Positions 1 through 64,000 of a stretch of DNA of 64,000 nucleotides are shown here, piece after piece. Location: the sequence record OK040170.1, one strand, 5' to 3'. Made by a program: the position numbers and the translations under genes. The notes under the pieces were generated by a model, which worked only from the letters and a program-made list of their open reading frames with translations, ran no database searches and was not told the origin of the DNA. Positions within the stretch are counted from its first letter, which is position 1; every line of letters begins with the position of its first letter.

Positions 1-2
1 CA

Positions 3-1034
3 TCTGATGCAAACGCCATGACTCGTTCTGACCTGTATCTGTCTCCTCAGAACCTGGGTAGTTGGTGGAGTGCTGTTGCTCGTGTATATATCGACCAGCA
101 GATTGCCAATGGTCTGAACATGACCAAAGACGACGTGGGTCTGGGTCTGGTAGTTAACGCCGGTTTCGCAACCGACGCCGAAGCTATCGATCCGAGTAAA
201 ACTCAGGTCTACATGGATCCTAAGGGAACTAACCTGGCAATCCTTAATAAAGATCTGGTGAAAGCTTACAGTATCCAACCGGCTTACATGGATACGTTGG
301 CAAAAGGTTTCCCTGCGACGATGTTTGTTGCGACGATGCCTAACCTGTCGAGTGGTTTGAACAACACTTGGACAAGTACGTTGCGCACCATCAAGTCACC
401 GTTTAACCGTGACTCAGCTGTCAGTGTTATTTTGTCTCCTTCTCCGGCGACTTATTATCAGCGTGCTTTCGTTGATGCAAGTAGCACCGGGATTCAACCA
501 GGTTTCATCTTCGGTTATCAAGGAACAGATACCGACCCAGTGAAATACGCTGCGATCTTCTTTAAGAACAAAGCATGTTACCTGGGTACGTACGAAAACC
601 AAAACTGGACTTACGGCCCAGACGTAGCCTTGGCTTCTCTGACCGGTACTTCGGTTCAAGTAACGTGTACAGTTTCAGGTAAGAATATTGCCGTGACCGT
701 AGGTACAACCACCGTCAACGTCGATATCTCTGCGCTGGTCTTCAATGCGACCAACTATACGTGGCGTGCAGGTTACGTGAACGTAGGTAGTGCACCGACG
801 GAGTTTACTCCTGTCTCCATGCCTGCCTTTACTGGGAAAATCGTTGATGTTATCGATTACCTGGATTACACGTTCAGTAACAACACCTGGACAGTAGTGG
901 CTACTAACGATTCGCAAACGATCAGTAATGATCTGACCGCCGGTCGTCGTTGCTACAACTACGCTACCGGGGAGTGCTTCGCGGTGACTGCACCAGAAGA
1001 GTACTTCGCCATCACGCAACCTGTCTCTGTTTAA
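3..1034 (+). CDS. Virion/tail-associated protein, probably 5'-truncated by the window edge
   Basis: ORF track 18..1034; the frame is open upstream to position 3 (S-D-A-N-A-M). Thr/Val-rich beta-type composition; directly upstream of a tail fibre gene. Confidence 0.5.
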   Translation, partial: SDANAMTRSDLYLSPQNLGSWWSAVARVYIDQQIANGLNMTKDDVGLGLVVNAGFATDAEAIDPSKTQVYMDPKGTNLAILNKDLVKAYSIQPAYMDTLAKGFPATMFVATMPNLSSGLNNTWTSTLRTIKSPFNRDSAVSVILSPSPATYYQRAFVDASSTGIQPGFIFGYQGTDTDPVKYAAIFFKNKACYLGTYENQNWTYGPDVALASLTGTSVQVTCTVSGKNIAVTVGTTTVNVDISALVFNATNYTWRAGYVNVGSAPTEFTPVSMPAFTGKIVDVIDYLDYTFSNNTWTVVATNDSQTISNDLTAGRRCYNYATGECFAVTAPEEYFAITQPVSV

Positions 1035-1045
1035 CGAGGTAAACA

Positions 1046-2398
1046 ATGTCTACGAACGTTGAAGTAGTTAAGTACCCGTATGACCCGACAGGTAATGCGA
1101 TTACTAACCGTATCATCAATGAACGCCGTACCGTTGGTCGTGAATACAACCGTGCATTAGCTCCATATGCCGGGCCGTACTATTCTGACTCAATGGTGGT
1201 GACTGATGCAATCACTGCCAAAGTTCTGGTTCGGGATTACGACTATAAGTTGCTTTATCCTGAGCAAGAGGCTGAGCTCCGTATCGGTAAGCCTGTATGT
1301 ACCATGGTTCAGATCCTCAACCTGGATCACACCGACGTTAACCTGACGTATCAAGTTGTCGGTGGCCCGTACAGTACTTCCGTTAACGTGATTGGTAAAC
1401 TCCTTAATGAGATTCAGCAGGACAACCGCCCAGTTCGCTGGGATGACATCCTGGGGAAACCAACTGAGTTCAACCCATCAAAACACCTGACCTCTGCAAC
1501 CGACCTTTACGGTTTGGAATACGTGGTCATGTCGTTGGAAGATATCGTCCAGGCTATCTACCAAGGTGACGTCAGCTCCCACGATGTACTTTACGATTAC
1601 ATTGAGCGAATCAAAAAGTATTTGGACGACAACCTGAATGACCTCCACAACATGGACAATGAGTTGGCTGCTCGTATTGAAGCCGTCAACGTCCGTGTCG
1701 ATTCGACTAACCTCGATCTGAAGGCATTAGGTGATCGTACCGATAAACACATCGGGGATAAAGATAACCCGCACAATACCACCAAAGCACAAGTCGGTCT
1801 GGGGGCAGTGGAGAACTACCGTCCTGCGACTCAACCTGAAGCTGAGGCAGGTACTGCTAACGAAGTGGTCATGACAGCTCTGCGCACTTGGCAGGCGATC
1901 ACTAAGTTTAACACCCTGAACATCGATCCTAAAATCAGTAGTCACATCGCTAACCGAAACAACCCACACGGTGTAACTGCCGCACAAGTTGGTTTAGGTG
2001 CAGTGGCTAACGTTCGTCAGGTTCAACAGGGCGGCGGTGTTAACATGCTGAATAACACGGTGCAGATCGGTTGGTCAGCTGGCGGTTTGATTGCTCAAGT
2101 TGATAGTACTCAATTGGGGCGCATCTATACCTCAAATAACCCCGATCCAGCAGTCGCATCTCACGCTAACCGTCGCGATAACCCACATGGAGTTACGGCA
2201 GCCCAAGTTGGTTTAGGGAACGTTCCTAACTGGGGTGCAGCGAACGAAGGGACAGCAGCGGCCGGGTGGAGCAATAACACCTTTGCTTCCCCTCTATCCA
2301 TTCGTCGTTTCCACGAAGCCCAACGCACCATAAGTTGGAACGGTCCTGGTTCGACTAACGGATTTAGCGGCGACCATATCTGGTACCAGTTAGGTTAA
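1046..2398 (+). CDS. phiKZ-like tail fibre/baseplate-attached protein (450 aa)
   Basis: GAGG RBS. N-terminal YPYDPTG...APYAGPYY region typical of phiKZ-like baseplate/fibre proteins; three NPHxxTxAQVGLGxVxN fibre repeats; QQGGG...IGW...VD fibre motif. Confidence 0.75.
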   Translation: MSTNVEVVKYPYDPTGNAITNRIINERRTVGREYNRALAPYAGPYYSDSMVVTDAITAKVLVRDYDYKLLYPEQEAELRIGKPVCTMVQILNLDHTDVNLTYQVVGGPYSTSVNVIGKLLNEIQQDNRPVRWDDILGKPTEFNPSKHLTSATDLYGLEYVVMSLEDIVQAIYQGDVSSHDVLYDYIERIKKYLDDNLNDLHNMDNELAARIEAVNVRVDSTNLDLKALGDRTDKHIGDKDNPHNTTKAQVGLGAVENYRPATQPEAEAGTANEVVMTALRTWQAITKFNTLNIDPKISSHIANRNNPHGVTAAQVGLGAVANVRQVQQGGGVNMLNNTVQIGWSAGGLIAQVDSTQLGRIYTSNNPDPAVASHANRRDNPHGVTAAQVGLGNVPNWGAANEGTAAAGWSNNTFASPLSIRRFHEAQRTISWNGPGSTNGFSGDHIWYQLG

Positions 2399-2409
2399 GC
2401 GAGGTAATC

Positions 2410-2937
2410 GTGCTTTACGTTAACTCAGGGGGCGCTTGGCGTCCCTGTAATAGAGCATACGTTAACAGTGGTGGTGCTTGGCGAAACGTCAAACAGATCT
2501 ACACTAACACCAACGGTAAGTGGTGGCCTGTCTGGGATAAAGTCAATGCTCAGATGCCTATCTACAACCAAACCGTAATGGCTTGGGGTCGTGGTGGCGG
2601 GATGCCAGGGACTGTTTGGGGGAGTACTGTTTGCTACGCGGATTGGTGGCTGGAGATTTACCGCCCCATTATTGGGATTGTATTCTCCTTCAACATTTCT
2701 AAGTGGCAAGGTTCTCTCCATGGTTCGGGTGGTAACTTTGGCATTGGGGAGAGCGATCCGGGAGTTCAATGGAAAGCGGATGACCGCACTGGTGAACAAC
2801 AATCTCCGGTAATGGGTTGTAACGTACAGCCAGGTCACGTGCTCCGTCTGTGGAACTACGGTAACTCTAACCAAGGTGACGGTAAGACGTATAGTTGGCT
2901 TCGGTTAGACCGAGTCATCTACGGAGATCCGCCGTAA
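2410..2937 (+). CDS. Tail fibre tip/adhesin-like protein (175 aa)
   Basis: GTG start with GAGG RBS; tandem YVNSGGAWR motif; Trp/Gly-rich; follows the fibre gene. Confidence 0.55.
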   Translation: MLYVNSGGAWRPCNRAYVNSGGAWRNVKQIYTNTNGKWWPVWDKVNAQMPIYNQTVMAWGRGGGMPGTVWGSTVCYADWWLEIYRPIIGIVFSFNISKWQGSLHGSGGNFGIGESDPGVQWKADDRTGEQQSPVMGCNVQPGHVLRLWNYGNSNQGDGKTYSWLRLDRVIYGDPP

Positions 2938-2949
2938 AAAGAAAATAGC

Positions 2950-2971
2950 GGAGAGGGCGTTTGCCCTCTCC
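2950..2971. terminator. Bidirectional intrinsic terminator between convergent genes
   Basis: GGAGAGGGC-GTTT-GCCCTCTCC hairpin, A-rich upstream. Confidence 0.75.
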
Positions 2972-2982
2972 CTATGTTTGCA

Positions 2983-3972
2983 TTATCGCTTAGGTACAGA
3001 AGTACCAGATTCGCCGGATCCGGTCTGGACGCCCTTATGTCCGTGGTACCGGAGTGTAATTCCGCCAGTGCTGGTTTCGAAGTCTTCGGCTTTCACTACC
3101 TTCTCAACTTCCAGTGGCCCTTTCATCTTAGCTGTGAAGTCTCCGCTACTTGACTTCTCTTGGATAATGGGTCCATTGAGCGCAATCAGTCCGTTGAGGG
3201 AAATCTTGGTTGCGGTAAAGTCAGCGTCATTAGCAACATTAAACTTAAGGCTATCAGCTGCCTCTAGATTAAAGTTGTTGCAAGAGATGTAGATATTACC
3301 GCCAGCAACAATACCGATATCTTCCTCAGCATTCATTAGGAGATCTTTCTCTTTAATCTCAACTAACGTACCATCGGAGTTTACCATCCGTACTCGTTTC
3401 TCACGAGTATTCAGGTAGAGTTCTTGTCCCTGGTCATCGCCGATACTGATGAGTCCGTTACCGCCACTAATGTTAACATGATACTTAGCCACCTCTCCGT
3501 TAGCCTGTGACGTTGAGATAGTAATGCCCTTACCGTGTCCACTGATTTCCAGCATGTAATGAGTGTCGGGGTTAGGTGCTTCTCCGTTAGCGCTCAGGTT
3601 ACCCGACACCATCAGTCGTTTAGTTTCACCACGACGAAGGTTAATCTGGTCACCACGTTCACGCCAGTAATATTTATTCTGGTCAGCATAACGGATTAAT
3701 TCAACAACCTCACCACGTTGTACATCGGGTGCAGTTGTCCAGCTACTATCGGTTCCTCGCCACTCTGCTTCAATGACAGTATCTGTAAATGTTTTTACGT
3801 GAACGGGATTACCCCTACTGTCTTTACCTTCTATCTCCAGAGTCTGTGGATTAGAACGAATAGCACCTTGCATCCACGGTGCGATCTCTACAGGCCACAC
3901 CATGATGTTATTCGTTGTCAATGGTTTGTTCTCAGCAACGATACCGAAGAACTTAGATGCGATATCACTCAT
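2983..3972 (-). CDS. Central baseplate spike / membrane-piercing protein (phiKZ gp164-like)
   Basis: N-terminal OB-fold-like region, beta-solenoid repeats, and C-terminal HxH metal-binding apex (RYHGHKGVQTG) as in P2 gpV-type spikes; divergent from SbcC as in phiKZ. Confidence 0.8.
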   Translation of the reverse strand: MSDIASKFFGIVAENKPLTTNNIMVWPVEIAPWMQGAIRSNPQTLEIEGKDSRGNPVHVKTFTDTVIEAEWRGTDSSWTTAPDVQRGEVVELIRYADQNKYYWRERGDQINLRRGETKRLMVSGNLSANGEAPNPDTHYMLEISGHGKGITISTSQANGEVAKYHVNISGGNGLISIGDDQGQELYLNTREKRVRMVNSDGTLVEIKEKDLLMNAEEDIGIVAGGNIYISCNNFNLEAADSLKFNVANDADFTATKISLNGLIALNGPIIQEKSSSGDFTAKMKGPLEVEKVVKAEDFETSTGGITLRYHGHKGVQTGSGESGTSVPKR

Positions 3973-4033
3973 GGTTTATTTCTACGCTCGATTGAATTAG
4001 GTTGAAGACAATAGTTTAAACTGAGGAACTCTC

Positions 4034-6514
4034 GTGCTTAAATTGTTAGAAGTATCGATTAGTCATAACAAACGCTTTAAGTCTGGCTTGATCGATCAAA
4101 TCGTCTATACCCCTGAATCATCCTATCAGGTGATCGTTGGGCCGAATGGAGCAGGTAAGTCAGCACTCCTGGACGAATTGACATCATACCCTTCCCCTTC
4201 CGCTTCTTTCTACAAAAACGGGGAATCGCGTAGAAAATTACAACTTGACGGAGTCAACTACGAATGCGTTTCAGACTTCCGTTCAGGGAGTAAGCATGAG
4301 TTCTGGAAAGAAGGCGTAAACCTTAATGAAGGCGGTACGCTAGTTGTTCAAAAGGATTTACTCGCCAAGCATTTGAACATCACTGAGCTGTCGCATCAGA
4401 TAGCTACAGATAAGCTTGTCTTATCGTCCATGTCGCCAGCGAAGCGCCAAGAAGTCTTTAGTCAACTTATTAACCAAGACTTGACTCTAGCGTATAGCCT
4501 GTTTAATAAGGCACGTACCAAACTCCGTGATGCCACCGGGGCAAAACGAATGTTGGAAGATTCACTGGTAAATAAGCAGACCATGAATCTCTCCGATGAA
4601 GAGTACGAAATGCTTCAGGTTCGTTTAGCTGAGTACCAAGGGAAGGTTACTGAGTTACTGACGGACTACAGCGAGCAGAATGGGACGTCGATGACAATTG
4701 ACCAGATTATGGGTCAATGGATGCGGTTTACTGAGGGCGATTTAAAGAACTGGGGGAAATACCTTCCAGATAGTCCCATAGACGCAGCAGATGAAGCTGT
4801 GTTCAATCAGAAGATGGAAACGCTACGGTTATCGCTTAATCAGCTAAGAACGCAAGGAGCAGCGTTACAGGAAGAATATGACAACCTTGACGATACTGTT
4901 AAACGTTTAGGGGATAGCTCGGCGGAGAACGTTGAGAAACTCCAAGACGAAAGGGACTACCATCTCAAACGTATCGCTCGTTTAGAACACTCAGCCGACA
5001 ACTACATGTTCCGTCCTGACATCTATAGTCCTGAGATGAACTTTGGAGCAGCGAAGGAAGAACTCAAACGAGTCTTTACTCGTTGGTCTGATGCGCTCAG
5101 TTCCTTAACGCCCAACACGGAAGGTAAGTACACCAGAAACAATCTGGAAGAAATCCAACGTCGTATCCGTAACGGTAAAGAGTCGTATAACGCATTAGTC
5201 TTCCAGCGGCAACGTGCAGAAGAGCAGTTGGAACACTTCACTAAAGGCGAACAGATCCATTGCCCGCAGTGTAGTTACCAATGGACTCCTGGTACTAAGC
5301 CGGAAGATAAGCCTCGTTTAGTGGCTAAGATTAGTCAGTTGAACGAACAGATCGCTAAGGGTGACAAATACCTCTCAGAGCTCACTGCAACCGAGCAGGA
5401 GATCGTTGAGTGGAGTAACCTTTACCGTGAAGTTATCTCCTTGGAGAAAGGTTGTAGTGCAGCATCAGAGCTGTTTAATCAGATCCATCACGAGATTAAC
5501 ATTTCCGAGCAGCCCGTAATGGCTGTGGGCATGGCTCACAACCTGATTGAAGATTTGGAACGCTTTGTAGAAATCGAGAACTCCCGCAAGGTCATTCAGG
5601 AAACAGAAACTATCCTCCAGCGTCTGAGAGATAACAATGTTACCGGTGTTGATCAATTGAAGAAACGTATGGAACATCTTCGCGTACGTCTCTCCGATAA
5701 TGCGGTAGAACAAGATAAACTCATTGTCGTTCTTAATGGAATGGAACAACAGGCGCGTCAAATTGCTCGCTTTAATGAGAAAGCTGGTGAACTGGAAGAG
5801 CGTTATGAACACCTGTGCACTGAAGGGCACCGGACAATCAATAACGTATTCAACCAAGTCCGTAAGATTCTCATTGCTGATCTACAAGGGCACATCGGTA
5901 CGATCAGTAAACAGCTCAATGATGTGAAGACTCTGCGTGACCAGATTGCCGACAACGAGAAACAGTTAGCTGAACAGCAACGACTCATTGTTGGATATTC
6001 TAAGATCGTTGAGGATCTTTCTCCGAAGTCAGGGATTATTGCTGAGCAGATGTCAGAGTTCATTGAAACCTTTGTTGGTCAGATGAATGAAGTCATCGCA
6101 GAGATCTGGACTTACCCGATGGAAATCATGATGGGTAAGCCAACGGACTCAGAATTGAGCTACGTGTTCCCTGTCTACCTTCCTGAGTCTGACTCTATAG
6201 TTCCGGATGTGAAAGAGACGTCAGATGGTCAGATTGGCATTATTGATTTTGCTTTCAAAGTCACTGCCATGATGTACCTTAATCAAGTTAATGTACCTTT
6301 GCTACTTGACGAAGTTGACCGTCCTCTGCAACCTGCGCATAAAGCCAAACTGATTAACTTCATCAGTGGTTCAGTTGAAAACGAACGCTTCAGTCAAGTC
6401 TTCCTGATCTCTCACCACGAGGGTTCGCATGGAGCACTTCCATTCCCTGATATTATCGACTTCAACTACCGTGAACCTCGGGAAGAATCCAATAAGGTCA
6501 TTAGCTTCCACTAG
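4034..6514 (+). CDS. sbcC: SbcC/Rad50-like SMC ATPase
   Basis: Walker A GPNGAGKS, central coiled coil with CPQC zinc hook, signature-like SDGQ, Walker B LLLDE, H-loop ISH. Confidence 0.92.
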   Translation: MLKLLEVSISHNKRFKSGLIDQIVYTPESSYQVIVGPNGAGKSALLDELTSYPSPSASFYKNGESRRKLQLDGVNYECVSDFRSGSKHEFWKEGVNLNEGGTLVVQKDLLAKHLNITELSHQIATDKLVLSSMSPAKRQEVFSQLINQDLTLAYSLFNKARTKLRDATGAKRMLEDSLVNKQTMNLSDEEYEMLQVRLAEYQGKVTELLTDYSEQNGTSMTIDQIMGQWMRFTEGDLKNWGKYLPDSPIDAADEAVFNQKMETLRLSLNQLRTQGAALQEEYDNLDDTVKRLGDSSAENVEKLQDERDYHLKRIARLEHSADNYMFRPDIYSPEMNFGAAKEELKRVFTRWSDALSSLTPNTEGKYTRNNLEEIQRRIRNGKESYNALVFQRQRAEEQLEHFTKGEQIHCPQCSYQWTPGTKPEDKPRLVAKISQLNEQIAKGDKYLSELTATEQEIVEWSNLYREVISLEKGCSAASELFNQIHHEINISEQPVMAVGMAHNLIEDLERFVEIENSRKVIQETETILQRLRDNNVTGVDQLKKRMEHLRVRLSDNAVEQDKLIVVLNGMEQQARQIARFNEKAGELEERYEHLCTEGHRTINNVFNQVRKILIADLQGHIGTISKQLNDVKTLRDQIADNEKQLAEQQRLIVGYSKIVEDLSPKSGIIAEQMSEFIETFVGQMNEVIAEIWTYPMEIMMGKPTDSELSYVFPVYLPESDSIVPDVKETSDGQIGIIDFAFKVTAMMYLNQVNVPLLLDEVDRPLQPAHKAKLINFISGSVENERFSQVFLISHHEGSHGALPFPDIIDFNYREPREESNKVISFH

Positions 6515-6527
6515 GGAGTATGACTAG

Positions 6528-6689
6528 ATGGGTAAGATTAAACATCGCCTGCTACGCCTCGTGTTCTTCTTTGCTTTGGCGTACGTTACCGGACATGCAG
6601 TCAGTACTGATTTTAATAACCCAGTGCTGATTGTATCGTTATTGATCTGTTGGTTGGGCGTATTCATCAACAACATTGTTAATGACTAA
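6528..6689 (+). CDS. Small two-TM membrane protein (53 aa), absent from the ORF track
   Basis: Hand translation MGKIKHRLLRLVFFFALAYVTGHAVSTDFNNPVLIVSLLICWLGVFINNIVND; GGGAG RBS at 6514-6518; terminator follows the stop. Confidence 0.7.
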   Translation: MGKIKHRLLRLVFFFALAYVTGHAVSTDFNNPVLIVSLLICWLGVFINNIVND

Positions 6690-6695
6690 CATAGC

Positions 6696-6717
6696 GCAGA
6701 GAGGTTTTCCTCTCTGC
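6696..6717 (+). terminator. Intrinsic terminator
   Basis: GCAGAGAGG-TTTT-CCTCTCTGC. Confidence 0.7.
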
Positions 6718-6731
6718 CTATTCCCATTTAT

Positions 6732-6766
6732 TTTCAAACATATATCACTACTATGCAAGTGGATAA
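6732..6766 (+). promoter_or_regulatory. Early (virion RNAP) promoter
   Basis: TTTCAAACA-TATATCAC resembles the phiKZ early promoter TATATTAC; near-identical copy at 44698-44732. Confidence 0.75.
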
Positions 6767-6803
6767 CTTAAAGAGTATAAACATTTAATTATTGGAGAAA
6801 ATT

Positions 6804-7433
6804 ATGCGTTCTATTAAGCAGCTCGAACCTCTGTTAAGAACTTACGGCAAAGTCGATCGTGGTGGTGCAACCAGCGTTCAACATCAAACCTTCTTCGTCC
6901 GCCCGGCGCCGCTGAACAGCGAAATCGATATCAGCGAAAACCTCTCTGACTTCACTACCCATCAAATGGATGGCTGGCGTAACCTGGAGTCGTTCCAGGA
7001 CATGATCGATGTCATCGCTAAGACTTATGGCGATAACGTCGCCAGCAAAGTCCCAGCCGTCCCTATGTCCAATCTGTCGGAAGTGTACGATCGCTTCCTG
7101 GCCGAATCCGGTCTGCGTATGGTTCCGATCTTCGGTTTCTCCATGGAGATCCGTGATGCACAACCGTTCTCTCAAAACCTGTTCCACTTCATTGAAGGCA
7201 TTCCGCCGGAAGTCTCCGAGAAACTGCTGAACGATGTTCGCGCCAAACTGGCCGAAGTTGACCTGCCGGGTGAAATGGTTAACCTGAACTTCATGGTTCA
7301 GGAAAGCTGCACGGTTATGGAACTGTACCGGATGATGACTTTCATCACCGTCCTGCTGAAAGAGTCGGCAAAAGAAACTCACTTCCTGCCAGGTCGTGCG
7401 GTGGGTACTTTCGCTTACATCTCTGCGGAGTAA
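6804..7433 (+). CDS. Hypothetical early protein (209 aa)
   Basis: ATG at 6804 with GGAG RBS preferred over the TTG start at 6792; strongly biased codons. Confidence 0.75.
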   Translation: MRSIKQLEPLLRTYGKVDRGGATSVQHQTFFVRPAPLNSEIDISENLSDFTTHQMDGWRNLESFQDMIDVIAKTYGDNVASKVPAVPMSNLSEVYDRFLAESGLRMVPIFGFSMEIRDAQPFSQNLFHFIEGIPPEVSEKLLNDVRAKLAEVDLPGEMVNLNFMVQESCTVMELYRMMTFITVLLKESAKETHFLPGRAVGTFAYISAE

Positions 7434-7439
7434 TTCCAG

Positions 7440-8135
7440 ATGGAAACCAAAGAGTTAACTTTAGTAGAAAAGATGCAGCGCCGGCGTGATCTGAAAAATC
7501 AGTTGCGTGAGCTACTGGAAAATCGTAACCCTGCCGATGTTTACACGGTAGTAAAGCGTCAATTCGTGCTCGATGAAAATGGGGAAACCAAGTTAGTCGA
7601 ACGTGAGGTGCAGACTACCAAGGCAGAGGAAGATCTCCGTCTTGAGATTGATAACCTTAAGGCCGAGATTAACCATTACTCCGGCGACCACTGGATGAAC
7701 CGCCATCGCGTCAATGAACTGATTGCCAAGGCGAAAGTTCAGTACGATGAGGTTATCTCGAAGGGGATAACTGATGGTCTGATCGAAGTTAAAAGCTACG
7801 GTCTGATGTTCCTCTCAAACGGCGACGTTGCTTTCGGATCTACTCCTCGGTGGTCTACTGTGGAAATCGAAGAGCAGTTGAAAGAAGCAGCTGGTCTGTA
7901 CCGCAGAGAAGCGGCCGTCCTGTACTCCATTTCCGGAGCAATGCACAGCGGTCAGAATAAAGGGTTCAGTACCCTGACCAAAGACCTCCGGGTCATCGGC
8001 GCAGCTACAGGGAAAGAGAAATCTCGCATCTTCCCTATCCACGACGAAGCACCGTTTATCCCAGGTAATCCAAAACCCCAGGGTAAAAACGATCTGCTTT
8101 CCAAATTAATCCGCCGTCGGGTTAACAACAAGTAA
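7440..8135 (+). CDS. Hypothetical protein with N-terminal coiled coil (231 aa)
   Basis: ORF track; tight operon spacing; no motif recognised. Confidence 0.7.
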   Translation: METKELTLVEKMQRRRDLKNQLRELLENRNPADVYTVVKRQFVLDENGETKLVEREVQTTKAEEDLRLEIDNLKAEINHYSGDHWMNRHRVNELIAKAKVQYDEVISKGITDGLIEVKSYGLMFLSNGDVAFGSTPRWSTVEIEEQLKEAAGLYRREAAVLYSISGAMHSGQNKGFSTLTKDLRVIGAATGKEKSRIFPIHDEAPFIPGNPKPQGKNDLLSKLIRRRVNNK

Positions 8136-8210
8136 CTTGTAGTAAATAACGTCATTATCCGTAGTATGTACAAACTGTAAATCACTCAATCTCAAATAGG
8201 AAATATCAAC

Positions 8211-8453
8211 ATGCAAATCGAACTGAACGAAGTACTGGCATCCAAAGTTGAAACTCTGGCAACTGCAACTGGCAAAGACGCACACGGCGTCGTAGAAGCT
8301 GCGATCGAAACTTTCGCCTGGACCACCACCGCAGAAGCCGCCGGCAAAACTGTTCTGGCTGCCAGTAAATCTGACGAAGGCACCTGGGTGGAAGAAGCGT
8401 TCCTGTCTGACGCTGACTTCCGTAAAGCTCCGGAAGCTGACGTAGCAGAATAA
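8211..8453 (+). CDS. Small protein, possible ribbon-helix-helix DNA-binding fold
   Basis: MQIEL (beta)-NEVLASKVETLATATG (helix A)-KDAHGVVEAAIETF (helix B) matches the CopG/RHH pattern by eye; AGGA RBS; terminator downstream. Confidence 0.5.
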   Translation: MQIELNEVLASKVETLATATGKDAHGVVEAAIETFAWTTTAEAAGKTVLAASKSDEGTWVEEAFLSDADFRKAPEADVAE

Positions 8454-8481
8454 ACCAAACAAATCGGCGCGATGCGCTACG

Positions 8482-8507
8482 CTAGGATACCCTTCGGGGT
8501 ATCCTAG
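8482..8507 (+). terminator. Intrinsic terminator with UUCG loop
   Basis: CTAGGATACCC-TTCG-GGGTATCCTAG followed by T-rich tract. Confidence 0.85.
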
Positions 8508-8552
8508 TACCTACTTCTTTTATCTTTTCTTTTTTTGTTAGAGGATAGCAAC

Positions 8553-9206
8553 ATGACCGTTATCACCAAAGAAGAACTCCTGTCCGAGATGAAGACTCGC
8601 TTCTGTGAAGCTCTCGATTCTCTCTACGGTTTCCAACTCGTCATCGACGAAGAATACAACATCCTGGAGATGGCTACTCTCCAGCCATTAGTTAGCCCAA
8701 CTACCCATAAAATCCTGGCGTTGATCAGCACCCGGATGATGGAAGAAGGTAAGTACGAAAACTTACCTAAAGACCCTGCTGATCTTTACAAACAACTGGA
8801 CGCTAAGTTAGGCGAAGGCTGGCGTTCTATCCCAGTAACTAACTTCAAGTCTGATCCGAACGACGTATTCGACTGGGGTCAGATTGCCTCGATCTACATG
8901 GTAGGGAGTAACATCTCCTATCAGATCAACAGCTTCTTTGCTATCATGGCCGCTCTGGCACTTAACTACGAAATCATCGTTACCTTCAACGACGAAGGTC
9001 AGCCGAGCATCCAATTCCCGGATACTTTCTCTGAGATCAAATCGGTAGTTGATGAGATTGTTGCCATGTACGCCGATAAGCTGGCGGAACGTCGTATCGA
9101 ACTGGAAGCTGAGAACGAAGCTGTATTGAACAGAGTCCGCAGCGCCGTGACCATCGACCAAGATGCCGCCAACGCACCTGAGCTTGATCCAGCCAAACCA
9201 GAATAA
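8553..9206 (+). CDS. Hypothetical acidic protein (217 aa)
   Basis: ATG at 8553 with GAGG RBS preferred over the TTG start at 8535. Confidence 0.75.
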   Translation: MTVITKEELLSEMKTRFCEALDSLYGFQLVIDEEYNILEMATLQPLVSPTTHKILALISTRMMEEGKYENLPKDPADLYKQLDAKLGEGWRSIPVTNFKSDPNDVFDWGQIASIYMVGSNISYQINSFFAIMAALALNYEIIVTFNDEGQPSIQFPDTFSEIKSVVDEIVAMYADKLAERRIELEAENEAVLNRVRSAVTIDQDAANAPELDPAKPE

Positions 9207-9215
9207 CAAACATAG

Positions 9216-9239
9216 CCGGAGGACCTTACGGTCCTCCGG
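9216..9239. terminator. Bidirectional terminator
   Basis: CCGGAGGACC-TTAC-GGTCCTCCGG between convergent genes. Confidence 0.8.
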
Positions 9240-9246
9240 TTTATGA

Positions 9247-9855
9247 TCACTTCTTAGTCAACAGCTTTTGTAACTCTGCTACAGTTTGTCTCAGGGATGC
9301 ATTGGCTTGTTGCTCTTGGAGTAACTGAGCGTAAGTCGATGTTCTGTTTTTGATAGCAGCTTGACGAGCCGCTTCCAGAGCATCAGCATCTTCTGGAGTA
9401 ATAGCAGTAGTCGCAGGGATTTGATCCAGGTTCATCGTAGGCGTTACACCAAACGTATCGCTGATAACATTACCTACTTGTTCCAGTAAGAAATCAAACG
9501 AGACGTTCAGAGGAATCGGACCCAACTGAGCCGAGATAATCGCAATCCCATAGTTGGACATTGCAATCCCAGGATACTTCTCAATGTAGGTATCAGGAAC
9601 CTGAATAACTGCACCGGCGTCACTCGAGAGTACGCACATTGTAGCATCGGCAGCTAAGTCTTCTTGGTACTTCTCCTGACTCAATCCCTTAGGTTGATAA
9701 TGGACTTTGAAGATATCCACACCATCGAGAGAGATCATTTCTCGGAACTTGCGAAGAGCGATACAAGTGTAGAGAAGAGTAGGGTCAGCAGCCCAAGGGG
9801 ACTTCAGACTCCAGATACCACGCATCGGTATCGAAGGCGTATTTTTCACTACCAT
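9247..9855 (-). CDS. Conserved phiKZ-like virion structural protein (202 aa)
   Basis: G(I/L)WSLKSPW N-terminal motif and C-terminal coiled coil; syntenic position in the phiKZ-like structural block (from memory). Confidence 0.55.
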   Translation of the reverse strand: MVVKNTPSIPMRGIWSLKSPWAADPTLLYTCIALRKFREMISLDGVDIFKVHYQPKGLSQEKYQEDLAADATMCVLSSDAGAVIQVPDTYIEKYPGIAMSNYGIAIISAQLGPIPLNVSFDFLLEQVGNVISDTFGVTPTMNLDQIPATTAITPEDADALEAARQAAIKNRTSTYAQLLQEQQANASLRQTVAELQKLLTKK

Positions 9856-9858
9856 TTA

Positions 9859-11160
9859 TTAGTCCTTAGAGAACCCGTTTTTAATTGGTGCCAAATACTG
9901 CACTGCGCCCACTGTTGTTGTGAGATAGTAGATGCCACCACGAACAGTACGGGTCATCCCAGTTGGAATGACACTGGTTGCTGTCGCTTTCTCTGCTGCT
10001 TTAAACAACGCGACCATGGCAATGATGAATTCGCGAGTAGCAGGAGGGATCTTACTGAACTCAGGGCTATCGGTAGAGATAGCGGCGTACTGAGGCCAGA
10101 GTGCGTCGAAGTTACTACCCACTGCGTAGTTGCGAATATGGCCGCAAGAGAGGAACGCGATGTTCTGGTAAGTTGAACCAGAGATACACGAGTTCTCCGC
10201 CACGTGTGCAGGATCGTAGCCAACGAAGTACTTAGCCGAATAAACCGGAATGTCCTTGACTGGTACAGTCGGGGAATACAACCCAGTTGATTCGATCTGG
10301 TTAGGTAAGGAATACCGATCCCAGATAGGTACCAAGTAAAACTCAGTTGGAGTGAACAGGTCAGGTAGAACCTTTTCCCACTCGTCACGCCCGTATTTCG
10401 AGTTACTTAAAATGTACTCACGCAGCGCATCTTTAATGTGGTCTAAGTTAGACCCGGCAAAGCCACGAATGATTGCAGTAAACGGGGCCAGGTAACGCAC
10501 TTCATCGTTGGTGCGATCTACCCAGGTAAAGTTACCCGTCCAAATTTCTGTTTGGGGTTGATCCCCTATTTTAGCCTGGATACGATCCGAGTGACTTTTA
10601 ACCGTAATCGCCTTCAGAATATCGAGTACGTCATTCCCGCTACCCATTAAAAGGTCGATATCATCGACTGGTGGGACGACGTCAATTTCGAAGTTCGGAT
10701 ATTCCGTACGGAAGTTGGCGTCAGCGTACCAAATATAGACCTCATTCTCTTCACCTGCGGTGGAGATGCGATATTGGATACTGCTTGGGAAATTATAGTT
10801 GCGGTGAGTAACAATTTCACCTACACTACGGAATTCCGCAATGGTGGCGAATTGAGTATTCAACGCCTGAAGCAGACCGGTTGTATCTTTACCAATGAGG
10901 CCCTGAATACTACGGGTATAAAGCCATTGGGATATTTGTAGGGTGATGCTGTAATACGCCAAGTTAAGGTCTACTTTCTGACCGTCCCGGCGTACATCGA
11001 AGGTCATCAGACTGACGTCAGGATAATCCTGAATTCGGTACAGACCTTTCTCGCTACTATACGTAGCGGAGTGAGCTGTAATCTCACCGACGGTGGACGT
11101 TTGTCCTGGGACGTTGTCGATGAAGTTAGCAATATTGACGAAGCCGTACAGTGTCAACAT
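9859..11160 (-). CDS. Conserved phiKZ-like virion structural protein (gp157-like, 433 aa)
   Basis: Synteny next to RNase H; EFYLVPIWD-type motif. Confidence 0.55.
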   Translation of the reverse strand: MLTLYGFVNIANFIDNVPGQTSTVGEITAHSATYSSEKGLYRIQDYPDVSLMTFDVRRDGQKVDLNLAYYSITLQISQWLYTRSIQGLIGKDTTGLLQALNTQFATIAEFRSVGEIVTHRNYNFPSSIQYRISTAGEENEVYIWYADANFRTEYPNFEIDVVPPVDDIDLLMGSGNDVLDILKAITVKSHSDRIQAKIGDQPQTEIWTGNFTWVDRTNDEVRYLAPFTAIIRGFAGSNLDHIKDALREYILSNSKYGRDEWEKVLPDLFTPTEFYLVPIWDRYSLPNQIESTGLYSPTVPVKDIPVYSAKYFVGYDPAHVAENSCISGSTYQNIAFLSCGHIRNYAVGSNFDALWPQYAAISTDSPEFSKIPPATREFIIAMVALFKAAEKATATSVIPTGMTRTVRGGIYYLTTTVGAVQYLAPIKNGFSKD

Positions 11161-11217
11161 ATCCAGTTTTCTCCAAAAATAAAATTATGATAATTTGCAA
11201 CGCAGGAGGCTTCCGCC

Positions 11218-11649
11218 GTGAACCTTTTGATTTTGAGAATCATCCCGTACCTGTACTACTTCATTAGGGAGCAGTATAGAGCGGACGTGGAAGGGAGACC
11301 CCCAACCAAGAAGCAAAGGACGAAGTACCGTACGATCATCTCCGTACTGACCATTTTCATCATCGTAGCTGGCGTATACCTTGGGTATAACAAGTTCGTT
11401 GATCGCAACATGGTTTGCGTAGATGAAAGGAAAGTCGAAACCTTACCATCTTCGATTGGTGTTGTTTCTCGCGAAACGTACGAAAAAGATGTGCGATTAC
11501 TTATTCGGGAAAGTGTTGAGAAGGATTTCTTGAACGACAACCTTCGGGCCGAAGTCAAGAAGCTCTGCGACAAACATCCAACCGATTGTAACGAAAATAC
11601 CCATCACATGATTGACCAGAGTAACAAAGTAAACCCGAACGGAAAGTAG
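11218..11649 (+). CDS. Single-pass membrane protein (143 aa)
   Basis: GTG start with GGAGG RBS; basic patch KKQRTKYR, then TM IISVLTIFIIVAGVYLGY, then a Cys-containing C-terminal domain. Confidence 0.7.
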   Translation: MNLLILRIIPYLYYFIREQYRADVEGRPPTKKQRTKYRTIISVLTIFIIVAGVYLGYNKFVDRNMVCVDERKVETLPSSIGVVSRETYEKDVRLLIRESVEKDFLNDNLRAEVKKLCDKHPTDCNENTHHMIDQSNKVNPNGK

Positions 11650-11705
11650 TAGTTAAAAAATACGATGGTTCCGGTTAGTTTGTAAATAATATCAGGAGCT
11701 ATCGA

Positions 11706-13286
11706 ATGACTATCGACGACATCCAAGAGGGCCTTTGGGCACCGGGTGAATTTAACGCGGTGTTATACACCGATGGTGGCTCTAACCAGGATACTTTGTT
11801 ATCGGGTTGGTCTATCCATGGTTACGTTTATCCGCTGGTAGAAGAGAAGAAGAACGAATTCACAAAGGCCAAAGGTGTCCCGAGTAACTACGGGTATGTC
11901 GATGGCCGTACAACAACTCCTTCTCGTAATTTGGGTACTGATCGCACTTACAAAGGTTCGAAAGGTACCCCTTTATTTCCGTACCCGGTAAACCCGGACG
12001 CGGCACCAGTAGTACCAATGCATTACCTTGATTTCTACGGTGGGCAACATGCCACCACGAATAACTACGCAGAAATGACCGGATTAATGGTCGCCCTGCA
12101 ATTCATCGAAAAGTTCCAACCTAAGCAAGCCTTCATCTTACCTGACTCAGAGTACGCTCTGAAAGGTCTGCTGGTCTGGCGCCAGGGTTGGGAACGTAAT
12201 GGTGGTAAGAACTCTAAAGGGATTATTACTCCTAACTGGGAATATTGGAAGCAGATCTACGAACTGTACGATCGTGTAGTAGCTACCAATCATACCGAGT
12301 TGTTCTTCACTCACGTATACGGTCACAGTGGCGATGCGGGTAACGAGAAAGCCGACTACAACGCTAACTGTGCGATGATCCTGCAGCGTGATGTTCCGGG
12401 CACTGCGAAGTTCCTGGTAAGTGATGCAAAAGGGTATATTCAGAAAACGAAAATAAGTAATCGTCTCTTAGAGCAACGTTGGTGGTATGCGACCAACGAT
12501 CGTGCTTCCAACAAATATGACTTCGATGAACGTCATTTTTACTTCTTCGGCAATCACGGGAAAGCTGAGGATGAGGAAGATCTGATCGGTAAATCGACCG
12601 CTACTGCTAAGGTATCGATTCTGCTAATGAAAGAGCCAGAGCCGGTACTGGAGTTATTAGGGGAGTTTCTGAAGAATCAGTTCTACGATGGCAGCAACGT
12701 GATGACATTGGGGTACTTGGAAAATATCCTTCAACCTGAACGTTACGCTAACTTGTTAACTCACGGGCAAGCTGTGCTGTGGGATGATAAGTCTCGCGAT
12801 TTGCTGTCGACTCCGGATAAAGTACCCGTCCTTAAAGAGTTACGTCCAACGTATCTCGGATATACGCTGCTCGACAAGTTCGATGGTCTAGTAGGCGTAC
12901 TGGAGAAATATCTGAAAGGTAACTCATCTGTGGTCGTCACCGACATTACGGATAAGTGCCTGGTTACAACGCAGGAAGGTAACAAGAAGCCGGTAACTAA
13001 ACCTACCGATGCTATCAACCCTCCGCATAAAGCGTTTACGGTCGAGCTGAATTATCTCATGGGAGGTAAGGAAGGCAAGACTAAGGTTAAACTCAAGTTG
13101 GGTCAAGATATCCCACTGCGTAATACCTTAAACGCAATTGGTACTTCGGAGACGAAAGTCTACGCAATTACCTGGCCAGTAGCACCGACCGCATTCCGTT
13201 ATGGTACGATCGTAGAAGAGAACGGAGAGCTGTTATTCAGTTGCTCTTTAAGTTCCAATCTCTACGAGCTTACAGGCAAACTATGA
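11706..13286 (+). CDS. rnhA: Ribonuclease HI-like protein with long C-terminal extension (phiKZ gp155-like)
   Basis: Catalytic motifs YTDGGS, TNNYAEM, PDSEY, HVYGHSGDAGNEKAD. Confidence 0.92.
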   Translation: MTIDDIQEGLWAPGEFNAVLYTDGGSNQDTLLSGWSIHGYVYPLVEEKKNEFTKAKGVPSNYGYVDGRTTTPSRNLGTDRTYKGSKGTPLFPYPVNPDAAPVVPMHYLDFYGGQHATTNNYAEMTGLMVALQFIEKFQPKQAFILPDSEYALKGLLVWRQGWERNGGKNSKGIITPNWEYWKQIYELYDRVVATNHTELFFTHVYGHSGDAGNEKADYNANCAMILQRDVPGTAKFLVSDAKGYIQKTKISNRLLEQRWWYATNDRASNKYDFDERHFYFFGNHGKAEDEEDLIGKSTATAKVSILLMKEPEPVLELLGEFLKNQFYDGSNVMTLGYLENILQPERYANLLTHGQAVLWDDKSRDLLSTPDKVPVLKELRPTYLGYTLLDKFDGLVGVLEKYLKGNSSVVVTDITDKCLVTTQEGNKKPVTKPTDAINPPHKAFTVELNYLMGGKEGKTKVKLKLGQDIPLRNTLNAIGTSETKVYAITWPVAPTAFRYGTIVEENGELLFSCSLSSNLYELTGKL

Positions 13287-13663
13287 TCAAACTGTTGTTT
13301 TGTTTAATAGGTCGAAAGTATCTGAATGATAAGGGCCGGCGTATGCTGGTCCTCGGATCACTCTACGCAATTCTTCGTAAGAAGAAAAGTGTAACGACCT
13401 CCATGGAAGAACTGAACGAGAAAATGAATATCGCGATCGATTGCCGCGGTCTTCAGTTAGCTGCGATCCTTCCCGAAATCCTTTGGGACAAAAGAAAACG
13501 CGAACGTTTGGAATCACTTCCTCCTGAAAGGCTGGTACGCTATTATTCACAGCTGCTGCCCACGTGGTTGAAATACGATCACCAAGGGAACAACTTTAAT
13601 TTCGAGAATGATCTTCAACGGGTCACTGATCTCGCCTCAGCGAATCGTCATTTTGTTAGTTGA
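13283..13663 (+). CDS. Hypothetical protein (126 aa)
   Basis: ATGA overlap with the RNase H stop defines the start at 13283. Confidence 0.7.
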   Translation: MIKLLFCLIGRKYLNDKGRRMLVLGSLYAILRKKKSVTTSMEELNEKMNIAIDCRGLQLAAILPEILWDKRKRERLESLPPERLVRYYSQLLPTWLKYDHQGNNFNFENDLQRVTDLASANRHFVS

Positions 13664-13685
13664 TATCGAAAATAGAAAAAGGTAA

Positions 13686-13711
13686 CCCAGAGAGCCGTAA
13701 AGCTCTCTGGG
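13686..13711. terminator. Bidirectional terminator
   Basis: CCCAGAGAGC-CGTAAA-GCTCTCTGGG with A- and T-rich flanks. Confidence 0.8.
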
Positions 13712-13730
13712 CCCTTATTTGTTTTATTGC

Positions 13731-14600
13731 TTAGCGAGGCAGGACAGACAGTAGTTTTTTAGCTGTGTCATCCATTGCTTGTTTGTGGCTAGCGAAGCGA
13801 GTATAAACCGCTGCGTACAGCTCAACCATCTCTGCAACGTCGTAAGTAACTTCGGACAGTTCTTTGATGGATTTAGGATTGAAACGATACGGCAGGTTAC
13901 TGTCTTTGATTTGGACAGCCAGGGTATCGAGCATCTTACCGATGTTATCGACAGATGCGTTCACCAGATCCATGTTAGAGCTGCTCAGACCTTCACCCAT
14001 GGCTTTGGTCAGGTTCATGGCTTCAATCGTGTCAGCGTTACGCTGAGCGCAATCGCCGTACTTACGAATAACGGTACGCTGGTTACCGGAAACAGGTTCA
14101 GCGATAGCTTTCAGCATACCTTGAACGTCAGCTTGTTTGATCGTAATGATCTTACCAACCGCGCTCATTTGCTCAGGGCTAGTAATCGCAGTAGCCAGGA
14201 ACTTCTCGAACGGCTTCAGGTAGTTGTCGTACATGTTGATAGAGAACTCTACCGGATGACGATATGCATCCAGGTATTCCAGCCAGGTAACATCCAGGCC
14301 AGGGGTAACCGGTACACGTTGGTCGATGATATCGATATACGGTACGTTTGCCAAACGCTGCTGCAGTTTAGCAATGTTAGGATCACGAGTCGCCAGCACA
14401 TCGGTCGCTTCCGGCTCGATATCCATGGAGAAGCTGCTCGAAACCTTTTTAAGGAAGTCACTGAACTTATTGATCAGTGGCATCAGAGGACGATGCAGAG
14501 CTAGTGCTTCATTAGACGGAGCTGTCATAGGGACAACCTTGACCAACTCGACCAAAGCGGCCTGCTCAGCTTTAATAAGAGAAAGGGAATGCTTTTTCAT
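13731..14600 (-). CDS. Virion (internal head) protein, phiKZ gp153-like
   Basis: Divergent from uvsX as in phiKZ; N-terminal S-x-E (PSNE) putative prohead-protease site. Confidence 0.55.
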   Translation of the reverse strand: MKKHSLSLIKAEQAALVELVKVVPMTAPSNEALALHRPLMPLINKFSDFLKKVSSSFSMDIEPEATDVLATRDPNIAKLQQRLANVPYIDIIDQRVPVTPGLDVTWLEYLDAYRHPVEFSINMYDNYLKPFEKFLATAITSPEQMSAVGKIITIKQADVQGMLKAIAEPVSGNQRTVIRKYGDCAQRNADTIEAMNLTKAMGEGLSSSNMDLVNASVDNIGKMLDTLAVQIKDSNLPYRFNPKSIKELSEVTYDVAEMVELYAAVYTRFASHKQAMDDTAKKLLSVLPR

Positions 14601-14705
14601 GGAATAAACCTTTAGATCCGAAATGAAGGGACTTCAACATAAAAATAAATGTATCCCTCCATTAGAATGAACACAAGTTTCTTTATCGAACAGGATTAAT
14701 AACGA

Positions 14706-16130
14706 ATGAGTAATTTCAGCTTGAGTATCGGCGGCGTAGTCGGGAAGGACAAAGCTGCAGACGCTACAACACCTAAGTTAAACGTAGGGTGTCTGTTCGA
14801 CCACTTCTCTGGTCGTTATACACCAGGTAAACACGGAGAGATGATCCTCAACGGCGGCTTCTCTTATATCAATGCTGTAGTAGGCGAGAACAACCAGTTC
14901 AAATCTACCCTGTCCGATTACTTCATGTTGAAGGCGCAGGAGAACTACTACGCGGCCACCAACAGTTTCTACTACGAGACTGAAGGTTCTAAAGACGTAT
15001 CCGGTCTGATGTACCGTGCGGCTCGCTGCCCACAGATCCAGGCCGAAGGTATGGAAGAGAACGATAAGTTCTTCTTCTCTAACATGCTGAAAATGTCCGG
15101 TAACGCATACTGGGACATTCGTAAGGAATACGGCGACGCTAAGACTGACAAGAAAAACAAAGTCAGTCAGTTGACCACTCCTTTCGTTAACGTGGACGGT
15201 TCATCTATTACGATGTTCCCGCCAACGCTGGAAGAGATCGATAGCTGGTCGATGATGTCTTTTGACGCAATCGAACAGAAGTTCGGTGACGTTGAGATCG
15301 GCCACAAAGACAACAACATGATGTTCATGAACGACGGTCGATACAAGACTCAGATCATGATGCAGATGCCAAGTTTGAACGGCCGCCACTCTATGTTTAC
15401 TTTCATGACCGCACACATCGGTTCTAAAGTGAACATGGATCCCAACTCTCCGCCGTCTAAGATCATGGCTGACCTGGCAGCAGGTAAAGGTCTGAAGAAC
15501 GCCACAGAGAAGTTCACGTTCGTACCAAATAACATGTGGATGGTGCACAAACGTACTCCTCTGACTGACTCTAACCGCATTCCAATCTATGGTCGCGGTG
15601 AGGCTGGGTCTAAGGACGATAAAGACCTGGTGAAAGTATCGTGCATGAACCTGCGCGGTAAGTTCGGTCAATCGGGCGCGCCTTTCGAGCTGATCTTCTC
15701 TCAGACAGAAGGTCTGCAAGAGCACCTCACGCTGCTGCACTATCTGCGCGATACTAACAAATACTGGGGCATGGATTCTAACAACACCAACATGTCGTTG
15801 TTGATCTACCCGGAAGTGAAATTCACCCGTAATGCCGTACGCGATAAAATCGATGAAGACTACAAACTTCGTCGTGCTCTGGAGCTGACCGCTGGTATGT
15901 GCCAGATCAGTAACTTCATGTGGTATCTCGGTCCGCACGTTACTGTGCCGCCTACTGATATCATTGCGAAGGTGAAGGAGCAGGGATACGACATCAACGA
16001 ACTGCTGGAAACTACTCGCGGTTATTGGCAGTTTGAAGAGATCAAGGAAGAGAAGCATTACCTGTCCGCACTTGACCTGATCAATATCGCTGCCGGTACT
16101 TACAAGCCGTATTGGATGAAGAAAAAATAA
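14706..16130 (+). CDS. uvsX: UvsX/RecA-like recombinase (phiKZ gp152-like)
   Basis: Walker A variant GENNQFKST, Walker B-like EEIDSWS, FTFMTAHIG strand; synteny. Confidence 0.85.
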   Translation: MSNFSLSIGGVVGKDKAADATTPKLNVGCLFDHFSGRYTPGKHGEMILNGGFSYINAVVGENNQFKSTLSDYFMLKAQENYYAATNSFYYETEGSKDVSGLMYRAARCPQIQAEGMEENDKFFFSNMLKMSGNAYWDIRKEYGDAKTDKKNKVSQLTTPFVNVDGSSITMFPPTLEEIDSWSMMSFDAIEQKFGDVEIGHKDNNMMFMNDGRYKTQIMMQMPSLNGRHSMFTFMTAHIGSKVNMDPNSPPSKIMADLAAGKGLKNATEKFTFVPNNMWMVHKRTPLTDSNRIPIYGRGEAGSKDDKDLVKVSCMNLRGKFGQSGAPFELIFSQTEGLQEHLTLLHYLRDTNKYWGMDSNNTNMSLLIYPEVKFTRNAVRDKIDEDYKLRRALELTAGMCQISNFMWYLGPHVTVPPTDIIAKVKEQGYDINELLETTRGYWQFEEIKEEKHYLSALDLINIAAGTYKPYWMKKK

Positions 16131-16145
16131 AGGAGAGCTAGTAAC

Positions 16146-16427
16146 ATGGTACGTCAAGAAGCACGCTTCCACATGGCCATGTTACTTGCGCAGTATTCTA
16201 ATCGGATTGCGAACCGCTTTGAAAGCTCGTTCGAACATCGTGAAAGAGTACGGTCAAGTAACAAAGCGGAAATGCTAGAGATCAACGAGTTCTGGTCAGG
16301 GGTACTCAAGAACGATTCCCCTGAAGCATCGCGATATTGCGAAACCCTTCCCGTTGATCGCGGCATTGACGTCTGGTTGGATAGCTTCAACTCCAAAGTG
16401 CTTACCTATATCTTACGATACTGGTAA
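16146..16427 (+). CDS. Hypothetical protein (93 aa)
   Basis: AGGAG RBS, operon spacing. Confidence 0.7.
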   Translation: MVRQEARFHMAMLLAQYSNRIANRFESSFEHRERVRSSNKAEMLEINEFWSGVLKNDSPEASRYCETLPVDRGIDVWLDSFNSKVLTYILRYW

Positions 16428-16442
16428 CTGAGGGTCATCGAT

Positions 16443-16937
16443 GTGGCCAAATATAAAATCATGGTATCGGGTTGTAGGGGATACATCCGATACTATCAAT
16501 TCGCTAAGTTGATGGATAAGCTCCTGAAGCGCTTCCCTAAAGATGAAGTTATTATCATCGAAGGGGGCGCTAAGGGAACTGATTACTTAGCTTTCCTCTA
16601 TGCTTTGCGTCGTGGTTATAAGTGTTTAACTTTTACCGCAGATTGGGACAACCTCGGTCCGAGTGCGGGATACATTCGTAATGTAGAGATGTTAGAGATC
16701 GCCACGCATTGTGCAACCTTCTGGGATGGCAAGAGTAAAGGAACTGCTCACGTTGTACAGAACGCACATCGTTATGACGTCGCACATCGCGCATTCACTA
16801 TCGAGATTCCTAAAAATGAAAAACAGAGAAAAGGCAACAGCACTTGGCGTAAAGCTAATGGCAGAACTCTTTCCAAAATCCGGCAACGACACCATGCTCA
16901 AAGCCGACCTGGAAAAGTTGAGCGACCAGCAGTTTGA
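16443..16937 (+). CDS. SLOG-family (YspA/DUF2493-like) nucleotide-binding protein
   Basis: VSGCR...IIEGGAKGTD...ADWDNLGPSAGYIRNVEM...FWDGKSKGT motif set; 3' end overlaps the next gene. Confidence 0.8.
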   Translation: MAKYKIMVSGCRGYIRYYQFAKLMDKLLKRFPKDEVIIIEGGAKGTDYLAFLYALRRGYKCLTFTADWDNLGPSAGYIRNVEMLEIATHCATFWDGKSKGTAHVVQNAHRYDVAHRAFTIEIPKNEKQRKGNSTWRKANGRTLSKIRQRHHAQSRPGKVERPAV

Positions 16938-17493
16938 AGAATTGATGGGACAGATCGCAGCCGGTCGCCCTGTTATTTCTGCAACGATTCCTAACATCTC
17001 AGGGATCACGCTGAACAACGCTCACTTCAAAGCGATCGGTGATAAATGGGGTGTGGAGTTCTTCCATCACCTGATTATGACTGACCCGGAGACTAACCGT
17101 GAGTTCGTTACTCCGCTTCGGTACATGATCGTTCGTGAAGGTGTTGTTCGTCTCCAGCAGATGATCGAGGATAAACAATCTATCCCAGACGATACTACTC
17201 ATGTAGACGATTTGACTGGTCAGGTAACAGGGCCGTCCAAAGGTTCTAAGCTGTCCTTCGTGGAAACTAACAACCTGCGTGGCCGTGGCTTCCTTAAAGT
17301 CATTCTGGAAACGATCTCTGTTCGTGGCGGTGACGAAGCCGCTAACCTTAAGTTCGAAGAAGACATCGCTCTCACTGGTGAGGGTAGTGTAGAAGTAGCG
17401 AAAGAGTTCGGCAGTGGCGTAACAGCTACTCGTAACTTTGCTACCATTCTTCGTGTTGCTCACCTGGATAACACGCTGGACAAAGGTTTATGA
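16816..17493 (+). CDS. rpoB: Virion RNA polymerase beta subunit, C-terminal part (phiKZ gp149-like)
   Basis: RLQQMIEDK...DDLTGQVTGPSKGSKLSFVE...E..SVRGGD aligns with the RpoB C-terminal KLxHMVxDK...TQQPxxG...GEME...KSDD region; start ATG at 16816. Confidence 0.88.
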   Translation: MKNREKATALGVKLMAELFPKSGNDTMLKADLEKLSDQQFEELMGQIAAGRPVISATIPNISGITLNNAHFKAIGDKWGVEFFHHLIMTDPETNREFVTPLRYMIVREGVVRLQQMIEDKQSIPDDTTHVDDLTGQVTGPSKGSKLSFVETNNLRGRGFLKVILETISVRGGDEAANLKFEEDIALTGEGSVEVAKEFGSGVTATRNFATILRVAHLDNTLDKGL

Positions 17494-17969
17494 TCAAAGA
17501 ACATTTAGAGCTGCTTGCTGGCCAGGTAAACGACTATCATGATCGATACATGAGTCGTTACGGTAGCGACGAGCAGACGTTGAATCGCATCGCAGCTTTC
17601 GCTAGCCGGTTCTCTGCCATGTCCCATATTCACACCCTGACTACCAAAGAAAGCCTAACGGCGGTAGCTAAGGAAATGTTTGCTTACGAAGAGCTGACAG
17701 AATACGTGATGGGTATGCGGTACGCGGCACTGGCTATCTTTACCAAAGACGAACTCTTCGCTATCGCAGACTCGTATGCCGCCAGTATTTCCAATGGTAG
17801 CTGGGGGCGTACAGGTTCAATGGCTAGTCGTCCTAATCTCTCGGTATTGCCGACAGACGATACGATCTGGCAGACAACCTACGAAGACGTCTCTAACCTT
17901 TTCCGAGATAACATTTGGATCATTCCTCTGTTAACTCTGGGGTTAGTGGAGATCTGGAAGGAGATCTAA
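17490..17969 (+). CDS. Conserved hypothetical protein (159 aa)
   Basis: ATGA overlap with the upstream gene. Confidence 0.7.
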   Translation: MIKEHLELLAGQVNDYHDRYMSRYGSDEQTLNRIAAFASRFSAMSHIHTLTTKESLTAVAKEMFAYEELTEYVMGMRYAALAIFTKDELFAIADSYAASISNGSWGRTGSMASRPNLSVLPTDDTIWQTTYEDVSNLFRDNIWIIPLLTLGLVEIWKEI

Positions 17970-18670
17970 TGGATCGCGTTAAGATACTACTCAGTTTGGA
18001 CGATCTCTTTGATACTCGACTTTCAACGGCATTGCGGTTGAATCAGAAGAAGGGTATTGACCTGATTAAAAACGGATATGGACGCCGTCGTGGTGACTGG
18101 GTAATTTGGGAAGGTCTGGGGATTACCGAAGAGCAGTGGCGAAGTGCTTACGCTAAACGCGATAACGAAACGCTTAAACGATCAATCCGTTCTAAGTTAG
18201 TTAACGTTATACTGGAAGTTGCACTGGATGCAGATAAAGGGCCAAGGAACGAGATTTCAAAATCCAACATGGAGATTGTAATTAACGAGTGGCCTTATTC
18301 CATGACGCCGAAAGTGAAAGCGGACTTCGTTAAGATGTTCTCTCACTTAGTTCCGCCAAATATCCCTGTCGGATTTATTAGAAGAGCACCGAAGTTACTT
18401 ACGCCTAAGTTTGTAACTGAGAGCTTCACCCACTTCATCAACTACGACATGATCAATTGGATTGATCTTCATTTGCAAACGGAAGAAGATTGCAACATGT
18501 TGAAACTGGAGTTGATTGGACCTCAGCTGTTCCAGTGTAAGCCGGACGTAGAAGACTTCGCTTTGTTTAAGGGTGTTATTGATGACGTTCACCGATTGGC
18601 TGAGCAATACGTTAGCCCGTCCATGTCAGTGCGCTATATTAGCACTGAGTACTTCAACACGCCGTTTTAA
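17969..18670 (+). CDS. Conserved hypothetical protein with HAD-like N-terminus
   Basis: TAATG overlap gives start 17969; ILLSLDDLFDT resembles HAD motif I. Confidence 0.55.
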   Translation: MDRVKILLSLDDLFDTRLSTALRLNQKKGIDLIKNGYGRRRGDWVIWEGLGITEEQWRSAYAKRDNETLKRSIRSKLVNVILEVALDADKGPRNEISKSNMEIVINEWPYSMTPKVKADFVKMFSHLVPPNIPVGFIRRAPKLLTPKFVTESFTHFINYDMINWIDLHLQTEEDCNMLKLELIGPQLFQCKPDVEDFALFKGVIDDVHRLAEQYVSPSMSVRYISTEYFNTPF

Positions 18671-18677
18671 CGTCATA

Positions 18678-18701
18678 GGTGGAGGGAAGTTACCCTCCAC
18701 C
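18678..18701. terminator. Bidirectional terminator
   Basis: GGTGGAGGG-AAGTTA-CCCTCCACC between convergent genes. Confidence 0.75.
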
Positions 18702-18705
18702 CTTG

Positions 18706-19230
18706 TTAGCCTTTACGCAGGTCTTCGTGAGCGTTTTCCATACGTTCAAAGAACTCGGAGGAACTTTCCTCTTTCTTATCGATGACCAATTCAGAGTCAT
18801 CAATATCGTCAAACTCGGCTGCCATGTTCAGGGAGAAGACTTTATCGTCTCGAGTAGGCTTACCTGCATACATCGACTCGATTGGAGTTTCGCCACGTAC
18901 AACGCGAGTAGACATCTCTTCCAGCAAGTGAGCAATACGCTCGTCGTTCTCGTTGGCTTTGTCAGCCACCTGAATACGTTTCTTGCCGATGACCTGTTTA
19001 TCGATACCGTCGAGCAGTTTACTGAGGCTGTTGATAGAGTCTTTATCCGTAGGGACTTTACCATCCGTCACCAACTGATTTACCGCCATCATGCGGATAC
19101 TCTGCGTAAACTCTAAACGATCATCGTCGTTACCAGGGAAACCCTCAGCGACACGAGAAGATTGGAATTCCCCTTCCTTCACCTCTTCGAAGGTTTCAAC
19201 CTTTTCATATCCAGACATAGTCAGCTCCAT
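18706..19230 (-). CDS. Hypothetical acidic protein (174 aa)
   Basis: ORF track; converges on a terminator. Confidence 0.7.
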   Translation of the reverse strand: MELTMSGYEKVETFEEVKEGEFQSSRVAEGFPGNDDDRLEFTQSIRMMAVNQLVTDGKVPTDKDSINSLSKLLDGIDKQVIGKKRIQVADKANENDERIAHLLEEMSTRVVRGETPIESMYAGKPTRDDKVFSLNMAAEFDDIDDSELVIDKKEESSSEFFERMENAHEDLRKG

Positions 19231-19235
19231 TTTTA

Positions 19236-19251
19236 TTTAAACATATATTAC
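19236..19251 (+). promoter_or_regulatory. Early promoter
   Basis: TTTAAACA-TATATTAC, exact phiKZ early consensus at 19244-19251. Confidence 0.7.
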
Positions 19252-19292
19252 ATTAATGATAGGCATATTAAATCTAAAGCGAGGAAACTGTT

Positions 19293-19805
19293 ATGTTTTC
19301 GTTCATCAACGAGTTCATGCGTAAACGTAAGGTGAAGAAGGCCTTGTCACTGCTGAGCTCCCCAGAAGGAGAAATTGAATTTGAACCAGAAACTATCCGT
19401 GTTGTATTTGAAGCTGTATCCGCTACACTCGATGAGTCACAAAACGGGTTAAGCATTTATGGCACCCTTATCCAGATGCACCATGAACCTGAGTTCTTGC
19501 TGGAGAAGTTGGCTGTTGCTAACGACGCTATTCTCAATGCAGAAGAGTTCGAGCACTTCAGTCGACTGAGTAAGTTCAACAAGTTTGAGCTCAGAACATG
19601 GCTTGTGGATAGTGAAAAGAACCGTCTTGATTATTATGCTTTTATTAAGGCGATAACAACGATGGTGCAGGTCAACGTAGAATATTTAGATGAGGTAAAA
19701 GACCGAGTCAATAAAGTTCGCTATCGCGTGTATCTTGATTTATTATACACAATTCATTGCGATTGTTTAACGTTGGCTGAACTGCACTTACGTAAATACG
19801 GTTAA
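19293..19805 (+). CDS. Hypothetical protein (170 aa)
   Basis: GAGG RBS; downstream of an early promoter. Confidence 0.75.
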   Translation: MFSFINEFMRKRKVKKALSLLSSPEGEIEFEPETIRVVFEAVSATLDESQNGLSIYGTLIQMHHEPEFLLEKLAVANDAILNAEEFEHFSRLSKFNKFELRTWLVDSEKNRLDYYAFIKAITTMVQVNVEYLDEVKDRVNKVRYRVYLDLLYTIHCDCLTLAELHLRKYG

Positions 19806-19823
19806 TTTTAAAAGGTATTATAC

Positions 19824-20582
19824 ATGCGTCCTGGACTGCCCCTCCGGTTTCGCACGGCTGAAGAAACTCACCGGATCTCTGACCATGAATACAGCGGACC
19901 AATGAATCTGCTGGCGTTGATGTTCAGGAAGGTCAAAGGTGATCTCGCGATTAACTCAGCTATGTGGTCTAACCTCATGAACCGGTATCTTAAAGATCCC
20001 CGTAATGAGGTGACACAAACATCTCGTGGTCGTTCATCTGAACGGTCTAACCTTAATCGTGGTTTGACTCACCCTGAGATGTCCATCAAGGTTTTCATAA
20101 AGGGATTGAGAGTGCTGAATCCAAAGCACTTGAAGTTCACTATCCTCTTAGTTCATTTGGACGGGTCTAAGACCTCCCATAAAGTTGAGATGGATCCAGA
20201 AGACCTGTACCAGCATTACCACAATGAAAAATACCCAACGCGTTTAAACGTACTTCATCAGTTGTTCCTTGATATCCGTAAGACGGTAACGCCGACTGAG
20301 GAAGATTGGAATCGCGCCATGAAATCCTATCTGGAAGACCCCGGTAATGATTTCGATGATAAAAACAAGTTGCGTAGTAGTGAGAGGTCGAATGTCAATC
20401 GCGGGCTAAACAACCCAGACATGTCCTCTAAAATCTTTACCAAGGGTTTGAAGGTCATTAACCCGGCTCAGATTTACTTCACGTTGGAACTCGAATTCCC
20501 CGGCGAACAGATTACTCACCACGAAGTAAGAATGGAAGGTAATCATCTGTACATCGCAGGTGGTGACGAGCAGGACGACTGA
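19824..20582 (+). CDS. Hypothetical protein composed of a tandem duplicated domain
   Basis: Two copies of W..M..YL.DP.N...RSSERSN.NRGL..P.MS.K.F.KGL.V.NP...FT. Confidence 0.75.
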   Translation: MRPGLPLRFRTAEETHRISDHEYSGPMNLLALMFRKVKGDLAINSAMWSNLMNRYLKDPRNEVTQTSRGRSSERSNLNRGLTHPEMSIKVFIKGLRVLNPKHLKFTILLVHLDGSKTSHKVEMDPEDLYQHYHNEKYPTRLNVLHQLFLDIRKTVTPTEEDWNRAMKSYLEDPGNDFDDKNKLRSSERSNVNRGLNNPDMSSKIFTKGLKVINPAQIYFTLELEFPGEQITHHEVRMEGNHLYIAGGDEQDD

Positions 20583-20589
20583 GAAATAC

Positions 20590-20611
20590 AAGAGGGGCGA
20601 AAGCCTCTCTT
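20590..20611 (+). terminator. Intrinsic terminator
   Basis: AAGAGGGGC-GAAA-GCCTCTCTT followed by T-rich tail. Confidence 0.75.
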
Positions 20612-20671
20612 TATTCTGTCCTTTATTGGATTGAACTCGTTTCCTATGCACTTACAACGAGGACTATTCCG

Positions 20672-20926
20672 ATGGCTAAAGCTTTCAATACCAAAGCCTT
20701 AATGGATGATGTTTACGCGCAAGTGGATTCTTTCATGGAAACTAACCCTACGAAAGCCGACACTGCAGAATTCATGGAAAGAATCGTTAAACAAATCATG
20801 TCTACTCTAGCCAGTCGAGAAGAGAAGATTAAGGCAATCGCTGATACGTTCAGTCACGCATTAGCGCAACGACAAAAGGCAACAGGGTTCCGAGGTTTCA
20901 TCACTCGGTTATTATCAAGGGAGTAA
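20672..20926 (+). CDS. Hypothetical protein (84 aa)
   Basis: GAGG RBS; preceded by the late-type TTCCTATG motif at about 20641. Confidence 0.7.
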   Translation: MAKAFNTKALMDDVYAQVDSFMETNPTKADTAEFMERIVKQIMSTLASREEKIKAIADTFSHALAQRQKATGFRGFITRLLSRE

Positions 20927-20929
20927 ATA

Positions 20930-22000
20930 ATGGCCCTTAGCATAGACGCTTTCAAAAATACGGTAAAGGATAGTGCGGGTGAAGTCAGGGATACAGTCCA
21001 GACATCCTCCTCCATCTTTTCCACATCAGTAAACGACAGTATGGTGGCCGTCGACGGCTACGGTAAAACCCAAGAGCAAGTTCTCAGTAACATGCGCAAT
21101 GGTATCTTGGATCGACTGGGCGCAACCAAAGACTGGTTGTTGAACACGAAGATCTTTGACCTGGGGTCGTTGAATGATGCCTTGACTTCGGCTAAAGGAA
21201 TCAAGGATGACGCGACGGCGTTAACTAAACAGCTGTCGGATGAGATTGGTACTAACATCAATAGCATCCGTGGGATTAGCGATAATGTTATCTCTACAGC
21301 TACCAGTACACTAAACGAAATCAACCAGTCAGTAAACGATACGTTCAGTACTATCAATGGCGTGAAGTATGACGTCACTGCCGGTACTTACGGTAACGTC
21401 GTTAATGACTTCATCAACTCAGTTAACCGTTTGCTGTACGATGGTAAACAAACCTACGAAAATATCGTGGATAAGTTTGCCAATGATTCTCTGAAAGGAA
21501 GTATCCTTGAGAACTCATCTTCTCTGGGATTGACCAACATCATCGATGGCGTTTACCAATCAGATCCAGGTAACCCTATCCTGATGCGGTCATTGTCTAA
21601 CGGGCTTGAAGAAGCTCTGTTGACAGGCGACATTCGGACGATCAATTCCATCGTCCATAACCTGGGCGCCAATTACGTCATGGTAAGGCACCCTAACATC
21701 ATTCGGGATATTCTGACCAACTATACTTATCCGGTAGGCACAACGCCTAACGAGTATAAGGCTGAGGCTGACGTTCTCATTGATACGCTCAACTTCCTCA
21801 ATCCAGATTGGAACAAAGCAGTCGGAGCACCTTACCTGAATCGTAACATCTCGGTCTTCCGTGATGCATCGACGAAAGCAAAGGCGGTATTGATTTCAAG
21901 ACCTGAGTACGCGTACCAGATTAAAATTGCTGATCGCTACCCATCTCAAGATATCAATTCGATTGCACGCACAATGTACCCAATGGGTGCTTTTAGTTAA
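20930..22000 (+). CDS. Putative virion structural (tail) protein (356 aa)
   Basis: Ser/Thr/Asn-rich helical N-terminus; late-type operon; phiKZ-like synteny. Confidence 0.55.
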   Translation: MALSIDAFKNTVKDSAGEVRDTVQTSSSIFSTSVNDSMVAVDGYGKTQEQVLSNMRNGILDRLGATKDWLLNTKIFDLGSLNDALTSAKGIKDDATALTKQLSDEIGTNINSIRGISDNVISTATSTLNEINQSVNDTFSTINGVKYDVTAGTYGNVVNDFINSVNRLLYDGKQTYENIVDKFANDSLKGSILENSSSLGLTNIIDGVYQSDPGNPILMRSLSNGLEEALLTGDIRTINSIVHNLGANYVMVRHPNIIRDILTNYTYPVGTTPNEYKAEADVLIDTLNFLNPDWNKAVGAPYLNRNISVFRDASTKAKAVLISRPEYAYQIKIADRYPSQDINSIARTMYPMGAFS

Positions 22001-22005
22001 TAGAT

Positions 22006-22029
22006 CCCTCCTCCTGTTTGGGAGGAGGG
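22006..22029 (+). terminator. Intrinsic terminator
   Basis: CCCTCCTCC-TGTTTG-GGAGGAGGG. Confidence 0.7.
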
Positions 22030-22062
22030 CTATGTCGAGTTATTACCTAAAAGGAGTTATTC

Positions 22063-22659
22063 ATGAAAGCTTTTGAAGATTTAACTAATAAGCAATACGG
22101 TCGTTTAACTGTAGTTGGATTGTCAGGTATGTCAGGACACTCCAGATGGAAGTGTATCTGCTCCTGTGGCGTTATTACTTATTCATGCACCGGTAACTTG
22201 GTTTCCGGTAGAAAACAGTCATGTGGCTGTCTGAAGGTCGAGAAAGCCCGTGCTCAGCATAAGGGCACAGGTAAAAAGAAAAACGGAGATTATACTTGGA
22301 CTGCCTGGTATAACCTCATCTATAATCGCACCTTCAACGCTGCAGAAGGTAACGGTATTGAGCAGGTCGATCCTCGTTGGTTGGAATACCAAAACTTCAA
22401 AGAAGATTTAGGCGAGAAGCCAGGTAAAGGATATTACTTGCATCGCATCGACGCTAATAAACCTTACAACAAGGATAACTGTAAGTGGAGTAAGATGCCT
22501 ACCGGTAAACGTAAAGTCTTTTACTACAATACCAAACACAAGCACCCGGATACCAATGAAACGGTGGCACAACTTTCCCGTAGACTAGATATCTCTACTG
22601 GAACCATTTACGGCAGACTCCGCCGCGGGTTGTCAATTTTAGAAGCAATTGAAAAGTAA
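22063..22659 (+). CDS. Freestanding HNH-type homing endonuclease-like protein with C-terminal HTH
   Basis: DLTNKQYGRLTV...WKCICSCG...SCGC zinc module; LHRIDANKPYNKDNCKW beta-beta-alpha core; VAQLSRRLDISTGTIYGRL HTH. Confidence 0.8.
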   Translation: MKAFEDLTNKQYGRLTVVGLSGMSGHSRWKCICSCGVITYSCTGNLVSGRKQSCGCLKVEKARAQHKGTGKKKNGDYTWTAWYNLIYNRTFNAAEGNGIEQVDPRWLEYQNFKEDLGEKPGKGYYLHRIDANKPYNKDNCKWSKMPTGKRKVFYYNTKHKHPDTNETVAQLSRRLDISTGTIYGRLRRGLSILEAIEK

Positions 22660-22671
22660 AAGGAGAAAGTC

Positions 22672-23067
22672 ATGGAACCAGGTGTTATCACTGTCCATTA
22701 TAACACGTTGGAAGATGGCGATCAGAAGGTCTTGTTCAAACCGATCGATTCTTTGTTGAGTATCAAGGAAGGGTGCGAATATGTAGTCGCGTCCATTGTC
22801 TGCGACGATTCTGATCGTGGAGGGATTTGTGGCGTATTCCGGATTGATGAGCGTAAGAACTTCCCTACCAAGTATTGCGTAAACTACATCCACAGACACC
22901 TTATCGAAAAGGTCGTTCAGGGTGCAGGGGAAGATGCTCAACTGGCGTGCTTCTATTTAAAGATACTCAGCCGCATTGGCGACACAATTCACGTCGTCGA
23001 CTATTTCGGTGAAGAGAAGTTTTTCACCATTCGTCCAGAAGGCCTTTATAAACCATCCATTCATTGA
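22672..23067 (+). CDS. Hypothetical protein (131 aa)
   Basis: AGGAG RBS; lies between two HNH-like genes. Confidence 0.7.
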   Translation: MEPGVITVHYNTLEDGDQKVLFKPIDSLLSIKEGCEYVVASIVCDDSDRGGICGVFRIDERKNFPTKYCVNYIHRHLIEKVVQGAGEDAQLACFYLKILSRIGDTIHVVDYFGEEKFFTIRPEGLYKPSIH

Positions 23068-23522
23068 TAGGGGGAGTCGTGAATAGTTTCGTAGCAGATA
23101 TTTTAAAGAAATCCAATAAACTCCAACAAGAGAAATTCAACGATAAAGTCGCACGTTCATCTTACGTTGAGTGGAGTAAGTTACTCGACAAGTTCTCGAA
23201 GGAGACACACAAGCCTTGGTTGGAATCCTACGATATCTTCTTAATGGATAACGGAGAGCCGCCAAGTAATCACTACAGACTAGCTCGTCTAGATAATCAA
23301 CGTCCATTCGAACCAGGGAACGTTATCTGGATTGGACCTAAAGGCGCACAGTACAGTAAGAACCGTCCTTACAGTCACCGTAGTAATTCTAAACGGGTTG
23401 AGTGGGAAGGTGTTCTCTATACCGTTCCTGAATTCGCCGCCAAGTTCGGTTTATCTGCGCATACCGTCTATTGGCGTATGCGTCACTGGCCTAAGAAAGA
23501 TTGGGCTGGTCGTGTCTCCTGA
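23064..23522 (+). CDS. Second, degenerate HNH-like protein with C-terminal HTH (true start may be GTG 23079)
   Basis: W...F..D.GEPP...LARLDNQRPFEPGNVIW...KNR core; VPEFAAKFGLSAHTVYWRM HTH; lacks the zinc module. Confidence 0.65.
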   Translation: MIGGVVNSFVADILKKSNKLQQEKFNDKVARSSYVEWSKLLDKFSKETHKPWLESYDIFLMDNGEPPSNHYRLARLDNQRPFEPGNVIWIGPKGAQYSKNRPYSHRSNSKRVEWEGVLYTVPEFAAKFGLSAHTVYWRMRHWPKKDWAGRVS

Positions 23523-23533
23523 AAAGGGGACAC

Positions 23534-23566
23534 AAAGAAAGGGCATTGCGCCCTTTCTTTTTTTTT
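23534..23566. terminator. Bidirectional terminator
   Basis: AAAGAAAGGGC-ATTGC-GCCCTTTCTTT followed by poly-T. Confidence 0.85.
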
Positions 23567-23572
23567 GTGTTT

Positions 23573-25741
23573 TTACAGACCACGATCGGTTCGCGACAAC
23601 GCAGAAAGCAAAGACCCTACTCGGTTACCCGAGAAGATGGTGTTCACTACGTTGCTGTACGAGAAGAACTTATCAAATGCTGCCAGGTTACGGTTCCAGT
23701 TACGTTTGAAACGACTTAGCATGTAGACCTGAGTCTGCAAGTCCAGGCTAGAGAGAACGCTCGTATAAGACCCGTAGGAAGAATCCTGAGGGAAGAGCAT
23801 ACGACTCCAGTTGGTTGGGTCGAAACTACGCAGACCGAACGCCTCGTTCATTGGCATCGACATTACTGAAGAAAGATCAGTAATAGTCAATCGAACATCT
23901 ACGCCCAGGTATTCGCCGTTCTGAGTCCAAGGCATATTAGACGTAGCACGAGTAATATCTACCGCAGTGATCATCCCTAACGGAATAGAACACCGACCTT
24001 GGCAATAGAACTCACCAATGAATGGTTGACCGTAAGTAGCAGCACCCGTTGCACGAGGCAGAACACCGCAAAGCAACATGACCAGTGGTAAGATCTCATT
24101 CTGGAAACGAACCACGTTGTCAGCGCACCACGCCCTCAGAGGAATCGTAATCGACATCTGGTTAAACGTAGCACTAGACGTATCGTAGTGTTTAGGGATA
24201 TCAGCAAATGCGTTACCTGCCAGTACACCCAACCCGGAGATATGCAAGGAGTCAGCAACACCCGAGACAATATCCTTCATCGTATCCATGATCATCCCAA
24301 TACCTGGAATGTCAGAGAAGTTACCGTCGGCAAATTTGAAGCGCATGGAGCGAGCACGTTCAGACGTGGAGTTGATTGCGGATTCCAAATCGGAAGCACG
24401 TACGGAGTTACTGAAACTTTCGTTAGCCGATTGACGTCCATCGATACGGAAACTCACCCACTGCGTACCATCGTGCTGTGCAGCCTTAAAGGTAGCCCAG
24501 GCACGTTCTAAAGTATCGCTTGAGAAGTAGTCCTTAACAGACTCATAAGCTGCCTCAATGCTGTTCCCTAACGATTCCATCATACCTGGATCATTGACCG
24601 GGTTTCCGTTCTCGTCAGTTGCAGTTACCGGAGCTGTAGTATCGATAGTTGCCTCACCGCCACTAGTAGGAGCAGCAGTGTTAGCTGTTGTGTCCCCACT
24701 AGCGCCGCCAGTAGAAACAGTAACAACCGGACGAAGCTGACCATCGGATTCCTTAAAGTAGGCATCCAGGAAATCTTCAGTAGTTGCGTACTCTTTACGA
24801 CGAGCTCGACCCAGTGTCGCACTAGCGCCACCGAATGTCATCCAGTTATAGATGGCACCCACTACGCCATTACCGTTGCTCTGGTTATTAGCAGCAATCT
24901 GGTTAACTGCGTTATGCCAAGCATCTGCATAGGCCTGAGCACGAGAAGCCACAGCGTATACGTCGATACCTGTCAGGCCTTCACTACGGTAGACCGGAGG
25001 AATCATAGCGTCGTATGCTTGACGTTCCCTTGCACCTACTTGGAAAGCGTTCTTAGCAGCCGCTTCGAGGCTACTTGTACCGGGGTCAGTTGCCATCCCC
25101 GCAGTACCGTTTAGGTCAGCGGTGTTAGCCAACTGCAGCCATGCGTCAGCAGGCTGAGCAACCATGTCCAGGTTAGTACCGATGGTGTTAGCGAAGTCGT
25201 TAACATATTTCCAGTACAAACCCATTTCAGGCTTCAGGTAATAGAACTTAGTCGAAACTGTACCGGAGAACCATTTCAGTGCTGAGAAAGTAAGGATGTA
25301 CGGAACGAACCTTACAGAGAATGCCCAGCCCAATGCTTTACCGATCAAAGTACCAATACTCTGACCACGACCGGTACGAACAAGTCGAGAATCGTCCGAG
25401 CTATAGAAGTTCGAGAAGAACGAGCTCAGGGAGTTAAAGATTGGAATACCGAAGCGCATGTGTAACAACACTGCGTTGTCATCGATATTCTCAGAATAGA
25501 AGTGTCCCATCCCTTCGCCGATATCCACATAGCGTTTAAGGATCGGGTCGCCGTGGTTACAATACTGCGGCGGAGCATTGATGGCAAAGTTACCGCCCAT
25601 GGTTGTATCGGTGTACTTGTAATAGGCACTGGTGAATGTGCGATAATACATATCGTCCTCTTCGATAGCACCTTCAGGGAGTAACAATCCCTGTCGTATC
25701 CAATCGCTATCGCTGATAACGTCGCTATTAACTTGGGCCAT
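23573..25741 (-). CDS. Tail/baseplate structural protein adjacent to the tape measure (phiKZ gp182-like)
   Basis: DTTMGGNFAINAPPQY motif; position immediately downstream of the TMP. Confidence 0.7.
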   Translation of the reverse strand: MAQVNSDVISDSDWIRQGLLLPEGAIEEDDMYYRTFTSAYYKYTDTTMGGNFAINAPPQYCNHGDPILKRYVDIGEGMGHFYSENIDDNAVLLHMRFGIPIFNSLSSFFSNFYSSDDSRLVRTGRGQSIGTLIGKALGWAFSVRFVPYILTFSALKWFSGTVSTKFYYLKPEMGLYWKYVNDFANTIGTNLDMVAQPADAWLQLANTADLNGTAGMATDPGTSSLEAAAKNAFQVGARERQAYDAMIPPVYRSEGLTGIDVYAVASRAQAYADAWHNAVNQIAANNQSNGNGVVGAIYNWMTFGGASATLGRARRKEYATTEDFLDAYFKESDGQLRPVVTVSTGGASGDTTANTAAPTSGGEATIDTTAPVTATDENGNPVNDPGMMESLGNSIEAAYESVKDYFSSDTLERAWATFKAAQHDGTQWVSFRIDGRQSANESFSNSVRASDLESAINSTSERARSMRFKFADGNFSDIPGIGMIMDTMKDIVSGVADSLHISGLGVLAGNAFADIPKHYDTSSATFNQMSITIPLRAWCADNVVRFQNEILPLVMLLCGVLPRATGAATYGQPFIGEFYCQGRCSIPLGMITAVDITRATSNMPWTQNGEYLGVDVRLTITDLSSVMSMPMNEAFGLRSFDPTNWSRMLFPQDSSYGSYTSVLSSLDLQTQVYMLSRFKRNWNRNLAAFDKFFSYSNVVNTIFSGNRVGSLLSALSRTDRGL

Positions 25742-25796
25742 TTTAAGTCCTCGATGAAAAAGGTGGGAGAGGAGTTACCCTCTCCCAATTATTAGA

Positions 25797-28700
25797 CTAT
25801 CGTGTCACTCGGGTATCGAACGGCAAACCGCCGGTCTTCTCTGGCATCCCTCCAGAAGTCGATGTCCGACGAAGTAAATCATCGGTATCAGAGTTCTTGG
25901 AGTTAGCCGGGATGTCTTCACCTTGAGTCTTACTTCCTTTTAAGTGCTTAAGGAGAGCATTGAGAATACCTGTGGTGTTTTCGCTGGTCAGTTTCTGATA
26001 AGTGAGTGAATCCTTCATAAAATCAACAGAGCTCATCTCACTCTTCGTTTTCTCCCTCACGACTTCTTGTCTACGAGTGACAGAGCTGCGTTGGAGTTCA
26101 CGACTTTCATTACGCTGATCTTGCGCTGCAGCAATCTCCGGAGCCACAGTACTCGGTGCAGTGATAGTTGGAACCGTATCAGTAGAACCGGTAAAGTTAG
26201 CCGTACCCAACGTACTACCTTTAGGCAAGGCACCTTTAGGATCGAACGGGGTAGGAGTTGATGCAGTAGCACCAGGGGTAGTTGGTGTTTCAGCAGGGAG
26301 AGCCGGAGTAGTTGGCGTACCACCTACGTTACGATCGCCCGCTTCGGAAGCAGCACGATTAGACAGAGCGTTAGCTTCATCCACGTACTGACCACCATTA
26401 CGGTTCAGATAACCGGACAGACTTCTCCGGAAATCACCGACCGTTCTAACACCGTTAAAGATCTCCGGGTTAGCCTTAGATACCTTATCGTAGTCGGTCA
26501 TCGCCTGACGAATATCCGTATCGTCAGATTTACTTAGCATCTTACGTGCACCGCCCGTTCCTAGGAAGTGAGCAGCGTAGAGGTCTTCTGCAGTCAATGG
26601 ACGACCAATGCTACCTAAAGCTTCTTGGTTCTTACGCATGTACTCAGCTGTGGCTAACATGTTAGCACGAGGATCCATCTGAGTAGCGTTAGGGTTAACT
26701 CCGTACTTCTTAACCAGAGTAGGGAGTATTTCCTTCCAAGTCGAGTCGATGAACTGACCGAAACCTGCGGCACTGGACTTAGGGTTTTTGGCAGCCGGGT
26801 TAAACCTCGACTCCTGTGCAACCATCGCAGCAAGAGCACCGGCATCCACACCTACCATCCGAGCAGCAGCCACGATGAGATCGCGGTTCTCTGCCCAACC
26901 TCTGCCCTGGGACTGAGGAAGGTCATTTACGCTACCGCCAGTACCTGCACCATGTTGCAACTCATTACCGTAGATACCTGAAGTCCCAGCGTTCTCGAAC
27001 GACGTGCCCGTAGTACCGTAACTGGTTGAGTACGAGTTAGTGTTACCACCTTGAGCGGATCCACTGTACTTGCCAGAAACAGCAATCTGGTTTTGCAACG
27101 CCATCTTAATCGCTTGACCCGTCTTAGTGTCGTCAAGTTTCTTACCGTCAAAGGTAGTCTTGTCGATCTCTTTCTGGGTACGGACTTTCTCTTGATAAAC
27201 TTCTTTCTTAGACTGATCCCTCAACGAGTCGAGGTTATCGTTCACGGAACTGGAATCCGCATTCATCCGACGACCTGGCCATGGAGACGCCAGTACTTGC
27301 CAGACAGAATACGTATTACCATTGAACTCAGTCTTAGCGCCAACCAGGAAGTTAGCAATCTTCAAGAGATCACTAGACTTAAGCGTTTTCCAAGAATCAA
27401 TAGGAGATGTCTGTGGAGAAATCTTTTTAGCCTGAGCGCAGAAGTTCAAGAAGGCCGGTAAGAAACGATGCTGGAACCAAGTCATCCAGTTAGTCTTCGC
27501 TTCCTTATCTGCGGTGTTGATACCAAACCGAGGTGCCCACAATGCGAAGGTTTTATCCATGTCACCATTGAAGGTAGCTTGGAACTTAGCATTGTACTGA
27601 ACCTGTTTAATCAGCTCGGATTCCATTACCAGCAGCAAGTTGACTTCTTCTTTCACTAATTGATTAAGACCATACGTTTTTACACGGATAGAACTGAGGT
27701 CATCAATTCGGTTAGAGATTTGGATCATCTCGTCTTGCTGGACGTTACCCGTGATACCGCCAGGAATACTGACTTTATCACCTGGGCTGTAGAACAGATC
27801 AGTTGATGGGTTAATGGCACGGTCATCTTGCTGTTGCATATTGCGCAGGGCATTCTGAACAGGAGTGATCGGCTTAGTCGCAAACGTACTCTTAGCTTGG
27901 TCGACAGATTTCTTCGACTGGTACGCCTTCTCTTGCTGGGAATATTTCTCGATAACGATATCGCGGTATTTAGCCGGATAGCCAGAGCCTACAACAGAAC
28001 GCTTACCAGGGAACGGTGAGGCGGAGATGTTGTAAGGTGAGTTTTCACCAGAACTTTCGATAAAGGTTTCCCTTGCGAACTGTGGTCGTTGTCCAGGTTC
28101 GAGGAAGTCAGCATCAGTCAACTTAGCTTTAGGATCCATCTTACGGAGTACCGTAAGGTTCTTAGAGAACACCGGAACAAAGCGTTTGTTGTACCAACGC
28201 ATCCACTCTACGACCTGACGTTGGTTTTGCAACTCAATACCGAACGACTCGAGGAGAGACTCGAACTCAAGAGAGCCAATACGAACACCGCCGTTAGGCA
28301 TGACCGTCGTTTTCTTGAGTACAGCTTCTTCTAACGCCAAGATCTTACCGCGAGATTCACCATCGTTAACATCGGCACCATATTGAGCAATGCGATAGTC
28401 ACGAAGTGGAGTCATGCGGTTACTGTACATCTGCCAACCTTTATAGATCAGGTAACCTGTACCTGCTACAGCAGCGGCAATAGCCAGACCAGGAGCAGAG
28501 ACTAATCCACCGAGTGCAGCTGCACCCATACGGAGAACTGTACCTGCGCCACCTAATGCAAAGCGACCTGCTGCCAATGCACCGCGACCAGCCAAACGAC
28601 CAACCTTACCTAAGAGACGACCACCACGACGAAGGATACCGCCTTTACGACCACCGCCTGCCAAATCACCGATGTCACCTAGAGCATCAGCACCTTTACG

Positions 28701-31700
28701 AAGCGCCAACCATTTAGGCAAGTCTTTGATCCAACCTGCGAATTTACCCAGACCAGAACGAATGCCGCCAATAGCAGCACCGATACCAGACAGAGCCATC
28801 CAGATAAGTTTAGACCAGCCGCCCTCAGTCTTAGCAGCAACCTTCTCAGCTTTGGCTACGTCTGCAGCTTTCCCGCCGTTATCTTTCAAACGGTTTAACC
28901 AACTACCTGCACGAGCACTTAAACGTTCTCTGATGTCATTAGCACGATCGATAGAGTTCTTACCGACATTACGTGCCCAACCGGTCAGTTTGGAAAGCGC
29001 ACCTTGACCACCGCTACGCAGATCCTCTACGCTATCACCCAACCCTTCCAACGGATTCTGTCCAGTGAATTGGTTAGCTAACAGACGATAGATACGTTTC
29101 AGCCAGAAGGTTTGTTTATCGGTACCTTTACCGCCACGACGACCAATGCCAGTAATTGCACCCAGGGCATTACCTGCCATGTTTACAACACCGTTAGCCG
29201 CTCTCCATGGAAGACTCAGGAGATCTTTACCGATACGGAACGCAGTACCAACACCGCCGGTAATTAACGCCCCTACGGTACCGTAGCCGCTACGGATAGG
29301 TTTACCTGAACGATCTACAATCCCCTTCTCGCGAATCTCGCTATCGAGCAGTACAGGACGCAATTGACGGGTAGTAGGATCCATCTCACCGATGTCGCCA
29401 ACAATGTCCCTTGGACTACGAACAATCTTGCCTGTAGCGATTTGATAGTATTCACCAGCATTCAGCTTAGAGCTGTAAAGCCGGGGAGCCTTCTCACCTG
29501 CTACGTAAACATCAGGCATTCTGCTCAGCAGTCGTTTGGCCGTATTAAGGAAACCGCGCGCAACACCAGTAGCCATCCTGAAAGGAACACCTGTTGCGTT
29601 GTGGATACCGGCAACTACTTTACCTACTGTACCAAAGATATTGGCAGAGAGGCGTTTACCGTCCTTATTGAACAGACCTTGTTTGACATCGTCTGCACTC
29701 AGAACTTGTGTTTGCTCAACGGTATCAAATACCGGACCGGTGATATCCTTAATAGAGGAAATAACTTTACCGGAGTTCTGATCAATGTACCGACCAGTCC
29801 CGAAGCCTTCCTTACTGATGACCTTTTTAAATCCTTGAGCACCTTGGATGTAAACGTCACTGAACCGATCACGAGCACGACCAATTACACCAGTCAATCC
29901 ACCGGTGAGAACGTTCATGGCAGTACGACCTACCGCCATAGCAGGAGAGATCGATTTGCGCAGAGCGGCATTGAATGCACGGAAAGGTAATCCAGTAGCG
30001 TTCCATACTGCTTTATGCCCACGCCATGCTGTGCTAAGAGCACGTCTCCACCAAGGACCGCGAGCAGCACTTGAAGTAGAGGAGCCCGTACCTTCTCCAC
30101 CACCGCCTGAACCACCACCCATACCGCCAGCGGCGATGATAGACCGGATAGCTTCAACGTTGTCAGCCAACGAACCTACAGCGTGATGCGTGAACTCTTG
30201 TTGGATACCCAACTGAGCCAACAACTTAGCCGTTTGTTCTTCAATGGCAGAAACTACCCCGTTACCTTTCTCAGCTTGTCGACGACGAGTGAGGTCAAGT
30301 ATCGAATTGTTGTCAACCCGAGCAGAATAGTTAATAGAACTAGGTCCAGGATAATTACGAAGCTGGCTAAAACGAGCAGCACCAAGAGGCCCAGTGTTTC
30401 CAGAAAGCAACGACGAAATAGATGGAGCTTGTGACGGAGATCCTGATAAACCGCCTTCACCATTTTCAACCCCTTCATTATCAGTACGATTACCGTAGTA
30501 GTCAGGATTGATATCCCAACGACCGTTACGGAACTTAACTGCGCCTGTTGCAATTAATGCTTCGATTCCACCGGTACTCGCCAACGCATGTGCACGATTA
30601 TAAATCCCAACGGTTTGGTTTGAACCGTAGTTGAATAACCCAGCATCACGGTTAAGGTTTTGGTTACGACCAGAGAAGATGTTAGTCGAATAACGACCAT
30701 CATTACCCTGAGTCATCCCGTAGCGCTCTACGAGGAGTTTACGCCACGTATCCTTATCGGCTTCGGACATACCGGAAACGTTTAAGTTCATGAGCTTGTT
30801 AGGGTTGAACGCAGCACTGGTTCTGCCCCGACGCATCAGCTCACGAATAATAGCGTCCCTACCTTGAGGACTCAACGAATCGTTAGGGTCAATCGACTTC
30901 AATAAAGAAGACATGGTACGACGCTGACGTTCGATCTCATCTTTACCGATGAGAGAATTATGCGTGTCTTCTACGGACTCGTTAAATGTCGTGAATGTAC
31001 CACGTTGTTGATTGTAAACGACGCGAGGAGTATTTTTATCTCCAGTACGGATACCATCGATACTATGTAATATCCGCGAGAGGTAGCCTGGAATAATCTC
31101 TTCCAGAGCACGGAGTTTACGATCTTCAAAACCGATCGCACTATCCTTCAGTCCATTGAGTCCAGTTGCTCTTACGGTTCCCTGGTCACGGTACCCTGAA
31201 CGCAATACGTCTTTCAGGAGATTCGTTACCGGGGAATGCCAACGGCCGTATGATTGACCGCTACTACCGTATTCGGAAAGCAGACGTTCACGGTTATTGA
31301 AGAGATAGTTAGCCTGCTGGAATATGCCGTCTGTCCTTTTAAGGAAACGGTTATTACGAACACGACGACCTAACCAACGGCCACCACGCAGAGCTGCTTG
31401 GTTACCGACCGCACCTGCTGCGAATTCCAATGGATCAATACCCATGGACTCCAACAGCTCACGCTGCATCTCCATCCCTTCCAGACCGCTGTTAGCAGTC
31501 TCTAAACCATATTGGAAGTTTTGGATCTGACGAGATACCGCGCTCTTAGCACGGTTAGTGATGTTGGTGCGGTAGTTACGTGTCCACTCACCAATGGTCT
31601 GGTTGATCTTGCCAAAGACACCTTCACGCGCATAACGCATGTACTCTTCACTCTGACGTTGTTTAACAACTTCAGGTAAGCCGGTGTTCTTGACTACGTC

Positions 31701-32438
31701 ACGTAACAGGTTAGACGTTTCAATCGCAGACTTCTGCGCTACGTCCAATGTCGCACGAGAAACCATGAGCTGACGAATACGGAGCTCTAACGATTTCTTT
31801 TGATACGCACGCTGGACATTGAATGTATACGCGGTTTGTTTACTGAGTTCGTTCTGGATACCGAAAAGGCTATCCGCAACTACTTGACGATATTTCAGTT
31901 CACTGAGACGATCAATTGTCTTATCCGCTTGATCTTGTAAGCGATCGTTTTCCTGGTTAGCGAAAACTTCTTCCAAGACACGAGAAGCAACAGCATCTTC
32001 TACGTTAATGTTATTTAGCGAATAAGGGTTCTGTTTATTCTCCTGTCCCCATTTAGCCAAGCGCTTGTTGAATGGGTTCTTAGGGAACAATCGGTTTAGT
32101 GACCGAGCAGCAGCTTTGAATTCACGTACAGCAGGCCCTGCTTCTCTTCGTACGTCGGTCAGTAATTCTTTGGTACCTAACGCCGCACGGTCTGCGTTTT
32201 CCAAAGTGACTGAGAAAGAGGGAGGTAACGCACCTTTGAGGATTTCCCTCGCCATGGTAGTCGTTAGCGTACTCTTACCCATTTCGCGAAGTACAGTTTT
32301 ACCTACGCGAATTGTCGGGTTACGATCCCTGCTTTTATTGTCAGGCTGCAGGTCATTATAGTTGAGGTCATTGCCCCAACTTTCCTCGAAGTCGTATTCG
32401 TTAGCACGACCGAGATCAACCTTTTCTTTTTTAGCCAT
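25797..32438 (-). CDS. Tail tape measure protein with lytic transglycosylase (SLT) domain (phiKZ gp181-like)
   Basis: 2213 aa; Gly/Ala/Arg-rich helical repeats; SLT motifs AQESRFNPAAKN...AAGFGQF...YAAHFLG near the C-terminus. Confidence 0.92.
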   Translation of the reverse strand: MAKKEKVDLGRANEYDFEESWGNDLNYNDLQPDNKSRDRNPTIRVGKTVLREMGKSTLTTTMAREILKGALPPSFSVTLENADRAALGTKELLTDVRREAGPAVREFKAAARSLNRLFPKNPFNKRLAKWGQENKQNPYSLNNINVEDAVASRVLEEVFANQENDRLQDQADKTIDRLSELKYRQVVADSLFGIQNELSKQTAYTFNVQRAYQKKSLELRIRQLMVSRATLDVAQKSAIETSNLLRDVVKNTGLPEVVKQRQSEEYMRYAREGVFGKINQTIGEWTRNYRTNITNRAKSAVSRQIQNFQYGLETANSGLEGMEMQRELLESMGIDPLEFAAGAVGNQAALRGGRWLGRRVRNNRFLKRTDGIFQQANYLFNNRERLLSEYGSSGQSYGRWHSPVTNLLKDVLRSGYRDQGTVRATGLNGLKDSAIGFEDRKLRALEEIIPGYLSRILHSIDGIRTGDKNTPRVVYNQQRGTFTTFNESVEDTHNSLIGKDEIERQRRTMSSLLKSIDPNDSLSPQGRDAIIRELMRRGRTSAAFNPNKLMNLNVSGMSEADKDTWRKLLVERYGMTQGNDGRYSTNIFSGRNQNLNRDAGLFNYGSNQTVGIYNRAHALASTGGIEALIATGAVKFRNGRWDINPDYYGNRTDNEGVENGEGGLSGSPSQAPSISSLLSGNTGPLGAARFSQLRNYPGPSSINYSARVDNNSILDLTRRRQAEKGNGVVSAIEEQTAKLLAQLGIQQEFTHHAVGSLADNVEAIRSIIAAGGMGGGSGGGGEGTGSSTSSAARGPWWRRALSTAWRGHKAVWNATGLPFRAFNAALRKSISPAMAVGRTAMNVLTGGLTGVIGRARDRFSDVYIQGAQGFKKVISKEGFGTGRYIDQNSGKVISSIKDITGPVFDTVEQTQVLSADDVKQGLFNKDGKRLSANIFGTVGKVVAGIHNATGVPFRMATGVARGFLNTAKRLLSRMPDVYVAGEKAPRLYSSKLNAGEYYQIATGKIVRSPRDIVGDIGEMDPTTRQLRPVLLDSEIREKGIVDRSGKPIRSGYGTVGALITGGVGTAFRIGKDLLSLPWRAANGVVNMAGNALGAITGIGRRGGKGTDKQTFWLKRIYRLLANQFTGQNPLEGLGDSVEDLRSGGQGALSKLTGWARNVGKNSIDRANDIRERLSARAGSWLNRLKDNGGKAADVAKAEKVAAKTEGGWSKLIWMALSGIGAAIGGIRSGLGKFAGWIKDLPKWLALRKGADALGDIGDLAGGGRKGGILRRGGRLLGKVGRLAGRGALAAGRFALGGAGTVLRMGAAALGGLVSAPGLAIAAAVAGTGYLIYKGWQMYSNRMTPLRDYRIAQYGADVNDGESRGKILALEEAVLKKTTVMPNGGVRIGSLEFESLLESFGIELQNQRQVVEWMRWYNKRFVPVFSKNLTVLRKMDPKAKLTDADFLEPGQRPQFARETFIESSGENSPYNISASPFPGKRSVVGSGYPAKYRDIVIEKYSQQEKAYQSKKSVDQAKSTFATKPITPVQNALRNMQQQDDRAINPSTDLFYSPGDKVSIPGGITGNVQQDEMIQISNRIDDLSSIRVKTYGLNQLVKEEVNLLLVMESELIKQVQYNAKFQATFNGDMDKTFALWAPRFGINTADKEAKTNWMTWFQHRFLPAFLNFCAQAKKISPQTSPIDSWKTLKSSDLLKIANFLVGAKTEFNGNTYSVWQVLASPWPGRRMNADSSSVNDNLDSLRDQSKKEVYQEKVRTQKEIDKTTFDGKKLDDTKTGQAIKMALQNQIAVSGKYSGSAQGGNTNSYSTSYGTTGTSFENAGTSGIYGNELQHGAGTGGSVNDLPQSQGRGWAENRDLIVAAARMVGVDAGALAAMVAQESRFNPAAKNPKSSAAGFGQFIDSTWKEILPTLVKKYGVNPNATQMDPRANMLATAEYMRKNQEALGSIGRPLTAEDLYAAHFLGTGGARKMLSKSDDTDIRQAMTDYDKVSKANPEIFNGVRTVGDFRRSLSGYLNRNGGQYVDEANALSNRAASEAGDRNVGGTPTTPALPAETPTTPGATASTPTPFDPKGALPKGSTLGTANFTGSTDTVPTITAPSTVAPEIAAAQDQRNESRELQRSSVTRRQEVVREKTKSEMSSVDFMKDSLTYQKLTSENTTGILNALLKHLKGSKTQGEDIPANSKNSDTDDLLRRTSTSGGMPEKTGGLPFDTRVTR

Positions 32439-32482
32439 TACACTACCTTTATTAACTAAAGTTTGAGAGGAGCACGTTTACC

Positions 32483-34120
32483 ATGCGTCTCAATGAAATG
32501 CCTTTTAACATTTTCATTATGGACGTTACTCCAGAACTTATTCGTTCCATGCGAGCAACGACCACAACTGAAATTTTCGAAACGGGCACACGTAACTTCA
32601 ACCGGGACGGTTTGTTTAGCGTAGAGACTTACGGTACGCTAGGTAGCCCAGAACGTGACGGAAGATTCAGCTATATTAATTTAAACACGTCCATTTTCCA
32701 CCCTTTGATTTACAAACGTTTGGGGACATTGAAACGTCTCTATACCGAAATTATCGAAGGTACTCGTTACGCGATATTTGACGAAGAGAAAAAAGACTTC
32801 ATCCCAGCCGATGAGACGGTTGGTGAAACAGGCTTTGCTTTCTTCGTTAAACATTTCCCTAACCTCGTTATAGAGGAAGGCGATTCTGAGATCCGTAACC
32901 TTCGCGTTCGCTTGATTAACGAAAACCGTAATAAAGCAATGCTCGAACGCATCTTGGTGATGCCGGCAGGTTTACGTGACCTGATTGTTGAACCGGGCAC
33001 AGGAAGAACCTCAGAAGACGAGATCAACAAATTCTACCGTGCAATGATTTCCATCGCTAACGGTATCTCCGGTTCATCCACCAACCGCAATGACCCAATC
33101 ATCAACTATTCTCGTCTGAGTTTACAACGTAACTTCAACGAGATCTTTGAGTACGTCTTTAACATGATTAAAGGCAAGAAGGGGTTTGCGTTGTCCAAGT
33201 GGGCATCTCGTAAAATCCTGAACGGTACCGCTAACGTAATCACGCCGATGAACGTAGGTACTGATCGCCTGGGCTCTAACCGTACTCCAGTCATCAACGA
33301 CGTCCAGCTCGGTCTGTATCAAGTAATTAAAGCAGTACTTCCTAAGACACGTTACTTCATTCGTAACGGTTGGGTTGGCCAGGTATTCTCCGGTAACACC
33401 GAAGATGAAGTTCGCTTGACCGATCCTAAGACACTGCGCGCAGTATTCGTAAAACCTTCTCCAGAGTCCGTCACTCGTTGGACGACTAAAGAGGGTATCG
33501 ATGCAGAGATTACCCGGTACAAGATCCTAGGTTTCCGTCAGCGTCCAATTATGGTCGATGGCTACTACCTTGGTCTGCTTTATGCTGGCCCACAAGGTTG
33601 GCGTTTCTTTGCAGATATTAATGAGCTGCCTCAAGGGTTCGACAAAAAGTATGTCTACCCTATTAACATGACCTCTCTTTATTATCTGAGCGGTTATCGT
33701 GAGTGGCACAAAATGGCCGGTATCGTTACCCGTTATCCGGTAACTGGCCCAGGCTCTACTTACATAGGAAACATCTATTGTAAGACAACTCAGAAGACGC
33801 AATCTCTCCCTGAGTTGGACGAAAGTTGGCATCGCCTTGGTCCGGACTTCATTGCCAATGAGTTCCCAGACCAGTCGCAAAAAGCGACTCACTATATGAC
33901 CCTCAGTCCACACCCGTCACGTATCGCCCCGCTGGGCGCGGACTATGACGGTGACCGTTGTACTTTCACTGCAGTGTACGGTCGTGATTCTCTGGAAGAG
34001 TACGAACTCATCAAGAGTAAGAAAGAGTGGTACGTATCTGCTCGAGGTAGCCTGGCACTTTCTGCTGACGTAGATAACCTCGACTTGGTACTCCGTAATA
34101 TCACTGGCGGGCCGAAATAA
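32483..34120 (+). CDS. rpoC: Virion RNA polymerase beta' subunit, N-terminal part (phiKZ gp180-like)
   Basis: DGLFS..YG, VMPAGLRD, RYP and catalytic ADYDGD (NADFDGD equivalent). Confidence 0.93.
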   Translation: MRLNEMPFNIFIMDVTPELIRSMRATTTTEIFETGTRNFNRDGLFSVETYGTLGSPERDGRFSYINLNTSIFHPLIYKRLGTLKRLYTEIIEGTRYAIFDEEKKDFIPADETVGETGFAFFVKHFPNLVIEEGDSEIRNLRVRLINENRNKAMLERILVMPAGLRDLIVEPGTGRTSEDEINKFYRAMISIANGISGSSTNRNDPIINYSRLSLQRNFNEIFEYVFNMIKGKKGFALSKWASRKILNGTANVITPMNVGTDRLGSNRTPVINDVQLGLYQVIKAVLPKTRYFIRNGWVGQVFSGNTEDEVRLTDPKTLRAVFVKPSPESVTRWTTKEGIDAEITRYKILGFRQRPIMVDGYYLGLLYAGPQGWRFFADINELPQGFDKKYVYPINMTSLYYLSGYREWHKMAGIVTRYPVTGPGSTYIGNIYCKTTQKTQSLPELDESWHRLGPDFIANEFPDQSQKATHYMTLSPHPSRIAPLGADYDGDRCTFTAVYGRDSLEEYELIKSKKEWYVSARGSLALSADVDNLDLVLRNITGGPK

Positions 34121-34149
34121 ATTAATTACTCTTAGGAGTGTCTCTGACA

Positions 34150-37100
34150 ATGAGTAACATTACTTATCCCGAACTCTATCAACGATTCGGTATACGTTCT
34201 ACTTCGGGGTTAACTACCCCGAAACTGTTTAATCTGGAGAACTTCAAACTCCCTCGTGGAGCGATCGTTCACTACCTGCCTCAGTCGGTTTCCGATTTAG
34301 GCCCGGACGATCAGTTCTTCCCGATTATCAATGAACGTCTTCGTCCCTACGTAGACCAGGTTACCGATATGACCTCCCATGAAGGAGCTCCTCGACGTCG
34401 TGGTGCCTTTAACGTAGAGAACCTGAAGCGCCAGTGGCTGATTCGTAATCGTCGCTACAGACGCGTTACAGACATCGCCAGAGCGTTAGACGATCGTCAA
34501 ACTGCAATCGTTGTTAACTACGCTTTGATCCCGATGCAATGGAAATACCAACCGGTCCCAATGGCCCGCTGGTTCCGTTTCCAAAACCTGATGAAGACGT
34601 TCGCTGACCGTGTCAAATATTTCGGTGAACAGTCTAGCCGTCCCCAGTTCCTCTTCCTTACTCTGCCGGATGTATTACCGTCACGTCAATACCTGAACGT
34701 ATCGGTTGAGGCCTACGATGTAATTCAGGATGCCCGTCAGGCTCAGCAAAGTAATCTGCAGAGCCAACAAGGCGATACTATCGCACGGTACTACGATAAC
34801 CTCTATCCGGGTATCATGACTGGCCAGGGTACTGCGTTCTCTAACGAGGCGTTTGATGCCAGTGCGTTAGGTTGGGGCGATGAACCTGCGTTCGAATCCT
34901 TCGATGAATGTTCACTCTCAATGGGTGATGATGATCCGATCGTAGCCGTTGAGTCGATGAACCGTATTCGCCTGGGTTACTTCCAAGATGACGCGTCTCT
35001 GTTCCTTTCTGATCTTTGGAAGTGGATGTCAGAGAACCGCGATGAATCCATCCTGGGTTCCATCCCAAGTAATGCATTGAAGAACCTTAACCTGGTTGTC
35101 ATGCGTAACGGTAAGTTCAGTCTGCTCTCCTTCGATAAACTCGACCAATGGGTTAAGTCTGAAGAGAACGAACGTGGTATCGGTTTCGGTTCAATGTCTC
35201 AGACGATGGATCGCTACTTGCAGAACATCGTAACGACGACTTCGGTATCCGACAAAATCACCGTTGAAGAAGAAGTTGCAGAAACCGGTGAAACGGAAGT
35301 CAGCGACATCAAAGTCCCTGAACCACAACCAGGCGACCCGGATGTAGATGTCAGCGTTGGTGACAAAGGCGAAAGTGACATCGCACGTCTTCGTCGTAGT
35401 GCTCAGCGTGTAACTAAAACTCCTCGTGAGATTTTGGCAACTAAGCGCAGTGAAACGCCAATTCAAAATACCGACGTCACGGCGACCACAAGTTTCCAAC
35501 CCGAGGAAACGACTGTTGTAGTAGACAAGCCTACTCCGGGTAAATCGGAAGAGGAAGTCATCGATACCAACAACCCGTTGATCAAACCGGTTGAAAAACG
35601 TTCCCGTGATCTCCTGAGTAAAGGACTTATCTCGGGTAACGAGTTTAAACGTCACGTACGCCTCGCTAACAGCTTCAAGAGTATCAAAGCACCATTCGGT
35701 GAAGGTACACTGGAAGACTTCATGAAGATCCCTCACGAGCAACTGTGGGACTTTAAAGCGAAAGAGATTCCGGACATCCCTCACGTGGTCGATAAGACCA
35801 TGTTGAAGTCTACCTTACTGAACTACGACCAAGATTACATCAGTAATGTCTTCCAGAAAGATGTTGCAAACATGGTCGTCAGTTTACAGAAGGCAGGTCT
35901 GGCAATTACGGATTATCGCGTCGAGAAGAAATCCGATGCGTTGAACGACCTCTACGACTACACGATTAAAGTCGTGCCGGTCTATGGTAGTCCTTCTACT
36001 ATCCGCTTCCAATTACCGGCAGTGGATAAGAATGGTAAGTATCGCGTGAATGGCACTAAGTACTTCATGCGTAAACTTAAGTTCGATAAACCAATCCGTA
36101 AGATCTCTCCGAGCATCGTGGCGTTGTCTACGTACTACGGTAAACTCTTCGTTGAGCGCTCTTCGCGCGCAAGTGAAGATTTGGGCCATGTCCTCGTTGA
36201 CCTGATCGAAAGGTCTAGTCAGCTCGACGTCCCTACCGTTACCGATTTGGTACTGGGCAATACATTCACGGAAGATCAGGACGTACCGCGCGAATATTCC
36301 GCATTGGCAAAAGAGTTCGTCTCCTTTGTACTGAATGGAATCCTGTTTACATTCGACTACCCTAACCTGGCGAATAACTACACGGAAGACGTCGTAGTGG
36401 CAGCTAAGGCGAAGGGCTGGGTTCCAGTTGGTCGCAAAGGTAAAGAGTTCATCTTCATGAATAATGAAGGTAAGCTCGTCGACGCTAAAGGTAATGTGTT
36501 AGGTTCTATCAACGAGATGTTGGGATTACCTGATGAGAAACTTCCGGTTGAGCAAGTGATCGTTAAGATCATGGGCGAAGAGATTCCGATGGCTGCGATC
36601 CTCATGTATCACATGGGCATCACTAAGTTGATGAACACTCTCCCAGTAAAACCAGAGCGCCGTGTTAAAGGCACTCGCGTCGAACCTGTCCCAGGTACGT
36701 TCGAGTTAGTCTTTGCTGATGAAGTTTGGCGCTTCCCTGTCCACGGTGGTAATAGTAGTCTGATTTGGGCTTCCCTCCAACGTTGGAAGAAATACCTCCG
36801 TAGCTTCTCTGTACAAGAGCTGGACAATCCGGACACCTTTAACCTGCTGTTCGGTATGGCTAACCTGAGTGCGCGTTACGTACGTGAGATCGACAACATC
36901 AATGCGTTGTTCTTAGATCCTATCGCTATTGACGTACTGCGCGATATGAAAGAACCGACCGAGTTGAACGACCTGTTCATCAAGGCAGCTTTCTATCTGG
37001 TGACCGATAACTATCCGAGTGATATTTCCTCAGACGGTTCTCTGTTCCGTGGTTACGAACGTATGCCTGGCGAAGTCTATCGTACTTTGTCCAACGCTTA

Positions 37101-37509
37101 TCGTTCTTACGCCAGTCAGCCTGTTAGTTCCCGTGCAACTATCGATATCCCGCCGTTTGAAGTATTGGCGGCAATCCAACGTGACCCATCCGTCGCCATC
37201 GCTGAGGATTCTAACCCAATCCACAACCTTAAAGAGAAAGAGAACGTAACTTACTCTGGTACAGGCGGTCGGTCTAAACGTGCAATGGTTCGCCGTACTC
37301 GTGCGTTCCATAAATCGGATATCGGTATTCGTGCAGAAGCATCGGTGGATAACGGTGACGTAGGGATTAACACATTCCTTACCGCTAACCCTAACCTGAC
37401 CTCGCTTCGTGGTACAGCAGTTCCAACTGTTGATCCGGATCCGAAGAACGGTGTCGGTAACCTTCTGAGTACGTCAGCGCTCGTAGCTCCATTTGCGACA
37501 TACGACGAT
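34150..37509 (+). CDS. rpoB: Virion RNA polymerase beta subunit N/middle part, exon 1 (phiKZ gp178-like)
   Basis: ATG 34150 with AGGAG RBS; RpoB motifs NPIHNL..K..VT..GTGG, ...APFATYDD; the ORF runs into an in-frame TAG 15 nt inside the intron. Confidence 0.9.
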
Positions 37510-37933
37510 CAATATTTACTTTAGTTCACTAACTGAAGTACGGGTCGCTTCTGGGAGTAACCCCAGTCGAATAACTCTCTTAATTGCGGGAACCCACTAA
37601 AGCCACACTGCTACAACGGAGTTCGAAAGGACAAACGTGAATGCTCTAAAAAGTGTGTGGATGTACAATGGGGAATCGAGTTCGGTAACCAATCCGATCT
37701 TTCGCAGCGAAGCCTCTACCGTATCGTAGATACCACGGGGAACGTTCAACGACTATCGAAACGACATGACACGGATGTGTAGCATGTAACGGAGTAGAGT
37801 AGACCACTCGAGCGAGGGTCGAAATAGAGAGCGCCCTAAAGAATAGGGCGATGATATAGTCTCCTGAACTAGCTAACAGCTAGGGTAGCGGGTAATGCCG
37901 CAGGTGAATTTAGCGAATTCATTGACGACTAGA
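37510..37933 (+). mobile_element. Self-splicing group I intron (IA-like), 424 nt, no internal ORF
   Basis: P element AATTGCGGGAA 37582-37592; Q-like CGCAGC 37703-37708; R GTTCAACGACTAT 37744-37756; S ATGATATAGTCT 37851-37862. P3 CTCTCT/AGAGAG; P7 GACTAT/ATAGTC; P8 CGCCCT/AGGGCG; P2 and P9 hairpins. P1 exon CGAT paired to IGS GTCG with a U-G wobble. Removal restores YDD|PKR (RpoB HDD-ANR). Confidence 0.9.
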
Positions 37934-39085
37934 CCAAAGCGAGTAAGTTTCATCTCTATTCAGCAATCTCACGTTATCGCTTCTAGTGACGCAATGGTTT
38001 CTCCTATCCGTACTGGGTACGAGCAAGTCATGGCTCACCGTGTTGACGATACCTTCGCTACCGCGGCTAAAGGCCCAGGGGTAGTGACCGAGAAAGGCCC
38101 TAACTACATGGTCGTAAAATACGACGATGAGAAATTAGGTGAGGAGCGTATCCAATTAGGTCGTCGCTTCGGTGTGGTAACTGGTCACGTTGTTCCACAC
38201 GCCGTAGTATCTGAACTGGAAGTGGGTAAGCGAGTAGTAGAAGGTGAGATCGTAAGTTACCATCCTGGGTTCTTCCAGCGCGACTGGCGTGACCCGACTC
38301 AGGTGCTGTGGAAGTCAGGTACTCTGGCTAACATCGCACTGATGGAAAACAACTCGACCTTTGAGGATGCGAGTTTGATCTCCGAATCACTCTCTAAACG
38401 TCTGCACACGCCGACTAGCCATACGCGTACTATCTTGGTTAACTTTAACCAGGGTATTCGTAATCTGGTAGCGGTTGGCGAACATGTAGATAATGAAACG
38501 GTTCTCGGCTACATTGAGGATGAGGTTTCTTCTGCGAGTGATTTGTTCGACGAGTCCACTTTGGAAGCATTGAAACGTTTGGGTTCTCCAGCTCCGCGTG
38601 CTAAGTATGTAGGAGATATCGAGAAAATCGAGGTAATCTATTTCGGTGAGAAGGAAGACATGTCTCCTTCATTACGGAAAATTGCGGATTACTACGATAA
38701 CCAACGCGCCAAGCTTTCTAAGGCTTTGGGTGGTACAGAAGCGAAGACTGGGCAGATTTTCACGCCTACGCGATTGGACGGTCTCTCTATTGAGATTGAT
38801 ATGATGGCGATTCGTATCTACATTACCCATGACCGCTCTATGGGTGACGGGGACAAGATCGTGGTGGGTAACCAGAAAAAGTCCGTGGTGTCTGGGGTGT
38901 TCACTGGTAAGTGCCGTACTGTCGGTCCAGTGATTCCTGGCGATAAACCATGGGACGTAGATCTCCAGTTCTCGTACAAGTCTGTAAACGCACGTATCGT
39001 AAACTCCGCGATGATGTCGGGGATGGTTAACATCCTTCTCCAGCACATTGCCACTGCGATGCTGAACGCTTACAACGAAGAGTAG
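37934..39085 (+). CDS. rpoB: Virion RNA polymerase beta subunit, exon 2
   Basis: PKRVSFISIQQSH (ANRALMGANMQRQA equivalent), N-x-EDA-x-LISE, GDKIVVGNQKK (GDKxxGRHGNKG equivalent); spliced product about 1503 aa. Confidence 0.9.
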   Translation, partial: PKRVSFISIQQSHVIASSDAMVSPIRTGYEQVMAHRVDDTFATAAKGPGVVTEKGPNYMVVKYDDEKLGEERIQLGRRFGVVTGHVVPHAVVSELEVGKRVVEGEIVSYHPGFFQRDWRDPTQVLWKSGTLANIALMENNSTFEDASLISESLSKRLHTPTSHTRTILVNFNQGIRNLVAVGEHVDNETVLGYIEDEVSSASDLFDESTLEALKRLGSPAPRAKYVGDIEKIEVIYFGEKEDMSPSLRKIADYYDNQRAKLSKALGGTEAKTGQIFTPTRLDGLSIEIDMMAIRIYITHDRSMGDGDKIVVGNQKKSVVSGVFTGKCRTVGPVIPGDKPWDVDLQFSYKSVNARIVNSAMMSGMVNILLQHIATAMLNAYNEE

Positions 39086-39102
39086 TCAGTAGTTACGTAG
39101 CC

Positions 39103-39135
39103 GCTGGGTAGGGGCCCCTACCCAGCTTACTTTTT
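39103..39135 (+). terminator. Intrinsic terminator (perfect 24-bp palindrome)
   Basis: GCTGGGTAGGGG|CCCCTACCCAGC followed by TTACTTTTT. Confidence 0.8.
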
Positions 39136-39153
39136 GATGGAAGGTTTCAAAAC

Positions 39154-39339
39154 ATGAACGACAATCAGGCAGTTACCGTCCTGTCATTGGCGAATATCCT
39201 CGAGGCTGGGAAGCGTGTACTGAAGAACGCGAAAAGCGAAGACTTCATTATCCCAGAAGGCGCTAACGTTGAGGAAGACTTGGCCGCTGCAATTGCTAGC
39301 GAAGTCCGTAATCAGAAAATTGACCAGGGGATTGCGTAA
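39154..39339 (+). CDS. Small conserved hypothetical/virion protein (61 aa)
   Basis: TAATG coupling to the next gene; SPN3US-like synteny. Confidence 0.65.
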   Translation: MNDNQAVTVLSLANILEAGKRVLKNAKSEDFIIPEGANVEEDLAAAIASEVRNQKIDQGIA

Positions 39340-40820
39340 TGCTCAGTAATAAATCAGTAGAACTGGCTCAGATGATTGTAAGCAACGAATGTGCTTGCGT
39401 AACTCCTCGCCCGAACTCTATCCTGGAAGAAGCTGTCGTTAACTCGGCGCCAGTTCTTCAGACCGAAGGCCCTTCGCTGGAATCCTTCGCCCAAGAAATG
39501 ATCGTTGCCTCAGCGCGTGAAGCTGACGGGTTCGATCTCCACGACGCAGCAATCTCTGACGTCGTTGCTACCGTCGGCCCCGCTCTGGTTCGTCAGATCA
39601 AATATGTACGTGACGTTGTCGTCCCGTTCATTACTGAAACCTCTGCGACCCTGATGGATAAAGTTCAGGAATCTGAACCACTGGAATACGAAATTGTTCC
39701 TGTCGGTATCGGTGACCTGAGCACCCTGCCAGTAGTTGCTGAGCTGTTCGGTAAAATGAACAGTAACGTACCTTTTGCTCGTCTGATCAAAGACGCCCCG
39801 GCTAAGACCGATGCAGAGCTCATCAATGCCCTGCGTACCGGTTTGCCTGAGCTGGACGATGCAATGGCAGCTACCATCGCTAAATACGGCCACAGCCGCA
39901 TTGTGGAAATGTACGAAGCCTTCTTCCGTGGTACCTTTAACCAGGCCAATGACGAAGTCTCTCGCGGCATCTACAACATGATCGTCAAGTCTGGCGACGG
40001 CTACCGTTTCTCTCTGGTTAACCCGGGTATCGTTGACCTGGCCATCGTTGGGTATTTCCTGATCGATAGCTTCATGGACAACGTAATCCCAGGCACCGGC
40101 ATGTCGCTGGATCAGTACAAAGGCGTTATCCAGGGGATGAAACTCTCCATGGGTCAACAGATCCAAAACCTGATCCGTAACTTCACCGACGACGTTAAAC
40201 GTCAGCGTCTGATCATCCGTTGGGCAGACCAGCGCGGTATCGTTACCGATGCGAGCAAAGCGCGTATCCTGGTTAACGAAATCGTTTACACCAATGCCCT
40301 GGCTCAGGATGTTACTCCTGAAATCATCATTGGCGGCATGATGGATCCTCGTGGTGCTAAGATGGACTTGCAGTCTTTCATCACCAACGCACGTTTCTAT
40401 CAAGGTCTGTGGGAACAACTGGATAAGTCTCGCAACGACTTCGTTGAGAAAGGCTTCCAGCTGCGCCTGAAAAACATCATCGCCCCGGTTATCGAACAGA
40501 AACTCCAAGCGCTGCCGAACGATTATCTGCCAGACGGCTACGATCGTACTGCCCGCGTTAAAGCTATCCTCGATAACCTGAACGCAAGTGGCCTGAACGC
40601 TTATGGCGATTGGGACATGGACGGCGTACCTAACCTGTTCTATCTGGTTAAGAACATCGCCACCACCGGTATCTTTAACTTTATCGATACCCGTTCCATC
40701 ATCGATATCATCGAACGCGATATCGAAGAGGGCGAAGAAAAGCCGGAGTACGCAGCTTATCGTGCAGCTGTTATCTACCTGGCTAAATGGCTGGTATCCC
40801 AGTTCGACGTCACCGCGTAA
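39339..40820 (+). CDS. Abundant internal head protein (493 aa)
   Basis: Very biased codon usage; SLE/AQE putative protease sites near the N-terminus; between the beta-N and beta'-C genes. Confidence 0.6.
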   Translation: MLSNKSVELAQMIVSNECACVTPRPNSILEEAVVNSAPVLQTEGPSLESFAQEMIVASAREADGFDLHDAAISDVVATVGPALVRQIKYVRDVVVPFITETSATLMDKVQESEPLEYEIVPVGIGDLSTLPVVAELFGKMNSNVPFARLIKDAPAKTDAELINALRTGLPELDDAMAATIAKYGHSRIVEMYEAFFRGTFNQANDEVSRGIYNMIVKSGDGYRFSLVNPGIVDLAIVGYFLIDSFMDNVIPGTGMSLDQYKGVIQGMKLSMGQQIQNLIRNFTDDVKRQRLIIRWADQRGIVTDASKARILVNEIVYTNALAQDVTPEIIIGGMMDPRGAKMDLQSFITNARFYQGLWEQLDKSRNDFVEKGFQLRLKNIIAPVIEQKLQALPNDYLPDGYDRTARVKAILDNLNASGLNAYGDWDMDGVPNLFYLVKNIATTGIFNFIDTRSIIDIIERDIEEGEEKPEYAAYRAAVIYLAKWLVSQFDVTA

Positions 40821-40829
40821 GGAGAGCCA

Positions 40830-41555
40830 ATGGATATCTCTGCATTAAAGCGTAATGCAGATGCTGTCAAGGCTACACTCGAAGAAACTAAACAAGGCAG
40901 CCTGGTCACTAAGACCGGCTGCCGTATTCAGATTCAAGAGTCGTTTCGTTCTAAGAAGCTGATTTCCATGGGCATCGAAACCCTGATCGTTGGCTTCTTT
41001 ACAATGATTAACCCGGACGGCAGTTACGCAGTTACGACTACTCCAAGTATGTTCCGTACCAAACCTGCTTCGATCAAGACAGTTGAGATCAAAGGCGTTT
41101 CTTACTACGAGCTGACCTACAAGCCTGGACAAACTGTCTTCGCTTCCTTGGATCTGCTGAAAGACAACACCTTGCTGTATTACCTGTTCGAAGAAGTATT
41201 GGCGCGTGGACGTATCCCTTGGTTTATGTCGTACACCGACCTCTCCAACTTCTTTACCCTGTCCCCGTACTATACCGGGACGCATCTGGTGGCCACACCG
41301 TCTATCGGTGAAATGATCGTAGCGCAGATCGCCCGCCAGGACAGTAACCGTCGTTTACCTTTGCGTCAAAGCGTGAAGAAGTATTCTGACGTCTACACGA
41401 TTCCTTATTCATGGATTCCATTGCGTAACGTAGTGGATGGTTCTACGGATACCACGACCAAGATCTCCGGTAGCTATACCGCAGATGGTCTGGATTCGGC
41501 GATTGTTAACCCTAACACGGTAATTCAACCGATCGAAGCGATCCTGAGGACGTAA
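40830..41555 (+). CDS. rpoC: Virion RNA polymerase beta' C-terminal subunit (phiKZ gp176 / SPN3US gp244-like)
   Basis: C-terminal STDTTTKISGSYTADGLDSAIVNP resembles the RpoC C-terminal SFISAASFQET...AA region; synteny upstream of the protease. Confidence 0.7.
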   Translation: MDISALKRNADAVKATLEETKQGSLVTKTGCRIQIQESFRSKKLISMGIETLIVGFFTMINPDGSYAVTTTPSMFRTKPASIKTVEIKGVSYYELTYKPGQTVFASLDLLKDNTLLYYLFEEVLARGRIPWFMSYTDLSNFFTLSPYYTGTHLVATPSIGEMIVAQIARQDSNRRLPLRQSVKKYSDVYTIPYSWIPLRNVVDGSTDTTTKISGSYTADGLDSAIVNPNTVIQPIEAILRT

Positions 41556-41557
41556 CC

Positions 41558-42271
41558 ATGGACATCGAACTCGGGTTAATGGAGTACTTACTTAAGTTTC
41601 CTCCGTATGTCATTGAAGGTCTGGAGATTGACAAGTCGAATCCGGTCTTGCTCCACATCTCCCCAAACCCGAATATTCGAGAGTTCGTTCCTCGTCCAAT
41701 TCAGCGGACGATGAAAGGAGAAGATGAATACGTCCCTCGTGTTTGCACGGGGGTCGGTTTACTGGATTGCCTACGCGGCTATGCCGTAGCGATTAACGAC
41801 TTCCTTAAAAAAGAAGCCACTTGTGCAGGTGACGATGATTGGCTAGGTGGTTACACCATTTACGCCATCCCTAACGAGGTCGCTTTAAAGCCTAGTCCGC
41901 GTATGGCTCCTATCTCGAAGTGGTGTGAGGAAAGGTGGTTGGTTCCTTACGAGGGCCCTAACCAACCGTATATCCCTGAAGTCGTAGGGAAGTTCTTTAT
42001 CAATGATGTTAAGTTGGAAGAGGACAGAACTATCGTAACCGAGTTATTCTTACACGTCGAAAAGGAACCGATGATCTTCGATCGTCATCTGACGTTATTT
42101 CCCGGTTATTGGAGAATTGTTATTCCTCACCTTAACTCGTATTTCGAGGAGAGGTTTAAACGAGCTGACGTCGAAGTCAGTAAGTTGGATTCTAAAGAAT
42201 TCACTGTCTCCAAGCAGAGCAAGGCGCATTTACTTTCCTATGACGTTAATTCATTTATAAAGCGCTGGTGA
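41558..42271 (+). CDS. Hypothetical protein, possible ADP-ribosyltransferase-like fold
   Basis: LLHIS...IREFVPR...ED..VPRVCT...CL...YTIY...P...CEERW pattern, by-eye only. Confidence 0.35.
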   Translation: MDIELGLMEYLLKFPPYVIEGLEIDKSNPVLLHISPNPNIREFVPRPIQRTMKGEDEYVPRVCTGVGLLDCLRGYAVAINDFLKKEATCAGDDDWLGGYTIYAIPNEVALKPSPRMAPISKWCEERWLVPYEGPNQPYIPEVVGKFFINDVKLEEDRTIVTELFLHVEKEPMIFDRHLTLFPGYWRIVIPHLNSYFEERFKRADVEVSKLDSKEFTVSKQSKAHLLSYDVNSFIKRW

Positions 42272-42278
42272 AGAAATC

Positions 42279-43028
42279 ATGGGATCTGTATTTGAAGTAA
42301 CTGCCTTGAAAGGGGTAAACAAGGTAGGGGAGATCAAGCGCCTGGACAATAACTATCTCGAAGTTATTCTGGGTGCTCTGGAGTTCCCTAACAGTATTGG
42401 CGCAGTCTACGACATGGATCGTGCTATGCGGTTCTTCGAACCAGGTAGTATTTTCCAGCGCCGTATCGTACAGGGCTTCCTTCGTGGTGAATTAGGTCAC
42501 CCGAAAGAATATAACTGCCGCGACTACCGTCAGTATGTGGAACGCATCCACACCATTGACGAAGGTAACTGGGCTATCCATATTCGTAAAGTAACTATCG
42601 TTCCTGGCTATCGTTTACCGAACGGTCAGGTTGTTACTGCGATTATCGGTGAAGTCTGCCCGACGGGCGTACATGCACCGGTTGTTGAACGTATCCTGGC
42701 TAACCCAGATGAGAATCTGGCATTCAGTATTCGTTCGATGGCCACTGACCGTATCGTAGGTGGTAAACGTCGTAAGTATCTGGACAACGTGATTACGTTT
42801 GACGTAGTTAACGAACCAGGTATCTCGATCGCTACCAAATACAATGCACCTGCATGTGAATCTATGGACCTGGCAGCAGTGTTCCCTGAGATTATTCGTA
42901 GCATGGTTAATGACACTGAGAAAGAAGTTGCTCTGGAAAGTTCTTTGGGACAGACCGTTGAAGCTATCCGTGCCATTGATCGCCGCGAATACGTGCGCAA
43001 TCATTCGAGTGCCATTACTCGTTGGTAA
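42279..43028 (+). CDS. Prohead (head maturation) serine protease (phiKZ gp175-like)
   Basis: GELGHP (His), TIDE (Asp), FSIRS (Ser) clan SH motifs; C-terminal ACE/ALE autocleavage-like sites. Confidence 0.9.
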   Translation: MGSVFEVTALKGVNKVGEIKRLDNNYLEVILGALEFPNSIGAVYDMDRAMRFFEPGSIFQRRIVQGFLRGELGHPKEYNCRDYRQYVERIHTIDEGNWAIHIRKVTIVPGYRLPNGQVVTAIIGEVCPTGVHAPVVERILANPDENLAFSIRSMATDRIVGGKRRKYLDNVITFDVVNEPGISIATKYNAPACESMDLAAVFPEIIRSMVNDTEKEVALESSLGQTVEAIRAIDRREYVRNHSSAITRW

Positions 43029-43039
43029 AGCAAAATAGG

Positions 43040-43066
43040 GAGAGAGGCGTTTGCCTCTCTCTTTTT
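43040..43066 (+). terminator. Intrinsic terminator
   Basis: GAGAGAGGC-GTTT-GCCTCTCTC followed by TTTTT. Confidence 0.85.
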
Positions 43067-43124
43067 GTTTGTTGTTTCGGCAAATTATATAGAGCCTCGC
43101 GCCTACCAATAAAGGAACCTTTAC

Positions 43125-43820
43125 ATGGCCATTGAAGCAGGTATTTACGATGACCCTAAATTACCTTGTGTAATCCAGGCTATCAACCCAGCAGCACCCT
43201 GGACAAAGACACCGCGCGTCGTGGACTTTGTCGGAGAAACAAAACCCTGGAAATCGATCCCTATCATTTCTTGGGTAATTCAATATCGTGAAGTTGACTT
43301 TCGTAAGAAGTTGGCTGACTACTTAGTTGCACAGAACAAATTCGGTGATCCAGTACTCGTCCGTAAAGCTATCATGGACTTACCGGATAACTCGGTGAAC
43401 TCTACTCTGGGTAATATCTTCTACGGCGTTACAACGCTCGCTGCGGGCATGTTACGTCCACGGCTAGATAACCAGTTGACTACGAGTGCACCCGCCACGT
43501 ATCAGCTCTGGTTGGCTTATTACATGGCAGAGATGTTTGCTGCAGAACTGGAGGGTAAAGACGATAACGAATCCCGTTACCGTCGTAAAGAAATGCTCTC
43601 CACTCGTGAAGTTGTAGGTTACACAATGCGACAAGCACTGACCCGTAACCCTAACATTAACTGGGGTAATAAAGTTATCTTAGACGCTACTGATGCTATC
43701 GAGGTTCGCGATACACTCTATTGCAACCGCGCAGCACTGGACGTCTATTTGAGCAGAGGCGGTACGTTGAACACTTTAGGCGCAGATTGGCTGACTAAAG
43801 GGACTAACCCTACCGTATAA
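43125..43820 (+). CDS. Hypothetical/virion protein (231 aa)
   Basis: AAGGA RBS, bounded by terminators. Confidence 0.7.
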   Translation: MAIEAGIYDDPKLPCVIQAINPAAPWTKTPRVVDFVGETKPWKSIPIISWVIQYREVDFRKKLADYLVAQNKFGDPVLVRKAIMDLPDNSVNSTLGNIFYGVTTLAAGMLRPRLDNQLTTSAPATYQLWLAYYMAEMFAAELEGKDDNESRYRRKEMLSTREVVGYTMRQALTRNPNINWGNKVILDATDAIEVRDTLYCNRAALDVYLSRGGTLNTLGADWLTKGTNPTV

Positions 43821-43853
43821 AGAGGAGGGACTTCGGTCCCTCTTTTATTTTTT
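43821..43853 (+). terminator. Intrinsic terminator with UUCG loop
   Basis: GAGGGAC-TTCG-GTCCCTC followed by T-rich tail. Confidence 0.8.
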
Positions 43854-43901
43854 ACAGTTACTCCACTGGTATGTGGAACTACCAAAAAGGTTGGACTAAA
43901 G

Positions 43902-44687
43902 ATGATTGAGAACAAAATGGTTCAGACACTTAACGACCCTCGTTCTGGTCTGAATAACTCTCAAAAGAAACTGGCTGTTGCTAACTCGGTTAAAAGTGTA
44001 GCCGAGCAAGTTCTGGGTGGCGTCTATAACTACGCAGTACTGATCGCAGCATTGACTGATGAGAAATTCAACGTCAACCCTAAGATTCGTATCGTTGCCA
44101 AGGGTGACGTTAGCGATTATCAGGTCGACGAAGACGGAGAGGATTCCGTTATCCTTTCGGTTAACCCTAAGTTGCTGAACCTGGCTAACTTGGCAGACTT
44201 CAAAGTAGCAGTAGGCGCTGCTATGAAGAAAACCCAGGGACTGAACCCTACCGAAGCTCTGCGTACTACCGGCACCATGATTACTGCTTACAGTAACTCA
44301 CTGGTTATGGATTACAACGAAGCTAAGGAAGATGTCCGTGACCAGATGTTTGCTTCTCTGGCTACCAACGTCTTCAACTATCTGCGTAACTACACGCCGG
44401 ATGTTATTTCTAACATTGCCGACGCTACGGTATTTAAAGATACCTGGGTAACTGCAGGTAAGAAATATCAGCACGAAGAGAACGACGTAAACGGACTGGT
44501 TAATCGCTGCACGTTTGCTCTGTTCGAAATCATCTACGGTATCCTGGCAGCAGATGCACGCATCTTCTACGGCCACTATAAAACCGTAGCGGCAGCCACA
44601 GACCGTACTCAAAACGGCGGGATTGATATTCGTACTGGGACTGACGAATTCATCACGACTTACCTGATGCTCTGCCTTCGCGACTAA
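43902..44687 (+). CDS. Hypothetical/virion protein (261 aa)
   Basis: ORF track; preceded by a late-type TATG at about 43870. Confidence 0.7.
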   Translation: MIENKMVQTLNDPRSGLNNSQKKLAVANSVKSVAEQVLGGVYNYAVLIAALTDEKFNVNPKIRIVAKGDVSDYQVDEDGEDSVILSVNPKLLNLANLADFKVAVGAAMKKTQGLNPTEALRTTGTMITAYSNSLVMDYNEAKEDVRDQMFASLATNVFNYLRNYTPDVISNIADATVFKDTWVTAGKKYQHEENDVNGLVNRCTFALFEIIYGILAADARIFYGHYKTVAAATDRTQNGGIDIRTGTDEFITTYLMLCLRD

Positions 44688-44697
44688 ATCAAAATAA

Positions 44698-44732
44698 TTT
44701 CAAGTATATATCACTACTTTGCAAGCGGATAA
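44698..44732 (+). promoter_or_regulatory. Early promoter, near-identical to 6732-6766
   Basis: TTTCAAGTA-TATATCAC-TACTTTGCAAGCGGATAA; 31 of 35 nt identical to the first copy. Confidence 0.75.
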
Positions 44733-44794
44733 TAGAGTGCACTTTCTTATCCGCTATTTTACCTTTCGATAAAAATCCATATGGAGTTAAAACA

Positions 44795-45250
44795 ATGTCT
44801 GACGTTAAAGCAAAAGAAGTAACCCTGGAAATCTCTGCCGACATCCGTACTCTGGCTGACAAGCTGAAAGAGAACATGACTATCAGCGAACACGGCGTAA
44901 TGACCGTCGCAGAAAATTCCTTCCTGGACAACGCACCGAAAGAAGTGAAAGAACACTTCGCATCTGTCCAAAACTACGAAAGCGCTTTCGCAACTTCTCT
45001 GATGCTGGCCGGCGGCGAAAACGCCATCGACTTCCTGAAGTCCAACAAAGAAGTGAAACGCGTTGCCGGCGTAGTCGCCACTGGTAATACTCAGATGGCG
45101 TTCAACTACACCGCACCAACCGGCCGTAAGCAAGACGGCACCATGAAAGATCCTTCCATCAGCACCGTGTATCGTCGCAAAGAGCACGAAGATCACACGG
45201 CGGTTCGCCAGGCGCTGACTGAGAAGACCCGCACGACTCTGTTCGATTAA
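44795..45250 (+). CDS. Hypothetical early protein (151 aa)
   Basis: GGAG RBS; strongly biased codons; follows an early promoter. Confidence 0.8.
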   Translation: MSDVKAKEVTLEISADIRTLADKLKENMTISEHGVMTVAENSFLDNAPKEVKEHFASVQNYESAFATSLMLAGGENAIDFLKSNKEVKRVAGVVATGNTQMAFNYTAPTGRKQDGTMKDPSISTVYRRKEHEDHTAVRQALTEKTRTTLFD

Positions 45251-45337
45251 TCGAAACAGATCGGCGTTGAAACAAACGGGAGGGGATTACCTCTCCCGAT
45301 AATTCTCCAGAAACAAAAAAGACTGAGGTCTATTGTC

Positions 45338-45910
45338 ATGACGACTACCAATACCATCATCGATAAAGCAGTAGAAGAAGCAAAGAACCTGGGTAAGGAA
45401 GTTCGCCAATCTCTGCTGGGTAACGTTAACGGTAACGACTTCGTTGCTATTGACCAAACGTATCCAACGATGATCGAAACTGATGCCACTCCGGCTACGC
45501 GCCGCGTAAACCGCGAAAAGCATCAGGAGTACCTGGATCGCGTAAGTAAGATGATCCTGACTCACTCTCTGTTCCTCGGCCTGGGCATCGAGCCTCCTAC
45601 CGGTCACGCGCTGAAGAAAGAGCTGGCAGCTGAGCTGGCTACTGAATGCAACGCAACCTTCACCAAACAAGCCAGCGCCGAACACGGCGAGATCTATTCG
45701 ACTACAGTCGAACTGGAAGATGCGCAATATCGCTTCCTGGAAACCGATCTGTGGCTGGCATACCTGCGCGCGATCCACTTCGCCGTAACCCGTAACGATC
45801 CGGATCTGACCGAAATCATCAACCGCAAGCTGGCGGCTGAAAACGGCCTGAACGACGCCGACTGGCTGGATGCTGCTTATAAAGCGGACGAAGCTAAAAA
45901 GGCAAGTTAA
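45338..45910 (+). CDS. Hypothetical early protein (190 aa)
   Basis: GAGG RBS; strongly biased codons. Confidence 0.8.
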   Translation: MTTTNTIIDKAVEEAKNLGKEVRQSLLGNVNGNDFVAIDQTYPTMIETDATPATRRVNREKHQEYLDRVSKMILTHSLFLGLGIEPPTGHALKKELAAELATECNATFTKQASAEHGEIYSTTVELEDAQYRFLETDLWLAYLRAIHFAVTRNDPDLTEIINRKLAAENGLNDADWLDAAYKADEAKKAS

Positions 45911-45947
45911 TCCAATAGACGGAGGGGAGCAAAAGCTCCTCTCCCCT

Positions 45948-46070
45948 ATACCCGAACTTTACTGAGTAAGCAGACTTAGTCAGTAATGTTTGGAGAAAAG
46001 TCGAAAGACCTTTAGGGTACCTTCGGGTATCAGAGAGGGGGCCAAGGAATCGGGCCCTTCTCTATTTTTT
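45948..46070 (+). ncRNA. Candidate structured RNA (multi-stem junction plus terminator)
   Basis: 9-bp closing stem ATACCCGAA/TTCGGGTAT enclosing two hairpins, one with a GAAA loop; terminator 46032-46063 with poly-T follows. Confidence 0.4.
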
Positions 46071-46135
46071 TGTTGCTTTTCTTTTTTTTGTCTTTTTTTA
46101 CAATGGTCTGAGATGTCTATAGGAGGAATTTTTGG

Positions 46136-46561
46136 ATGACTCAGATATTAGAAGTTTTTACAGGAAGAATTCAGGATTGGAGAGAATGGCATAACAGCGA
46201 CGTCCTCTTCTATGACATTACTCTGAAATCTGGCGACAGAGTATTTGCACCATCGGCCGAACTGCTCTATCCGTATAAGCAAGGCTTAATTAACTCCAGG
46301 GAATATGGTGAGATTTACTATCGACTATTACGACAACGCTACAGGAAAGACCCTGAGCCTTTCGAGTGGTTGATTAGACAACGACGGATTGTATTAACCT
46401 GCTACTGCGGACACGGTAAGTTCTGCCATCGCCACTTGCTGAAAAGACCCCTTCGTAAACTATGTGAAAAAGAAGGGATACTCTTTATTGATCGCGGAGA
46501 ACCACAATGGCAGTCACCACTCGTCGACCCGGAGAGCCGGGAACGGAGAAGCGGAAGGTAA
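46136..46561 (+). CDS. DUF488-family protein
   Basis: AGGAGG RBS; FAPS.ELL...Y...Y...L...IVLTCYC....CHR motif. Confidence 0.75.
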   Translation: MTQILEVFTGRIQDWREWHNSDVLFYDITLKSGDRVFAPSAELLYPYKQGLINSREYGEIYYRLLRQRYRKDPEPFEWLIRQRRIVLTCYCGHGKFCHRHLLKRPLRKLCEKEGILFIDRGEPQWQSPLVDPESRERRSGR

Positions 46562-47073
46562 ATGAAGAACGTGAACGTTTGAAGGATACGATTAAAGTTA
46601 ATCCTGTCCTGTTCATGGAACATTTGCGTATGTCGGAAACACTCAAACCCTTGTGCGAGTTATACGACACCAACGTAAGTCAGCTGACCCATGTGGTACA
46701 TGAGTTATTCATGCATACACCTCGGCAGATGATGGAACCTACCCGAAGACTCTGTCTGACCAATCGACGTATTACTGAAGGTGAGTACCGCGAGATCCCC
46801 AACTTGAAAACGGACAGTGAGTTTGGGCGTGCAGTAGAAGATCTGTTCCCTGGCTTTAAATATCTGGCAGGGAAAGCGGCAAAAAATAAAGATGAGATCT
46901 ACGACGTATACGGTTATCGTAGCGATAACGTATTGTTCGTTGCACTGGAGCGCCCTGACTCTTCTTTATTGGGTACTTGTTATATATCGGCTTACGGGAA
47001 AGTCAAAGCTAAACAGACCCGTCCTTTAAGCTTCCCTAAGAAAGCATTCGAAGACTTGTTTGGCATCTGTTAA
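46507..47073 (+). CDS. Hypothetical protein (188 aa)
   Basis: GGAG RBS inside the upstream gene; 55-nt overlap. Confidence 0.65.
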   Translation: MAVTTRRPGEPGTEKRKVNEERERLKDTIKVNPVLFMEHLRMSETLKPLCELYDTNVSQLTHVVHELFMHTPRQMMEPTRRLCLTNRRITEGEYREIPNLKTDSEFGRAVEDLFPGFKYLAGKAAKNKDEIYDVYGYRSDNVLFVALERPDSSLLGTCYISAYGKVKAKQTRPLSFPKKAFEDLFGIC

Positions 47074-47117
47074 TTCTATGAGCTGAACTAAAAGTTTTAT
47101 TTCAATGGAGTTTACCC

Positions 47118-47684
47118 ATGTACGTTGAGTTATTCGGACGTCCTAAATTTGAGATCCTTGCTGACCTCATCACTGTACAGAACAACGTGACCCCAGCACT
47201 GAACGCCAGCTACCTGACGTTTGGCGACGTTAAAGGCGCAACTGTTCCTGGTACTGAAGAACGCGTGAGCGTTCCTGTAACCGGTCGTAGCCCTTATAGC
47301 GGTCAACGTGTGTTCACGTATACCCGTATCGATCTGAACAAACTGCTGGGCGCCCAGGGCCCTTCCCTGATCCTGCCAGAGACAGCCAACACCGTAACGG
47401 ATCTGCTGCCGCTGATTCAGACCAAATACAAAATCTACATCGATGAAGTTGACGTAGCTAACGCAACTGAACTTCTGCCGTTCATCCCGGAAGGCGAAAC
47501 TGCGGTCGTCACTGTACAGACTAAAGCAGGTACGGATTACAACTCCCACGTCTGGAGCGGTAACCTGGACATCACCATCACCGGCGGCATGAAAATGCCA
47601 CGCGGCGCAATCCTTACCGAATCTGGTAAAGCGATTACGACCGAGAACGATAAGTTCATCGTCACTGAACAAGGCGGTAATTAA
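47118..47684 (+). CDS. Virion structural protein / putative tailspike adaptor (188 aa)
   Basis: phiKZ-like LTFG...YSGQRVFTYTRIDL domain; C-terminal ILTESGKAITTE motif; leads the tailspike array. Confidence 0.55.
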   Translation: MYVELFGRPKFEILADLITVQNNVTPALNASYLTFGDVKGATVPGTEERVSVPVTGRSPYSGQRVFTYTRIDLNKLLGAQGPSLILPETANTVTDLLPLIQTKYKIYIDEVDVANATELLPFIPEGETAVVTVQTKAGTDYNSHVWSGNLDITITGGMKMPRGAILTESGKAITTENDKFIVTEQGGN

Positions 47685-47695
47685 TCGCATAGTTG

Positions 47696-47738
47696 CTCTC
47701 CCGGACCTTCATGGTCTGGGGGAGTCTATGTTCATATG
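47696..47738 (+). promoter_or_regulatory. Hairpin plus late-type promoter motif (GTTCATATG)
   Basis: 12-bp hairpin 47696-47724; TATG core as in phiKZ late promoters. Confidence 0.55.
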
Positions 47739-47789
47739 TAATTCTTTCTTTTTTGACACGAAACCCCAGTCTCGACGCTAGAGGTATTA

Positions 47790-50006
47790 ATGGCTAACTC
47801 AAGCTTAGGCAATCGTATTTCGGAACTCCCACGTTCTACGAGATCGATCAACGATGCCGACTTAACCCCGATTTCTCAAATCAAAACCAACAATCCGGAA
47901 ACCGTAGCGGCAACCGTCGGTGACATTCGTGCCACCTTGGATTTTGATAATGCTTATAATTCCATCCCAGAAGGCCTGGCAGGGACTTTCCCTGAAGAGC
48001 GCTTCTATGTTTACACCGATAACTCAAAACGCTTTGTAAACGGCTACATCAACAAAAACGGCGTATCTGAAGTTATCCTCGACAAATCAGGTCAACCTCG
48101 TCGCTGGGCTACCCCGCTCTATATGCTCGCTATCGGTGAGCAATCTATCACAGTAGCTTCTGTTGACCAGATGCGTATCATGGCTCCGCAAGTTGACGGC
48201 CAAGTCGTACGTATGCGTAACTTCCGCCAGGGTAACGTTCAGTACAAAAACGGTGGCGATTGGGTTTACGACGCTAACGACAAAACCACCAAAGACGACG
48301 GCGTGATGTGTGTTGTTACCAACACCGGCGAACGTTTCAAGCGTGACATCTCTAGCGGCTCTATCGAAACCGATTGGTTCTTCGACCCGGTAATGGATAT
48401 CGCAGACTATAGTCTGACGCTGAACAAAGCCGCTGAGTGGGTGGAAGTAAAAGGTACTGAGTGGTGGCAGACCTGGTTACCAAGCACCCCAGCTTACATT
48501 ACCATGGTAGGTCCTGGCGGTGTTCGTACCTGTAAGAAACCAGTATGGCTCCGTATGTGGGCCGTGAGCTGGGACTTCCGTGGTACTTTGCTGGACTTCA
48601 CTGGAGGTGCTGTCGGTCAGACCAACGTCTCCGTAGTCTACGGTCACCGTAACTCTACACTGAGCAACCTGCGCATGTTATCCAGCGTAGCGTTGAAGCA
48701 GAAGGGTATCAACGTCTCAACGACTTCCGGTAACATTCACGGTCTGTCCGCAGCGTTCCTGAACTTCAACAACATCTCAATCAACCGTCACGACATTGCT
48801 TGGGATCTGGGCGATAACTGCTACCTGAACAACTGGTTCCAGTGCACCACTCAAGGCTGCCGTCTGCCAATCAACGCACCTAAGTCTGCAAACGCCGGGG
48901 AAACTCTGGTATGGACTAAGTGTATCTTCGGTGACGGCATTGGCCCTTACCTGAACACAGGTATGTCGATGACCTTCCACGGTTGCTCGTTCGACTACTC
49001 CGGTTACAAAACCGAAGCTGACCAATTGGCTAATGCTGAGAAAGAAGGTTTATTCAATATCGATAACTGTACGGTTCTGATGTATGGTTGCGGTAACGAA
49101 TATGGTAACTTGAACAGCCGGTGGTCAGGTCCAGTATGGAGAGGTACGGGTATTATCAAGCTCTACGAATGTCAGTGGATCTTGACTACTTCAAGTACAG
49201 TCGAACCTAACGAAACGACACCGCACTTGGTACACAACTACTACTTCGAAGATACTTCTGCCGACCTGTCGTCCAAGGTCTATCTGGAAGGGTTCTACGT
49301 CCCTAACCCTGACTTGAACCGATTCTCCGGTAGTTGGACTAATGGCTGCTTCATCAAAGTCACTGAGTCTTATCCAGGTCGTTATAAGGACATGTGGCGT
49401 AACTACACGCTAGGTAAGGGAGCTAACATGTTAATCTCCCCTAACCCTAACAACGTTGGTTACTTGACCATCAACCGTCCTCGTTGCTCTGGCGGTACTG
49501 TGGTTTCTCCTACTGAGACTTCTCTGTTCAAAGTGACTACTAACGGCAACAAGTTAGTGATCACTAGTTCAGATACTACCAAGGCACCCAAGACCTTCAG
49601 TTTCTACACTAAGGGTAAAGCGGGTAACTGGTACGGTTCTCAGTTGACCGTTAACGGTAACCGTGACATGACCGATGTACGTATTGCAACTAACTGCTTC
49701 GGTGTAGTGGGTTACGTAGCTCAGGACAACAGCATCACCTCGTTGGGCGAGCAACGTCAAACTTGGAACGCCGGTCTTCAGGGTATTAAGACCACGCCTC
49801 AGACTACTCCAGGTATGCGCATGACGCAGTTGGGTACGAGTGAATACCTGCCACTTTGTCCTCCGGGTACCGAGTGGGTTCGTGTCTCTATCGAGATGAC
49901 TAACTTTGGCATTGCAGCCGGTGAAGCTCCAGCGGTATTGGAAATCACCGACTTCTACGCTTGTGAAGTTGGCGTCTGTCGTGACACCAACCACCGCGTT
50001 TGGTAA
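47790..50006 (+). CDS. Tailspike / capsule depolymerase 1 (738 aa)
   Basis: Shared RISELP anchor, neck (SVDQMR...DDGV...FKR), parallel beta-helix repeats, lectin-like C-terminus. Confidence 0.85.
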   Translation: MANSSLGNRISELPRSTRSINDADLTPISQIKTNNPETVAATVGDIRATLDFDNAYNSIPEGLAGTFPEERFYVYTDNSKRFVNGYINKNGVSEVILDKSGQPRRWATPLYMLAIGEQSITVASVDQMRIMAPQVDGQVVRMRNFRQGNVQYKNGGDWVYDANDKTTKDDGVMCVVTNTGERFKRDISSGSIETDWFFDPVMDIADYSLTLNKAAEWVEVKGTEWWQTWLPSTPAYITMVGPGGVRTCKKPVWLRMWAVSWDFRGTLLDFTGGAVGQTNVSVVYGHRNSTLSNLRMLSSVALKQKGINVSTTSGNIHGLSAAFLNFNNISINRHDIAWDLGDNCYLNNWFQCTTQGCRLPINAPKSANAGETLVWTKCIFGDGIGPYLNTGMSMTFHGCSFDYSGYKTEADQLANAEKEGLFNIDNCTVLMYGCGNEYGNLNSRWSGPVWRGTGIIKLYECQWILTTSSTVEPNETTPHLVHNYYFEDTSADLSSKVYLEGFYVPNPDLNRFSGSWTNGCFIKVTESYPGRYKDMWRNYTLGKGANMLISPNPNNVGYLTINRPRCSGGTVVSPTETSLFKVTTNGNKLVITSSDTTKAPKTFSFYTKGKAGNWYGSQLTVNGNRDMTDVRIATNCFGVVGYVAQDNSITSLGEQRQTWNAGLQGIKTTPQTTPGMRMTQLGTSEYLPLCPPGTEWVRVSIEMTNFGIAAGEAPAVLEITDFYACEVGVCRDTNHRVW

Positions 50007-50011
50007 AACAG

Positions 50012-50053
50012 AGGAGAGGGCTTCGGCCCTCTCCTTATATCGTTTCCTATGAA
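50012..50053 (+). promoter_or_regulatory. Terminator plus late promoter unit
   Basis: AGGAGAGGGC-TTCG-GCCCTCTCCT (50012-50035), then TTCCTATGAA (50044-50053). Confidence 0.7.
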
Positions 50054-50082
50054 ATCTAAACAGACTTTGTAAGGTAAATAAA

Positions 50083-52347
50083 ATGGTTGATCAGGTTAAA
50101 ATATCTGAGCTCGGTAAGGCTACTGTTGTACGGGAAAGTGATGTTATTCCTTTAAACAACACCACGACCAGAGGTCTTCCTATTACTAAAGGAGCCAGTG
50201 TTGACAACTTAAGAAGTTGTTTCAATTTTGAACACGCCTTCTCAAGTGTAGACGAAGGTATTTCCAATACCAATTCTGATGAAGTATTCTACGTTTTTAC
50301 TGACTCCAATAAAGTGATGGTCGGTAAATATATTAATAGTAATGGCCATGCCTCTATAGTAGTCGGCGAAGACGGTAAACAGGTAACTTACCCAACTGTT
50401 AAAGCTAGCGCTAGTATGTCTAGTATTTTTGAAGCTGACGGGTATAAGGATTTAGGTAAGGTTCAGTACATTGCCGATTTAGTAAATATTGAGCCAAGTA
50501 ACGATAAACAAAGTATCATTGTAGAACGTTCAGTAGAAGGCGGCCCTGCTCTCAATTTAATCTACACTTACGATAGTAGATTCCAACAAGGGAATATAGA
50601 CGGAGTTCTGCGAGTAACCTCCGCCAAAGGTAAAGTTTGGGTTTTAGATATCTCAAACGGTTTGAATGTCTTTGCGTTCGGATTTGTACCAGAGGCGAAC
50701 AACTTGGCGCAAACGATCAATAAAGGCGTTAAATCCCTCGTAGACATGGCTATAACTAATAAAGCGACTTACGGCACATGCTCTCATTTACTGGTACCTG
50801 GCGTCAATCCTGCAACCGGCTTAGCCAAGTACGTAATGACCGAGACAATTAAACTCCCTAGCTTCATTGGCTTGAGGTTTACTTGTTCGACTCTCCTCGA
50901 TTATTCAGGTAATGACATTGACGGGATTACGGTCAATAATACCATGTTCCCTAATGCTACAGATGCCAACCTTATTAGTTGGTACAATACTCAATCGAAT
51001 GGCGTCACTGTCATTGAATGTCCAGGTAAGGTCATCGTAAAAGGAGTTGGGTCGGATACCTCTACCGCACACGGAGTTTGGGTGGGTAATACTGTAAAAG
51101 GGTTTATCAACTGCCGTGACGTATTAGTTTCAGATGTAACTATTATCGGATTCAAATACGGCCTACGTCATGATGGGGTGGATAGTTACCTGAACTCTTT
51201 CCGTAGGGTAGTCTGTGCCAGGAATTTTAACTCGGTTTACTTTAAAGGTACCGGAACTGGTAACGCCGGAGAAAAAATTTCATTCTTCGAATGTCTATTC
51301 AGCGACACCTCTTCATCCAACATTGTCCTTGATATTTTTGCGTTTGAGTTAACCTTCGATAATTGTAGTTTTGACTATCAGAAAGGCGATGTATTCTTCT
51401 TAGGTAAGAGTACAACTCACGGATGGGTTAAAATTACCAATTCCCATATCGAAGGATTCGATGGTTATCTTATCAACCAACCGGATAAGTGGACGGGTAC
51501 CGGACAGAAGTTCTACTTCGTCAATACCCAGGTTTGGGGCGTATACGCCACAATTCCATATAGTCCACCACGTAAACTCTTCGACGCAGAATTGGGAGCA
51601 TTCTACGTTAGCTTCCAGGATTCCCCGGTAAACTTCCGGAATAAGGGTACTAAGGACTACGGGACATTAACTGGATTTGGTAAAACGAATGACAGTAGTT
51701 CAGTTACTGGCCAGTTCACTGTGAATAGCTCCAGAACCGATCCATGTTACTTGATAAGCTATAACCTTGCTGATAACCGTAGGTATCGTTTTACCGGTAC
51801 AGAAGGCGTAGTATTACCTAACCCGGAACCTAGCACTGGGATTTCCTACATTACCCGCAACGGTGCAGTAGAAGTCACCTATGGCAAAATTGGGACAGAC
51901 GGGCTTCAGAGCGTTGTTATCAACTCTAGTGATGTCGGTGCTGAGGTAGACTTTGTCTTCCCTGAAAGGGTCCCGGTCGGTCCACGAGATACCTTTAATA
52001 GCATGATATCAGTTAAGCAAGGTAGTGCGACTGGTGATGTGAAAGTGTTCGGTATTGCGCGCTGCTTTACAGACCCAACTATGACAGGTAAGAAGAACGC
52101 TGCTGACGATAACGTAGTGATCACCACTAACTATCCAGTACTAGGTACAACCGCCGATCGTAACTTCCTCCTTTCAGAAGCACTAGGTGAAGTAGGTACT
52201 AACGTGACCCGTAACGATTTCGTCGCAACCCCTCCATTAACATCAACGTTATGGAACGCCGTTAAGAGCGCCAGTATTGGTCTTCGTATTACTGGCTTCA
52301 CTGGTTCAATCGAGATCAAACTACCAGTGTACTGGAAGGTAAAATAA
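50083..52347 (+). CDS. Tailspike / capsule depolymerase 2 (754 aa)
   Basis: KISEL anchor, neck, beta-helix with NAGEKISFFECLFSD (shared with spike 1 NAGETLVWTKCIFGD). Confidence 0.85.
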   Translation: MVDQVKISELGKATVVRESDVIPLNNTTTRGLPITKGASVDNLRSCFNFEHAFSSVDEGISNTNSDEVFYVFTDSNKVMVGKYINSNGHASIVVGEDGKQVTYPTVKASASMSSIFEADGYKDLGKVQYIADLVNIEPSNDKQSIIVERSVEGGPALNLIYTYDSRFQQGNIDGVLRVTSAKGKVWVLDISNGLNVFAFGFVPEANNLAQTINKGVKSLVDMAITNKATYGTCSHLLVPGVNPATGLAKYVMTETIKLPSFIGLRFTCSTLLDYSGNDIDGITVNNTMFPNATDANLISWYNTQSNGVTVIECPGKVIVKGVGSDTSTAHGVWVGNTVKGFINCRDVLVSDVTIIGFKYGLRHDGVDSYLNSFRRVVCARNFNSVYFKGTGTGNAGEKISFFECLFSDTSSSNIVLDIFAFELTFDNCSFDYQKGDVFFLGKSTTHGWVKITNSHIEGFDGYLINQPDKWTGTGQKFYFVNTQVWGVYATIPYSPPRKLFDAELGAFYVSFQDSPVNFRNKGTKDYGTLTGFGKTNDSSSVTGQFTVNSSRTDPCYLISYNLADNRRYRFTGTEGVVLPNPEPSTGISYITRNGAVEVTYGKIGTDGLQSVVINSSDVGAEVDFVFPERVPVGPRDTFNSMISVKQGSATGDVKVFGIARCFTDPTMTGKKNAADDNVVITTNYPVLGTTADRNFLLSEALGEVGTNVTRNDFVATPPLTSTLWNAVKSASIGLRITGFTGSIEIKLPVYWKVK

Positions 52348-52388
52348 TTTTATCAGGGGGCTTCGGCCCCAATAACGAGGCTGAGAGA

Positions 52389-54521
52389 ATGCCAGTATCA
52401 CCGACGAAATATACTAAGATCTCCGACTTACCTAAAAAGGAAGTTATGGAGAACGATCAGTTTATCATTAATACCAACGACACTAAGCTGGATCAAACGA
52501 GCGTAGCTTCTCTCTACGATATTCGTGAGGGCGTCTACTTCAGTAACGCAGCTAACACCATCGCCGAAGGTCTGGCCTCCGTGGACGATGACGAGATGTT
52601 CTTTGTCTACGACACTGCAGCTAAGTTCTCTGTCCTTCAGTACATGAAGGTTCGTAACCAGGCATCACCTGTCATTGGTTCCGATGGCAAACAACGCCGT
52701 TTCCCTACTTACCTTTCCATGTTGAATGTAACTGCTATCTCGGAAACGTCCGGTTACGACATCATCGGTAAGGTTGACAATTTCGCCGCTCTACGTTCTA
52801 TCAAACCTACCTACACGGGTCAGCGCGTTATCCTGGCTGGGTATTTCTCTGGTAGCTCTTTGGGATCCGGGGAATTTGTGGGGTACGCAGGGACAGCTAA
52901 CGATGATGGCGGTACTACTGCCTCAGGCGATGGCTTTTATTGGAAGCGGAACAAGACTGCCTTTACGCTCGAAGATTTCGGCGGTGGCCAGGTAGACGAT
53001 ACTGAAGCAATGCGTGCATCTCAGAAAGCACAAGTAGGCCCTATTACCTTATCTCCAGGTAAAACCTATTATTACTCATCTCCGGTAAAACATTATTCTA
53101 AAGCCGGTTGGATTGGTAATGGTGCTTCTATCGTATTCAGAGGGACAGGTAACCGAATTCCGTTTATCTCTTCTCCGACTACAGCTGCTGGAGTTGATAA
53201 CGATCGCGCAAACGGAAGCACTGCTGTAGTCGGAGCTATTTTTAAAGATCTGACTATTGACGTCAACTATGTCGATACTACGGGCGCATTAGGCTTTGAG
53301 TTTGGCGAGAACACGTTGGACAACTGGACGAATTGCGTCTTTACTAACGTGACATTCAAGAACGGTAAGTTCGATAACTTGGGGCTGCAGAATAACTCCA
53401 CCGATAACCAGTTTATCCGCTGTACTTTCATTAACGCAGGTGAAGACTCGGTTACTGTACGCGGCGGTTGTCTCCGTAATGAGTTTGTTGAATGTGATGT
53501 TGTCAATAGCGCACAGGTAGCTCACCGAGACGGAACCTTCTACGGAGACGGTATCGTCAACAAAGGTCGTGATACCTTGATCAAAAGCTGTCGCTTCATC
53601 AATATCGGTAATGGTAAGAAAGGCGCAGGTATTGCAAATAACGCTGAAGATACCAAGAACGCCGACGAAGCTAGTAACGGTACTTACCTCAACAACTATT
53701 TCATTAACTGTTATGGCGGTTTTGGTTTCGGTACGGTTAACCCAGACTTCATCGCAGCAGGTGATTTGATTAAAGGTATCAAGGCTATCGGAAACGTATT
53801 TGTAAATACGCTTCGCACCGTGATAGGTATTCGTGATCTTTACCAACCGGTTCTGTTGGATAACGTTATCCTTACCCAGACCACCGGTAACGTAACCACG
53901 ATTGAGATTACCAACTGCACCAACTTCCAAATGACCGGTCGTGTTACAGATGCCGCTGGCTCCGCTATTACGATTACGTCTTCCTCGGGTAAAGTTGATT
54001 TGGTGGCGGATAATGTCTCCACGACCAAGACACTCAACGGGGTGGTTATTACCGACAGTAATCGGATTACGGGCAGTATCCGTTTGATCAATGCTCAACG
54101 CCGCGGCTGTACTTTCTCTAACTGTAACAACATGGACTTAGACCTCTACGTTGAGTCGCCTGCACAGGACGCGCTGGAAGCAGTTGGCTGTCGTTACTCT
54201 AACTTAGATGTTAAGTTGGTGAACGTCCCTGAACACGGTATGACATTGAACGGCGTTGTTGAAAGTAATATCAAGTTCAACATCAATGATGCGGGAGTTA
54301 AAACTCCATCTGCATTTTATCCGATCCGGTTACTGGGTGTACGTAACAGTATCCTCAGCGGAGTATCGTCTTCGGCTAATGCGAATAAACCACTTTACGA
54401 TATTACATCCGATGCTAATAACGTAAACGTATTAATCGCCAATAGTCGTCTTGGAGCGGGTACTACGGGTAAAGTACAGGTTGGTCAAGGGTCTACTATT
54501 ACCCAGAACAATATCATCTAG
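52389..54521 (+). CDS. Tailspike / capsule depolymerase 3 (710 aa), pectate-lyase-like
   Basis: KISDLP anchor, neck (FAALR...GSGEF...DDGG...WKR), EDFGGGQVDDT, Asn ladders, GEDS and GDGI beta-helix motifs. Confidence 0.88.
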   Translation: MPVSPTKYTKISDLPKKEVMENDQFIINTNDTKLDQTSVASLYDIREGVYFSNAANTIAEGLASVDDDEMFFVYDTAAKFSVLQYMKVRNQASPVIGSDGKQRRFPTYLSMLNVTAISETSGYDIIGKVDNFAALRSIKPTYTGQRVILAGYFSGSSLGSGEFVGYAGTANDDGGTTASGDGFYWKRNKTAFTLEDFGGGQVDDTEAMRASQKAQVGPITLSPGKTYYYSSPVKHYSKAGWIGNGASIVFRGTGNRIPFISSPTTAAGVDNDRANGSTAVVGAIFKDLTIDVNYVDTTGALGFEFGENTLDNWTNCVFTNVTFKNGKFDNLGLQNNSTDNQFIRCTFINAGEDSVTVRGGCLRNEFVECDVVNSAQVAHRDGTFYGDGIVNKGRDTLIKSCRFINIGNGKKGAGIANNAEDTKNADEASNGTYLNNYFINCYGGFGFGTVNPDFIAAGDLIKGIKAIGNVFVNTLRTVIGIRDLYQPVLLDNVILTQTTGNVTTIEITNCTNFQMTGRVTDAAGSAITITSSSGKVDLVADNVSTTKTLNGVVITDSNRITGSIRLINAQRRGCTFSNCNNMDLDLYVESPAQDALEAVGCRYSNLDVKLVNVPEHGMTLNGVVESNIKFNINDAGVKTPSAFYPIRLLGVRNSILSGVSSSANANKPLYDITSDANNVNVLIANSRLGAGTTGKVQVGQGSTITQNNII

Positions 54522-54527
54522 TCATAC

Positions 54528-54564
54528 GGCCAGGGGTTTCCCTGGCCTATGTTTGTTCATATGA
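54528..54564 (+). promoter_or_regulatory. Terminator plus late promoter unit
   Basis: GGCCAGGG-GTTT-CCCTGGCC (54528-54547), then GTTCATATGA (54555-54564). Confidence 0.65.
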
Positions 54565-54596
54565 CAGTTTCCTAAAACAATCAGGATAAGTATACA

Positions 54597-56609
54597 ATGG
54601 CCGATAAATCACCAGTTAAAATATCTCAGTTACCCGAGCCTACCGGGACTGGGATTAACGATAGCGACATCTTCGCGGCATCCCGTATAACGGGAGCAGA
54701 TAAGTTAGAGACTCAACGTATCACTGTCAGCGAATTGCGTAAGCTGATGGATTACGGTAATGCATTCTCTGACTTGAACGCAGCTATTGCAGCAACCGTT
54801 AAAGATCAACAGTTTTACGTATTCGTTGATGACTCGAAAGAGTTCGTTTACCGTTACGTGAACATGGGCGGAATTGCTTCCCCAGTTCTCGATATGTCAG
54901 GTAATCCGCTCAGGGAACCAACCAAAGAACTTGTTAAACATCTTGAACAAATACGTTCTAGTGTCGGTTTCGGATTGATTGGCCAGATTAAATCATTCGA
55001 TGAGCTACGGGCAACAGAGCCTACCTTCCCTGGTCAGCGTGTATTACTCAGCGGATATCGAGATGGCGCTAACTACGGCGGAGGGGAATTCTTCCACGAC
55101 GTAGCTGACAAAAATACAGCCGACAATTCAGGTACAGTGGCAGTTACCCCAGGAGGGGCGCGCTGGAAACGGGTTATCGTTGACACATCTACTAACCATG
55201 CCGAGTGGTGGGGTGTACATTACTCTCAGGCAGATAACGCAGTTGCGTTAAAGAAGGCAGCAGACGCATCACGCAAAAAGATACTTATGCTTCCACAAGG
55301 TAGTAACGCTAACCCGATCGTAATTCGTAGCCCTATCGTATTCCAGACTAACTGCGGGATTAAACTGCGCGGCTGCGGTGTCAAAGACTCCACGACCATC
55401 TCTGTTCAAATCGGCCCTGGTTATGAAACCTACGGAGCCCTTCACTTCCCTGGCCGTAACCCTACCACCAATGCGATGGAAGCCGGTTTCGCTGGGATTG
55501 AAATTAGTAACGTTCAGTTGTTGGGTAACTTGAGTACCTGTCGTGGCATTTATCTTCAGTACCAATATCAGTCTCTGTTCAGTTACGTTAACGTAGAGCG
55601 CTTCAACGGTGCCGGTCTTTATCTTGATAAGAGCCAAGATAGCGATTTCAACTTCTTTAACGTTTGGGATTGTGGTCGTACTAACGGGGATCGTACATCT
55701 AACGTTGATACGTTCGACATGACGAAAACAGCGGAGTCTCCGATCGTAGCAGTTAGTACCATTACTAACGACTTCTGTAACTATCTCCGTTTCAACGACT
55801 GTCAGTTCGAAGATAACCACGTATGCCCGGTTATGGACCTTAACTGGGGTATTGAGAACTACATCAACAACTGTCACGTTGAGTTTAACGCTAACTGGAA
55901 CATCACGGGAGCACCCACCCCATACTTCCTTAAGATGCAACAGGGCGTAACTAAAATCAACGGAGGCGGTATTGCCGAGTATCAGGGCATTCAGCATAAT
56001 TACGGTGAACTCTATCTCCGTGATGTTCGATGTTCCCCAGGTATCGTTTACACCATGCTTAACGATGTAACGAGCCGTGCAGAATTCCACGGGATCAGTT
56101 TCTATTCAATCCCTGGGTTGGCACGTAAACGATTCACTAAGTTTGAGTATTGTAACTTCTCCCAACCAGTTACATTAGCGTACCCTAACTCGGATATCTG
56201 GTTTGATAAATGTACGTTCGTGGGAGATTTCACTACTACCCATGCTGGTGCAGATCTCCGTATGACAATCAGAGGTTGTTACTTCAATGCTAACGTAACT
56301 ATCGCAGACGATACGACTAACGTATTCATGGACGGGTGTTATATCGCAGGTGATGCCAACTATGGTTCAGGCGGCGGGATGTGGGGTAACAACAAAGTAC
56401 TCGGTACGTTTACTCAAACGAGTAATGGTGTTCGCTGGGTAACTCCTACGTTCAAGCAAGTGGTAGGTACAAGTGCCCCAACGACCGGATCCTTCAGAGT
56501 CGGTGATTTGTGCTGGAATACTGCACCTACTGCCGGAGGCGTCACTCACTGGCGTTGTGTCACGGCAGGTAGTCCTGGTACCTGGCGCGCAGTCTCAATT
56601 GTTTCCTAA
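54597..56609 (+). CDS. Tailspike / capsule depolymerase 4 (670 aa)
   Basis: KISQLP anchor, neck, beta-helix, C-terminal APTTG..RVGD..WN..P.AGG...W.C...G.PGTW module. Confidence 0.88.
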   Translation: MADKSPVKISQLPEPTGTGINDSDIFAASRITGADKLETQRITVSELRKLMDYGNAFSDLNAAIAATVKDQQFYVFVDDSKEFVYRYVNMGGIASPVLDMSGNPLREPTKELVKHLEQIRSSVGFGLIGQIKSFDELRATEPTFPGQRVLLSGYRDGANYGGGEFFHDVADKNTADNSGTVAVTPGGARWKRVIVDTSTNHAEWWGVHYSQADNAVALKKAADASRKKILMLPQGSNANPIVIRSPIVFQTNCGIKLRGCGVKDSTTISVQIGPGYETYGALHFPGRNPTTNAMEAGFAGIEISNVQLLGNLSTCRGIYLQYQYQSLFSYVNVERFNGAGLYLDKSQDSDFNFFNVWDCGRTNGDRTSNVDTFDMTKTAESPIVAVSTITNDFCNYLRFNDCQFEDNHVCPVMDLNWGIENYINNCHVEFNANWNITGAPTPYFLKMQQGVTKINGGGIAEYQGIQHNYGELYLRDVRCSPGIVYTMLNDVTSRAEFHGISFYSIPGLARKRFTKFEYCNFSQPVTLAYPNSDIWFDKCTFVGDFTTTHAGADLRMTIRGCYFNANVTIADDTTNVFMDGCYIAGDANYGSGGGMWGNNKVLGTFTQTSNGVRWVTPTFKQVVGTSAPTTGSFRVGDLCWNTAPTAGGVTHWRCVTAGSPGTWRAVSIVS

Positions 56610-56613
56610 AACC

Positions 56614-56656
56614 AGAGGAGGGGAAACCCTCCTCTTTTATTTTGGGTTCCTATGAA
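56614..56656 (+). promoter_or_regulatory. Terminator plus late promoter unit
   Basis: AGAGGAGGG-GAAA-CCCTCCTCT (56614-56635) with T tract, then GTTCCTATGAA (56646-56656). Confidence 0.75.
56615..56634 (+). repeat. 20-bp direct repeat copy 1
   Basis: GAGGAGGGGAAACCCTCCTC, identical at 60546-60565. Confidence 0.85.
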
Positions 56657-56686
56657 TATTTACACAATACCATGAGGCTCACGTCC

Positions 56687-59600
56687 ATGTCAGATAACGA
56701 TTTACAATTGCGCATTACCGAGTTGCCGAAGTTAGACCACTTCGATTCCAACTCTGTTCTCCCTGCGGTAGGGCGTAGTCAAGGCACTAAGATGACAGGT
56801 AAAGTTAACTTCCGTGAAATGCGGAGTTACTTCGATTTGTCAAACGCCTACGAAACCATTAAGGACGGTGTCGATGCCACTAAGTTAGGCGATACGTTCT
56901 TCGTCTACTCTGATGGCACCAAAGTATTCGCCAACGAATACCAGAACATCGGTGGCGCTGCCACTCCAATCCAAGATCCCAAAGAAGGGGTCATCTATTA
57001 CCCAACGCGTATGGGTATTGTAGGTAGTCTGGCTGCCGGTGCTACCGTAGGTAGCTTTGATGAACTCCGTAACACTCGCCCGTTAAAAGAGGGTGTTAGC
57101 ATTTATCTCAGTAGCTATTATAAAGGCCTTAATAAAGGTGGCGGTGAGTTTATTGGCTATTACGGTAAACGCGCCGACGATGGCGGCATGGTAGCCGGTG
57201 ACGGGAATAACTACTACTGGGTACGTAACGCTAACTTCGTCACTCCGGAAATGTTTGGTGCTTACGGTACTCCAGATAAAGATGACTCAGCTGCTATAGA
57301 AGGGGCACTGAACTCAGGATTAGATGTTCAGTTCGACGGTAGCGCTACTTATATCGCAAACCGTACCCTTGTCCTGAAGTCAATCAAGTGGCAACAATTC
57401 ATTGACGGTAACGGAGCATGGATCAAGTATAGCGATAAATCCCGTGGTTTGATTAACGAGATTGACGCCAATGGTGTTACCCAGCGTTACACGAAGTTCC
57501 GTAGCTTCTTCAACTTGAATCTCCAGGGTCCTGCTACCAAGAACTCTAAGTGGAACGACGTTAACCAGTGCGATGCTCTGTGCATTAGTTACGGTGTAGT
57601 TGAGAACTGTAACTTCTACGGATGGTCTAACGCCCTGCGTGGTTTCGGTGAAGCCTACGTAAACAACTGCTTCGGTGACGACCTTCGTACAGCAATGTTC
57701 TCCTGCTACGATCCAGGGCATAACGAAATCACTAACAGTTCGGTTGGTTGGTGTTCTGGTGACGCTATCATCCTTAAAGGTGGTTCAGGTAAAGCTCACA
57801 ACGTCGATATCGTCTACGCAGGCTGTATTGACAAAAACAACGAAGACGGCGCTACGGCTCTCCCAGGTTGTATCGTGTCATGTGGCGCAGATGGTGCCGG
57901 ATCTCAAAACATCCAGATCTCCAACATCAGTTGCCAGTACTTCGGTTGTGCTGGTCTGAACATCCAGGGTGACGGCGTAACGGTTTCCGGTGACATGAAC
58001 CTGGGGTCTATCTACGAAGATAACTTCCAGTACGCTAACCAAGCAGCTGCCTTGTGGATTGGCGCTAAGAACTTCACCATCGGTAACTTGCACTTTAACA
58101 AAGTACACGTCGGTGTAGGGATCAACGGTAACTGCGCGAATGGTTCGATTGGTAAGATTCGGATCATGAGCAAAACCAACCTGGCAGGATCTACTCTGTT
58201 CTCGGCAACAGATGGCCCTAACTCCCAGATCACCAAAGTTATCGTGGATTCAATCGATTTCCTCGGCGCGTCTACGATTAACAACGACGTTTACATCAAC
58301 ACCGATGGCCTGTATCTGAAATCGTTCTATATCCAGTCCTTGAACAACCTTCAAGGCGGTTATACGGTTGCTCTGCGTAAGAACGCTCGTATCGGTAAAA
58401 TGATTCTGGCAGCAACGACTTCAGCAAGCACGAGTCCGGTAATGCTCATCGAGAGCGATTCCGTCATCGATGAACTGGAGTTCCGTCGTAACTTCGGTAC
58501 TGCATTGGTGGTTGAGAACAATGCTCGTCCAGCAATCAAACGTCTTTCCTTCCAGTACAAACAAGGCATTGCACCACCGTTCGTCATTAAAGGCGACGGC
58601 ACCATGACCTTGAACTGGGGTGACGTCGATATGTTCGGCCCGAGTGTGGCTCGTCCTCAGATCGCCGGTAAGCTCGTAATGAACTCTTACCAAGGTCCTA
58701 CGTTCCGCCCGTTTGATGCAGCCGTATATGCCGGCGTAAGTTACCCTAATCGTTCGGTGGACTTTGTCGAAGAACTTCGAATGGTAGGTCCTGCTAAAGA
58801 AGGGGATAAGATAGAACTTAAGAGCTACGTGTTAGGTAAAGGTATAGGGGGCGGTAATTTCATCGGGACGTTGATTACAACCCCTGATGATGGCGGTATG
58901 GTGATTACCGGTAACGGTTACAGCTGGCTTCGTCAAGTTCAGGACAAACGTGTTAACGTAGAGCACTTTGGGGCTATCGGCGATTATGGGAGGATAACTT
59001 TGAAGGGTACCGATAGTACGGTGGCCTTAGCTAACGCGATCGCAGCCGCTAAGCGCTTGGGGTACTCTATATTCTTCCCATGTTCAAAGATCAACGAGGG
59101 TTACTACACAACTAAAATGTTAGTAATGACCGGGATTATGAACATAGTCGGAGATAGTATTCGCATTTACGTTGCATCTGACAAGTTCGATAAAACTAGC
59201 GGTAGTTACGTGTTATGTTGGGGTAATCCAGATACCGATTATAAGGACATCAGTGGCTGGCCTAATATAGCTGATATTCACGTAGAGGACGTCTCTAAAC
59301 GCGCATCGCCAATGAGTGGTATTTTCTTTAAATTCACTGGCGGTAATGTCGGCAGGATTTCCGCCCGCGCATTCGACGGAGCAGGTTACCAATTTGGCCC
59401 AGTGTACGACTCGGTATTCGCTGGGCTGGTGACGGAACGCTGCGGTAACGAGACGACCTACTCTCACTACTGGAGAGGTAACGGAGACGAGACTAACTCA
59501 ATAACAGTTAGTAACATTCTCTGTCACGATGCGTATCATAAGGGTGTCTCGATTAACGGCTCTAAGCATAACATCGAACGCGTCCACATTGAAGCAACCG

Positions 59601-60541
59601 CTACGTTAGTAACTGATGACGGTTATACCGGAAGTACGAAGTCAGGATTAACTTACCTTAATCATCAGTTCTATTTAGTTGCAGGGACTGTAGGTGATTT
59701 AACTGTTAACGACTATCGTAGAAGTAACGGTAAAACGTACTACGGTGATAAGGATGCTCTCGACGTAGGTAGTCATACTCGACTTGTACTTGATTTATCG
59801 TCTAGTATAGCCACCTCTTCATCAAGCGCAGCTAAATCGATAACTAGTACGTTTGGCGGATCGAATATGTATGGTTACATCGGCGCACTATCTACCGACG
59901 TTTATCATGCAGAACCTAGCGCCAGGATAAACATTGGAAATATCTTGGTTAAAGACACTGCATTTATCTGGGAGTCTGCGCATAAGGTATCCTTTGGTCG
60001 TATCCGTAACCTAGGGGCCAGTTACGGTAATTTCGATTCTGTTACGTTTACCTTACCGTACGTGGCGACACCAAACTCAACTGCTACTACTAATTTCACC
60101 AATTGTACTTTCAACGGCGGAGTTAATGGGTTGTGTACCGGATACAACTATTTCAACGATTGTACCATCGCTTCAATTTCGTTAAATAGTTCAGCAACGC
60201 CAGAAAGAGCTAAGTTCAACAACTGCTTGATTACGGGAAATACACTAATCGACGGAGTAAACGCTACAATCAACTCTAAGAATTTATGGTTCTCATCATG
60301 TAGATTCTCTGGTAACGTAGCAATTAGTAATATCAAAAACGATGGGCCTCGTTTCTCTGGGCAATGCGTCTGTTACGGTACAGTAACAGGTTGGGTTACT
60401 CCAAATGGGATTCCGGTAGGTACAATGTGCGAAAGATTGGGTCCGGCAGCAGATGGAGATGGTTTAGTTTACTACTGTTCTAAACTAGATTCCACTACTT
60501 CTGTATCCACTTGGATACCTGTGGTTAAATTTACAGCATAG
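56687..60541 (+). CDS. Double-module tailspike / depolymerase 5 (1284 aa)
   Basis: Start moved to ATG 56687 (GAGG RBS; RITELP anchor). Neck + beta-helix module occurs twice (SFDELR...GGGEF...DDGG...WVR and FVEELR...GGGNF...DDGG...WLR). Confidence 0.88.
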   Translation: MSDNDLQLRITELPKLDHFDSNSVLPAVGRSQGTKMTGKVNFREMRSYFDLSNAYETIKDGVDATKLGDTFFVYSDGTKVFANEYQNIGGAATPIQDPKEGVIYYPTRMGIVGSLAAGATVGSFDELRNTRPLKEGVSIYLSSYYKGLNKGGGEFIGYYGKRADDGGMVAGDGNNYYWVRNANFVTPEMFGAYGTPDKDDSAAIEGALNSGLDVQFDGSATYIANRTLVLKSIKWQQFIDGNGAWIKYSDKSRGLINEIDANGVTQRYTKFRSFFNLNLQGPATKNSKWNDVNQCDALCISYGVVENCNFYGWSNALRGFGEAYVNNCFGDDLRTAMFSCYDPGHNEITNSSVGWCSGDAIILKGGSGKAHNVDIVYAGCIDKNNEDGATALPGCIVSCGADGAGSQNIQISNISCQYFGCAGLNIQGDGVTVSGDMNLGSIYEDNFQYANQAAALWIGAKNFTIGNLHFNKVHVGVGINGNCANGSIGKIRIMSKTNLAGSTLFSATDGPNSQITKVIVDSIDFLGASTINNDVYINTDGLYLKSFYIQSLNNLQGGYTVALRKNARIGKMILAATTSASTSPVMLIESDSVIDELEFRRNFGTALVVENNARPAIKRLSFQYKQGIAPPFVIKGDGTMTLNWGDVDMFGPSVARPQIAGKLVMNSYQGPTFRPFDAAVYAGVSYPNRSVDFVEELRMVGPAKEGDKIELKSYVLGKGIGGGNFIGTLITTPDDGGMVITGNGYSWLRQVQDKRVNVEHFGAIGDYGRITLKGTDSTVALANAIAAAKRLGYSIFFPCSKINEGYYTTKMLVMTGIMNIVGDSIRIYVASDKFDKTSGSYVLCWGNPDTDYKDISGWPNIADIHVEDVSKRASPMSGIFFKFTGGNVGRISARAFDGAGYQFGPVYDSVFAGLVTERCGNETTYSHYWRGNGDETNSITVSNILCHDAYHKGVSINGSKHNIERVHIEATATLVTDDGYTGSTKSGLTYLNHQFYLVAGTVGDLTVNDYRRSNGKTYYGDKDALDVGSHTRLVLDLSSSIATSSSSAAKSITSTFGGSNMYGYIGALSTDVYHAEPSARINIGNILVKDTAFIWESAHKVSFGRIRNLGASYGNFDSVTFTLPYVATPNSTATTNFTNCTFNGGVNGLCTGYNYFNDCTIASISLNSSATPERAKFNNCLITGNTLIDGVNATINSKNLWFSSCRFSGNVAISNIKNDGPRFSGQCVCYGTVTGWVTPNGIPVGTMCERLGPAADGDGLVYYCSKLDSTTSVSTWIPVVKFTA

Positions 60542-60545
60542 AACG

Positions 60546-60565
60546 GAGGAGGGGAAACCCTCCTC
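60546..60565 (+). repeat. 20-bp direct repeat copy 2 (terminator), followed by late promoter GTTCCTATGAA at 60573-60583
   Basis: Exact match to 56615-56634. Confidence 0.85.
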
Positions 60566-60613
60566 CTATTTTGTTCCTATGAAACATTACTCTCTTATAC
60601 TAGGTGCAAACCC

Positions 60614-63600
60614 ATGGCCGATAATTTCAGCGGTATTAAGATTAGTCAGTTAGACGATCCTAATCGTATTAACGACAACGATATCATCCCGTTCACTAAC
60701 GATGACATGGGCGATAAACAAACACGTAAAATAAAGTTAAGTGCCCTACGTGATCAGCTCAATTACGCCAACGCTTTCCTAACCGTACAGGAAGGTTTAG
60801 CCAACACTATCCCAGGACAGATCTTCCACGTATACGTCGATGACACCCAGTTAGAAGTCTACGCGTACCTTAACAACAATGGCGCAGCAGAGATCGTCCA
60901 AGATGCGCAGGGTAATCCTTTTAAAGGACAAACCGCTAAAGCGCTGGACTTCATTCGTGGTGAGTTAGGACTTACCATGATCGGTCACGTAAGTTCCTTT
61001 GCACGACTGCGTGAAATCAAACCTCCTTTCGAAGGTGCTATTGTAGAACTTCTGGGTTGGAACGAGGGCTCCACTTACGGCGGTGGTCGTTTCCAGGGTA
61101 AGTTATCAACTGGTGCCGACGACAACGGTATTGTTGCGGCAGGCGACGGTTTCCACTGGCGTCGCATTAATGTCGACGAAGGCATTAACCCAGAGTGGTT
61201 CGGTTACGTGAATGGTTCAGGTAATGACGTATCCACTACGTTGAAACAAGTCATTGCTCAGGCGGTTAACTTGAAACGTCCTGTTGTATTCCGTGATGGG
61301 GCTCAAATGAGTCTAGCGGTAGCAGGGATTGAAATTCCAGTAGGTGTTGATCTTACTGTGGCTAACGGTGGGAGAGCTTACTTTGAAATCACTCACGAAA
61401 TCGAAACAACCGGACAGTTCCTTGTCAAAAGTAAAAACCGAATCTCCGGACTTGTCTTCAACTACCCGAAACAAACAAAAGACATCAATGCTAAGCCGAT
61501 TGTGCGTTACGGACCTATTTTTGTCGGTGCTGGATTTTATTCTTCTTTCACGGGAATAAATGTAGGTAACGCTTACTACGGATTTAAGATCGGTGGTAAC
61601 GACGAAGGTTCCGCATCGTACATCACGATGAAAGATATTAACGGCGCCCCTATCTACCGCGGAATTTCACTTGACCGTGTTCTGGACATCCCTCGTATTT
61701 CCGATATCCATTGGAACTACAACATGTACCTGAACTCCGATCAGGACTACGCACAATCTCTGAAACAGTGGATTCATGAGAATGGTGAGGCGTTCCACTT
61801 TGGTCGTGTTGACTTTGCTGAAGTACAACGTATCTTTGCATTCGGGTACAGTAAGGGTATCTTCCTGAGAGGTGAGCGTTATGCAGGTAGCGCCGATTCC
61901 ATTCGCTTCACAGGTTGCGACATGGACATTTGCGTTAACCCTATCTACGCTCAGAACTTTAGTGGCCAGTTAGTTATTCGTAACGGTAAGTTCTTCGGTA
62001 CAACGTACGGTAACCTTGTCATCGATAAGTTGAATCTGTTCAACATGGACGGATATAACCCTAACGTTGTTCTTAACGGTATCTTGATGATTGCATCGGG
62101 TTCACGTTTTAACTTCATGATGGCAACTAACTTCAATGGCCGGGCTATCCATTTCGCTGACTCTTACGATAACGTAATGGGCGACATTCGAGTAATGTGG
62201 TCTGGGAACCAAAGCGCCTTTGCATTAGAAGTTGGTGCATGGAAAGCTGACAGTACGTCTAGTCGCGATGAATCTAACGCCAATACATTCTTGGCAGTAA
62301 TGGCGCATAACTGCCGTGAGAAGTCGTGGTTGATTGCTGGTAGTAAAACCAACGTTGTCCGTATTCACGACGAGGCAATCTTGTCCACTACGGCAACTCC
62401 GAGTAATCCTATCGGGATTGAGTCACGAAATGGTTACGGGTATACCTCGTGCTACTTCTCTTCAATCGGCGGTCACTTAGGCGATGTCAGTTTCGCTACT
62501 TTCGACAAGGCGTCTACCGTTAAACCAGTATTGACGATTGGTTCTTCGGTCACTTGTAGTTGCGACAATATCGCTTCTGGTCGTGATGGTGCGAACGTTG
62601 CGGTTATCTCAGGTGATCCAGGTCCAAGTGGCGCTGGTACTATCGCATCTGTTACCTGTAATGAATTCCGTACACTGGCCAACGCCAGGACTGCGACTAC
62701 TGCGCTGGTTTGTAACAACGCAATACTCGTGGATCCTAGCTCCCCTATTTTGTCAGGGACGATCAACGGAGATTTAACGTTGATGTCTAGTGCTACTTGG
62801 ATAGGTCTGAGTAATCTTCGCGTTGGCGGCGTGACCAATGTTGGGACACCTGCGATGTTTAGTAACTGTACGTTCAACGGTTTACTGAATATCACGTTCG
62901 ATAACTTCGGCACCATCCTTAACCGGATGCGCCATACGTTCGAACACTGTAAAATAAACGACGCCGTTAAGTCAGATACGTCGAAAGTCATTTTCCGAGA
63001 TTGCTCACTTATTTCGACTAAAGACTTTACTATTACGGGTGCGGGTGAAGGAGTACGCTTTGAGTCTAGTCGCATTAACATGAACGTCATCATGGACAAT
63101 AAAGCTAGTCTTGAATTCATCGACTCTGAGGCGAATGGGACTAACGTCGCTACCAGTTCTACCGGTACAATTTTAGTTTCTAACTCTAGCTGGTCGACCG
63201 GTGCAATTAATGCTACCGCAGCTACGCAAGTTATTATCCGTGAAGGTTCGGTAATGCAAGCCTTGAACGGTGTAGTTAATCTTAGAGTTATCGACTCAAC
63301 GGTTGCTTCTCCGTTTACGTTGGGTAATAACGCTCGTGTTTGGTTGTCTAATGCAAACATGAATGATGTAACGATTTCTGGCACAGGTATTAACTTGGAT
63401 GCCGATAAAACGTTCTTCAACCGTTTCGTATTTGATAGCGGCAAAACCAATACCGGTGCGTGGCGTATCTCTCAAGATTGCGTTGCGTGGACAACTGCTA
63501 ACTGGGTTGTTCCTACCGTTGTATCGGGCTACGGTGTACGTACTTACGATATATCTACTGGTACAATTTATAAGGTTGTCTCTGGAGCATGGAAAGTAGT

Positions 63601-63619
63601 AACTGAAAGTACAGCGTAA
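60614..63619 (+). CDS. Tailspike / depolymerase 6 (1001 aa), apparently chimeric
   Basis: KISQL anchor, neck, then long beta-helix; the second half resembles module 2 of spike 5. Confidence 0.85.
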   Translation: MADNFSGIKISQLDDPNRINDNDIIPFTNDDMGDKQTRKIKLSALRDQLNYANAFLTVQEGLANTIPGQIFHVYVDDTQLEVYAYLNNNGAAEIVQDAQGNPFKGQTAKALDFIRGELGLTMIGHVSSFARLREIKPPFEGAIVELLGWNEGSTYGGGRFQGKLSTGADDNGIVAAGDGFHWRRINVDEGINPEWFGYVNGSGNDVSTTLKQVIAQAVNLKRPVVFRDGAQMSLAVAGIEIPVGVDLTVANGGRAYFEITHEIETTGQFLVKSKNRISGLVFNYPKQTKDINAKPIVRYGPIFVGAGFYSSFTGINVGNAYYGFKIGGNDEGSASYITMKDINGAPIYRGISLDRVLDIPRISDIHWNYNMYLNSDQDYAQSLKQWIHENGEAFHFGRVDFAEVQRIFAFGYSKGIFLRGERYAGSADSIRFTGCDMDICVNPIYAQNFSGQLVIRNGKFFGTTYGNLVIDKLNLFNMDGYNPNVVLNGILMIASGSRFNFMMATNFNGRAIHFADSYDNVMGDIRVMWSGNQSAFALEVGAWKADSTSSRDESNANTFLAVMAHNCREKSWLIAGSKTNVVRIHDEAILSTTATPSNPIGIESRNGYGYTSCYFSSIGGHLGDVSFATFDKASTVKPVLTIGSSVTCSCDNIASGRDGANVAVISGDPGPSGAGTIASVTCNEFRTLANARTATTALVCNNAILVDPSSPILSGTINGDLTLMSSATWIGLSNLRVGGVTNVGTPAMFSNCTFNGLLNITFDNFGTILNRMRHTFEHCKINDAVKSDTSKVIFRDCSLISTKDFTITGAGEGVRFESSRINMNVIMDNKASLEFIDSEANGTNVATSSTGTILVSNSSWSTGAINATAATQVIIREGSVMQALNGVVNLRVIDSTVASPFTLGNNARVWLSNANMNDVTISGTGINLDADKTFFNRFVFDSGKTNTGAWRISQDCVAWTTANWVVPTVVSGYGVRTYDISTGTIYKVVSGAWKVVTESTA

Positions 63620-63626
63620 GATAAAT

Positions 63627-63667
63627 ACGATGGTCCGGATCTACTCCGGCCATCGTGTTCCTATGAA
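63627..63667 (+). promoter_or_regulatory. Hairpin plus late promoter unit
   Basis: ACGATGG-T-CCGGA-TCTAC-TCCGG-CCATCGT (63627-63656), then GTTCCTATGAA (63657-63667). Confidence 0.65.
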
Positions 63668-63697
63668 TATCTACAGCCTTACAATAGGACTAAACAC

Positions 63698-64000
63698 ATG
63701 GCAATCACTGGCATTGGGGCGGAGAACACCAGGACTTACCCTGTAGAGAATGTCACTGCATTACGTGCAGTTGTACCTCAAGCAGATGGTCAGTTATTTG
63801 AAATGGTCGGTGCTCCGATCGATAACGGTACAGGGCGTAACCAAAAAGGTGGCGTGTTCCGTTACTACGCAGATCTCAACATCGCCGATTATCCAGATGA
63901 CGGCGGTTACTTTATTAAACCGGGAGCAGGTACTGGTGTTCTGATTCGTCAGCACGAACCTAACGAGTTCTTTGTTGATTGGTGGATCACTTCCCCAGAT
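63698..64000 (+). CDS. Tailspike 7, N-terminal fragment running off the window (absent from the ORF track)
   Basis: ATG 63698 with AGGA RBS; hand translation MAITGIGAENTRTYPVENVTALRAVVPQADGQ...GGVFRY...PDDGG...VDWW matches the neck domain; no stop in 101 codons. Confidence 0.8.
   Translation, partial: MAITGIGAENTRTYPVENVTALRAVVPQADGQLFEMVGAPIDNGTGRNQKGGVFRYYADLNIADYPDDGGYFIKPGAGTGVLIRQHEPNEFFVDWWITSPD

Follow-up and report, generated by a model that had tools for sequence, protein, structure and literature searches.

A natural group I intron with a terminal adenosine in the virion RNA polymerase β gene of Serratia phage BUCT660

The virion RNA polymerase (vRNAP) β gene of Serratia phage BUCT660 is split within its active-site motif, DD|PKR, by a 424-nt group I intron whose last nucleotide is A37933 instead of the usual terminal G (ωG). 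A terminal G is held to be essentially invariant in these introns, because one pocket binds the guanosine cofactor and then the last base of the intron. Two natural exceptions are known to us, one in coral mitochondria and one in a Coxiella rRNA gene, and both are awkward to work with experimentally. The terminal A (ωA) of the BUCT660 intron is real as a sequence observation, and the sequence, the structure and the viability of the phage together make A37933 the most likely point of exon ligation. Natural introns ending in A are already known elsewhere, but the phage case represented by BUCT660 was found undescribed in the literature searched, where the Greek letter omega cannot be searched for directly and where there was no account of the BUCT660 intron or of any phage group I intron without a terminal G.

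The window analyzed, a stretch of 64,000 nucleotides from record OK040170.1, belongs to BUCT660, a 273-kb phiKZ-like jumbo phage of the genus Moabitevirus (100% match). GenBank gives two adjacent coding sequences at this locus, both named 'virion-associated RNA polymerase subunit beta' (34150–37524 and 37895–39085), leaves the intron unannotated, and the genome announcement does not mention it. Exon 1 ends at 37509 on a codon boundary (...GAC GAT) and exon 2 is in frame from 37934 (CCA AAG CGA), which gives a conceptual spliced β protein of ~1507 amino acids. Pfam returned no family match for the BUCT660 β pieces or for the protein of phage Moabite, and a PDB sequence search returned only a weak match to Thermus β (E 0.004), enough for aligning the DD-x-x-R motif.

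The boundaries of the intron are defined by the Moabite gene, which lacks it. This gene reads TAT GAC GAT CCG AAG CGT (YDD|PKR) across the junction, is exactly 424 nt shorter, and has exons 98.7% identical to those of BUCT660. The empty site and its exact length difference place the intron at 37510–37933, beginning with C37510 and ending in ...GACUAGA, with A37933 as the last base. An initial annotation made from the BUCT660 sequence had proposed both that the intron ends in A37933 and that an in-frame DD|PKR join needs this base, and the Moabite comparison confirms the two proposals. The sole sequence-neutral ambiguity in the boundary is a 1-nt slide (C37510 = C37934), which would produce a terminal C and lose the U·G wobble of the 5′ splice site. 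The DDPKR motif is unbroken in Moabite, phiKZ gp178, FBKp24-like Klebsiella phages and a metagenome contig (L016), and a solved-structure search aligned it without gaps to HDDANR of Thermus thermophilus RNA polymerase β. Extra residues between DD and PKR, which the same annotation had named as evidence against this join, occur in none of these proteins. A degenerate junction pattern found zero intron-less alleles in IMG/VR.

Pairing within the RNA points to the same 3′ splice site. In the introns found at this site in other phages, nucleotides 2 and 3 of J7/9 pair with ω−1 and ω−2 to form P9.0. The register shared with these sisters gives C37864-G37932, U37865-A37931 and G37866·U37930 in BUCT660, and it forms only with ω at 37933. 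The early suggestion of a P9.0 pair to G37932 holds in this register, while its proposed partner, C37863, gives way to C37864. P9.0 covaries across the family, with G-C/A-U in 2050HW and PhiPA3, G-C/U-A in 201phi2-1, the metagenome lineage L018 and EL, and C-G/U-A plus G·U in BUCT660. On the other side of the junction, the fold pairs C37934 with G37543 and C37935 with G37542, a P10 of two G-C pairs that fits a 3′ site after A37933 and is the helix first proposed between the exon CC and the GG beside the wobble G. The tail of the BUCT660 intron is as long as those of its sisters, and in the alignment it has A where they have G.

The sister introns provide the background against which this A stands out. 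All nine same-site introns compared (those of Kodama, Totoro, 2050HW, ParM-25, Haymo, PhiPA3, 201phi2-1, EL and the metagenome lineage L018/L019) have a terminal G that directly precedes the first codon of exon 2, and the sisters are cleaved after the U of GAU. Their shared architecture comprises P7 ACGACUA, P7.1/P7.2, a J8/7–P7′ segment GAUAUAGUCU, three P9 hairpins and an 11–12-nt tail starting UGA. Like the PhiPA3 gp210 intron (gp211/gp209; Birkholz et al. 2024, PMC11620839), the BUCT660 intron is inserted immediately 3′ of two conserved Asp codons, and it shares an identical insertion site, homologous architecture and the same P9.0 register with the introns of 201phi2-1 (gp273/274) and EL (a group I intron between gp186 and gp187). 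Unlike these three, which have a terminal G, it ends in A. Coding content varies as well: the Kodama and Totoro introns hold a 413-aa HNH ORF in the P1 loop, those of 2050HW, ParM-25 and Haymo a 328-aa endonuclease ORF, and the 336-nt intron of 201phi2-1, annotated as a join, is ORF-less. PhiPA3 and the Moabitevirus sisters Kodama, Totoro and 2050HW carry an HNH endonuclease, whereas the BUCT660 intron is ORF-less; no ORF within 37510–37933 exceeds 53 aa, and a homing endonuclease is absent. A second BUCT660 intron, located in the β′ gene outside the window, also ends in G.

Table 1. Exons, intron and ribozyme elements at the BUCT660 vRNAP β locus (positions in the window).
Feature	Position	Strand	Basis
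Exon 1, virion RNA polymerase β (phiKZ gp178 homologue), ends ...ATYDD	34150–37509	+	CDS annotation, ORF listing, colinear with uninterrupted Moabite gene
P1 5′ strand with 5′ splice site after U37509	37506–37510	+	fold, cmscan alignment
Group I intron, 424 nt, without homing-endonuclease ORF, mosaic	37510–37933	+	RF00028 match, Moabite length difference
P1 extension hairpin; HNH ORF position in Kodama and Totoro	37517–37540	+	fold, Kodama alignment
Internal guide sequence (GGGUCG), with G37544 in the wobble and G37542/G37543 in P10	37542–37547	+	fold, sequence
P2 hairpin	37551–37566	+	fold
P3 5′ strand CUCUC, partner 37827–37831	37575–37579	+	alignment
P4–P6 domain, long peripheral hairpins	37585–37745	+	cmscan, fold
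P7 5′ strand ACGACUA	37749–37755	+	read against Tetrahymena P7 layout (PMC10020454); same sequence in ωG sisters
P7.1/P7.2 insertion, IA-like, 67 nt, two hairpins	37756–37822	+	fold; blastn 77% versus Totoro β′ intron
P3 3′ strand GAGAG	37827–37831	+	alignment
P8 hairpin	37832–37850	+	fold
P7 3′ strand UAGUCU, J8/7 consensus GAUAUA just before	37857–37862	+	cmscan, sister comparison
J7/9 strand of P9.0 (C, U, G), partners 37932, 37931, 37930	37864–37866	+	register table, ten introns plus phage EL
P9, P9.1 and P9.2 hairpins (37869–83, 37888–901, 37903–23)	37869–37923	+	fold
3′ tail GACGACUAG; last three bases in P9.0	37924–37932	+	sequence, tail comparison
Terminal intron nucleotide (ω), A	37933	+	empty-site comparison; same in six sequences; G at aligned sister position
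Exon 2, starts PKRVSFISIQQ; C37934 and C37935 in P10	37934–39085	+	

The elements collected in Table 1 are those of a group I ribozyme. Rfam model RF00028 gives a full-length match over 37500–37883 (model positions 1–253, 37.5 bits, E 5.7e-8), recovered in E-value mode; as this score does not reach the gathering score of 50, a default scan of the whole window at that threshold is empty. The homologous introns score 58–87 except for that of Kodama, which falls under the cut-off as well (46.4). Because the Kodama intron is an intact, HNH-bearing ωG intron, the low score of BUCT660 reflects peripheral insertions and not decay. P1 consists in the fold of C37506-G37547, G37507-C37546, A37508-U37545 and the U37509·G37544 wobble, which is flanked by these three Watson-Crick pairs and marks the 5′ splice site, where the initial annotation had put it. 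P7 contains an A37749-U37862 pair, a bulged C37750 and the guanosine-binding pair G37751-C37861, unchanged relative to the ωG sisters and intact as first described. In Tetrahymena, guanosine is bound as a base triple on the G-C pair of P7, with P9.0 adjacent (PMC10020454). The P7.1/P7.2 hairpins place the BUCT660 intron in subgroup IA (IA2-like), an assignment made by eye and without a classifier. By descent and by its core, the element is a variant of the group I family despite the missing ωG. The terminal G is a near-universal mechanistic feature of group I introns and not the basis of their homology.

The intron is a mosaic. Its nucleotides 1–22 and 23–249 match the Kodama intron at 95% identity once the HNH ORF is taken out of the latter, while nucleotides 250–424 are divergent, with the P7.1–P8 part resembling the Totoro β′ intron (77% by blastn). 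In P3, which spans the mosaic junction, there is a double compensatory change (CUCUC/GAGAG in BUCT660 versus CUUCC/GGAAG in Kodama and Totoro), which speaks for selection on the fold ever since the mosaic arose. A blastn search inside the window returned no donor for the divergent 3′ half, and among 50,697 phage records a distant search matched it only to the P7–P8 core of other introns, leaving the stretch from P9 to the tail unmatched. Exact-pattern scans of IMG/VR gave no match to this last stretch, and none of the four loci recovered in a metagenome scan has the variant. The β′ intron of BUCT660 itself was considered as donor and ruled out. As a separate observation, the ACGACUA of the tail duplicates the 5′ strand of P7, and the GACGAC of the tail resembles the GACGAU at the end of exon 1.

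A splicing pathway can be proposed from these features. The BUCT660 intron would act as an ORF-less IA-type ribozyme from a family fixed at one vRNAP β site, right after the catalytic aspartates, in phiKZ-like jumbo phages. Step 1 is predicted to be canonical, with an exogenous G at the G37751-C37861 pair of P7 attacking after U37509, held by the P1 wobble. In step 2, P9.0 (37864–66 with 37930–32) and P10 would define the 3′ splice site, and the 5′ exon would attack the bond after A37933, restoring ...YDD-PKR.... The terminal A would have arisen most simply by a G-to-A change, leaving a G-binding pocket without compensation. Because this pocket is unaltered, ligation is probably slower and less efficient than in the sisters, yet sufficient for an essential gene. 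The viability of the carriers, two phages from different continents and four read-archive assemblies, speaks for ligation. Against it stand the ordinary G-C binding pair, the presence of G37932 and G37927, one and six bases upstream respectively, as potential competing 3′ splice sites, and an in-frame ATG at 37895 that would permit a separate C-terminal polypeptide.

The difficulty posed by the pocket is known from Tetrahymena. Price and Cech in 1988, Michel and colleagues in 1989 and Been and Perrotta in 1991 reportedly found that exon ligation suffers severely when the terminal G is changed to A and the G site is left wild-type. In the engineered Tetrahymena intron of Been and Perrotta in 1991, a terminal A is said to have worked only after a G-C to A-U change in P7. 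The BUCT660 pair is unchanged, unlike that engineered switch. A tentative proposal is that the unaltered G-C pocket ligates at a 3′-terminal A, perhaps aided by the 3-bp P9.0, the G-C-rich P10 or a phage or host protein, and that the ORF-less intron is kept, and passed by recombination from one co-infecting jumbo phage to another, as a shield against rival HNH enzymes. Any intron at the site would destroy the target of such endonucleases, a possible reason for the persistence of the allele. Two other routes were considered and set aside. A-to-I editing of A37933 by TadA is at odds with the context, GACC, which is not the UACG loop motif, and hydrolysis at the 3′ splice site followed by an RNA ligase would likewise require the terminal base to be docked in the pocket.

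Failure of ligation at A37933 would leave β as two polypeptides, one encoded by 34150–37524 (ending YDDQYLL) and one by 37895–39085 (starting MPQVNLANSLTTRPKR), that assemble non-covalently. The phiKZ-like RNA polymerases are assembled from split β and β′ pieces, and this habit of other subunits is the reason for considering such an arrangement, together with the two coding sequences in GenBank and a weak AGG ~9 nt upstream of the intronic ATG. That ATG, however, sits within the P9.1 hairpin, and the break would fall inside an invariant motif, DDPKR, that can be aligned to HDDANR. No phage examined is broken at this site without a ribozyme, and EL gp186 and gp187 are also separated by an intron; moreover, step 1 without ligation would cleave the mRNA, and the P3 compensatory changes and intact core argue for selection on ribozyme function. 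Two separate subunits are accordingly improbable. The termini expected for them are ...ATYDDQYLL and MPQVNLANSLTTR.

Use of the nearest in-frame G has a similarly low probability. A join after G37927 would read GAU|ACUAGACCA, with the peptide ...ATYDDTR, and would insert two residues (DD-TR-PKR) that the polymerase would have to tolerate; this product and a further alternative, DD-QYL-PKR, had been computed correctly in the initial annotation. The join would keep both the U·G wobble and a terminal G, and viable phiKZ escape mutants at the second Asp (D1072A, D1072G and D1072Y; PMC11620839) indicate that the active-site loop is not absolutely rigid and thus somewhat tolerant. No homologue has extra residues here, though, and neither P9.0 nor P10 backs this site: C37926 and A37925 are unpaired with J7/9 in the family register, and the exon sequence ACUAG makes no P10 with the guide. 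The alignment of the sister tails likewise sets the terminal position at 37933 and not six bases upstream.

The canonical G37932 adjoins the expected site, and the arithmetic would allow 424 nt to be removed in a frame displaced by one base, but ligation there is quite unlikely. Joined to the usual 5′ site, it would cause a +1-base frameshift, giving a dead product from a decaying allele, with a stop after ~20 codons of an essential gene; yet the phages plaque and the allele has spread. With the 5′ site moved to follow A37508, the product would be YDE-PKR, in which the conserved Asp is altered, and the U·G wobble would become an A-U pair, whereas every sister intron cleaves after the U of GAU. 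The P9.0 register yields zero pairs for ω at 37932. A sequencing or assembly error hiding a true G is highly improbable, since all that favors it is that a terminal A is rare, and the same base is present in BUCT660, Yaphecito and four separate read-set assemblies, three of them in a different exon background.

Ligation at A37933 in BUCT660 thus remains the preferred reading, and it has precedents in other settings. The hexacoral mitochondrial ND5-717 intron, a coral case of the kind mentioned in the initial annotation, naturally ends in A and has its exons ligated correctly in vivo (PMC8146996, PMC6545197). Unlike the BUCT660 intron, it is obligatory, vertically inherited and organellar, with genes inside P8 and an unrelated sequence; dependence on host factors is suspected, some species remove it by back-splicing, and it is a hard laboratory system. 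A bacterial case can be added: one of a pair of self-splicing group I introns carried by the Coxiella burnetii 23S rRNA gene reportedly 'lacks the canonical ωG' (Raghavan et al. 2007, J Bacteriol 189:6572). In contrast to the BUCT660 intron, it lies in an rRNA gene of a cellular genome, where the reading frame is irrelevant. The Tetrahymena G414A and G264A:C311U RNAs address the same question, a terminal A in step 2, in the same G-binding-site architecture (PMC10020454).

The BUCT660 intron offers several advantages over such systems. It is 424 nt long and ORF-less, it lies in a protein-coding gene whose frame reports the exact junction, its ωG relatives at the same site are natural controls, and the phage can be cultured. 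It could reveal whether P9.0 and P10, or proteins, can substitute for recognition of the terminal G, and it bears on the persistence of defective or 'defensive' introns amid the competition of nucleus-forming phages. There is also a practical side, in that the gene is annotated as two proteins in GenBank and the intron is missed at the default Rfam threshold.

The distribution of the allele suggests recent movement. An identical 424-nt sequence, including the A, is present in six records or assemblies, namely BUCT660 (China), Yaphecito (USA) and four read-archive assemblies, from runs SRR29074712, SRR29074720, SRR29074721 and SRR18178461; as all six known copies are identical, ωA is without independent evolutionary replication. 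The intron is polymorphic for presence and absence at one exact site, present in BUCT660 and absent from Moabite. Between the window and Moabite, 8 of the 38 exon differences fall among the 49 exon bases closest to the junction, with one amino-acid difference in the 886 codons compared. The intron allele has moved among Moabitevirus lineages by recombination and, as it encodes no endonuclease, it likely spread by general recombination or by repair after a cut by the endonuclease of a co-infecting phage (trans-homing). The window is free of differences from Yaphecito over 37203–39006 and identical to SRR29074712 over 37363–40024, with flanks that are 1–1.5% divergent. These tracts of perfect identity around the intron, 1.8–2.7 kb long within divergent flanks, indicate that the allele was recently exchanged among lineages.

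Perfect identity between BUCT660 and Yaphecito, which carries the same intron, extends over positions 37203–39006 of the window, while that with contigs of the read-archive assembly SRR29074712 spans 37363–40024. Both tracts are centred on the intron and sit within flanks that are 1–1.5% divergent, a sequence pattern indicating that the intron allele was recently transferred by recombination. Of the 38 exon differences that separate the window from the intron-less Moabite, eight fall within the 49 exon bases closest to the site, and a single amino acid difference is present across the 886 codons compared. The Totoro exons are approximately 14% different from the window near the junction, and nevertheless Totoro's exon 2 begins with 14 nt that match the window perfectly. 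This distribution fits either exon co-conversion or selection on an endonuclease target.

The virion RNA polymerase genes of these phages contain further group I introns, listed in the table. A second intron in BUCT660 splits the catalytic motif of the β' gene (NCDFDG|DMLGG) and terminates in a normal G. Totoro has the same β' intron, but with an HNH ORF. In phage EL, the β gene is interrupted by two group I introns. GenBank presents the BUCT660 β' pieces as separate "RpoBC" CDSs, and the three EL β pieces likewise carry separate gene annotations.

Introns and exon features at the polymerase loci (L026, BUCT660 β' region; L027, phage EL locus)
Feature	Coordinates	Remarks
Second compact BUCT660 intron, ORF-less	L026:878-1170 (OK040170, about 25.86-26.15 kb, outside the window)	RF00028, 58 bits
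EL intron with HNH gp185	L027:9811-11758	between gp184 and gp186
EL intron, ORF-less, about 440 nt	L027:14963-15403	between gp186 and gp187; DD site; ends in G
Exon stretches flanking the insertion site	window 37500-37503 and 37936-37948	differences from Moabite

The peripheral P5 hairpin (window 37618–37640) is identical in BUCT660 and Totoro, while Kodama has in its place the form present in the β' introns of Totoro and BUCT660. Modules are thus exchanged between β and β' introns.

The window intron (match at 37500–37883) scores 37.5 bits against RF00028, under the Rfam gathering threshold of 50 bits, and is therefore missed. The clearly functional-looking Kodama intron (L003:2775-3146) also falls under it at 46.4 bits. 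These scores probably result from long insertions in the periphery. With default settings, Rfam scans will detect too few introns in these phages.

Finally, the 3' tail (37924–37931) contains two notable motifs. ACGACUA reproduces the 5' strand of P7 (37749–37755) base for base, and GACGAC, which resembles the exon 1 end GACGAU (37504–37509), could pair with the internal guide. Sister introns have GAAGAU or GAAUAU at the corresponding place in their tails. These motifs may serve in an alternative pairing once splicing is complete, or they may be a relic of the way in which the 3' half originated.

Follow-up and report, generated by a model that had tools for sequence, protein, structure and literature searches.

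Two annotated genes or one interrupted gene

Is the beta subunit of the virion RNA polymerase (vRNAP) of a Serratia jumbo phage encoded by two genes, or by a single gene into which a ribozyme has been inserted? We analysed a 64,000-nucleotide stretch of DNA (hereafter, the window) from phage BUCT660 (OK040170; genus Moabitevirus; 272.7 kb), with window position 1 corresponding to approximately position 124001 of the record. Between 36500 and 39000, the window is 100% identical to BUCT660 and 99.7% identical to phage Yaphecito. The program-made ORF list contains two ORFs on the plus strand, 34138..37524 and 37895..39085, just as the initial annotation of this DNA had described, and OK040170 itself is annotated with two beta CDSs and no intron. 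Introns are likewise unmentioned in the genome announcements of BUCT660 and of phage Moabite. The initial annotation had termed the intron ‘hidden’, which is apt for the record but not for the site, as an intron at the same position of phage PhiPA3 has already been published (PMC11620839).

In phage Moabite, virion-associated RNAP beta is annotated as an uninterrupted CDS of 4512 nt. Alignment of both junctions revealed an exact 424-nt insertion relative to Moabite at 37510-37933—the very interval proposed at the outset—located between ...GACGAT and CCAAAG (CCGAAG in Moabite); the boundary can slide by one base because a C is found on both sides. The exons (3360 + 1152 nt) sum to the 4512 nt of Moabite, and excision yields an uninterrupted, conserved gene. 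With respect to the start of exon 1, the program called the ORF from GTG 34138, whereas ATG 34150 is annotated in both BUCT660 and Moabite.

The joined protein reads ...APFATYDD|PKRVSFISIQQ, which is the same in Moabite, Kodama and 2050HW, and the predicted spliced protein is 99.7-100% identical across the junction. The stretch ATYDDPKRV also recurs in a Klebsiella jumbo-phage homologue of 65% identity, and a PDB sequence search aligned the junction with HDDANR of Thermus RpoB. Since the intronless homologues and the Thermus RpoB alignment agree, we take the host gene to be vRNAP beta and the junction to fall within its DD-x-x-R motif; on both counts, the first reading of the locus (a vRNAP beta gene whose DD-x-x-R motif is restored by excision) held. 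The insertion point lies directly 3’ of two conserved Asp codons, in the region of E. coli RpoB D674/D675. Pfam returned no family for either vRNAP beta half (34138-39085), and the beta identity is based on the homologues, the PDB match and the published homology to phiKZ gp178. The upstream 545-aa subunit (32483-34120) likewise gave merely a weak, sub-threshold match to Rpb1 domain 1 in Pfam; these virion RNAP subunits escape standard domain annotation.

The beta segment has homologues in 298 phage records, and in 287 of them the match is unbroken and spans at least 80% of the query. BUCT660 and Yaphecito have the segment in two pieces separated by 424 nt, and 11 additional split places were counted. 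A search for loci related to exon 2 returned two Klebsiella-phage loci only, both intronless. The correct gene model would be one 1503-aa protein broken by a ribozyme, as opposed to the two proteins annotated.

The insertion has the fold of a group I intron

A default Rfam scan of the window at gathering thresholds returned no match, because the relevant score (37.5 bits) lies below the gathering score of 50. The match in question, to the group I model RF00028, spans 37500-37883 on the plus strand and all 253 model positions, with an E value of 7.5e-08 on 851 nt and of 5.5e-9 on the whole phage record. In the model search proposed in the initial annotation, the full model was covered at a low E value, but the gathering score was not reached; the score is lowered by long insertions in P1, P5 and P7.1/7.2. 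Canonical elements are visible in the RF00028 alignment (AAUUGCGGGAA, UUCGCAGC, GUUCAACGACUA and GAUAUAGUC), and the P, Q, R and S elements were all found in the intron, along with the core P3-P8 helices including the P3/P7 pseudoknot.

The helix map from P1 to P9.2 (Table 1) was tested on an alignment of ten related introns, with slid partners as the control. Across the ten introns, 87% of cells were paired, as compared to 34-49% in the slid controls. Compensatory changes affecting both sides were present in 34 of 56 pairs, and none of 500 shuffles reached the observed covariation score; the covariation tool carries a caveat regarding relatedness, which the slid controls preserve. Local folds recovered P1, P2, P7.1, P7.2, P9, P9.1 and P9.2. 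The claim of a group I fold with P, Q, R and S elements and P7.1/P7.2-like hairpins was borne out.

Table 1 Features of the interrupted vRNAP beta gene and its intron, in window coordinates.
Feature	Position	Strand	Remarks
Exon 1, virion RNAP beta	34150..37509	+	3360 nt, length equal to Moabite; ends ...ATYDD with U37509
Group I intron without ORF	37510..37933	+	424 nt; insertion relative to Moabite, RF00028 match, covariation
P1	37506-10 / 37543-47	+	exon CGAU and intron C pair with guide GGUCG; U37509.G37544 at 5’ splice site
P1 extension hairpin, 10 bp, in P1 loop	37517-40	+	RF00028 alignment, local fold
In-frame UAG, four codons into intron, 5’ of guide	37522..37524	+	ends ORF1 as ...DDQYLL (stop)
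P2	37551-66	+	local fold
P3	37575-80 / 37826-31	+	RF00028 alignment, covariation
J3/4 and P4 5’ strand (‘P’ element)	37582-90	+	RF00028 alignment, covariation
P4	37585-90 / 37701-06	+	3’ strand 37701-06 is the ‘Q’ element
P5	37593-96 / 37669-72	+	
P5a	37603-08 / 37655-60	+	
P5b GAAA hairpin	37621-32	+	
Extra hairpin, between P5 and P4 3’ strand	37675-98	+	
P6, P6a, P6b	37707-45	+	RF00028 alignment, covariation
R element with P7 5’ strand	37744..37755	+	covariation alignment
P7	37749-55 / 37857-62	+	six pairs, invariant in 10/10 introns
P7.1 hairpin	37764-87	+	local fold; at RF00028 insertion point between P7 and P3’
P7.2 hairpin	37802-20	+	local fold; at RF00028 insertion point between P7 and P3’
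P8	37832-38 / 37844-50	+	
J8/7 and P7 3’ strand (‘S’ element)	37851-62	+	
P9	37869-83	+	covariation, local fold
P9.1	37888-901	+	covariation, local fold
P9.2	37905-21	+	covariation, local fold
Candidate ORF2 start: in-frame ATG (P9.1 loop) and 12 more codons into exon 2	37895..37933	+	AGGG 9 nt upstream
3’ tail, single-stranded, 12 nt	37922..37933	+	UUGACGACUAGA; last frame-restoring base A37933
Exon 2, virion RNAP beta	37934..39085	+	1152 nt; begins PKRVSFISIQQ

Within P7, the G37751-C37861 pair, beside the bulged C37750, is invariant in 10 of 10 aligned introns. By the layout of Tetrahymena G264-C311, we take it to be the canonical guanosine-binding pair. The hallmark hairpins P7.1 and P7.2 assign the intron to subgroup IA. 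No endonuclease ORF was found: the ORFs of the intron itself measure 41-53 aa and have no Pfam match, in line with the earlier remark that it carries no homing ORF. Judged by its sequence, the insertion is a genuine and correctly delimited group I intron without an ORF.

An early in-frame stop ahead of the guide sequence is usual in phage group I introns. The suggestions of the initial annotation that the enzyme depends on splicing of this copy, and that splicing may serve as a late-infection control point, gained no support from the analysis. Phage introns of subgroup IA2 (T4 td, nrdB and sunY; SPO1; Twort) are self-splicing, occupy conserved sites of essential enzyme genes, and feature P7.1/P7.2 together with a stop codon that lies in frame shortly past the 5’ splice site; we liken the BUCT660 intron to them by these general features. 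The T4, SPO1 and Twort introns reside in other host genes and terminate in G, as opposed to the A of BUCT660.

Four states of one insertion site

Introns of this kind are already known at this site. The gp210 intron of PhiPA3 lies in the vRNAP beta gene gp211/209, a homologue of phiKZ gp178 (Birkholz et al., Science 2024; PMC11620839), and was termed a ‘putative’ self-splicing intron (PMC11620839). We located the PhiPA3 ribozyme, which ends ...GAAGAUCUCG| and is followed by the exon sequence MKRVGFISIQQ. It shares with the BUCT660 intron the host gene family, the insertion directly after two conserved Asp, and an architecture in which P9, P9.1 and a P9.2 closed by a loop of the CGAA type are followed by a tail that is single-stranded. 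It differs in the type of P7.1/P7.2, and whereas the PhiPA3 intron harbors the HNH nicking endonuclease gp210 and a terminal G, the BUCT660 copy has no ORF and ends in A. The unusual feature of the BUCT660 copy is its terminal A. The PhiPA3 record (HQ630627) contains four RF00028 matches over the gathering score (68-83 bits), of which the gp210 one alone is discussed in PMC11620839.

Phages 98-99% identical to BUCT660 over 24 kb present this site in four states: empty, occupied by an intron without an ORF, or occupied by introns with either of two different HNH genes. The site is empty in Moabite and holds the 424-nt intron in BUCT660 and Yaphecito. Kodama has a 1682-nt intron encoding a 413-aa NUMOD1/I-HmuI-like protein, which is also present in Totoro, an 80%-identical phage. 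In 2050HW, a 1371-nt intron encodes a 328-aa NUMOD4 + HNH_3 protein, and search rows for Haymo and ParM-25 show a like pattern. The introns of Kodama, Totoro, 2050HW, Haymo and ParM-25 are all unannotated, and their insertion site is identical to that of BUCT660; over 90 nt of exon on each side, Kodama is identical to BUCT660 and 2050HW differs at 4 positions. Introns of the Kodama/Totoro/2050HW type (1371-1682 nt) carry their endonuclease genes in the P1 loop and terminate in G, whereas BUCT660 lacks that segment. Four states of a single site offer a compact natural setting in which to study how introns are gained, lose their endonucleases and recombine with one another, and extend the story of competition between PhiPA3 and phiKZ to enterobacterial jumbo phages.

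In these comparisons, the BUCT660 intron is a mosaic, composed of a Kodama-type first 249 nt minus the ORF and a last 175 nt of another type. Its nucleotides 1-22 and 23-249 are 95% identical to Kodama 1-22 and 1288-1514, and the 1265-nt ORF segment in the Kodama P1 loop is missing. The last 175 nt gave no match to Kodama except for the S element, and the P7.1-P7.2 region is not of the Kodama type but resembles the intron of a beta’-like gene (see below), with the Totoro copy being the closest. Within the 95%-identical half, two double changes, both fully compensatory, set P3 apart from that of Kodama (CUCUCU/AGAGAG versus CUUCCU/AGGAAG). The chimeric RNA has therefore stayed foldable, and its fold was under selection in this lineage.

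With no HNH endonuclease, the BUCT660 intron is a derivative that has no ORF and falls short of a complete mobile intron. Lacking a homing enzyme, it probably cannot move by itself and is passed on through vertical descent or recombination, although it might be mobilised by HNH enzymes that related phages encode.

A terminal A at the proposed 3’ splice site

The frame-restoring boundary, ...GACUAGA|CC, makes A37933, and not a G, the final base of the intron. A 3’-terminal G is near-universal in group I introns, though not strictly defining, and each of the five relatives whose ends are defined has one (Kodama, Totoro, 2050HW, PhiPA3 and the beta’-gene intron). The G residues of the BUCT660 tail are located at 37924 and 37927, both in frame (adding 3 or 2 aa, respectively), and at 37932, out of frame. 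Yaphecito, a sewage isolate from the US (BUCT660 is from China), carries the same 424 nt down to the terminal A; since this independent isolate shares it, the terminal A is no assembly error. The surrounding 24 kb of the two phages are 99.1% identical (0.9% differing), whereas the intron shows 0 differences in 424 nt where ~3.8 would be expected, weak evidence for either constraint or recent exchange.

Aligning the tail to those of the relatives is ambiguous, with either A37933 or G37932 as the counterpart of the terminal G. P9.0 pairing was dropped as a means of locating the last base, since the tails of the relatives (UCUG, UCCG, UUCG, CUCG) fit no single register. Shifted 5’ splice sites that would permit a terminal G were rejected; the sole U.G pair is at U37509, and Kodama shares the guide sequence. 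Pattern searches of IMG/VR and metagenomes found no diverged copies of the 3’ domain from which to judge how well the terminal A is conserved: IMG/VR had no match to the tail pattern, the S/J7-9 pattern had chance matches only, and two metagenome patterns for the 3’ domain had no matches. The 93 IMG/VR introns that have the R element in common with BUCT660 are 62-76% alike, in the core only. Searches of public RNA runs turned up no RNA across the junction, and metagenomic RNA contigs match only the 35-nt conserved P5b segment or the end of a Kodama-type intron.

In the splicing reaction that we propose, an external guanosine would attack 3’ of U37509, which forms the U.G pair in P1, and the exons would be joined as GAU|CCA. 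A37933 would have to replace the usual terminal G in this joining, which would give full-length beta (1503 aa, ~167 kDa) with the junction peptide NGVGNLLSTSALVAPFATYDDPK. A candidate P10, made of two G-C pairs (C37934-G37543 and C37935-G37542), fits the GAU|CCA junction only. A terminal A has a precedent in the group I intron ND5-717 of hexacorals, which ends in A yet is removed precisely in vivo (PMC6545197, PMC8146996). The terminal A in place of G is what ND5-717 shares with the BUCT660 intron; it differs in being mitochondrial, in holding whole genes in P8, and in its unrelated sequence and host.

Been and Perrotta (1991) reportedly found that changing the terminal G of the Tetrahymena intron to A blocks exon ligation unless the binding pair is changed too. 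In BUCT660, the guanosine-binding pair of P7 is a canonical G-C while the required terminal base is A, which argues against omega-A splicing and for the principal competing account, in which the intron is real but the exons are not ligated at the correct site. Beta would then consist of two polypeptides made from unspliced RNA and assembled as a split subunit: ORF1, ending ...ATYDD+QYLL (~125 kDa), and ORF2, initiated at ATG 37895, with 13 extra residues before PKRV... (~44 kDa) and starting MPQVNLANSLTTR. At its 3’ end, the intron indeed has 39 nt that are open in the frame of exon 2 with an ATG as the first codon, and the AGGG located 9 nt upstream is about as good a ribosome site as the weak ones of some neighbouring genes. 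Also in favour of two polypeptides, phiKZ-like phages have RNAP subunits that are naturally split at other places. However, the break would fall three residues before the Arg of the conserved DD-x-x-R motif, as aligned with Thermus RpoB, and leave floppy extensions on either side; the ribozyme fold has been kept intact, with a P3 that has adapted to the new 3’ domain; and 13 open codons that include an ATG could plausibly arise by chance. On balance we regard a split beta as unlikely.

Other 3’ splice sites would reconcile the ribozyme with a terminal G. Splicing at the upstream G37927 or G37924 would agree with the canonical G site and, both being in frame with U37509, would add TR or TTR, respectively, between DD and PKR. 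Neither position offers a P10 pairing, however; the spacing from Arg to DD is constant in Moabite, Kodama, 2050HW, Totoro, the Klebsiella phage and Thermus RpoB, and PhiPA3 exon 2 keeps the same spacing from Arg to the junction, which together render such insertions very improbable. Slightly more improbable still is splicing at G37932, the G nearest to the end expected from homology and the one that an alignment with the Kodama and PhiPA3 tails places at the terminal-G position: the mRNA would gain an extra A and give a mostly frameshifted product, with functional beta arising from a rare event only. This would truncate an essential enzyme, yet two viable isolates have the sequence, and the site bears no known frameshift signal. 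That the insertion is an unrelated element or an assembly artefact instead of an intron was hinted at by the Rfam score under the gathering threshold; the full-length model match, covariation, the identical independent assembly and the related introns at the same site effectively refute it.

We consider rather probable the reading as a whole, in which the subgroup IA intron, a mosaic whose first part is of Kodama type, interrupts vRNAP beta and omega-A splicing would give full-length beta. The omega-A step at A37933, taken on its own, has about an even chance, and we favour it over beta split between two ORFs. To our knowledge, ligation after a terminal A in the presence of a canonical pocket has so far been found only in hexacoral mitochondria; BUCT660 may supply the first functional intron of this sort in a phage or bacterium, although we place that claim a little short of even. 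The terminal A makes for a sharp and cheap experiment on the chemistry of the 3’ splice site. Should omega-A splicing hold true, this chemistry could be dissected genetically, because the intron sits in the gene of an essential enzyme that is packaged in the virion of a phage amenable to culture. Should splicing fail, the locus would capture an RNAP subunit gene in the course of being divided by an intron into two working genes, and would suggest a route by which the split RNAP subunits of phiKZ-like phages originated.

Sequence exchange around the site and a second intron

The empty allele of Moabite differs from BUCT660 by 8 synonymous substitutions within the 25 nt around the site (relative to window 37500-37509 and 37934-37948), in a gene that is 1.8% diverged as a whole. 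They map to -10, -7, +3, +9 and +12 to +15, and one Ser codon is changed from AGT to TCG. This cluster resembles an endonuclease target that has been recoded, or else the boundary of a co-conversion tract.

Exchange among intron copies is patchy. In the segment corresponding to window 37610-37645, Kodama has the P5b hairpin of the beta’-gene intron, while the vRNAP intron of Totoro carries the BUCT660 version; the P7.2 of BUCT660 matches the beta’-gene intron of Totoro. The 35-nt P5b segment is also found in several unrelated wastewater contigs. The extra hairpin at 37675-37698 is shared by BUCT660, Kodama and Totoro, and is missing from 2050HW, PhiPA3 and the beta’-gene introns.

The beta’-gene intron lies outside the window, at 25857-26152 of the BUCT660 record. 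It is a second group I intron (296 nt; RF00028, 58 bits) and splits a beta’-like gene, annotated ‘RpoBC’, within the catalytic NCDFDG|D motif, with canonical ends (U|...G|). Moabite is without it, and Kodama, 2050HW and Totoro have it.

What the first reader, a model, noticed from the sequence alone, without database searches (positions are those of the whole stretch)
47790..64000. Array of at least 7 tailspike/depolymerases with a common anchor and unrelated catalytic domains
Six complete genes and one partial gene span more than 16 kb. The complete genes share a ~110-aa anchor (ISELP...T....LR...NA...I.EG...T....FYV..D...Y.N..G.A), and all share a neck domain, but they diverge in the beta-helix and C-terminal modules. 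This is a multi-capsule, probably hyperbranched, adsorption apparatus. Each spike is a candidate new polysaccharide depolymerase with therapeutic or serotyping value.
Basis: partly seen in the sequence, partly recalled or inferred. Interest (0 to 1): 0.7.

Follow-up and report, generated by a model that had tools for sequence, protein, structure and literature searches.

The report
Tailspike gene array of a jumbo Serratia phage
This stretch of the giant Serratia phage BUCT660 holds a row of six complete tailspike genes plus the start of a seventh: the six share one attachment domain but carry different sugar-cutting bodies, and the row is the Serratia counterpart of the many-fibred host-recognition apparatus already described for Klebsiella phage phiKp24.

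Summary
The window is 100% identical to Serratia phage BUCT660 (Moabitevirus, a phiKZ-like jumbo phage). Six intact genes (T1-T6) share an N-terminal anchor of about 110 aa and a connector ("neck", Pfam PF27114). T7 is cut by the window end; it lacks the anchor and has only a weak neck. The bodies are beta-helix tailspike or depolymerase relatives, shown by profile hits for T1/T2/T7 and T3, by an AF2 model with Foldseek for T5, and more weakly for T4 and T6. The anchor family is rare: 133 representatives among 1.84 billion proteins, and 23 of 50,697 phage records. It occurs only in Moabiteviruses and phiKp24-like Klebsiella jumbo phages, which share the same locus order. In phiKp24 the fibres form a branched complex, and 11 of its 14 fibres are confirmed depolymerases. 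New details found here:
- Anchors are conserved by position while bodies are swapped behind them.
- T5 carries two neck-plus-beta-helix modules in tandem.
- T6 is an in-frame fusion left by one deletion of about 4 kb.
- Most spike genes follow a hairpin and a TATG-containing motif.
- DUF7941 genes flank the array.
Verdict: a real but ordinary feature, a new member of a known kind. Enzyme activity, virion location and branching remain inferred.

The parts
47118..47684 (+). D0: 188-aa DUF7941 (PF25613) protein immediately upstream of the array
   Evidence: Pfam E 2.5e-11. The same gene sits at the same place in every Moabitevirus, in KpLz_1_41 and in phiKp24.
47790..50006 (+). T1, 738 aa: anchor aa 1-112 (47790-48125), neck aa 122-189 (48153-48356), beta-helix body
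   Evidence: The profile of the T1/T2/T7 group hits K2-2 TSP, gp1 (23sh), Kp7 gp52 and Depo32/DpK2 at E 1e-31 to 1e-23.
50083..52347 (+). T2, 754 aa: anchor aa 1-109 (50083-50409), neck aa 119-192 (50437-50658), beta-helix body
   Evidence: The body at aa 349-430 hits Kp7 tail fibre 7xyc. It is 28% identical over 661 aa to a phiKp24 fibre.
52389..54521 (+). T3, 710 aa: anchor aa 1-111 (52389-52721), neck aa 121-190 (52749-52958), beta-helix body
   Evidence: The profile A7 hits K2-2 TSP (positions 112-539) and CBA120 TSP2 (109-577).
54597..56609 (+). T4, 670 aa: anchor aa 1-113 (54597-54935), neck aa 123-196 (54963-55184), body, C-terminal fibre-tip-like domain
   Evidence: The AF2 model of aa 1-230 has pLDDT 85. 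Its neck fold matches the domain preceding the beta-helix in AM24, CBA120 TSP2, K2-2 TSP, DpK2, Depo32, WceF and K64-1 S2-4.
56687..60541 (+). T5, 1284 aa, a two-module spike: anchor aa 1-111 (56687-57019), neck 1 aa ~121-183 (57047-57235), module 1 aa ~195-655 (57270-58651), neck 2 aa ~691-751 (58757-58939), module 2 aa ~790-1284 (59055-60538)
   Evidence: The AF2 model of aa 85-1284 has pLDDT 75 and shows two beta-rich modules joined by a low-confidence linker. The best folds are depolymerase tailspikes. Module 1 is 96-100% identical in relatives; module 2 is 24% identical in Moabite and ParM-25.
60614..63619 (+). T6, 1001 aa: anchor aa 1-110 (60614-60943), neck aa 119-188 (60968-61177). It is an intact ORF and an in-frame fusion of two genes that are separate in eight-slot relatives.
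   Evidence: One deletion of about 4 kb relative to Kodama, 2050HW, ParM-25, Moabite and Yaphecito removed one whole gene and parts of two.
63698..64000 (+). T7, first 101 of 605 aa (cut by the window end): no anchor, starts directly with a weak neck
   Evidence: It is 97-100% identical in the other Moabiteviruses apart from Totoro, which has no T7. The Moabite record notes HHpred matches to tailspikes.
47732..47741 (+). Spacer motif with TATG, before T1
50045..50054 (+). Spacer motif with TATG, before T2; it follows the hairpin at 50011-50036
54557..54566 (+). Spacer motif with TATG, before T4; it follows the hairpin at 54528-54547
56648..56657 (+). Spacer motif with TATG, before T5; it follows the hairpin at 56614-56635
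60575..60584 (+). Spacer motif with TATG, before T6; it follows the hairpin at 60545-60566
63659..63668 (+). Spacer motif with TATG, before T7; it follows a GC-rich inverted repeat

Best explanation
The region is the receptor-binding-protein locus of a phiKZ-like jumbo myovirus. Each of T1-T6 is most likely a trimeric tailspike built of four parts. The first is a ~110-aa alpha/beta anchor that fixes the spike to the peripheral baseplate or to another spike. The second is a short separating helix. The third is a small connector domain (PF27114). The fourth is a right-handed beta-helix that binds, and probably cleaves, one surface polysaccharide of the host. T7 has no anchor and would have to attach in some other way. 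Together with two DUF7941-headed beta-helix proteins further downstream, the virion would carry about nine different spikes, so one particle could recognise several polysaccharide types. Each position in the array keeps its own anchor variant, while the part behind it is exchanged between phages by recombination. This changes specificity without disturbing assembly. Most genes look like separate late transcription units, with a hairpin and then a TATG-type start motif about 35-55 nt before the ATG. Shown here: the domain layout, the homology to solved depolymerase spikes, the homology and synteny with phiKp24, the anchor-conserved and body-swapped pattern, and the spacer punctuation. Inferred: trimer state, virion location, catalysis, substrates, how the anchor docks, and promoter function.
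For: - **Identity of the window.** It is BUCT660 at 100% identity, a Moabitevirus with virion RNA polymerase and phiKZ-type head genes.
- **Anchor.** Paralogue BLAST. The family has 133 representatives, always N-terminal, on proteins mostly 570-1350 aa long, some of them on 250-305 kb contigs.
- **Neck.** It equals PF27114. Its fold matches the pre-helix domain of solved depolymerases.
- **Bodies.** Profile hits to K2-2 TSP, 23sh gp1, Kp7 gp52, Depo32/DpK2 and CBA120 TSP2 run through neck and beta-helix. The T5 model is closest to Depo32, WceF, AM24, TSP2 and K64-1 S2-4.
- **Homology with phiKp24.** The anchor occurs only in Moabitevirus and phiKp24-like records. The locus order is the same. 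T8 and T9 are 41% and 34% identical to their phiKp24 counterparts.
- **What is known of phiKp24.** Its fibres are branched and 14 in number (PMC9700779); 11 are active depolymerases (PMC13385381).
- **Module exchange.** T4 versus Moabite: anchor 95%, neck 39%, body ~20% identity. T5: module 1 96-98%, module 2 24%.
- **Spacers.** 6 of the 7 window matches to the 10-nt motif lie before T1, T2, T4, T5, T6 and T7; 1.8 matches are expected by chance. The same holds in the other Moabiteviruses checked (Moabite, Kodama, ParM-25; three spike genes in Totoro). phiKZ late promoters are defined by TATG, with the G as start site (PMC4666361).
Against: - No virion proteomics or imaging of the BUCT660 baseplate was available.
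- No catalytic residues were identified. Identity of the T5 model to solved enzymes is only 10-18% over the aligned fold.
- Body evidence is thin for T4 (a sub-threshold Pfam Beta_helix hit at 16 bits against a cut-off of 26, plus a PHROG tail-spike hit) and for T6 (similarity to T5 module 2, plus annotation in a relative).
- No branching domain of the T4 gp10 type was detected, and the docking partner of the anchor is unknown.
- The T6 fusion may or may not fold.
- The spacer motif is absent before T3 and is essentially absent from the phiKp24 locus, with one match in 47 kb.
Confidence: 0.75

Rival explanations
1. The proteins are the same, but the assembly differs. The anchored spikes are not arranged as a hierarchical tree hanging from one primary fibre. 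Instead they plug individually into repeated sites of the phiKZ-type outer peripheral baseplate, or into DUF7941 filaments: the 'fibre cloud' proposed for phage Goslar.
For: - DUF7941 genes bracket the array in every genome examined.
- In phiKZ a DUF7941 protein sits in the outer peripheral baseplate (PMC13250141). The Goslar preprint proposes that DUF7941 proteins form filaments carrying carbohydrate-binding or beta-helix domains (10.64898/2026.04.21.720040).
- T8 and T9 are exactly such DUF7941 plus beta-helix proteins.
- No T4 gp10-like branching domain was found in T1-T7.
Against: - The anchor is not DUF7941: hhalign probability is 0.1%.
- The anchor paralogues are only 23-47% identical to one another, yet 95-100% conserved at the same array position in all relatives compared except Totoro and the swapped T2 of Moabite (60-92%). 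This fits distinct docking sites better than one repeated site.
- The fibre-cloud model is itself speculative.
Confidence: 0.3
2. The anchored spikes are alternatives that compete for the same few docking sites. Individual virions would then carry different subsets, a mixed population rather than one particle with all spikes.
For: - All six share one anchor fold.
- The number of anchored genes varies from 4 to 8 among close relatives without loss of viability. This is easy to explain if the sites are shared.
Against: Position-specific conservation of each anchor variant. In phiKp24, tomography showed a large, regular, branched complex (PMC9700779).
Confidence: 0.12
3. Some or all of the proteins are binding-only fibres or structural spacers without enzymatic activity. 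T5 module 1 is the leading candidate, since it is conserved while module 2 is exchanged.
For: - No catalytic motif was identified.
- 3 of the 14 phiKp24 fibres had no confirmed activity (PMC13385381).
- T5 module 1 is 96-100% identical across all Moabiteviruses compared that have a T5, as expected of a structural element. It has few relatives.
Against: The fold relatives are overwhelmingly enzymes, and most fibres in the homologous phiKp24 array are active.
Confidence: 0.25

Closest known systems
Tail-fibre locus of Klebsiella jumbo phage vB_KpM_FBKp24 (phiKp24, Maaswegvirus): 14 fibres, hyperbranched
   Same: The N-terminal anchor family is the same: 7 of the 12 clustered phiKp24 fibres carry it. 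The gene order is the same: DUF488-N3a-type gene, 188-aa DUF7941 gene, spike array, small genes, two DUF7941 plus beta-helix genes, dUTPase. The phiKZ-like backbone is the same. T8 and T9 are orthologous at 41% and 34% identity.
   Different: BUCT660 has 6 anchored spikes on one strand; phiKp24 has two divergent sub-arrays. The bodies are mostly unrelated in sequence, the best pair being T2 with one phiKp24 fibre at 28%. BUCT660 has no spike with a long insert between anchor and neck, which two phiKp24 fibres have. The host is Serratia rather than Klebsiella. The TATG spacer motif is specific to Moabiteviruses.
Alcyoneusvirus (phiK64-1 / RaK2) and Ackermannviridae (CBA120, Menlow group) multi-tailspike complexes
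   Same: Several beta-helix depolymerase spikes per virion. The neck/connector domain and beta-helix are homologous or fold-similar to CBA120 TSP2 and K64-1 S2-4.
   Different: Those systems attach through T4 gp10-like or Tail_spike_N domains. None was detected here, and the anchor of this family is absent from them.
phiKZ tail fibres gp131-gp135
   Same: Paralogous fibre proteins of a phiKZ-like phage that share an N-terminal attachment segment and differ at the C-terminus, mounted on the outer peripheral baseplate (PMC13250141).
   Different: The phiKZ fibres end in a beta-propeller, not a beta-helix. No sequence or fold relation of their N-termini to the anchor could be shown with the libraries at hand.
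Single capsule/EPS depolymerase spikes: Depo32, DpK2, K2-2 TSP, Pantoea WceF
   Same: Neck helix, connector domain and beta-helix layout; significant sequence-profile and fold matches.
   Different: They have a different N-terminal particle-binding domain, or none. Identity is low (10-18% over the fold for the T5 model), so substrates cannot be transferred.

Membership tests
Beta-helix tailspike / polysaccharide depolymerase receptor-binding protein | Modular layout: N-terminal particle-binding part, separating helix with connector domain, central body | tested here: met
   The anchor and neck HMMs hit T1-T6. The AF2 model of T4 aa 1-230 shows an alpha/beta domain, a helix at 110-123 and a beta domain. 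The neck is PF27114.
Beta-helix tailspike / polysaccharide depolymerase receptor-binding protein | Right-handed parallel beta-helix central domain | tested here: met
   Met for T1/T2/T7 and T3 by profile hits that extend 250-450 residues into solved beta-helix spikes. Met for T5 by AF2 plus Foldseek. Only weak support for T4 (sub-threshold Pfam Beta_helix, PHROG tail spike). Support for T6 comes from similarity to T5 module 2.
Beta-helix tailspike / polysaccharide depolymerase receptor-binding protein | Catalytic residues and measurable polysaccharide cleavage | not testable with these tools
   No active-site mapping was possible at 10-18% identity, and there are no activity data for any Moabitevirus spike in the papers searched.
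Beta-helix tailspike / polysaccharide depolymerase receptor-binding protein | Homotrimer that is part of the virion | not testable with these tools
   Only monomer prediction was available, and no virion proteome of BUCT660 or its close relatives was found in the library.
phiKp24-type multi-fibre locus of phiKZ-like jumbo phages | Shared N-terminal anchor domain on several clustered fibres | tested here: met
   tblastn with the T6 anchor finds only Moabitevirus and phiKp24-like records, 23 of 50,697. The HMM finds 7 anchored fibres in phiKp24.
phiKp24-type multi-fibre locus of phiKZ-like jumbo phages | Conserved locus order between the head-protease block and dUTPase, flanked by DUF7941 genes | tested here: met
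phiKp24-type multi-fibre locus of phiKZ-like jumbo phages | Primary fibre with a long N-terminal part or T4 gp10-like branching domain that carries the others | tested here: inconclusive
   There is no Pfam hit to such a domain in T1-T7, and no insert between anchor and neck in BUCT660. T5 module 1 could play that part, but this was not shown.
phiKp24-type multi-fibre locus of phiKZ-like jumbo phages | Branched fibre complex seen on the particle | not testable with these tools
   The published BUCT660 micrograph is described only as showing a head and a contractile tail (PMC9387219).
DUF7941 fibre proteins of chimalliviruses | N-terminal DUF7941 (PF25613) module | tested here: not met
   T1-T7 have no PF25613 hit, and anchor against DUF7941 gives hhalign probability 0.1%. 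The flanking D0, T8 and T9 do have it.
Ackermannviridae-type TSP complex | Tail_spike_N (PF18668) or T4 gp10-like attachment domains | tested here: not met
   No such Pfam hit in T1-T7. Only the connector and beta-helix are shared with CBA120 TSP2.

The most novel reading that the evidence does not exclude
The ~110-aa anchor is an undescribed docking domain, private to the Moabitevirus and phiKp24 lineage of phiKZ-like jumbo phages. Each array position has its own variant, matched to its own site on the peripheral baseplate or DUF7941 scaffold. T5 would be a true two-headed spike whose conserved first beta-helix serves as the platform or a second enzyme. This would give a defined 'socket code' for how nine or more spikes are ordered on one particle.
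Probability: 0.3. Interest if true: 0.6.

Novelty: new member of a known kind. Interest (0 to 1): 0.4.

Why it matters
The analysis shows that the many-spike apparatus described for Klebsiella phage phiKp24 is not a one-off. It is a conserved locus type shared with Serratia/Pectobacterium jumbo phages, built on a rare common anchor. That gives a clean sequence marker for finding such loci: the anchor HMM finds about 130 protein clusters, and those checked include 250-305 kb contigs. It also documents where spike modules are exchanged, and it supplies a set of uncharacterised beta-helix bodies for which no Serratia substrate is known. It does not overturn anything. The genome is public, and in the Moabite record the genes are already labelled tail fibre or tail spike.

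Tried and rejected
- **Anchor as a diverged DUF7941:** rejected, hhalign probability 0.1%.
- **Anchor related to a solved structure:** the profile search of PDB sequences found nothing below E 1. Foldseek hits of the anchor-plus-neck model covered only the neck, except within the family itself.
- **One-to-one correspondence of anchor positions between Moabitevirus and phiKp24:** not seen; all pairs are 21-45% identical.
- **Pfam and NCBIfam scans of T1-T7:** essentially empty. The local Pfam copy lacks PF27114, which appears only in precomputed tables.
- **Single-sequence PDB searches:** uninformative for T1 and T7; profiles were needed.
- **Sigma-70 promoter scan:** fewer sites than in shuffles (14 against 25.6), as expected for a phage with its own polymerases.
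- **Rfam scan of the window:** no match.
- **Word-based homologue searches:** few relatives returned.
Full report
**Identity of the window**

The 16.2-kb region is 100% identical to Serratia phage BUCT660 (OK040170.1, bases 171790-188000). The window therefore corresponds to record positions 124001-188000. BUCT660 is a 272.7-kb myovirus from hospital sewage in Beijing, classified in Moabitevirus (PMC9387219). Its backbone is phiKZ-like. The window holds virion RNA polymerase subunits, a phiKZ-type prohead protease and a 2213-aa protein with a lytic transglycosylase domain. The Moabite record cites phiKZ and EL virion proteins as homologues. In the BUCT660 record most of the genes in question are 'hypothetical protein'. 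In Moabite they are 'tail fiber', 'tail spike' or 'neck protein'. I found no paper that analyses the array in a Moabitevirus.

**The observation**

Six intact + strand ORFs fill 47790-63619, and a seventh starts at 63698 and runs off the window. I call them T1 to T7. For T5 I use the ATG at 56687, as in the record, because this aligns its N-terminus with the others. The mechanical ORF starts earlier, at a TTG.

- BLASTP between all pairs of T1-T6 gives N-terminal matches of 26-35% identity, with E from 1e-8 to 2e-36.
- An alignment of the first ~112 residues (A3) was searched as a profile against 1.84 billion representative proteins. It returned 133 proteins. In all but the weakest few the match starts at residue 1-25, most being 570-1350 aa long.
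It recurs inside T5 at about residues 690-750.
- T7 has no anchor. Its neck is weak against my HMM (E 2e-3), but T7 aligns with the neck and body of T1 over about 430 residues (E 2e-15).

The description is therefore correct, with two adjustments. First, the bodies are not all unrelated: T1, T2 and T7 form a distant group, and T5 module 2 resembles the rear of T6. Second, the genome has two more beta-helix genes (T8, T9) about 3 kb beyond T7, with a different N-terminal domain.

**What the parts are**

*Neck.* This is the Pfam family PF27114 (Phage_tail_beta) according to the precomputed tables. My Pfam copy lacks that model, which explains the empty scan. By sequence the neck matches Pantoea WceF, DpK2, Depo32, CBA120 TSP2 and the AM24 tailspike.

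*Anchor plus neck model.* An AF2 model of T4 residues 1-230, built with 124 family sequences, has mean pLDDT 85. It shows an alpha/beta domain (residues ~25-108), a helix (110-123) and a small beta domain. In PDB the fold search matched only the small beta domain. The matches were to the domain that precedes the beta-helix in solved capsule and EPS depolymerases, including K2-2 TSP and phiK64-1 S2-4.

*Anchor.* It has no relative among solved structures by sequence. Among predicted viral structures, matches of anchor-plus-neck length (roughly 170-200 aligned columns) fall, among the named hits, only on Moabitevirus and phiKp24 proteins. It is not DUF7941. Across 124 family members, six columns are at least 90% conserved: L12, R48, T67, F73, V75 and V84 in T4 numbering.

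*Bodies.*
- A profile of the T1/T2/T7 group hits K2-2 TSP, tail spike gp1 (23sh), Kp7 gp52 and Depo32/DpK2 at E 1e-31 to 1e-23. The alignments reach 250-320 residues beyond the start of the neck.
- A profile of the T3 group hits K2-2 TSP over positions 112-539 and CBA120 TSP2 over 109-577, plus plant and bacterial pectin-lyase-fold enzymes more weakly.
- T5 (residues 85-1284; 19-sequence alignment) gave a model of mean pLDDT 75. It has two long beta-rich modules separated by a low-confidence linker, each preceded by a neck. Its best PDB matches are depolymerase tailspikes: Depo32, WceF, AM24, CBA120 TSP2, AS12 gp42, DpK2, K2-2 TSP, phi92 colanidase and K64-1 S2-4. Each match spans about 480-700 columns, which is one module.
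- T4 has only a sub-threshold Beta_helix hit, a PHROG tail-spike hit and a C-terminal match to fibre-tip families.
- The rear of T6 resembles T5 module 2.
- No catalytic residues could be assigned.

**Relatives and the closest known system**

tblastn with the T6 anchor against 50,697 phage records finds 23 records, which fall into two groups. One is the Moabiteviruses, from Serratia and one Pectobacterium isolate. The other is a set of ~300-kb Klebsiella phages that includes vB_KpM_FBKp24 (phiKp24), KpLz-2_45, MJ359, LPKP23, Centimanus and several unannotated 'KpXx' records. Some of the metagenomic family members sit on contigs of 250-305 kb.

The locus order is the same in all of them:
1. head-protease block;
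2. a DUF488-N3a-type gene;
3. a 188-aa DUF7941 gene;
4. the spike array;
5. a few small genes;
6. two DUF7941 plus beta-helix genes;
7. dUTPase.

phiKp24 has 12 clustered spike-size genes, 7 of them with the anchor. For phiKp24, cryo-ET showed a branched fibre complex and 14 predicted depolymerase fibres (PMC9700779). The DepoCatalog study reports confirmed activity for 11 of the 14 (PMC13385381). BUCT660's array is thus the Serratia-phage counterpart of a described system.

The number of anchored genes varies within the genus: 4 in Totoro, 6 in BUCT660, and 8 in Kodama, Moabite and ParM-25; the truncated Yaphecito locus shows 7.

**Evolutionary pattern**

I compared genes at the same array position.
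- T4 of BUCT660 and Moabite are 95% identical in the anchor, 39% in the neck and about 20% in the body.
- T2 is 60% identical in the anchor and about 23% behind it.
- T5 is 96-100% identical through the anchor, neck 1 and module 1, and 24% after the second neck.
- Paralogous anchors within one phage are only 23-47% identical.

So each position keeps its own anchor while the receptor-binding part behind it is exchanged, with boundaries at the anchor/neck junction or at the second neck.

T6 of BUCT660 is an intact ORF. Its front part (anchor, neck and the start of the body) corresponds to one gene of the eight-slot relatives, and its rear part corresponds to another gene two positions further on. 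One deletion of about 4 kb removed one whole gene and parts of two. Whether this fusion folds is unknown.

In the 2050HW record, three array genes are annotated in two pieces each. Compared with ParM-25 they differ by four frameshifting indels in all, distributed one, one and two. These may be sequencing errors.

**Gene punctuation**

Every spacer in the array begins with a GC-rich hairpin. Four of these pass the terminator scan.

Six of the seven spacers then carry a 10-nt motif containing TATG, 35-55 nt before the start codon.
- Six of the seven window matches to the pattern TCMTATGWMW are these sites, where 1.8 matches are expected by chance.
- A stricter form matches only in the array: 5 sites against 0.54 expected.
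- The same holds in Moabite, Kodama and ParM-25, and before three spike genes in Totoro, but not in phiKp24-like loci.
- phiKZ late promoters are defined by TATG with the G as start site (PMC4666361).

I therefore read most spike genes as separate late transcription units. T3 has only a 41-nt spacer and no motif, so it may be read together with T2. This is an inference; no transcript data were available.

**How it most likely works**

I commit to the following reading, with confidence 0.75. T1-T6 are trimeric spikes mounted through their anchors, and T7 is mounted some other way. Each body recognises, and probably cleaves, one surface polysaccharide. Together with T8 and T9, one particle is equipped for several glycan types, as in phiKp24.

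What the anchors bind is open. In phiKZ a DUF7941 protein sits in the outer peripheral baseplate that carries the fibres (PMC13250141). The Goslar preprint proposes DUF7941 filaments that bear carbohydrate-active domains (10.64898/2026.04.21.720040). Since DUF7941 genes bracket the array, direct docking on such a scaffold is a serious rival to a tree hanging from one primary fibre. I found no T4 gp10-like branching domain. T5 module 1 is conserved while module 2 is swapped, so it is a candidate platform, but it may equally be a second enzyme.

**Assessment**

It is a new member of a known kind, in a public and partly annotated genome. The anchor family, the position-specific anchors, the two-module T5, the T6 fusion and the spacer motif are modest additions. 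Activity, substrates, virion location and architecture remain to be shown.

Searches printed alignment-block and ORF bounds that bracket breaks, before I had recognised them as breaks. I have not repeated those places.

Noticed in passing
window 34150-39085: The virion RNA polymerase beta-type subunit is annotated as two genes (34150-37524 and 37895-39085) with a ~370-nt gap. In Kodama, 2050HW, ParM-25 and Totoro an HNH endonuclease gene lies just upstream of the second piece. BUCT660 has no such ORF there. No Rfam intron family matched.
   Followed up: partly
L005 (Pectobacterium phage vB_ParM-25, ON375847.1) 10329-40180: A phage recorded on Pectobacterium aroidearum (Philippines) has D0, T1-T4 and T7-T9 100% identical in protein to BUCT660, which was isolated on Serratia marcescens (China). 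It differs only in T5 module 2 and in having three genes where BUCT660 has the T6 fusion.
   Followed up: partly
L004 (Serratia phage 2050HW, NC_048668.1), spike array: Three array genes are annotated in two pieces each. Relative to ParM-25 there are four frameshifting indels in all (one, one and two) and no in-frame indels. These are possibly sequencing errors.
   Followed up: partly
L001 32668-36796 (BUCT660 record 192667-196795, outside the window): Two adjacent paralogues (683 and 688 aa, 27% identical) have an N-terminal DUF7941 module and a beta-helix-like body. They are conserved in every relative and are 41% and 34% identical to phiKp24 counterparts.
   Followed up: partly
window 46136-46561: A small DUF488-N3a-family gene (Pfam E 1.6e-7) sits two genes upstream of the array. 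A homologue sits immediately upstream of the DUF7941 gene in the ~300-kb Klebsiella-host phages.
   Followed up: no
L006 (Serratia phage Totoro) 22812-26627: Totoro's fourth spike (978 aa) has two neck domains (aa 124-196 and 357-426). It is followed by a 185-aa ORF that carries only a neck. The rest of the array is missing.
   Followed up: no
window 25797-32438, - strand: A 2213-aa protein has a lytic transglycosylase (SLT) domain near residues 1854-1970 and is annotated 'tail lysozyme'.
   Followed up: no
window 46507-47073: The mechanical ORF (188 aa, ATG at 46507) is longer than the BUCT660 annotation (46729-47073). Moabite, Kodama, 2050HW and ParM-25 annotate the long form.
   Followed up: no
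L012 (phiKp24) 10903-13650 and 18652-21303; L009 15435-18236: Some phiKp24-group spikes have about 210 extra residues between anchor and neck. This could be the branching part proposed for the primary fibre. No BUCT660 spike has such an insert.
   Followed up: no

What the first reader, a model, noticed from the sequence alone, without database searches (positions are those of the whole stretch)
56687..60541. Two complete tailspikes fused head-to-tail in one 1284-aa polypeptide
After the anchor comes neck 1 (from about 57040) and beta-helix 1. At about 58755 a second full neck (FVEELR...GGGNF...PDDGG...WLR...VEHFGAIGD) begins, followed by an unrelated beta-helix 2. Codon style shifts at the junction (ATA/TTA/AGG appear), indicating in-frame capture of a foreign spike. 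The product would be a tandem bifunctional depolymerase, two specificities on one docking site, which is unusual because a C-terminal cap or chaperone normally ends a spike.
Basis: partly seen in the sequence, partly recalled or inferred. Interest (0 to 1): 0.7.

Follow-up and report, generated by a model that had tools for sequence, protein, structure and literature searches.

The report
Two-body tailspike with swappable tip
One gene of a giant Serratia phage encodes a tail spike made of two complete sugar-cutting spike bodies in series. Related phages keep the inner body and exchange the outer one, an arrangement I did not find described in the literature I could search.

Summary
Window 56687-60541 (+) is one intact 1284-aa ORF of Serratia jumbo phage BUCT660 (100% nt match). 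It reads anchor (aa 1-118), neck 1 (119-200), beta-helix body 1 (201-688), neck 2 (689-770), beta-helix body 2 (771-1284).

The two necks are homologous (49% identity, E 2e-11). Both halves give confident tailspike-like beta-helix models (pLDDT about 90). Each half matches the full body of free-standing spikes of other phages, and body 1 ends where those spikes end.

All seven sequenced Moabiteviruses and several metagenomic relatives carry a two-body spike at this position. The proximal body is conserved and the distal body is exchanged exactly at the junction. Four Moabiteviruses carry a different distal body that ends in a Peptidase_S74 chaperone.

BUCT660 is a recombinant: 2050HW-like proximally, Kodama-like distally. 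Both halves are under strong purifying selection (dN/dS about 0.04). A second lineage, related to Klebsiella phage phiKp24, shows the same pattern with K1-lyase-like or K47-depolymerase-like distal bodies.

Enzymatic activity, trimer assembly and presence of the full-length protein in virions were not tested. I rate it a new variant of a known kind, of moderate interest.

The parts
56614..56638 (+). Terminator-like hairpin ending the upstream spike gene. Its 20-nt core is identical to the hairpin after this gene.
   Evidence: only two copies in the window, 0 expected by chance
56647..56656 (+). Conserved intergenic motif TTCCTATGAA about 30 nt before the start codon. It is a candidate phage late-promoter element.
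   Evidence: four exact copies, all intergenic in the spike array, none inside the gene
56687..60541 (+). Whole gene: the 1284-aa two-body tailspike, fifth gene of a six-gene spike array
56687..57040 (+). N-terminal virion anchor (aa 1-118), shared at 23-30% identity with the five neighbouring spikes
   Evidence: phrog_27731
57041..57286 (+). Neck 1 (aa 119-200), equivalent to the neck helix plus connection domain of Depo32
   Evidence: PMC10581125
57287..58750 (+). Proximal beta-helix body 1 (aa 201-688), conserved at 95-100% nt in all Moabiteviruses
58751..58996 (+). Neck 2 (aa 689-770), an internal second copy of the neck domain
58997..60541 (+). Distal beta-helix body 2 with a small C-terminal beta domain (aa 771-1284) and the stop codon
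58736..60541 (+). Exchangeable cassette. Identity to the Moabite/2050HW allele collapses from about gene nt 2050 and resumes just after the stop codon.
60545..60567 (+). Terminator-like hairpin after the gene, with the same core as the upstream one
47790..56609 (+). Four upstream single-body spike genes of the array (738, 754, 710 and 670 aa). All four have the same kind of anchor. A neck was detected in all but the second (50083-52347), weakly in the first.
60614..63619 (+). Downstream spike gene (1001 aa), itself a hybrid of two spikes that are separate in 2050HW

Best explanation
The gene encodes one long tailspike subunit, presumably trimeric like its relatives. A single N-terminal anchor carries two complete depolymerase-type spike bodies in series. 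Each body starts with its own neck (trimerising connection) domain followed by a right-handed beta-helix.

The proximal body is a conserved fixture of this phage lineage. The distal body is an exchangeable cassette, swapped between phages by recombination at the end of body 1 and start of neck 2.

BUCT660 itself is a recombinant. Its proximal part comes from a 2050HW-like phage and its distal part from a Kodama-like phage.

Shown: the architecture, the folds, the homology of each half to free-standing spikes, the exchange boundary, purifying selection on both halves, and a single transcription and translation unit.

Inferred: the full-length protein is built into the virion, both bodies bind or cut surface polysaccharide, and one docking site therefore presents two glycan specificities. 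The outer body would meet the cell envelope first.
For: - Intact single ORF with no terminator, promoter motif or start signal at the junction. Matching terminator hairpins and the intergenic motif lie only at the two ends.
- Duplicated neck: E 2e-11. Both copies hit WceF 6TGF and Depo32 7VYV/7LZJ.
- AlphaFold2 models: aa 119-775 has pLDDT 89.9; aa 640-1284 has pLDDT 89.4. Foldseek places both among solved tailspike depolymerases such as CBA120 TSP2/TSP4, Depo32, DpK2, K2-2 TSP and WceF, with E about 1e-7.
- Body 1 aligns to free-standing spikes of Tsm2, phiMAM1, HS106 and BUCTxx100 to within 6-11 aa of their C-termini.
- Body 2 aligns from neck to end with free-standing spikes that carry three different anchors (P0001, P0002, P0004).
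- Exchange: identity to 2050HW/Moabite is 95-100% up to gene nt about 2050, then 13-57% until the stop codon.
- BUCT660 follows the 2050HW haplotype at 82 consecutive informative sites, then the Kodama haplotype.
- There are three independent pairs with the same proximal body and different distal bodies.
- dN/dS is 0.035 (proximal) and 0.043 (distal) between BUCT660 and Kodama. Between 2050HW and Moabite, dS is 0.136 proximally but 0.002 distally, so the distal cassette has spread on its own.
- Both halves keep the polar residues that are invariant among their free-standing relatives.
Against: - There are no protein-level data, so the full-length product in virions is not shown.
- Only monomer halves were modelled. 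The trimer and the relative geometry of the two bodies are untested.
- No catalytic residues could be assigned, and no Pfam glycosidase or lyase family is matched.
- The strict conservation of body 1 would also fit a purely structural role.
- The distal half is richer in rare codons, which could lower its yield.
Confidence: 0.75

Rival explanations
1. Only the distal body is a working enzyme. The proximal beta-helix has become a rigid stalk or docking platform that holds the exchangeable tip further out. The spike would then have one specificity, not two.
For: Body 1 is nearly invariant across the genus while the tip varies. In phiKp24-like and Ackermannviridae phages some spikes serve mainly as scaffolds for others (PMC9700779 and 10.1101/2024.03.21.586117, as listed). 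No catalytic family is matched.
Against: Body 1 keeps the Asp, Arg and Asn residues that are invariant in its free-standing relatives, which are the working spikes of five unrelated Serratia phages. A plain stalk would not need a full-size beta-helix kept at dN/dS 0.035, although a scaffold could be equally constrained.
Confidence: 0.17
2. The polypeptide does not stay whole. It is cut at the junction, or the distal half is also made from an internal start, giving two separate spikes.
For: A conserved Met lies a few residues into neck 2 in both alleles. Spikes of this kind are sometimes processed, and the Moabite allele carries a self-cleaving Peptidase_S74 chaperone at its C-terminus.
Against: No promoter motif, terminator or clear ribosome-binding site lies at the junction. 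A free distal half would have no anchor. No protease domain is matched near the junction. The junction is a direct continuation of fewer than about 10 residues.
Confidence: 0.05
3. A recent one-off fusion peculiar to this phage, or an assembly artefact that joined two genes.
For: The codon shift at the junction.
Against: The same continuous ORF is present in three independently sequenced phages with this allele, in four with the other allele, and in metagenome contigs from unrelated samples. The relatives span 37-98% identity.
Confidence: 0.02

Closest known systems
Moabite gp221 / 2050HW gp120 (1347 aa, 'tail protein'), the allele at the same locus in sister Moabiteviruses
   Same: Identical anchor, neck 1 and body 1 (about 98% aa), with a second neck at the same position.
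   Different: The distal beta-helix is unrelated beyond the neck and ends in a Peptidase_S74 intramolecular chaperone, which BUCT660's distal body lacks. In the full-text library I could search I found no paper describing a two-body spike; papers on these particular phages were not examined for it.
Hyperbranched multi-spike tail fibre array of Klebsiella jumbo phage phiKp24 (Maaswegvirus; PMC9700779). The Alcyoneusvirus (RaK2, phiK64-1) and Ackermannviridae (CBA120) branched spike complexes are similar.
   Same: A long array of spike genes with related N-terminal anchor and neck domains beside the same virion protein (DUF7941). Several specificities are carried by one virion.
   Different: In the phiKp24 stretch examined and in the solved spikes retrieved here, each specificity is a separate polypeptide with a single body. 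Here two bodies are joined in one chain. phiKp24 has a single-body 751-aa spike where its metagenomic relative P0040 has a two-body one.
Depo32 / DpK2 (Klebsiella phage GH-K3 gp32, K2 depolymerase; PDB 7VYV, 7VZ3, 7LZJ) and Pantoea stewartii WceF (6TGF)
   Same: A neck helix plus connection domain is followed by a right-handed beta-helix. These are the best sequence hits for both necks and among the best fold hits for both bodies.
   Different: They have one neck and one helix per chain. Identity to either body is only 13-18% in the fold alignments.
Modular anchor/body exchange in Klebsiella phage receptor-binding proteins (PMC8262889)
   Same: Specificity modules are exchanged by recombination at a conserved boundary, and the same body occurs behind different anchors.
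   Different: Here the part that plays the role of the anchor for the exchanged module is itself an entire spike (anchor plus body 1).
Metagenomic two-body spikes P0038 (1254 aa) and P0040 (1300 aa) from phiKp24-like phages
   Same: They share a proximal body (77% identity) but carry different complete distal bodies that begin at about aa 684-717. The distal bodies match solved free-standing enzymes lacking their anchors: K1 lyase 7W1C residues 92-671 and 7VUL residues 77-661.
   Different: There is no second copy of the neck domain; the distal bodies start with their own entry domains. Their proximal body resembles BUCT660's body 2, not its body 1.

Membership tests
Phage tailspike depolymerases (trimeric right-handed beta-helix spikes) | N-terminal domain that attaches the spike to the virion | tested here: met
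   aa 1-118 match phrog_27731 and the N-termini of the five neighbouring spikes. There is one copy only.
Phage tailspike depolymerases (trimeric right-handed beta-helix spikes) | Neck / connection domain leading into the helix | tested here: met
   Present twice, at aa 119-200 and 689-770.
Phage tailspike depolymerases (trimeric right-handed beta-helix spikes) | Right-handed parallel beta-helix body | tested here: met
   Both halves qualify: models with pLDDT about 90, and Foldseek hits to solved tailspikes at E about 1e-7 with probability 1.00.
Phage tailspike depolymerases (trimeric right-handed beta-helix spikes) | Homotrimer | not testable with these tools
   Only single-chain predictions were available.
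Phage tailspike depolymerases (trimeric right-handed beta-helix spikes) | Glycan-cleaving active site (acidic residues in a groove) | tested here: inconclusive
   Family-invariant residues are kept: R334 and D402 in body 1; D908, D934, N937, H967 and E969 in body 2. None could be assigned to a catalytic site, and there is no Pfam glycosidase or lyase match.
Spikes and fibres ending in an endosialidase-type intramolecular chaperone (Pfam Peptidase_S74) | C-terminal Peptidase_S74 domain | tested here: not met
   No hit in the BUCT660 protein at E up to 1. The Moabite/2050HW allele has it at aa 1237-1296, E 3.9e-12.
Branched multi-spike complexes (phiKp24, RaK2, CBA120 type) | Several spike genes in an array with related N-terminal docking domains | tested here: met
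   Six consecutive spike genes at 47790-63619 share the anchor, and most share the neck.
Branched multi-spike complexes (phiKp24, RaK2, CBA120 type) | Each specificity module is a separate polypeptide docked non-covalently | tested here: not met
   The two bodies studied here are one reading frame, with no internal start, promoter or terminator.
Pfam Beta_helix / Pect-lyase_RHGA_epim (PF13229 / PF12708) | Profile match above the gathering score | tested here: not met
   No family at E up to 0.1-1 for the whole protein or either half. Relatives P0023 and P0043 match PF12708 at the start of the helix.

The most novel reading that the evidence does not exclude
Stacking complete depolymerase bodies end to end on one chain may be a general, so far undescribed way for jumbo phages with spike arrays to carry an extra glycan specificity without an extra docking site. 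On this reading the C-terminus of a proximal body acts as a standard socket onto which anchor-less spike bodies from unrelated phages are recombined. Both bodies would be active and would work on two different polysaccharide layers or serotypes.
Probability: 0.35. Interest if true: 0.7.

Novelty: new variant of a known kind. Interest (0 to 1): 0.55.

Why it matters
Tailspikes decide which bacterial surface sugars a phage can recognise. The textbook spike has one anchor, one beta-helix body and one specificity, and phages with many specificities are described as carrying many separate spikes.

Here a second complete body is joined in series, and the arrangement has been kept over deep divergence. 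The outer body is replaced as a unit in at least three independent pairs of relatives. This shows that a whole spike can serve as the carrier for another. It also shows that the exchange boundary can lie after a body as well as after the anchor.

This bears on how spike genes are annotated, since long 'tail fiber' ORFs may hide two enzymes. It also bears on how specificities are counted from genomes, and on how receptor-binding diversity evolves in jumbo phages.

Tried and rejected
- Pfam scans of the whole protein and of each half gave nothing.
- The word-indexed protein search with body 1 alone found nothing. Its relatives came only from tblastn against phage records and from the exhaustive HMMER search.
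- One call failed on a frame error and one on a size limit. Both were corrected and resent.
- Literature searches for two-domain, tandem or bifunctional tailspikes found no description of this architecture (passages read). The nearest phrases referred to two separate proteins (KP32), to two weak domain hits in one ordinary spike (Dep022), or to a duplicated central domain (DepoCatalog class 4B).
- The BUCT660 genome announcement does not discuss the gene.
- A sharp GC3 step exactly at the junction was not found. The rare codons start there, but the GC3 drop is gradual and strongest after codon about 950.
- A second anchor before body 2 was looked for and is absent.
- An assembly artefact was rejected because the junction recurs in independent genomes.
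Full report
**Identity of the window.** The 3855 bases of the finding match Serratia phage BUCT660 (OK040170.1, 272.7 kb, genus Moabitevirus) at 100%. GenBank annotates them as one CDS, 'putative tail fiber protein'. Split RNA-polymerase beta-subunit genes further upstream show this is a phiKZ-like jumbo phage. The gene is the fifth of six consecutive spike genes at 47790-63619. All six share an N-terminal anchor (phrog_27731), and most share a neck domain (phrog_4250).

**The observation.** The frame 56687-60541 is open for 1284 codons.
- Neck 1 (aa 119-200) and neck 2 (aa 689-770) align at 49% identity, E 2e-11.
- Each neck hits the same stretch of two solved proteins, WceF (6TGF) and the K2 depolymerase Depo32/DpK2 (7VYV, 7VZ3, 7LZJ).
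- In Depo32 that stretch is the 'neck helix and connection domain', which forms a trimer ahead of the beta-helix (PMC10581125).
- A neck HMM built from the window's own spikes finds two copies in this protein and one in each of spikes 3, 4 and 6 of the array.
- Apart from the necks, the two halves share no detectable sequence similarity. There is no second anchor.

**Both halves fold as spikes.** I built alignments from the exhaustive HMMER search and predicted two overlapping pieces.
- aa 119-775: mean pLDDT 89.9, pTM 0.78. Neck 2 shows the same order of secondary-structure elements as neck 1.
- aa 640-1284: mean pLDDT 89.4, pTM 0.83. Only the first 48 residues are disordered; they are the cut end of body 1.
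- It places the second with WceF, Depo32, K2-2 TSP and CBA120 TSP4. All hits have E about 1e-7 and probability 1.00.

**Each half equals the body of a free-standing spike.**
- Body 1 (aa about 177-688) aligns at 26-34% identity with spikes of Serratia phages Tsm2, phiMAM1, 2050H1, 3M and Kevin, of Klebsiella phage HS106 and of Stenotrophomonas phage BUCTxx100.
- In the four of these I inspected, the alignment ends 6-11 residues before the stop codon of the free-standing spike. So body 1 is complete, and neck 2 begins where such spikes end.
- Body 2, from the start of neck 2 to five residues from the C-terminus, is 45% identical to aa 121-709 of P0001. P0001 is the 713-aa spike of a 42-kb phage contig with a P22-type portal.
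- Further relatives of body 2 carry a T7-type or a TSP1/Gp66-type N-terminal domain instead.

**One transcription and translation unit.** Terminator-like hairpins with an identical 20-nt core flank the gene. They are the only two copies in the window. A conserved motif, TTCCTATGAA, lies about 30 nt upstream of this gene and of three other genes of the array, and never inside the gene. Nothing of either kind lies at the junction.

**Codon usage.**
- GC3 is 0.538 in the first half and 0.424 in the second.
- ATA, TTA, AGG, AGA and CTA together number 6 of 688 codons against 36 of 596 (p = 1.2e-7).
- The rare codons begin with neck 2, but the GC3 fall is strongest after codon about 950.
- The gene of the closest free-standing relative, P0001, has the same AT-rich style (GC3 0.370).
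- Spike 2 of the array is equally deviant, so such composition is common among exchanged spike genes here.

**The architecture is old and the distal body is exchanged.**
- All seven sequenced Moabiteviruses match gene nt 1-2051 at 95-99%. Beyond that point only Kodama and Yaphecito continue.
- 2050HW, Moabite, Haymo and ParM-25 have a 1347-aa ORF whose remainder differs. It has a diverged neck 2, another beta-helix and a C-terminal Peptidase_S74 chaperone.
- In a four-way DNA alignment, identity between the two allele types drops from over 95% to 13-57% at about gene nt 2050 (window about 58736). It returns just after the stop codon.
- BUCT660 follows the 2050HW haplotype at 82 consecutive informative sites (gene nt 100-1548). 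It is mixed up to nt 1959 and follows Kodama from nt 1980 onward. It is therefore a recombinant of two circulating genotypes.
- Between 2050HW and Moabite, synonymous divergence is 0.136 in the proximal part but 0.002 in the distal part. The distal cassette has thus moved on its own.

**More distant relatives show the same pattern.** The search of 1.84 billion representatives gave only 282 hits.
- Among the 155 sequences fetched, the proteins with two necks are this one, Kodama's, 2050HW's, P0006, P0009 and P0010. The second neck is always at about aa 690-700.
- P0009 and P0010 lie in syntenic arrays of seven to nine spike genes on metagenome contigs.
- P0006 and P0009 are 93% identical proximally and 27% distally.
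- P0006 is closer to BUCT660 in the distal body (78%) than in the proximal one (60%).

**A second lineage.** P0038 and P0040 share a proximal anchor, neck and body (77% identity over aa 4-680) but have different distal bodies.
- P0038 aa 684-1253 matches the solved K1 lyase (7W1C residues 92-671, E 1.5e-89).
- P0040 aa 717-1300 matches 7VUL (residues 77-661, E 1.7e-182). By tblastn this part is also about 49% identical to spike genes of Klebsiella podoviruses such as IME205 and SH-KP152226; that these are K47-type depolymerases is partly my own knowledge.
- P0040 lies in a phiKp24-like spike array. phiKp24 itself has a 751-aa single-body spike in that array, more similar to P0038 (46%) than to P0040 (27%).
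- No cultured-phage record covers 80% or more of either protein.
- These two have no repeated neck, so serial joining does not depend on that domain.

**Selection.** Between BUCT660 and Kodama, dN/dS is 0.035 for the proximal half (dS 0.25) and 0.043 for the distal half (dS 0.17). Both halves keep the residues that are invariant among their relatives, including R334 and D402 in body 1 and D908, D934, N937, H967 and E969 in body 2. This fits two functional bodies but does not prove catalysis.

**How it most likely works.** This paragraph is inference. Three chains, held on the baseplate complex by one anchor, would form body 1. They would pass within about ten residues into a second trimeric neck and then form body 2.
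- By analogy with the 17.5-nm Depo32 trimer, the whole spike could be roughly twice the usual length.
- The outer, exchangeable body would meet the outermost polysaccharide first.
- The inner body is conserved, and its relatives serve as spikes in five other Serratia phages. It would act on a glycan common to the hosts of the genus.
- Whether the two act one after the other on two layers, or alternatively on different strains, cannot be told from sequence.

**Rivals.**
- Body 1 may be only a stalk.
- The chain may be cut, or restarted, at the junction.
- A one-off fusion or assembly artefact is contradicted by the recurrence of the junction in independent genomes.

**Comparison with what is known.** Single-body tailspikes, branched arrays of separate spikes, and anchor/body module exchange are all well described (PMC9700779, PMC10253068, PMC8262889, PMC11652154, PMC13385381). 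My full-text searches found no description of a spike with two complete bodies in series. The library lacks many subscription papers, so this is absence of evidence only. The sequences themselves are public and are annotated merely as tail or tail-fiber proteins.

**Verdict.** The feature is a new variant of a known kind, of moderate interest (0.55).

Noticed in passing
window 60614-63619: The next spike gene (1001 aa) is a hybrid. Its aa 1-462 are 98.5% identical to 2050HW gp121 (731 aa). The rest (from window about 61983, 99% nt) matches a spike that lies about 5.4 kb further downstream in 2050HW. BUCT660 lacks the DNA in between, so a deletion has joined two paralogous spikes in frame. In 2050HW that downstream spike is annotated as two ORFs, so it appears broken once.
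   Followed up: partly
window 56615-56634 and 60546-60565: An identical 20-nt hairpin core (terminator-like) flanks the two-body gene on both sides. These are the only two copies in 64 kb. They might serve as homology for whole-gene exchange; this was not tested.
   Followed up: partly
window 50044, 56647, 60574, 63658 (+): The exact motif TTCCTATGAA lies about 30-40 nt upstream of four genes of the spike array, with a variant before a fifth. The count (10 with up to one mismatch) exceeds every shuffle. It is a candidate late-promoter element of this phiKZ-like phage.
   Followed up: partly
L001/L002 (2050HW and Moabite, locus 6001-10044): Synonymous divergence between these two phages is 0.136 in the proximal half of the gene but 0.002 in the distal half. 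This points to a recent independent spread of the distal cassette.
   Followed up: yes
P0038 (L013) and P0040 (L014 10001-13903): Two-body spikes of a phiKp24-like lineage share a proximal body. Their distal bodies match the solved K1 lyase (7W1C) and the solved tail fibre protein 7VUL, each without its anchor.
   Followed up: partly
L016 3001-7044 (Pectobacterium phage vB_ParM-25): The intact 1347-aa two-body ORF is present but not annotated in the GenBank record.
   Followed up: yes
window 50083-52347: Spike 2 of the array is AT-rich at third positions over its whole length, anchor included (GC3 0.335 in the first 200 codons). It lacks a detectable neck. It may be a whole-gene import.
   Followed up: no
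window 34138-37524 and 37895-39085: Two adjacent genes together cover an RNA polymerase beta-subunit profile (phrog_3148 positions 2-1051 and 1050-1422). This is the split multisubunit polymerase typical of phiKZ-like jumbo phages.
   Followed up: no
window 25797-32438 (-): A 2213-aa ORF on the minus strand, not examined.
   Followed up: no
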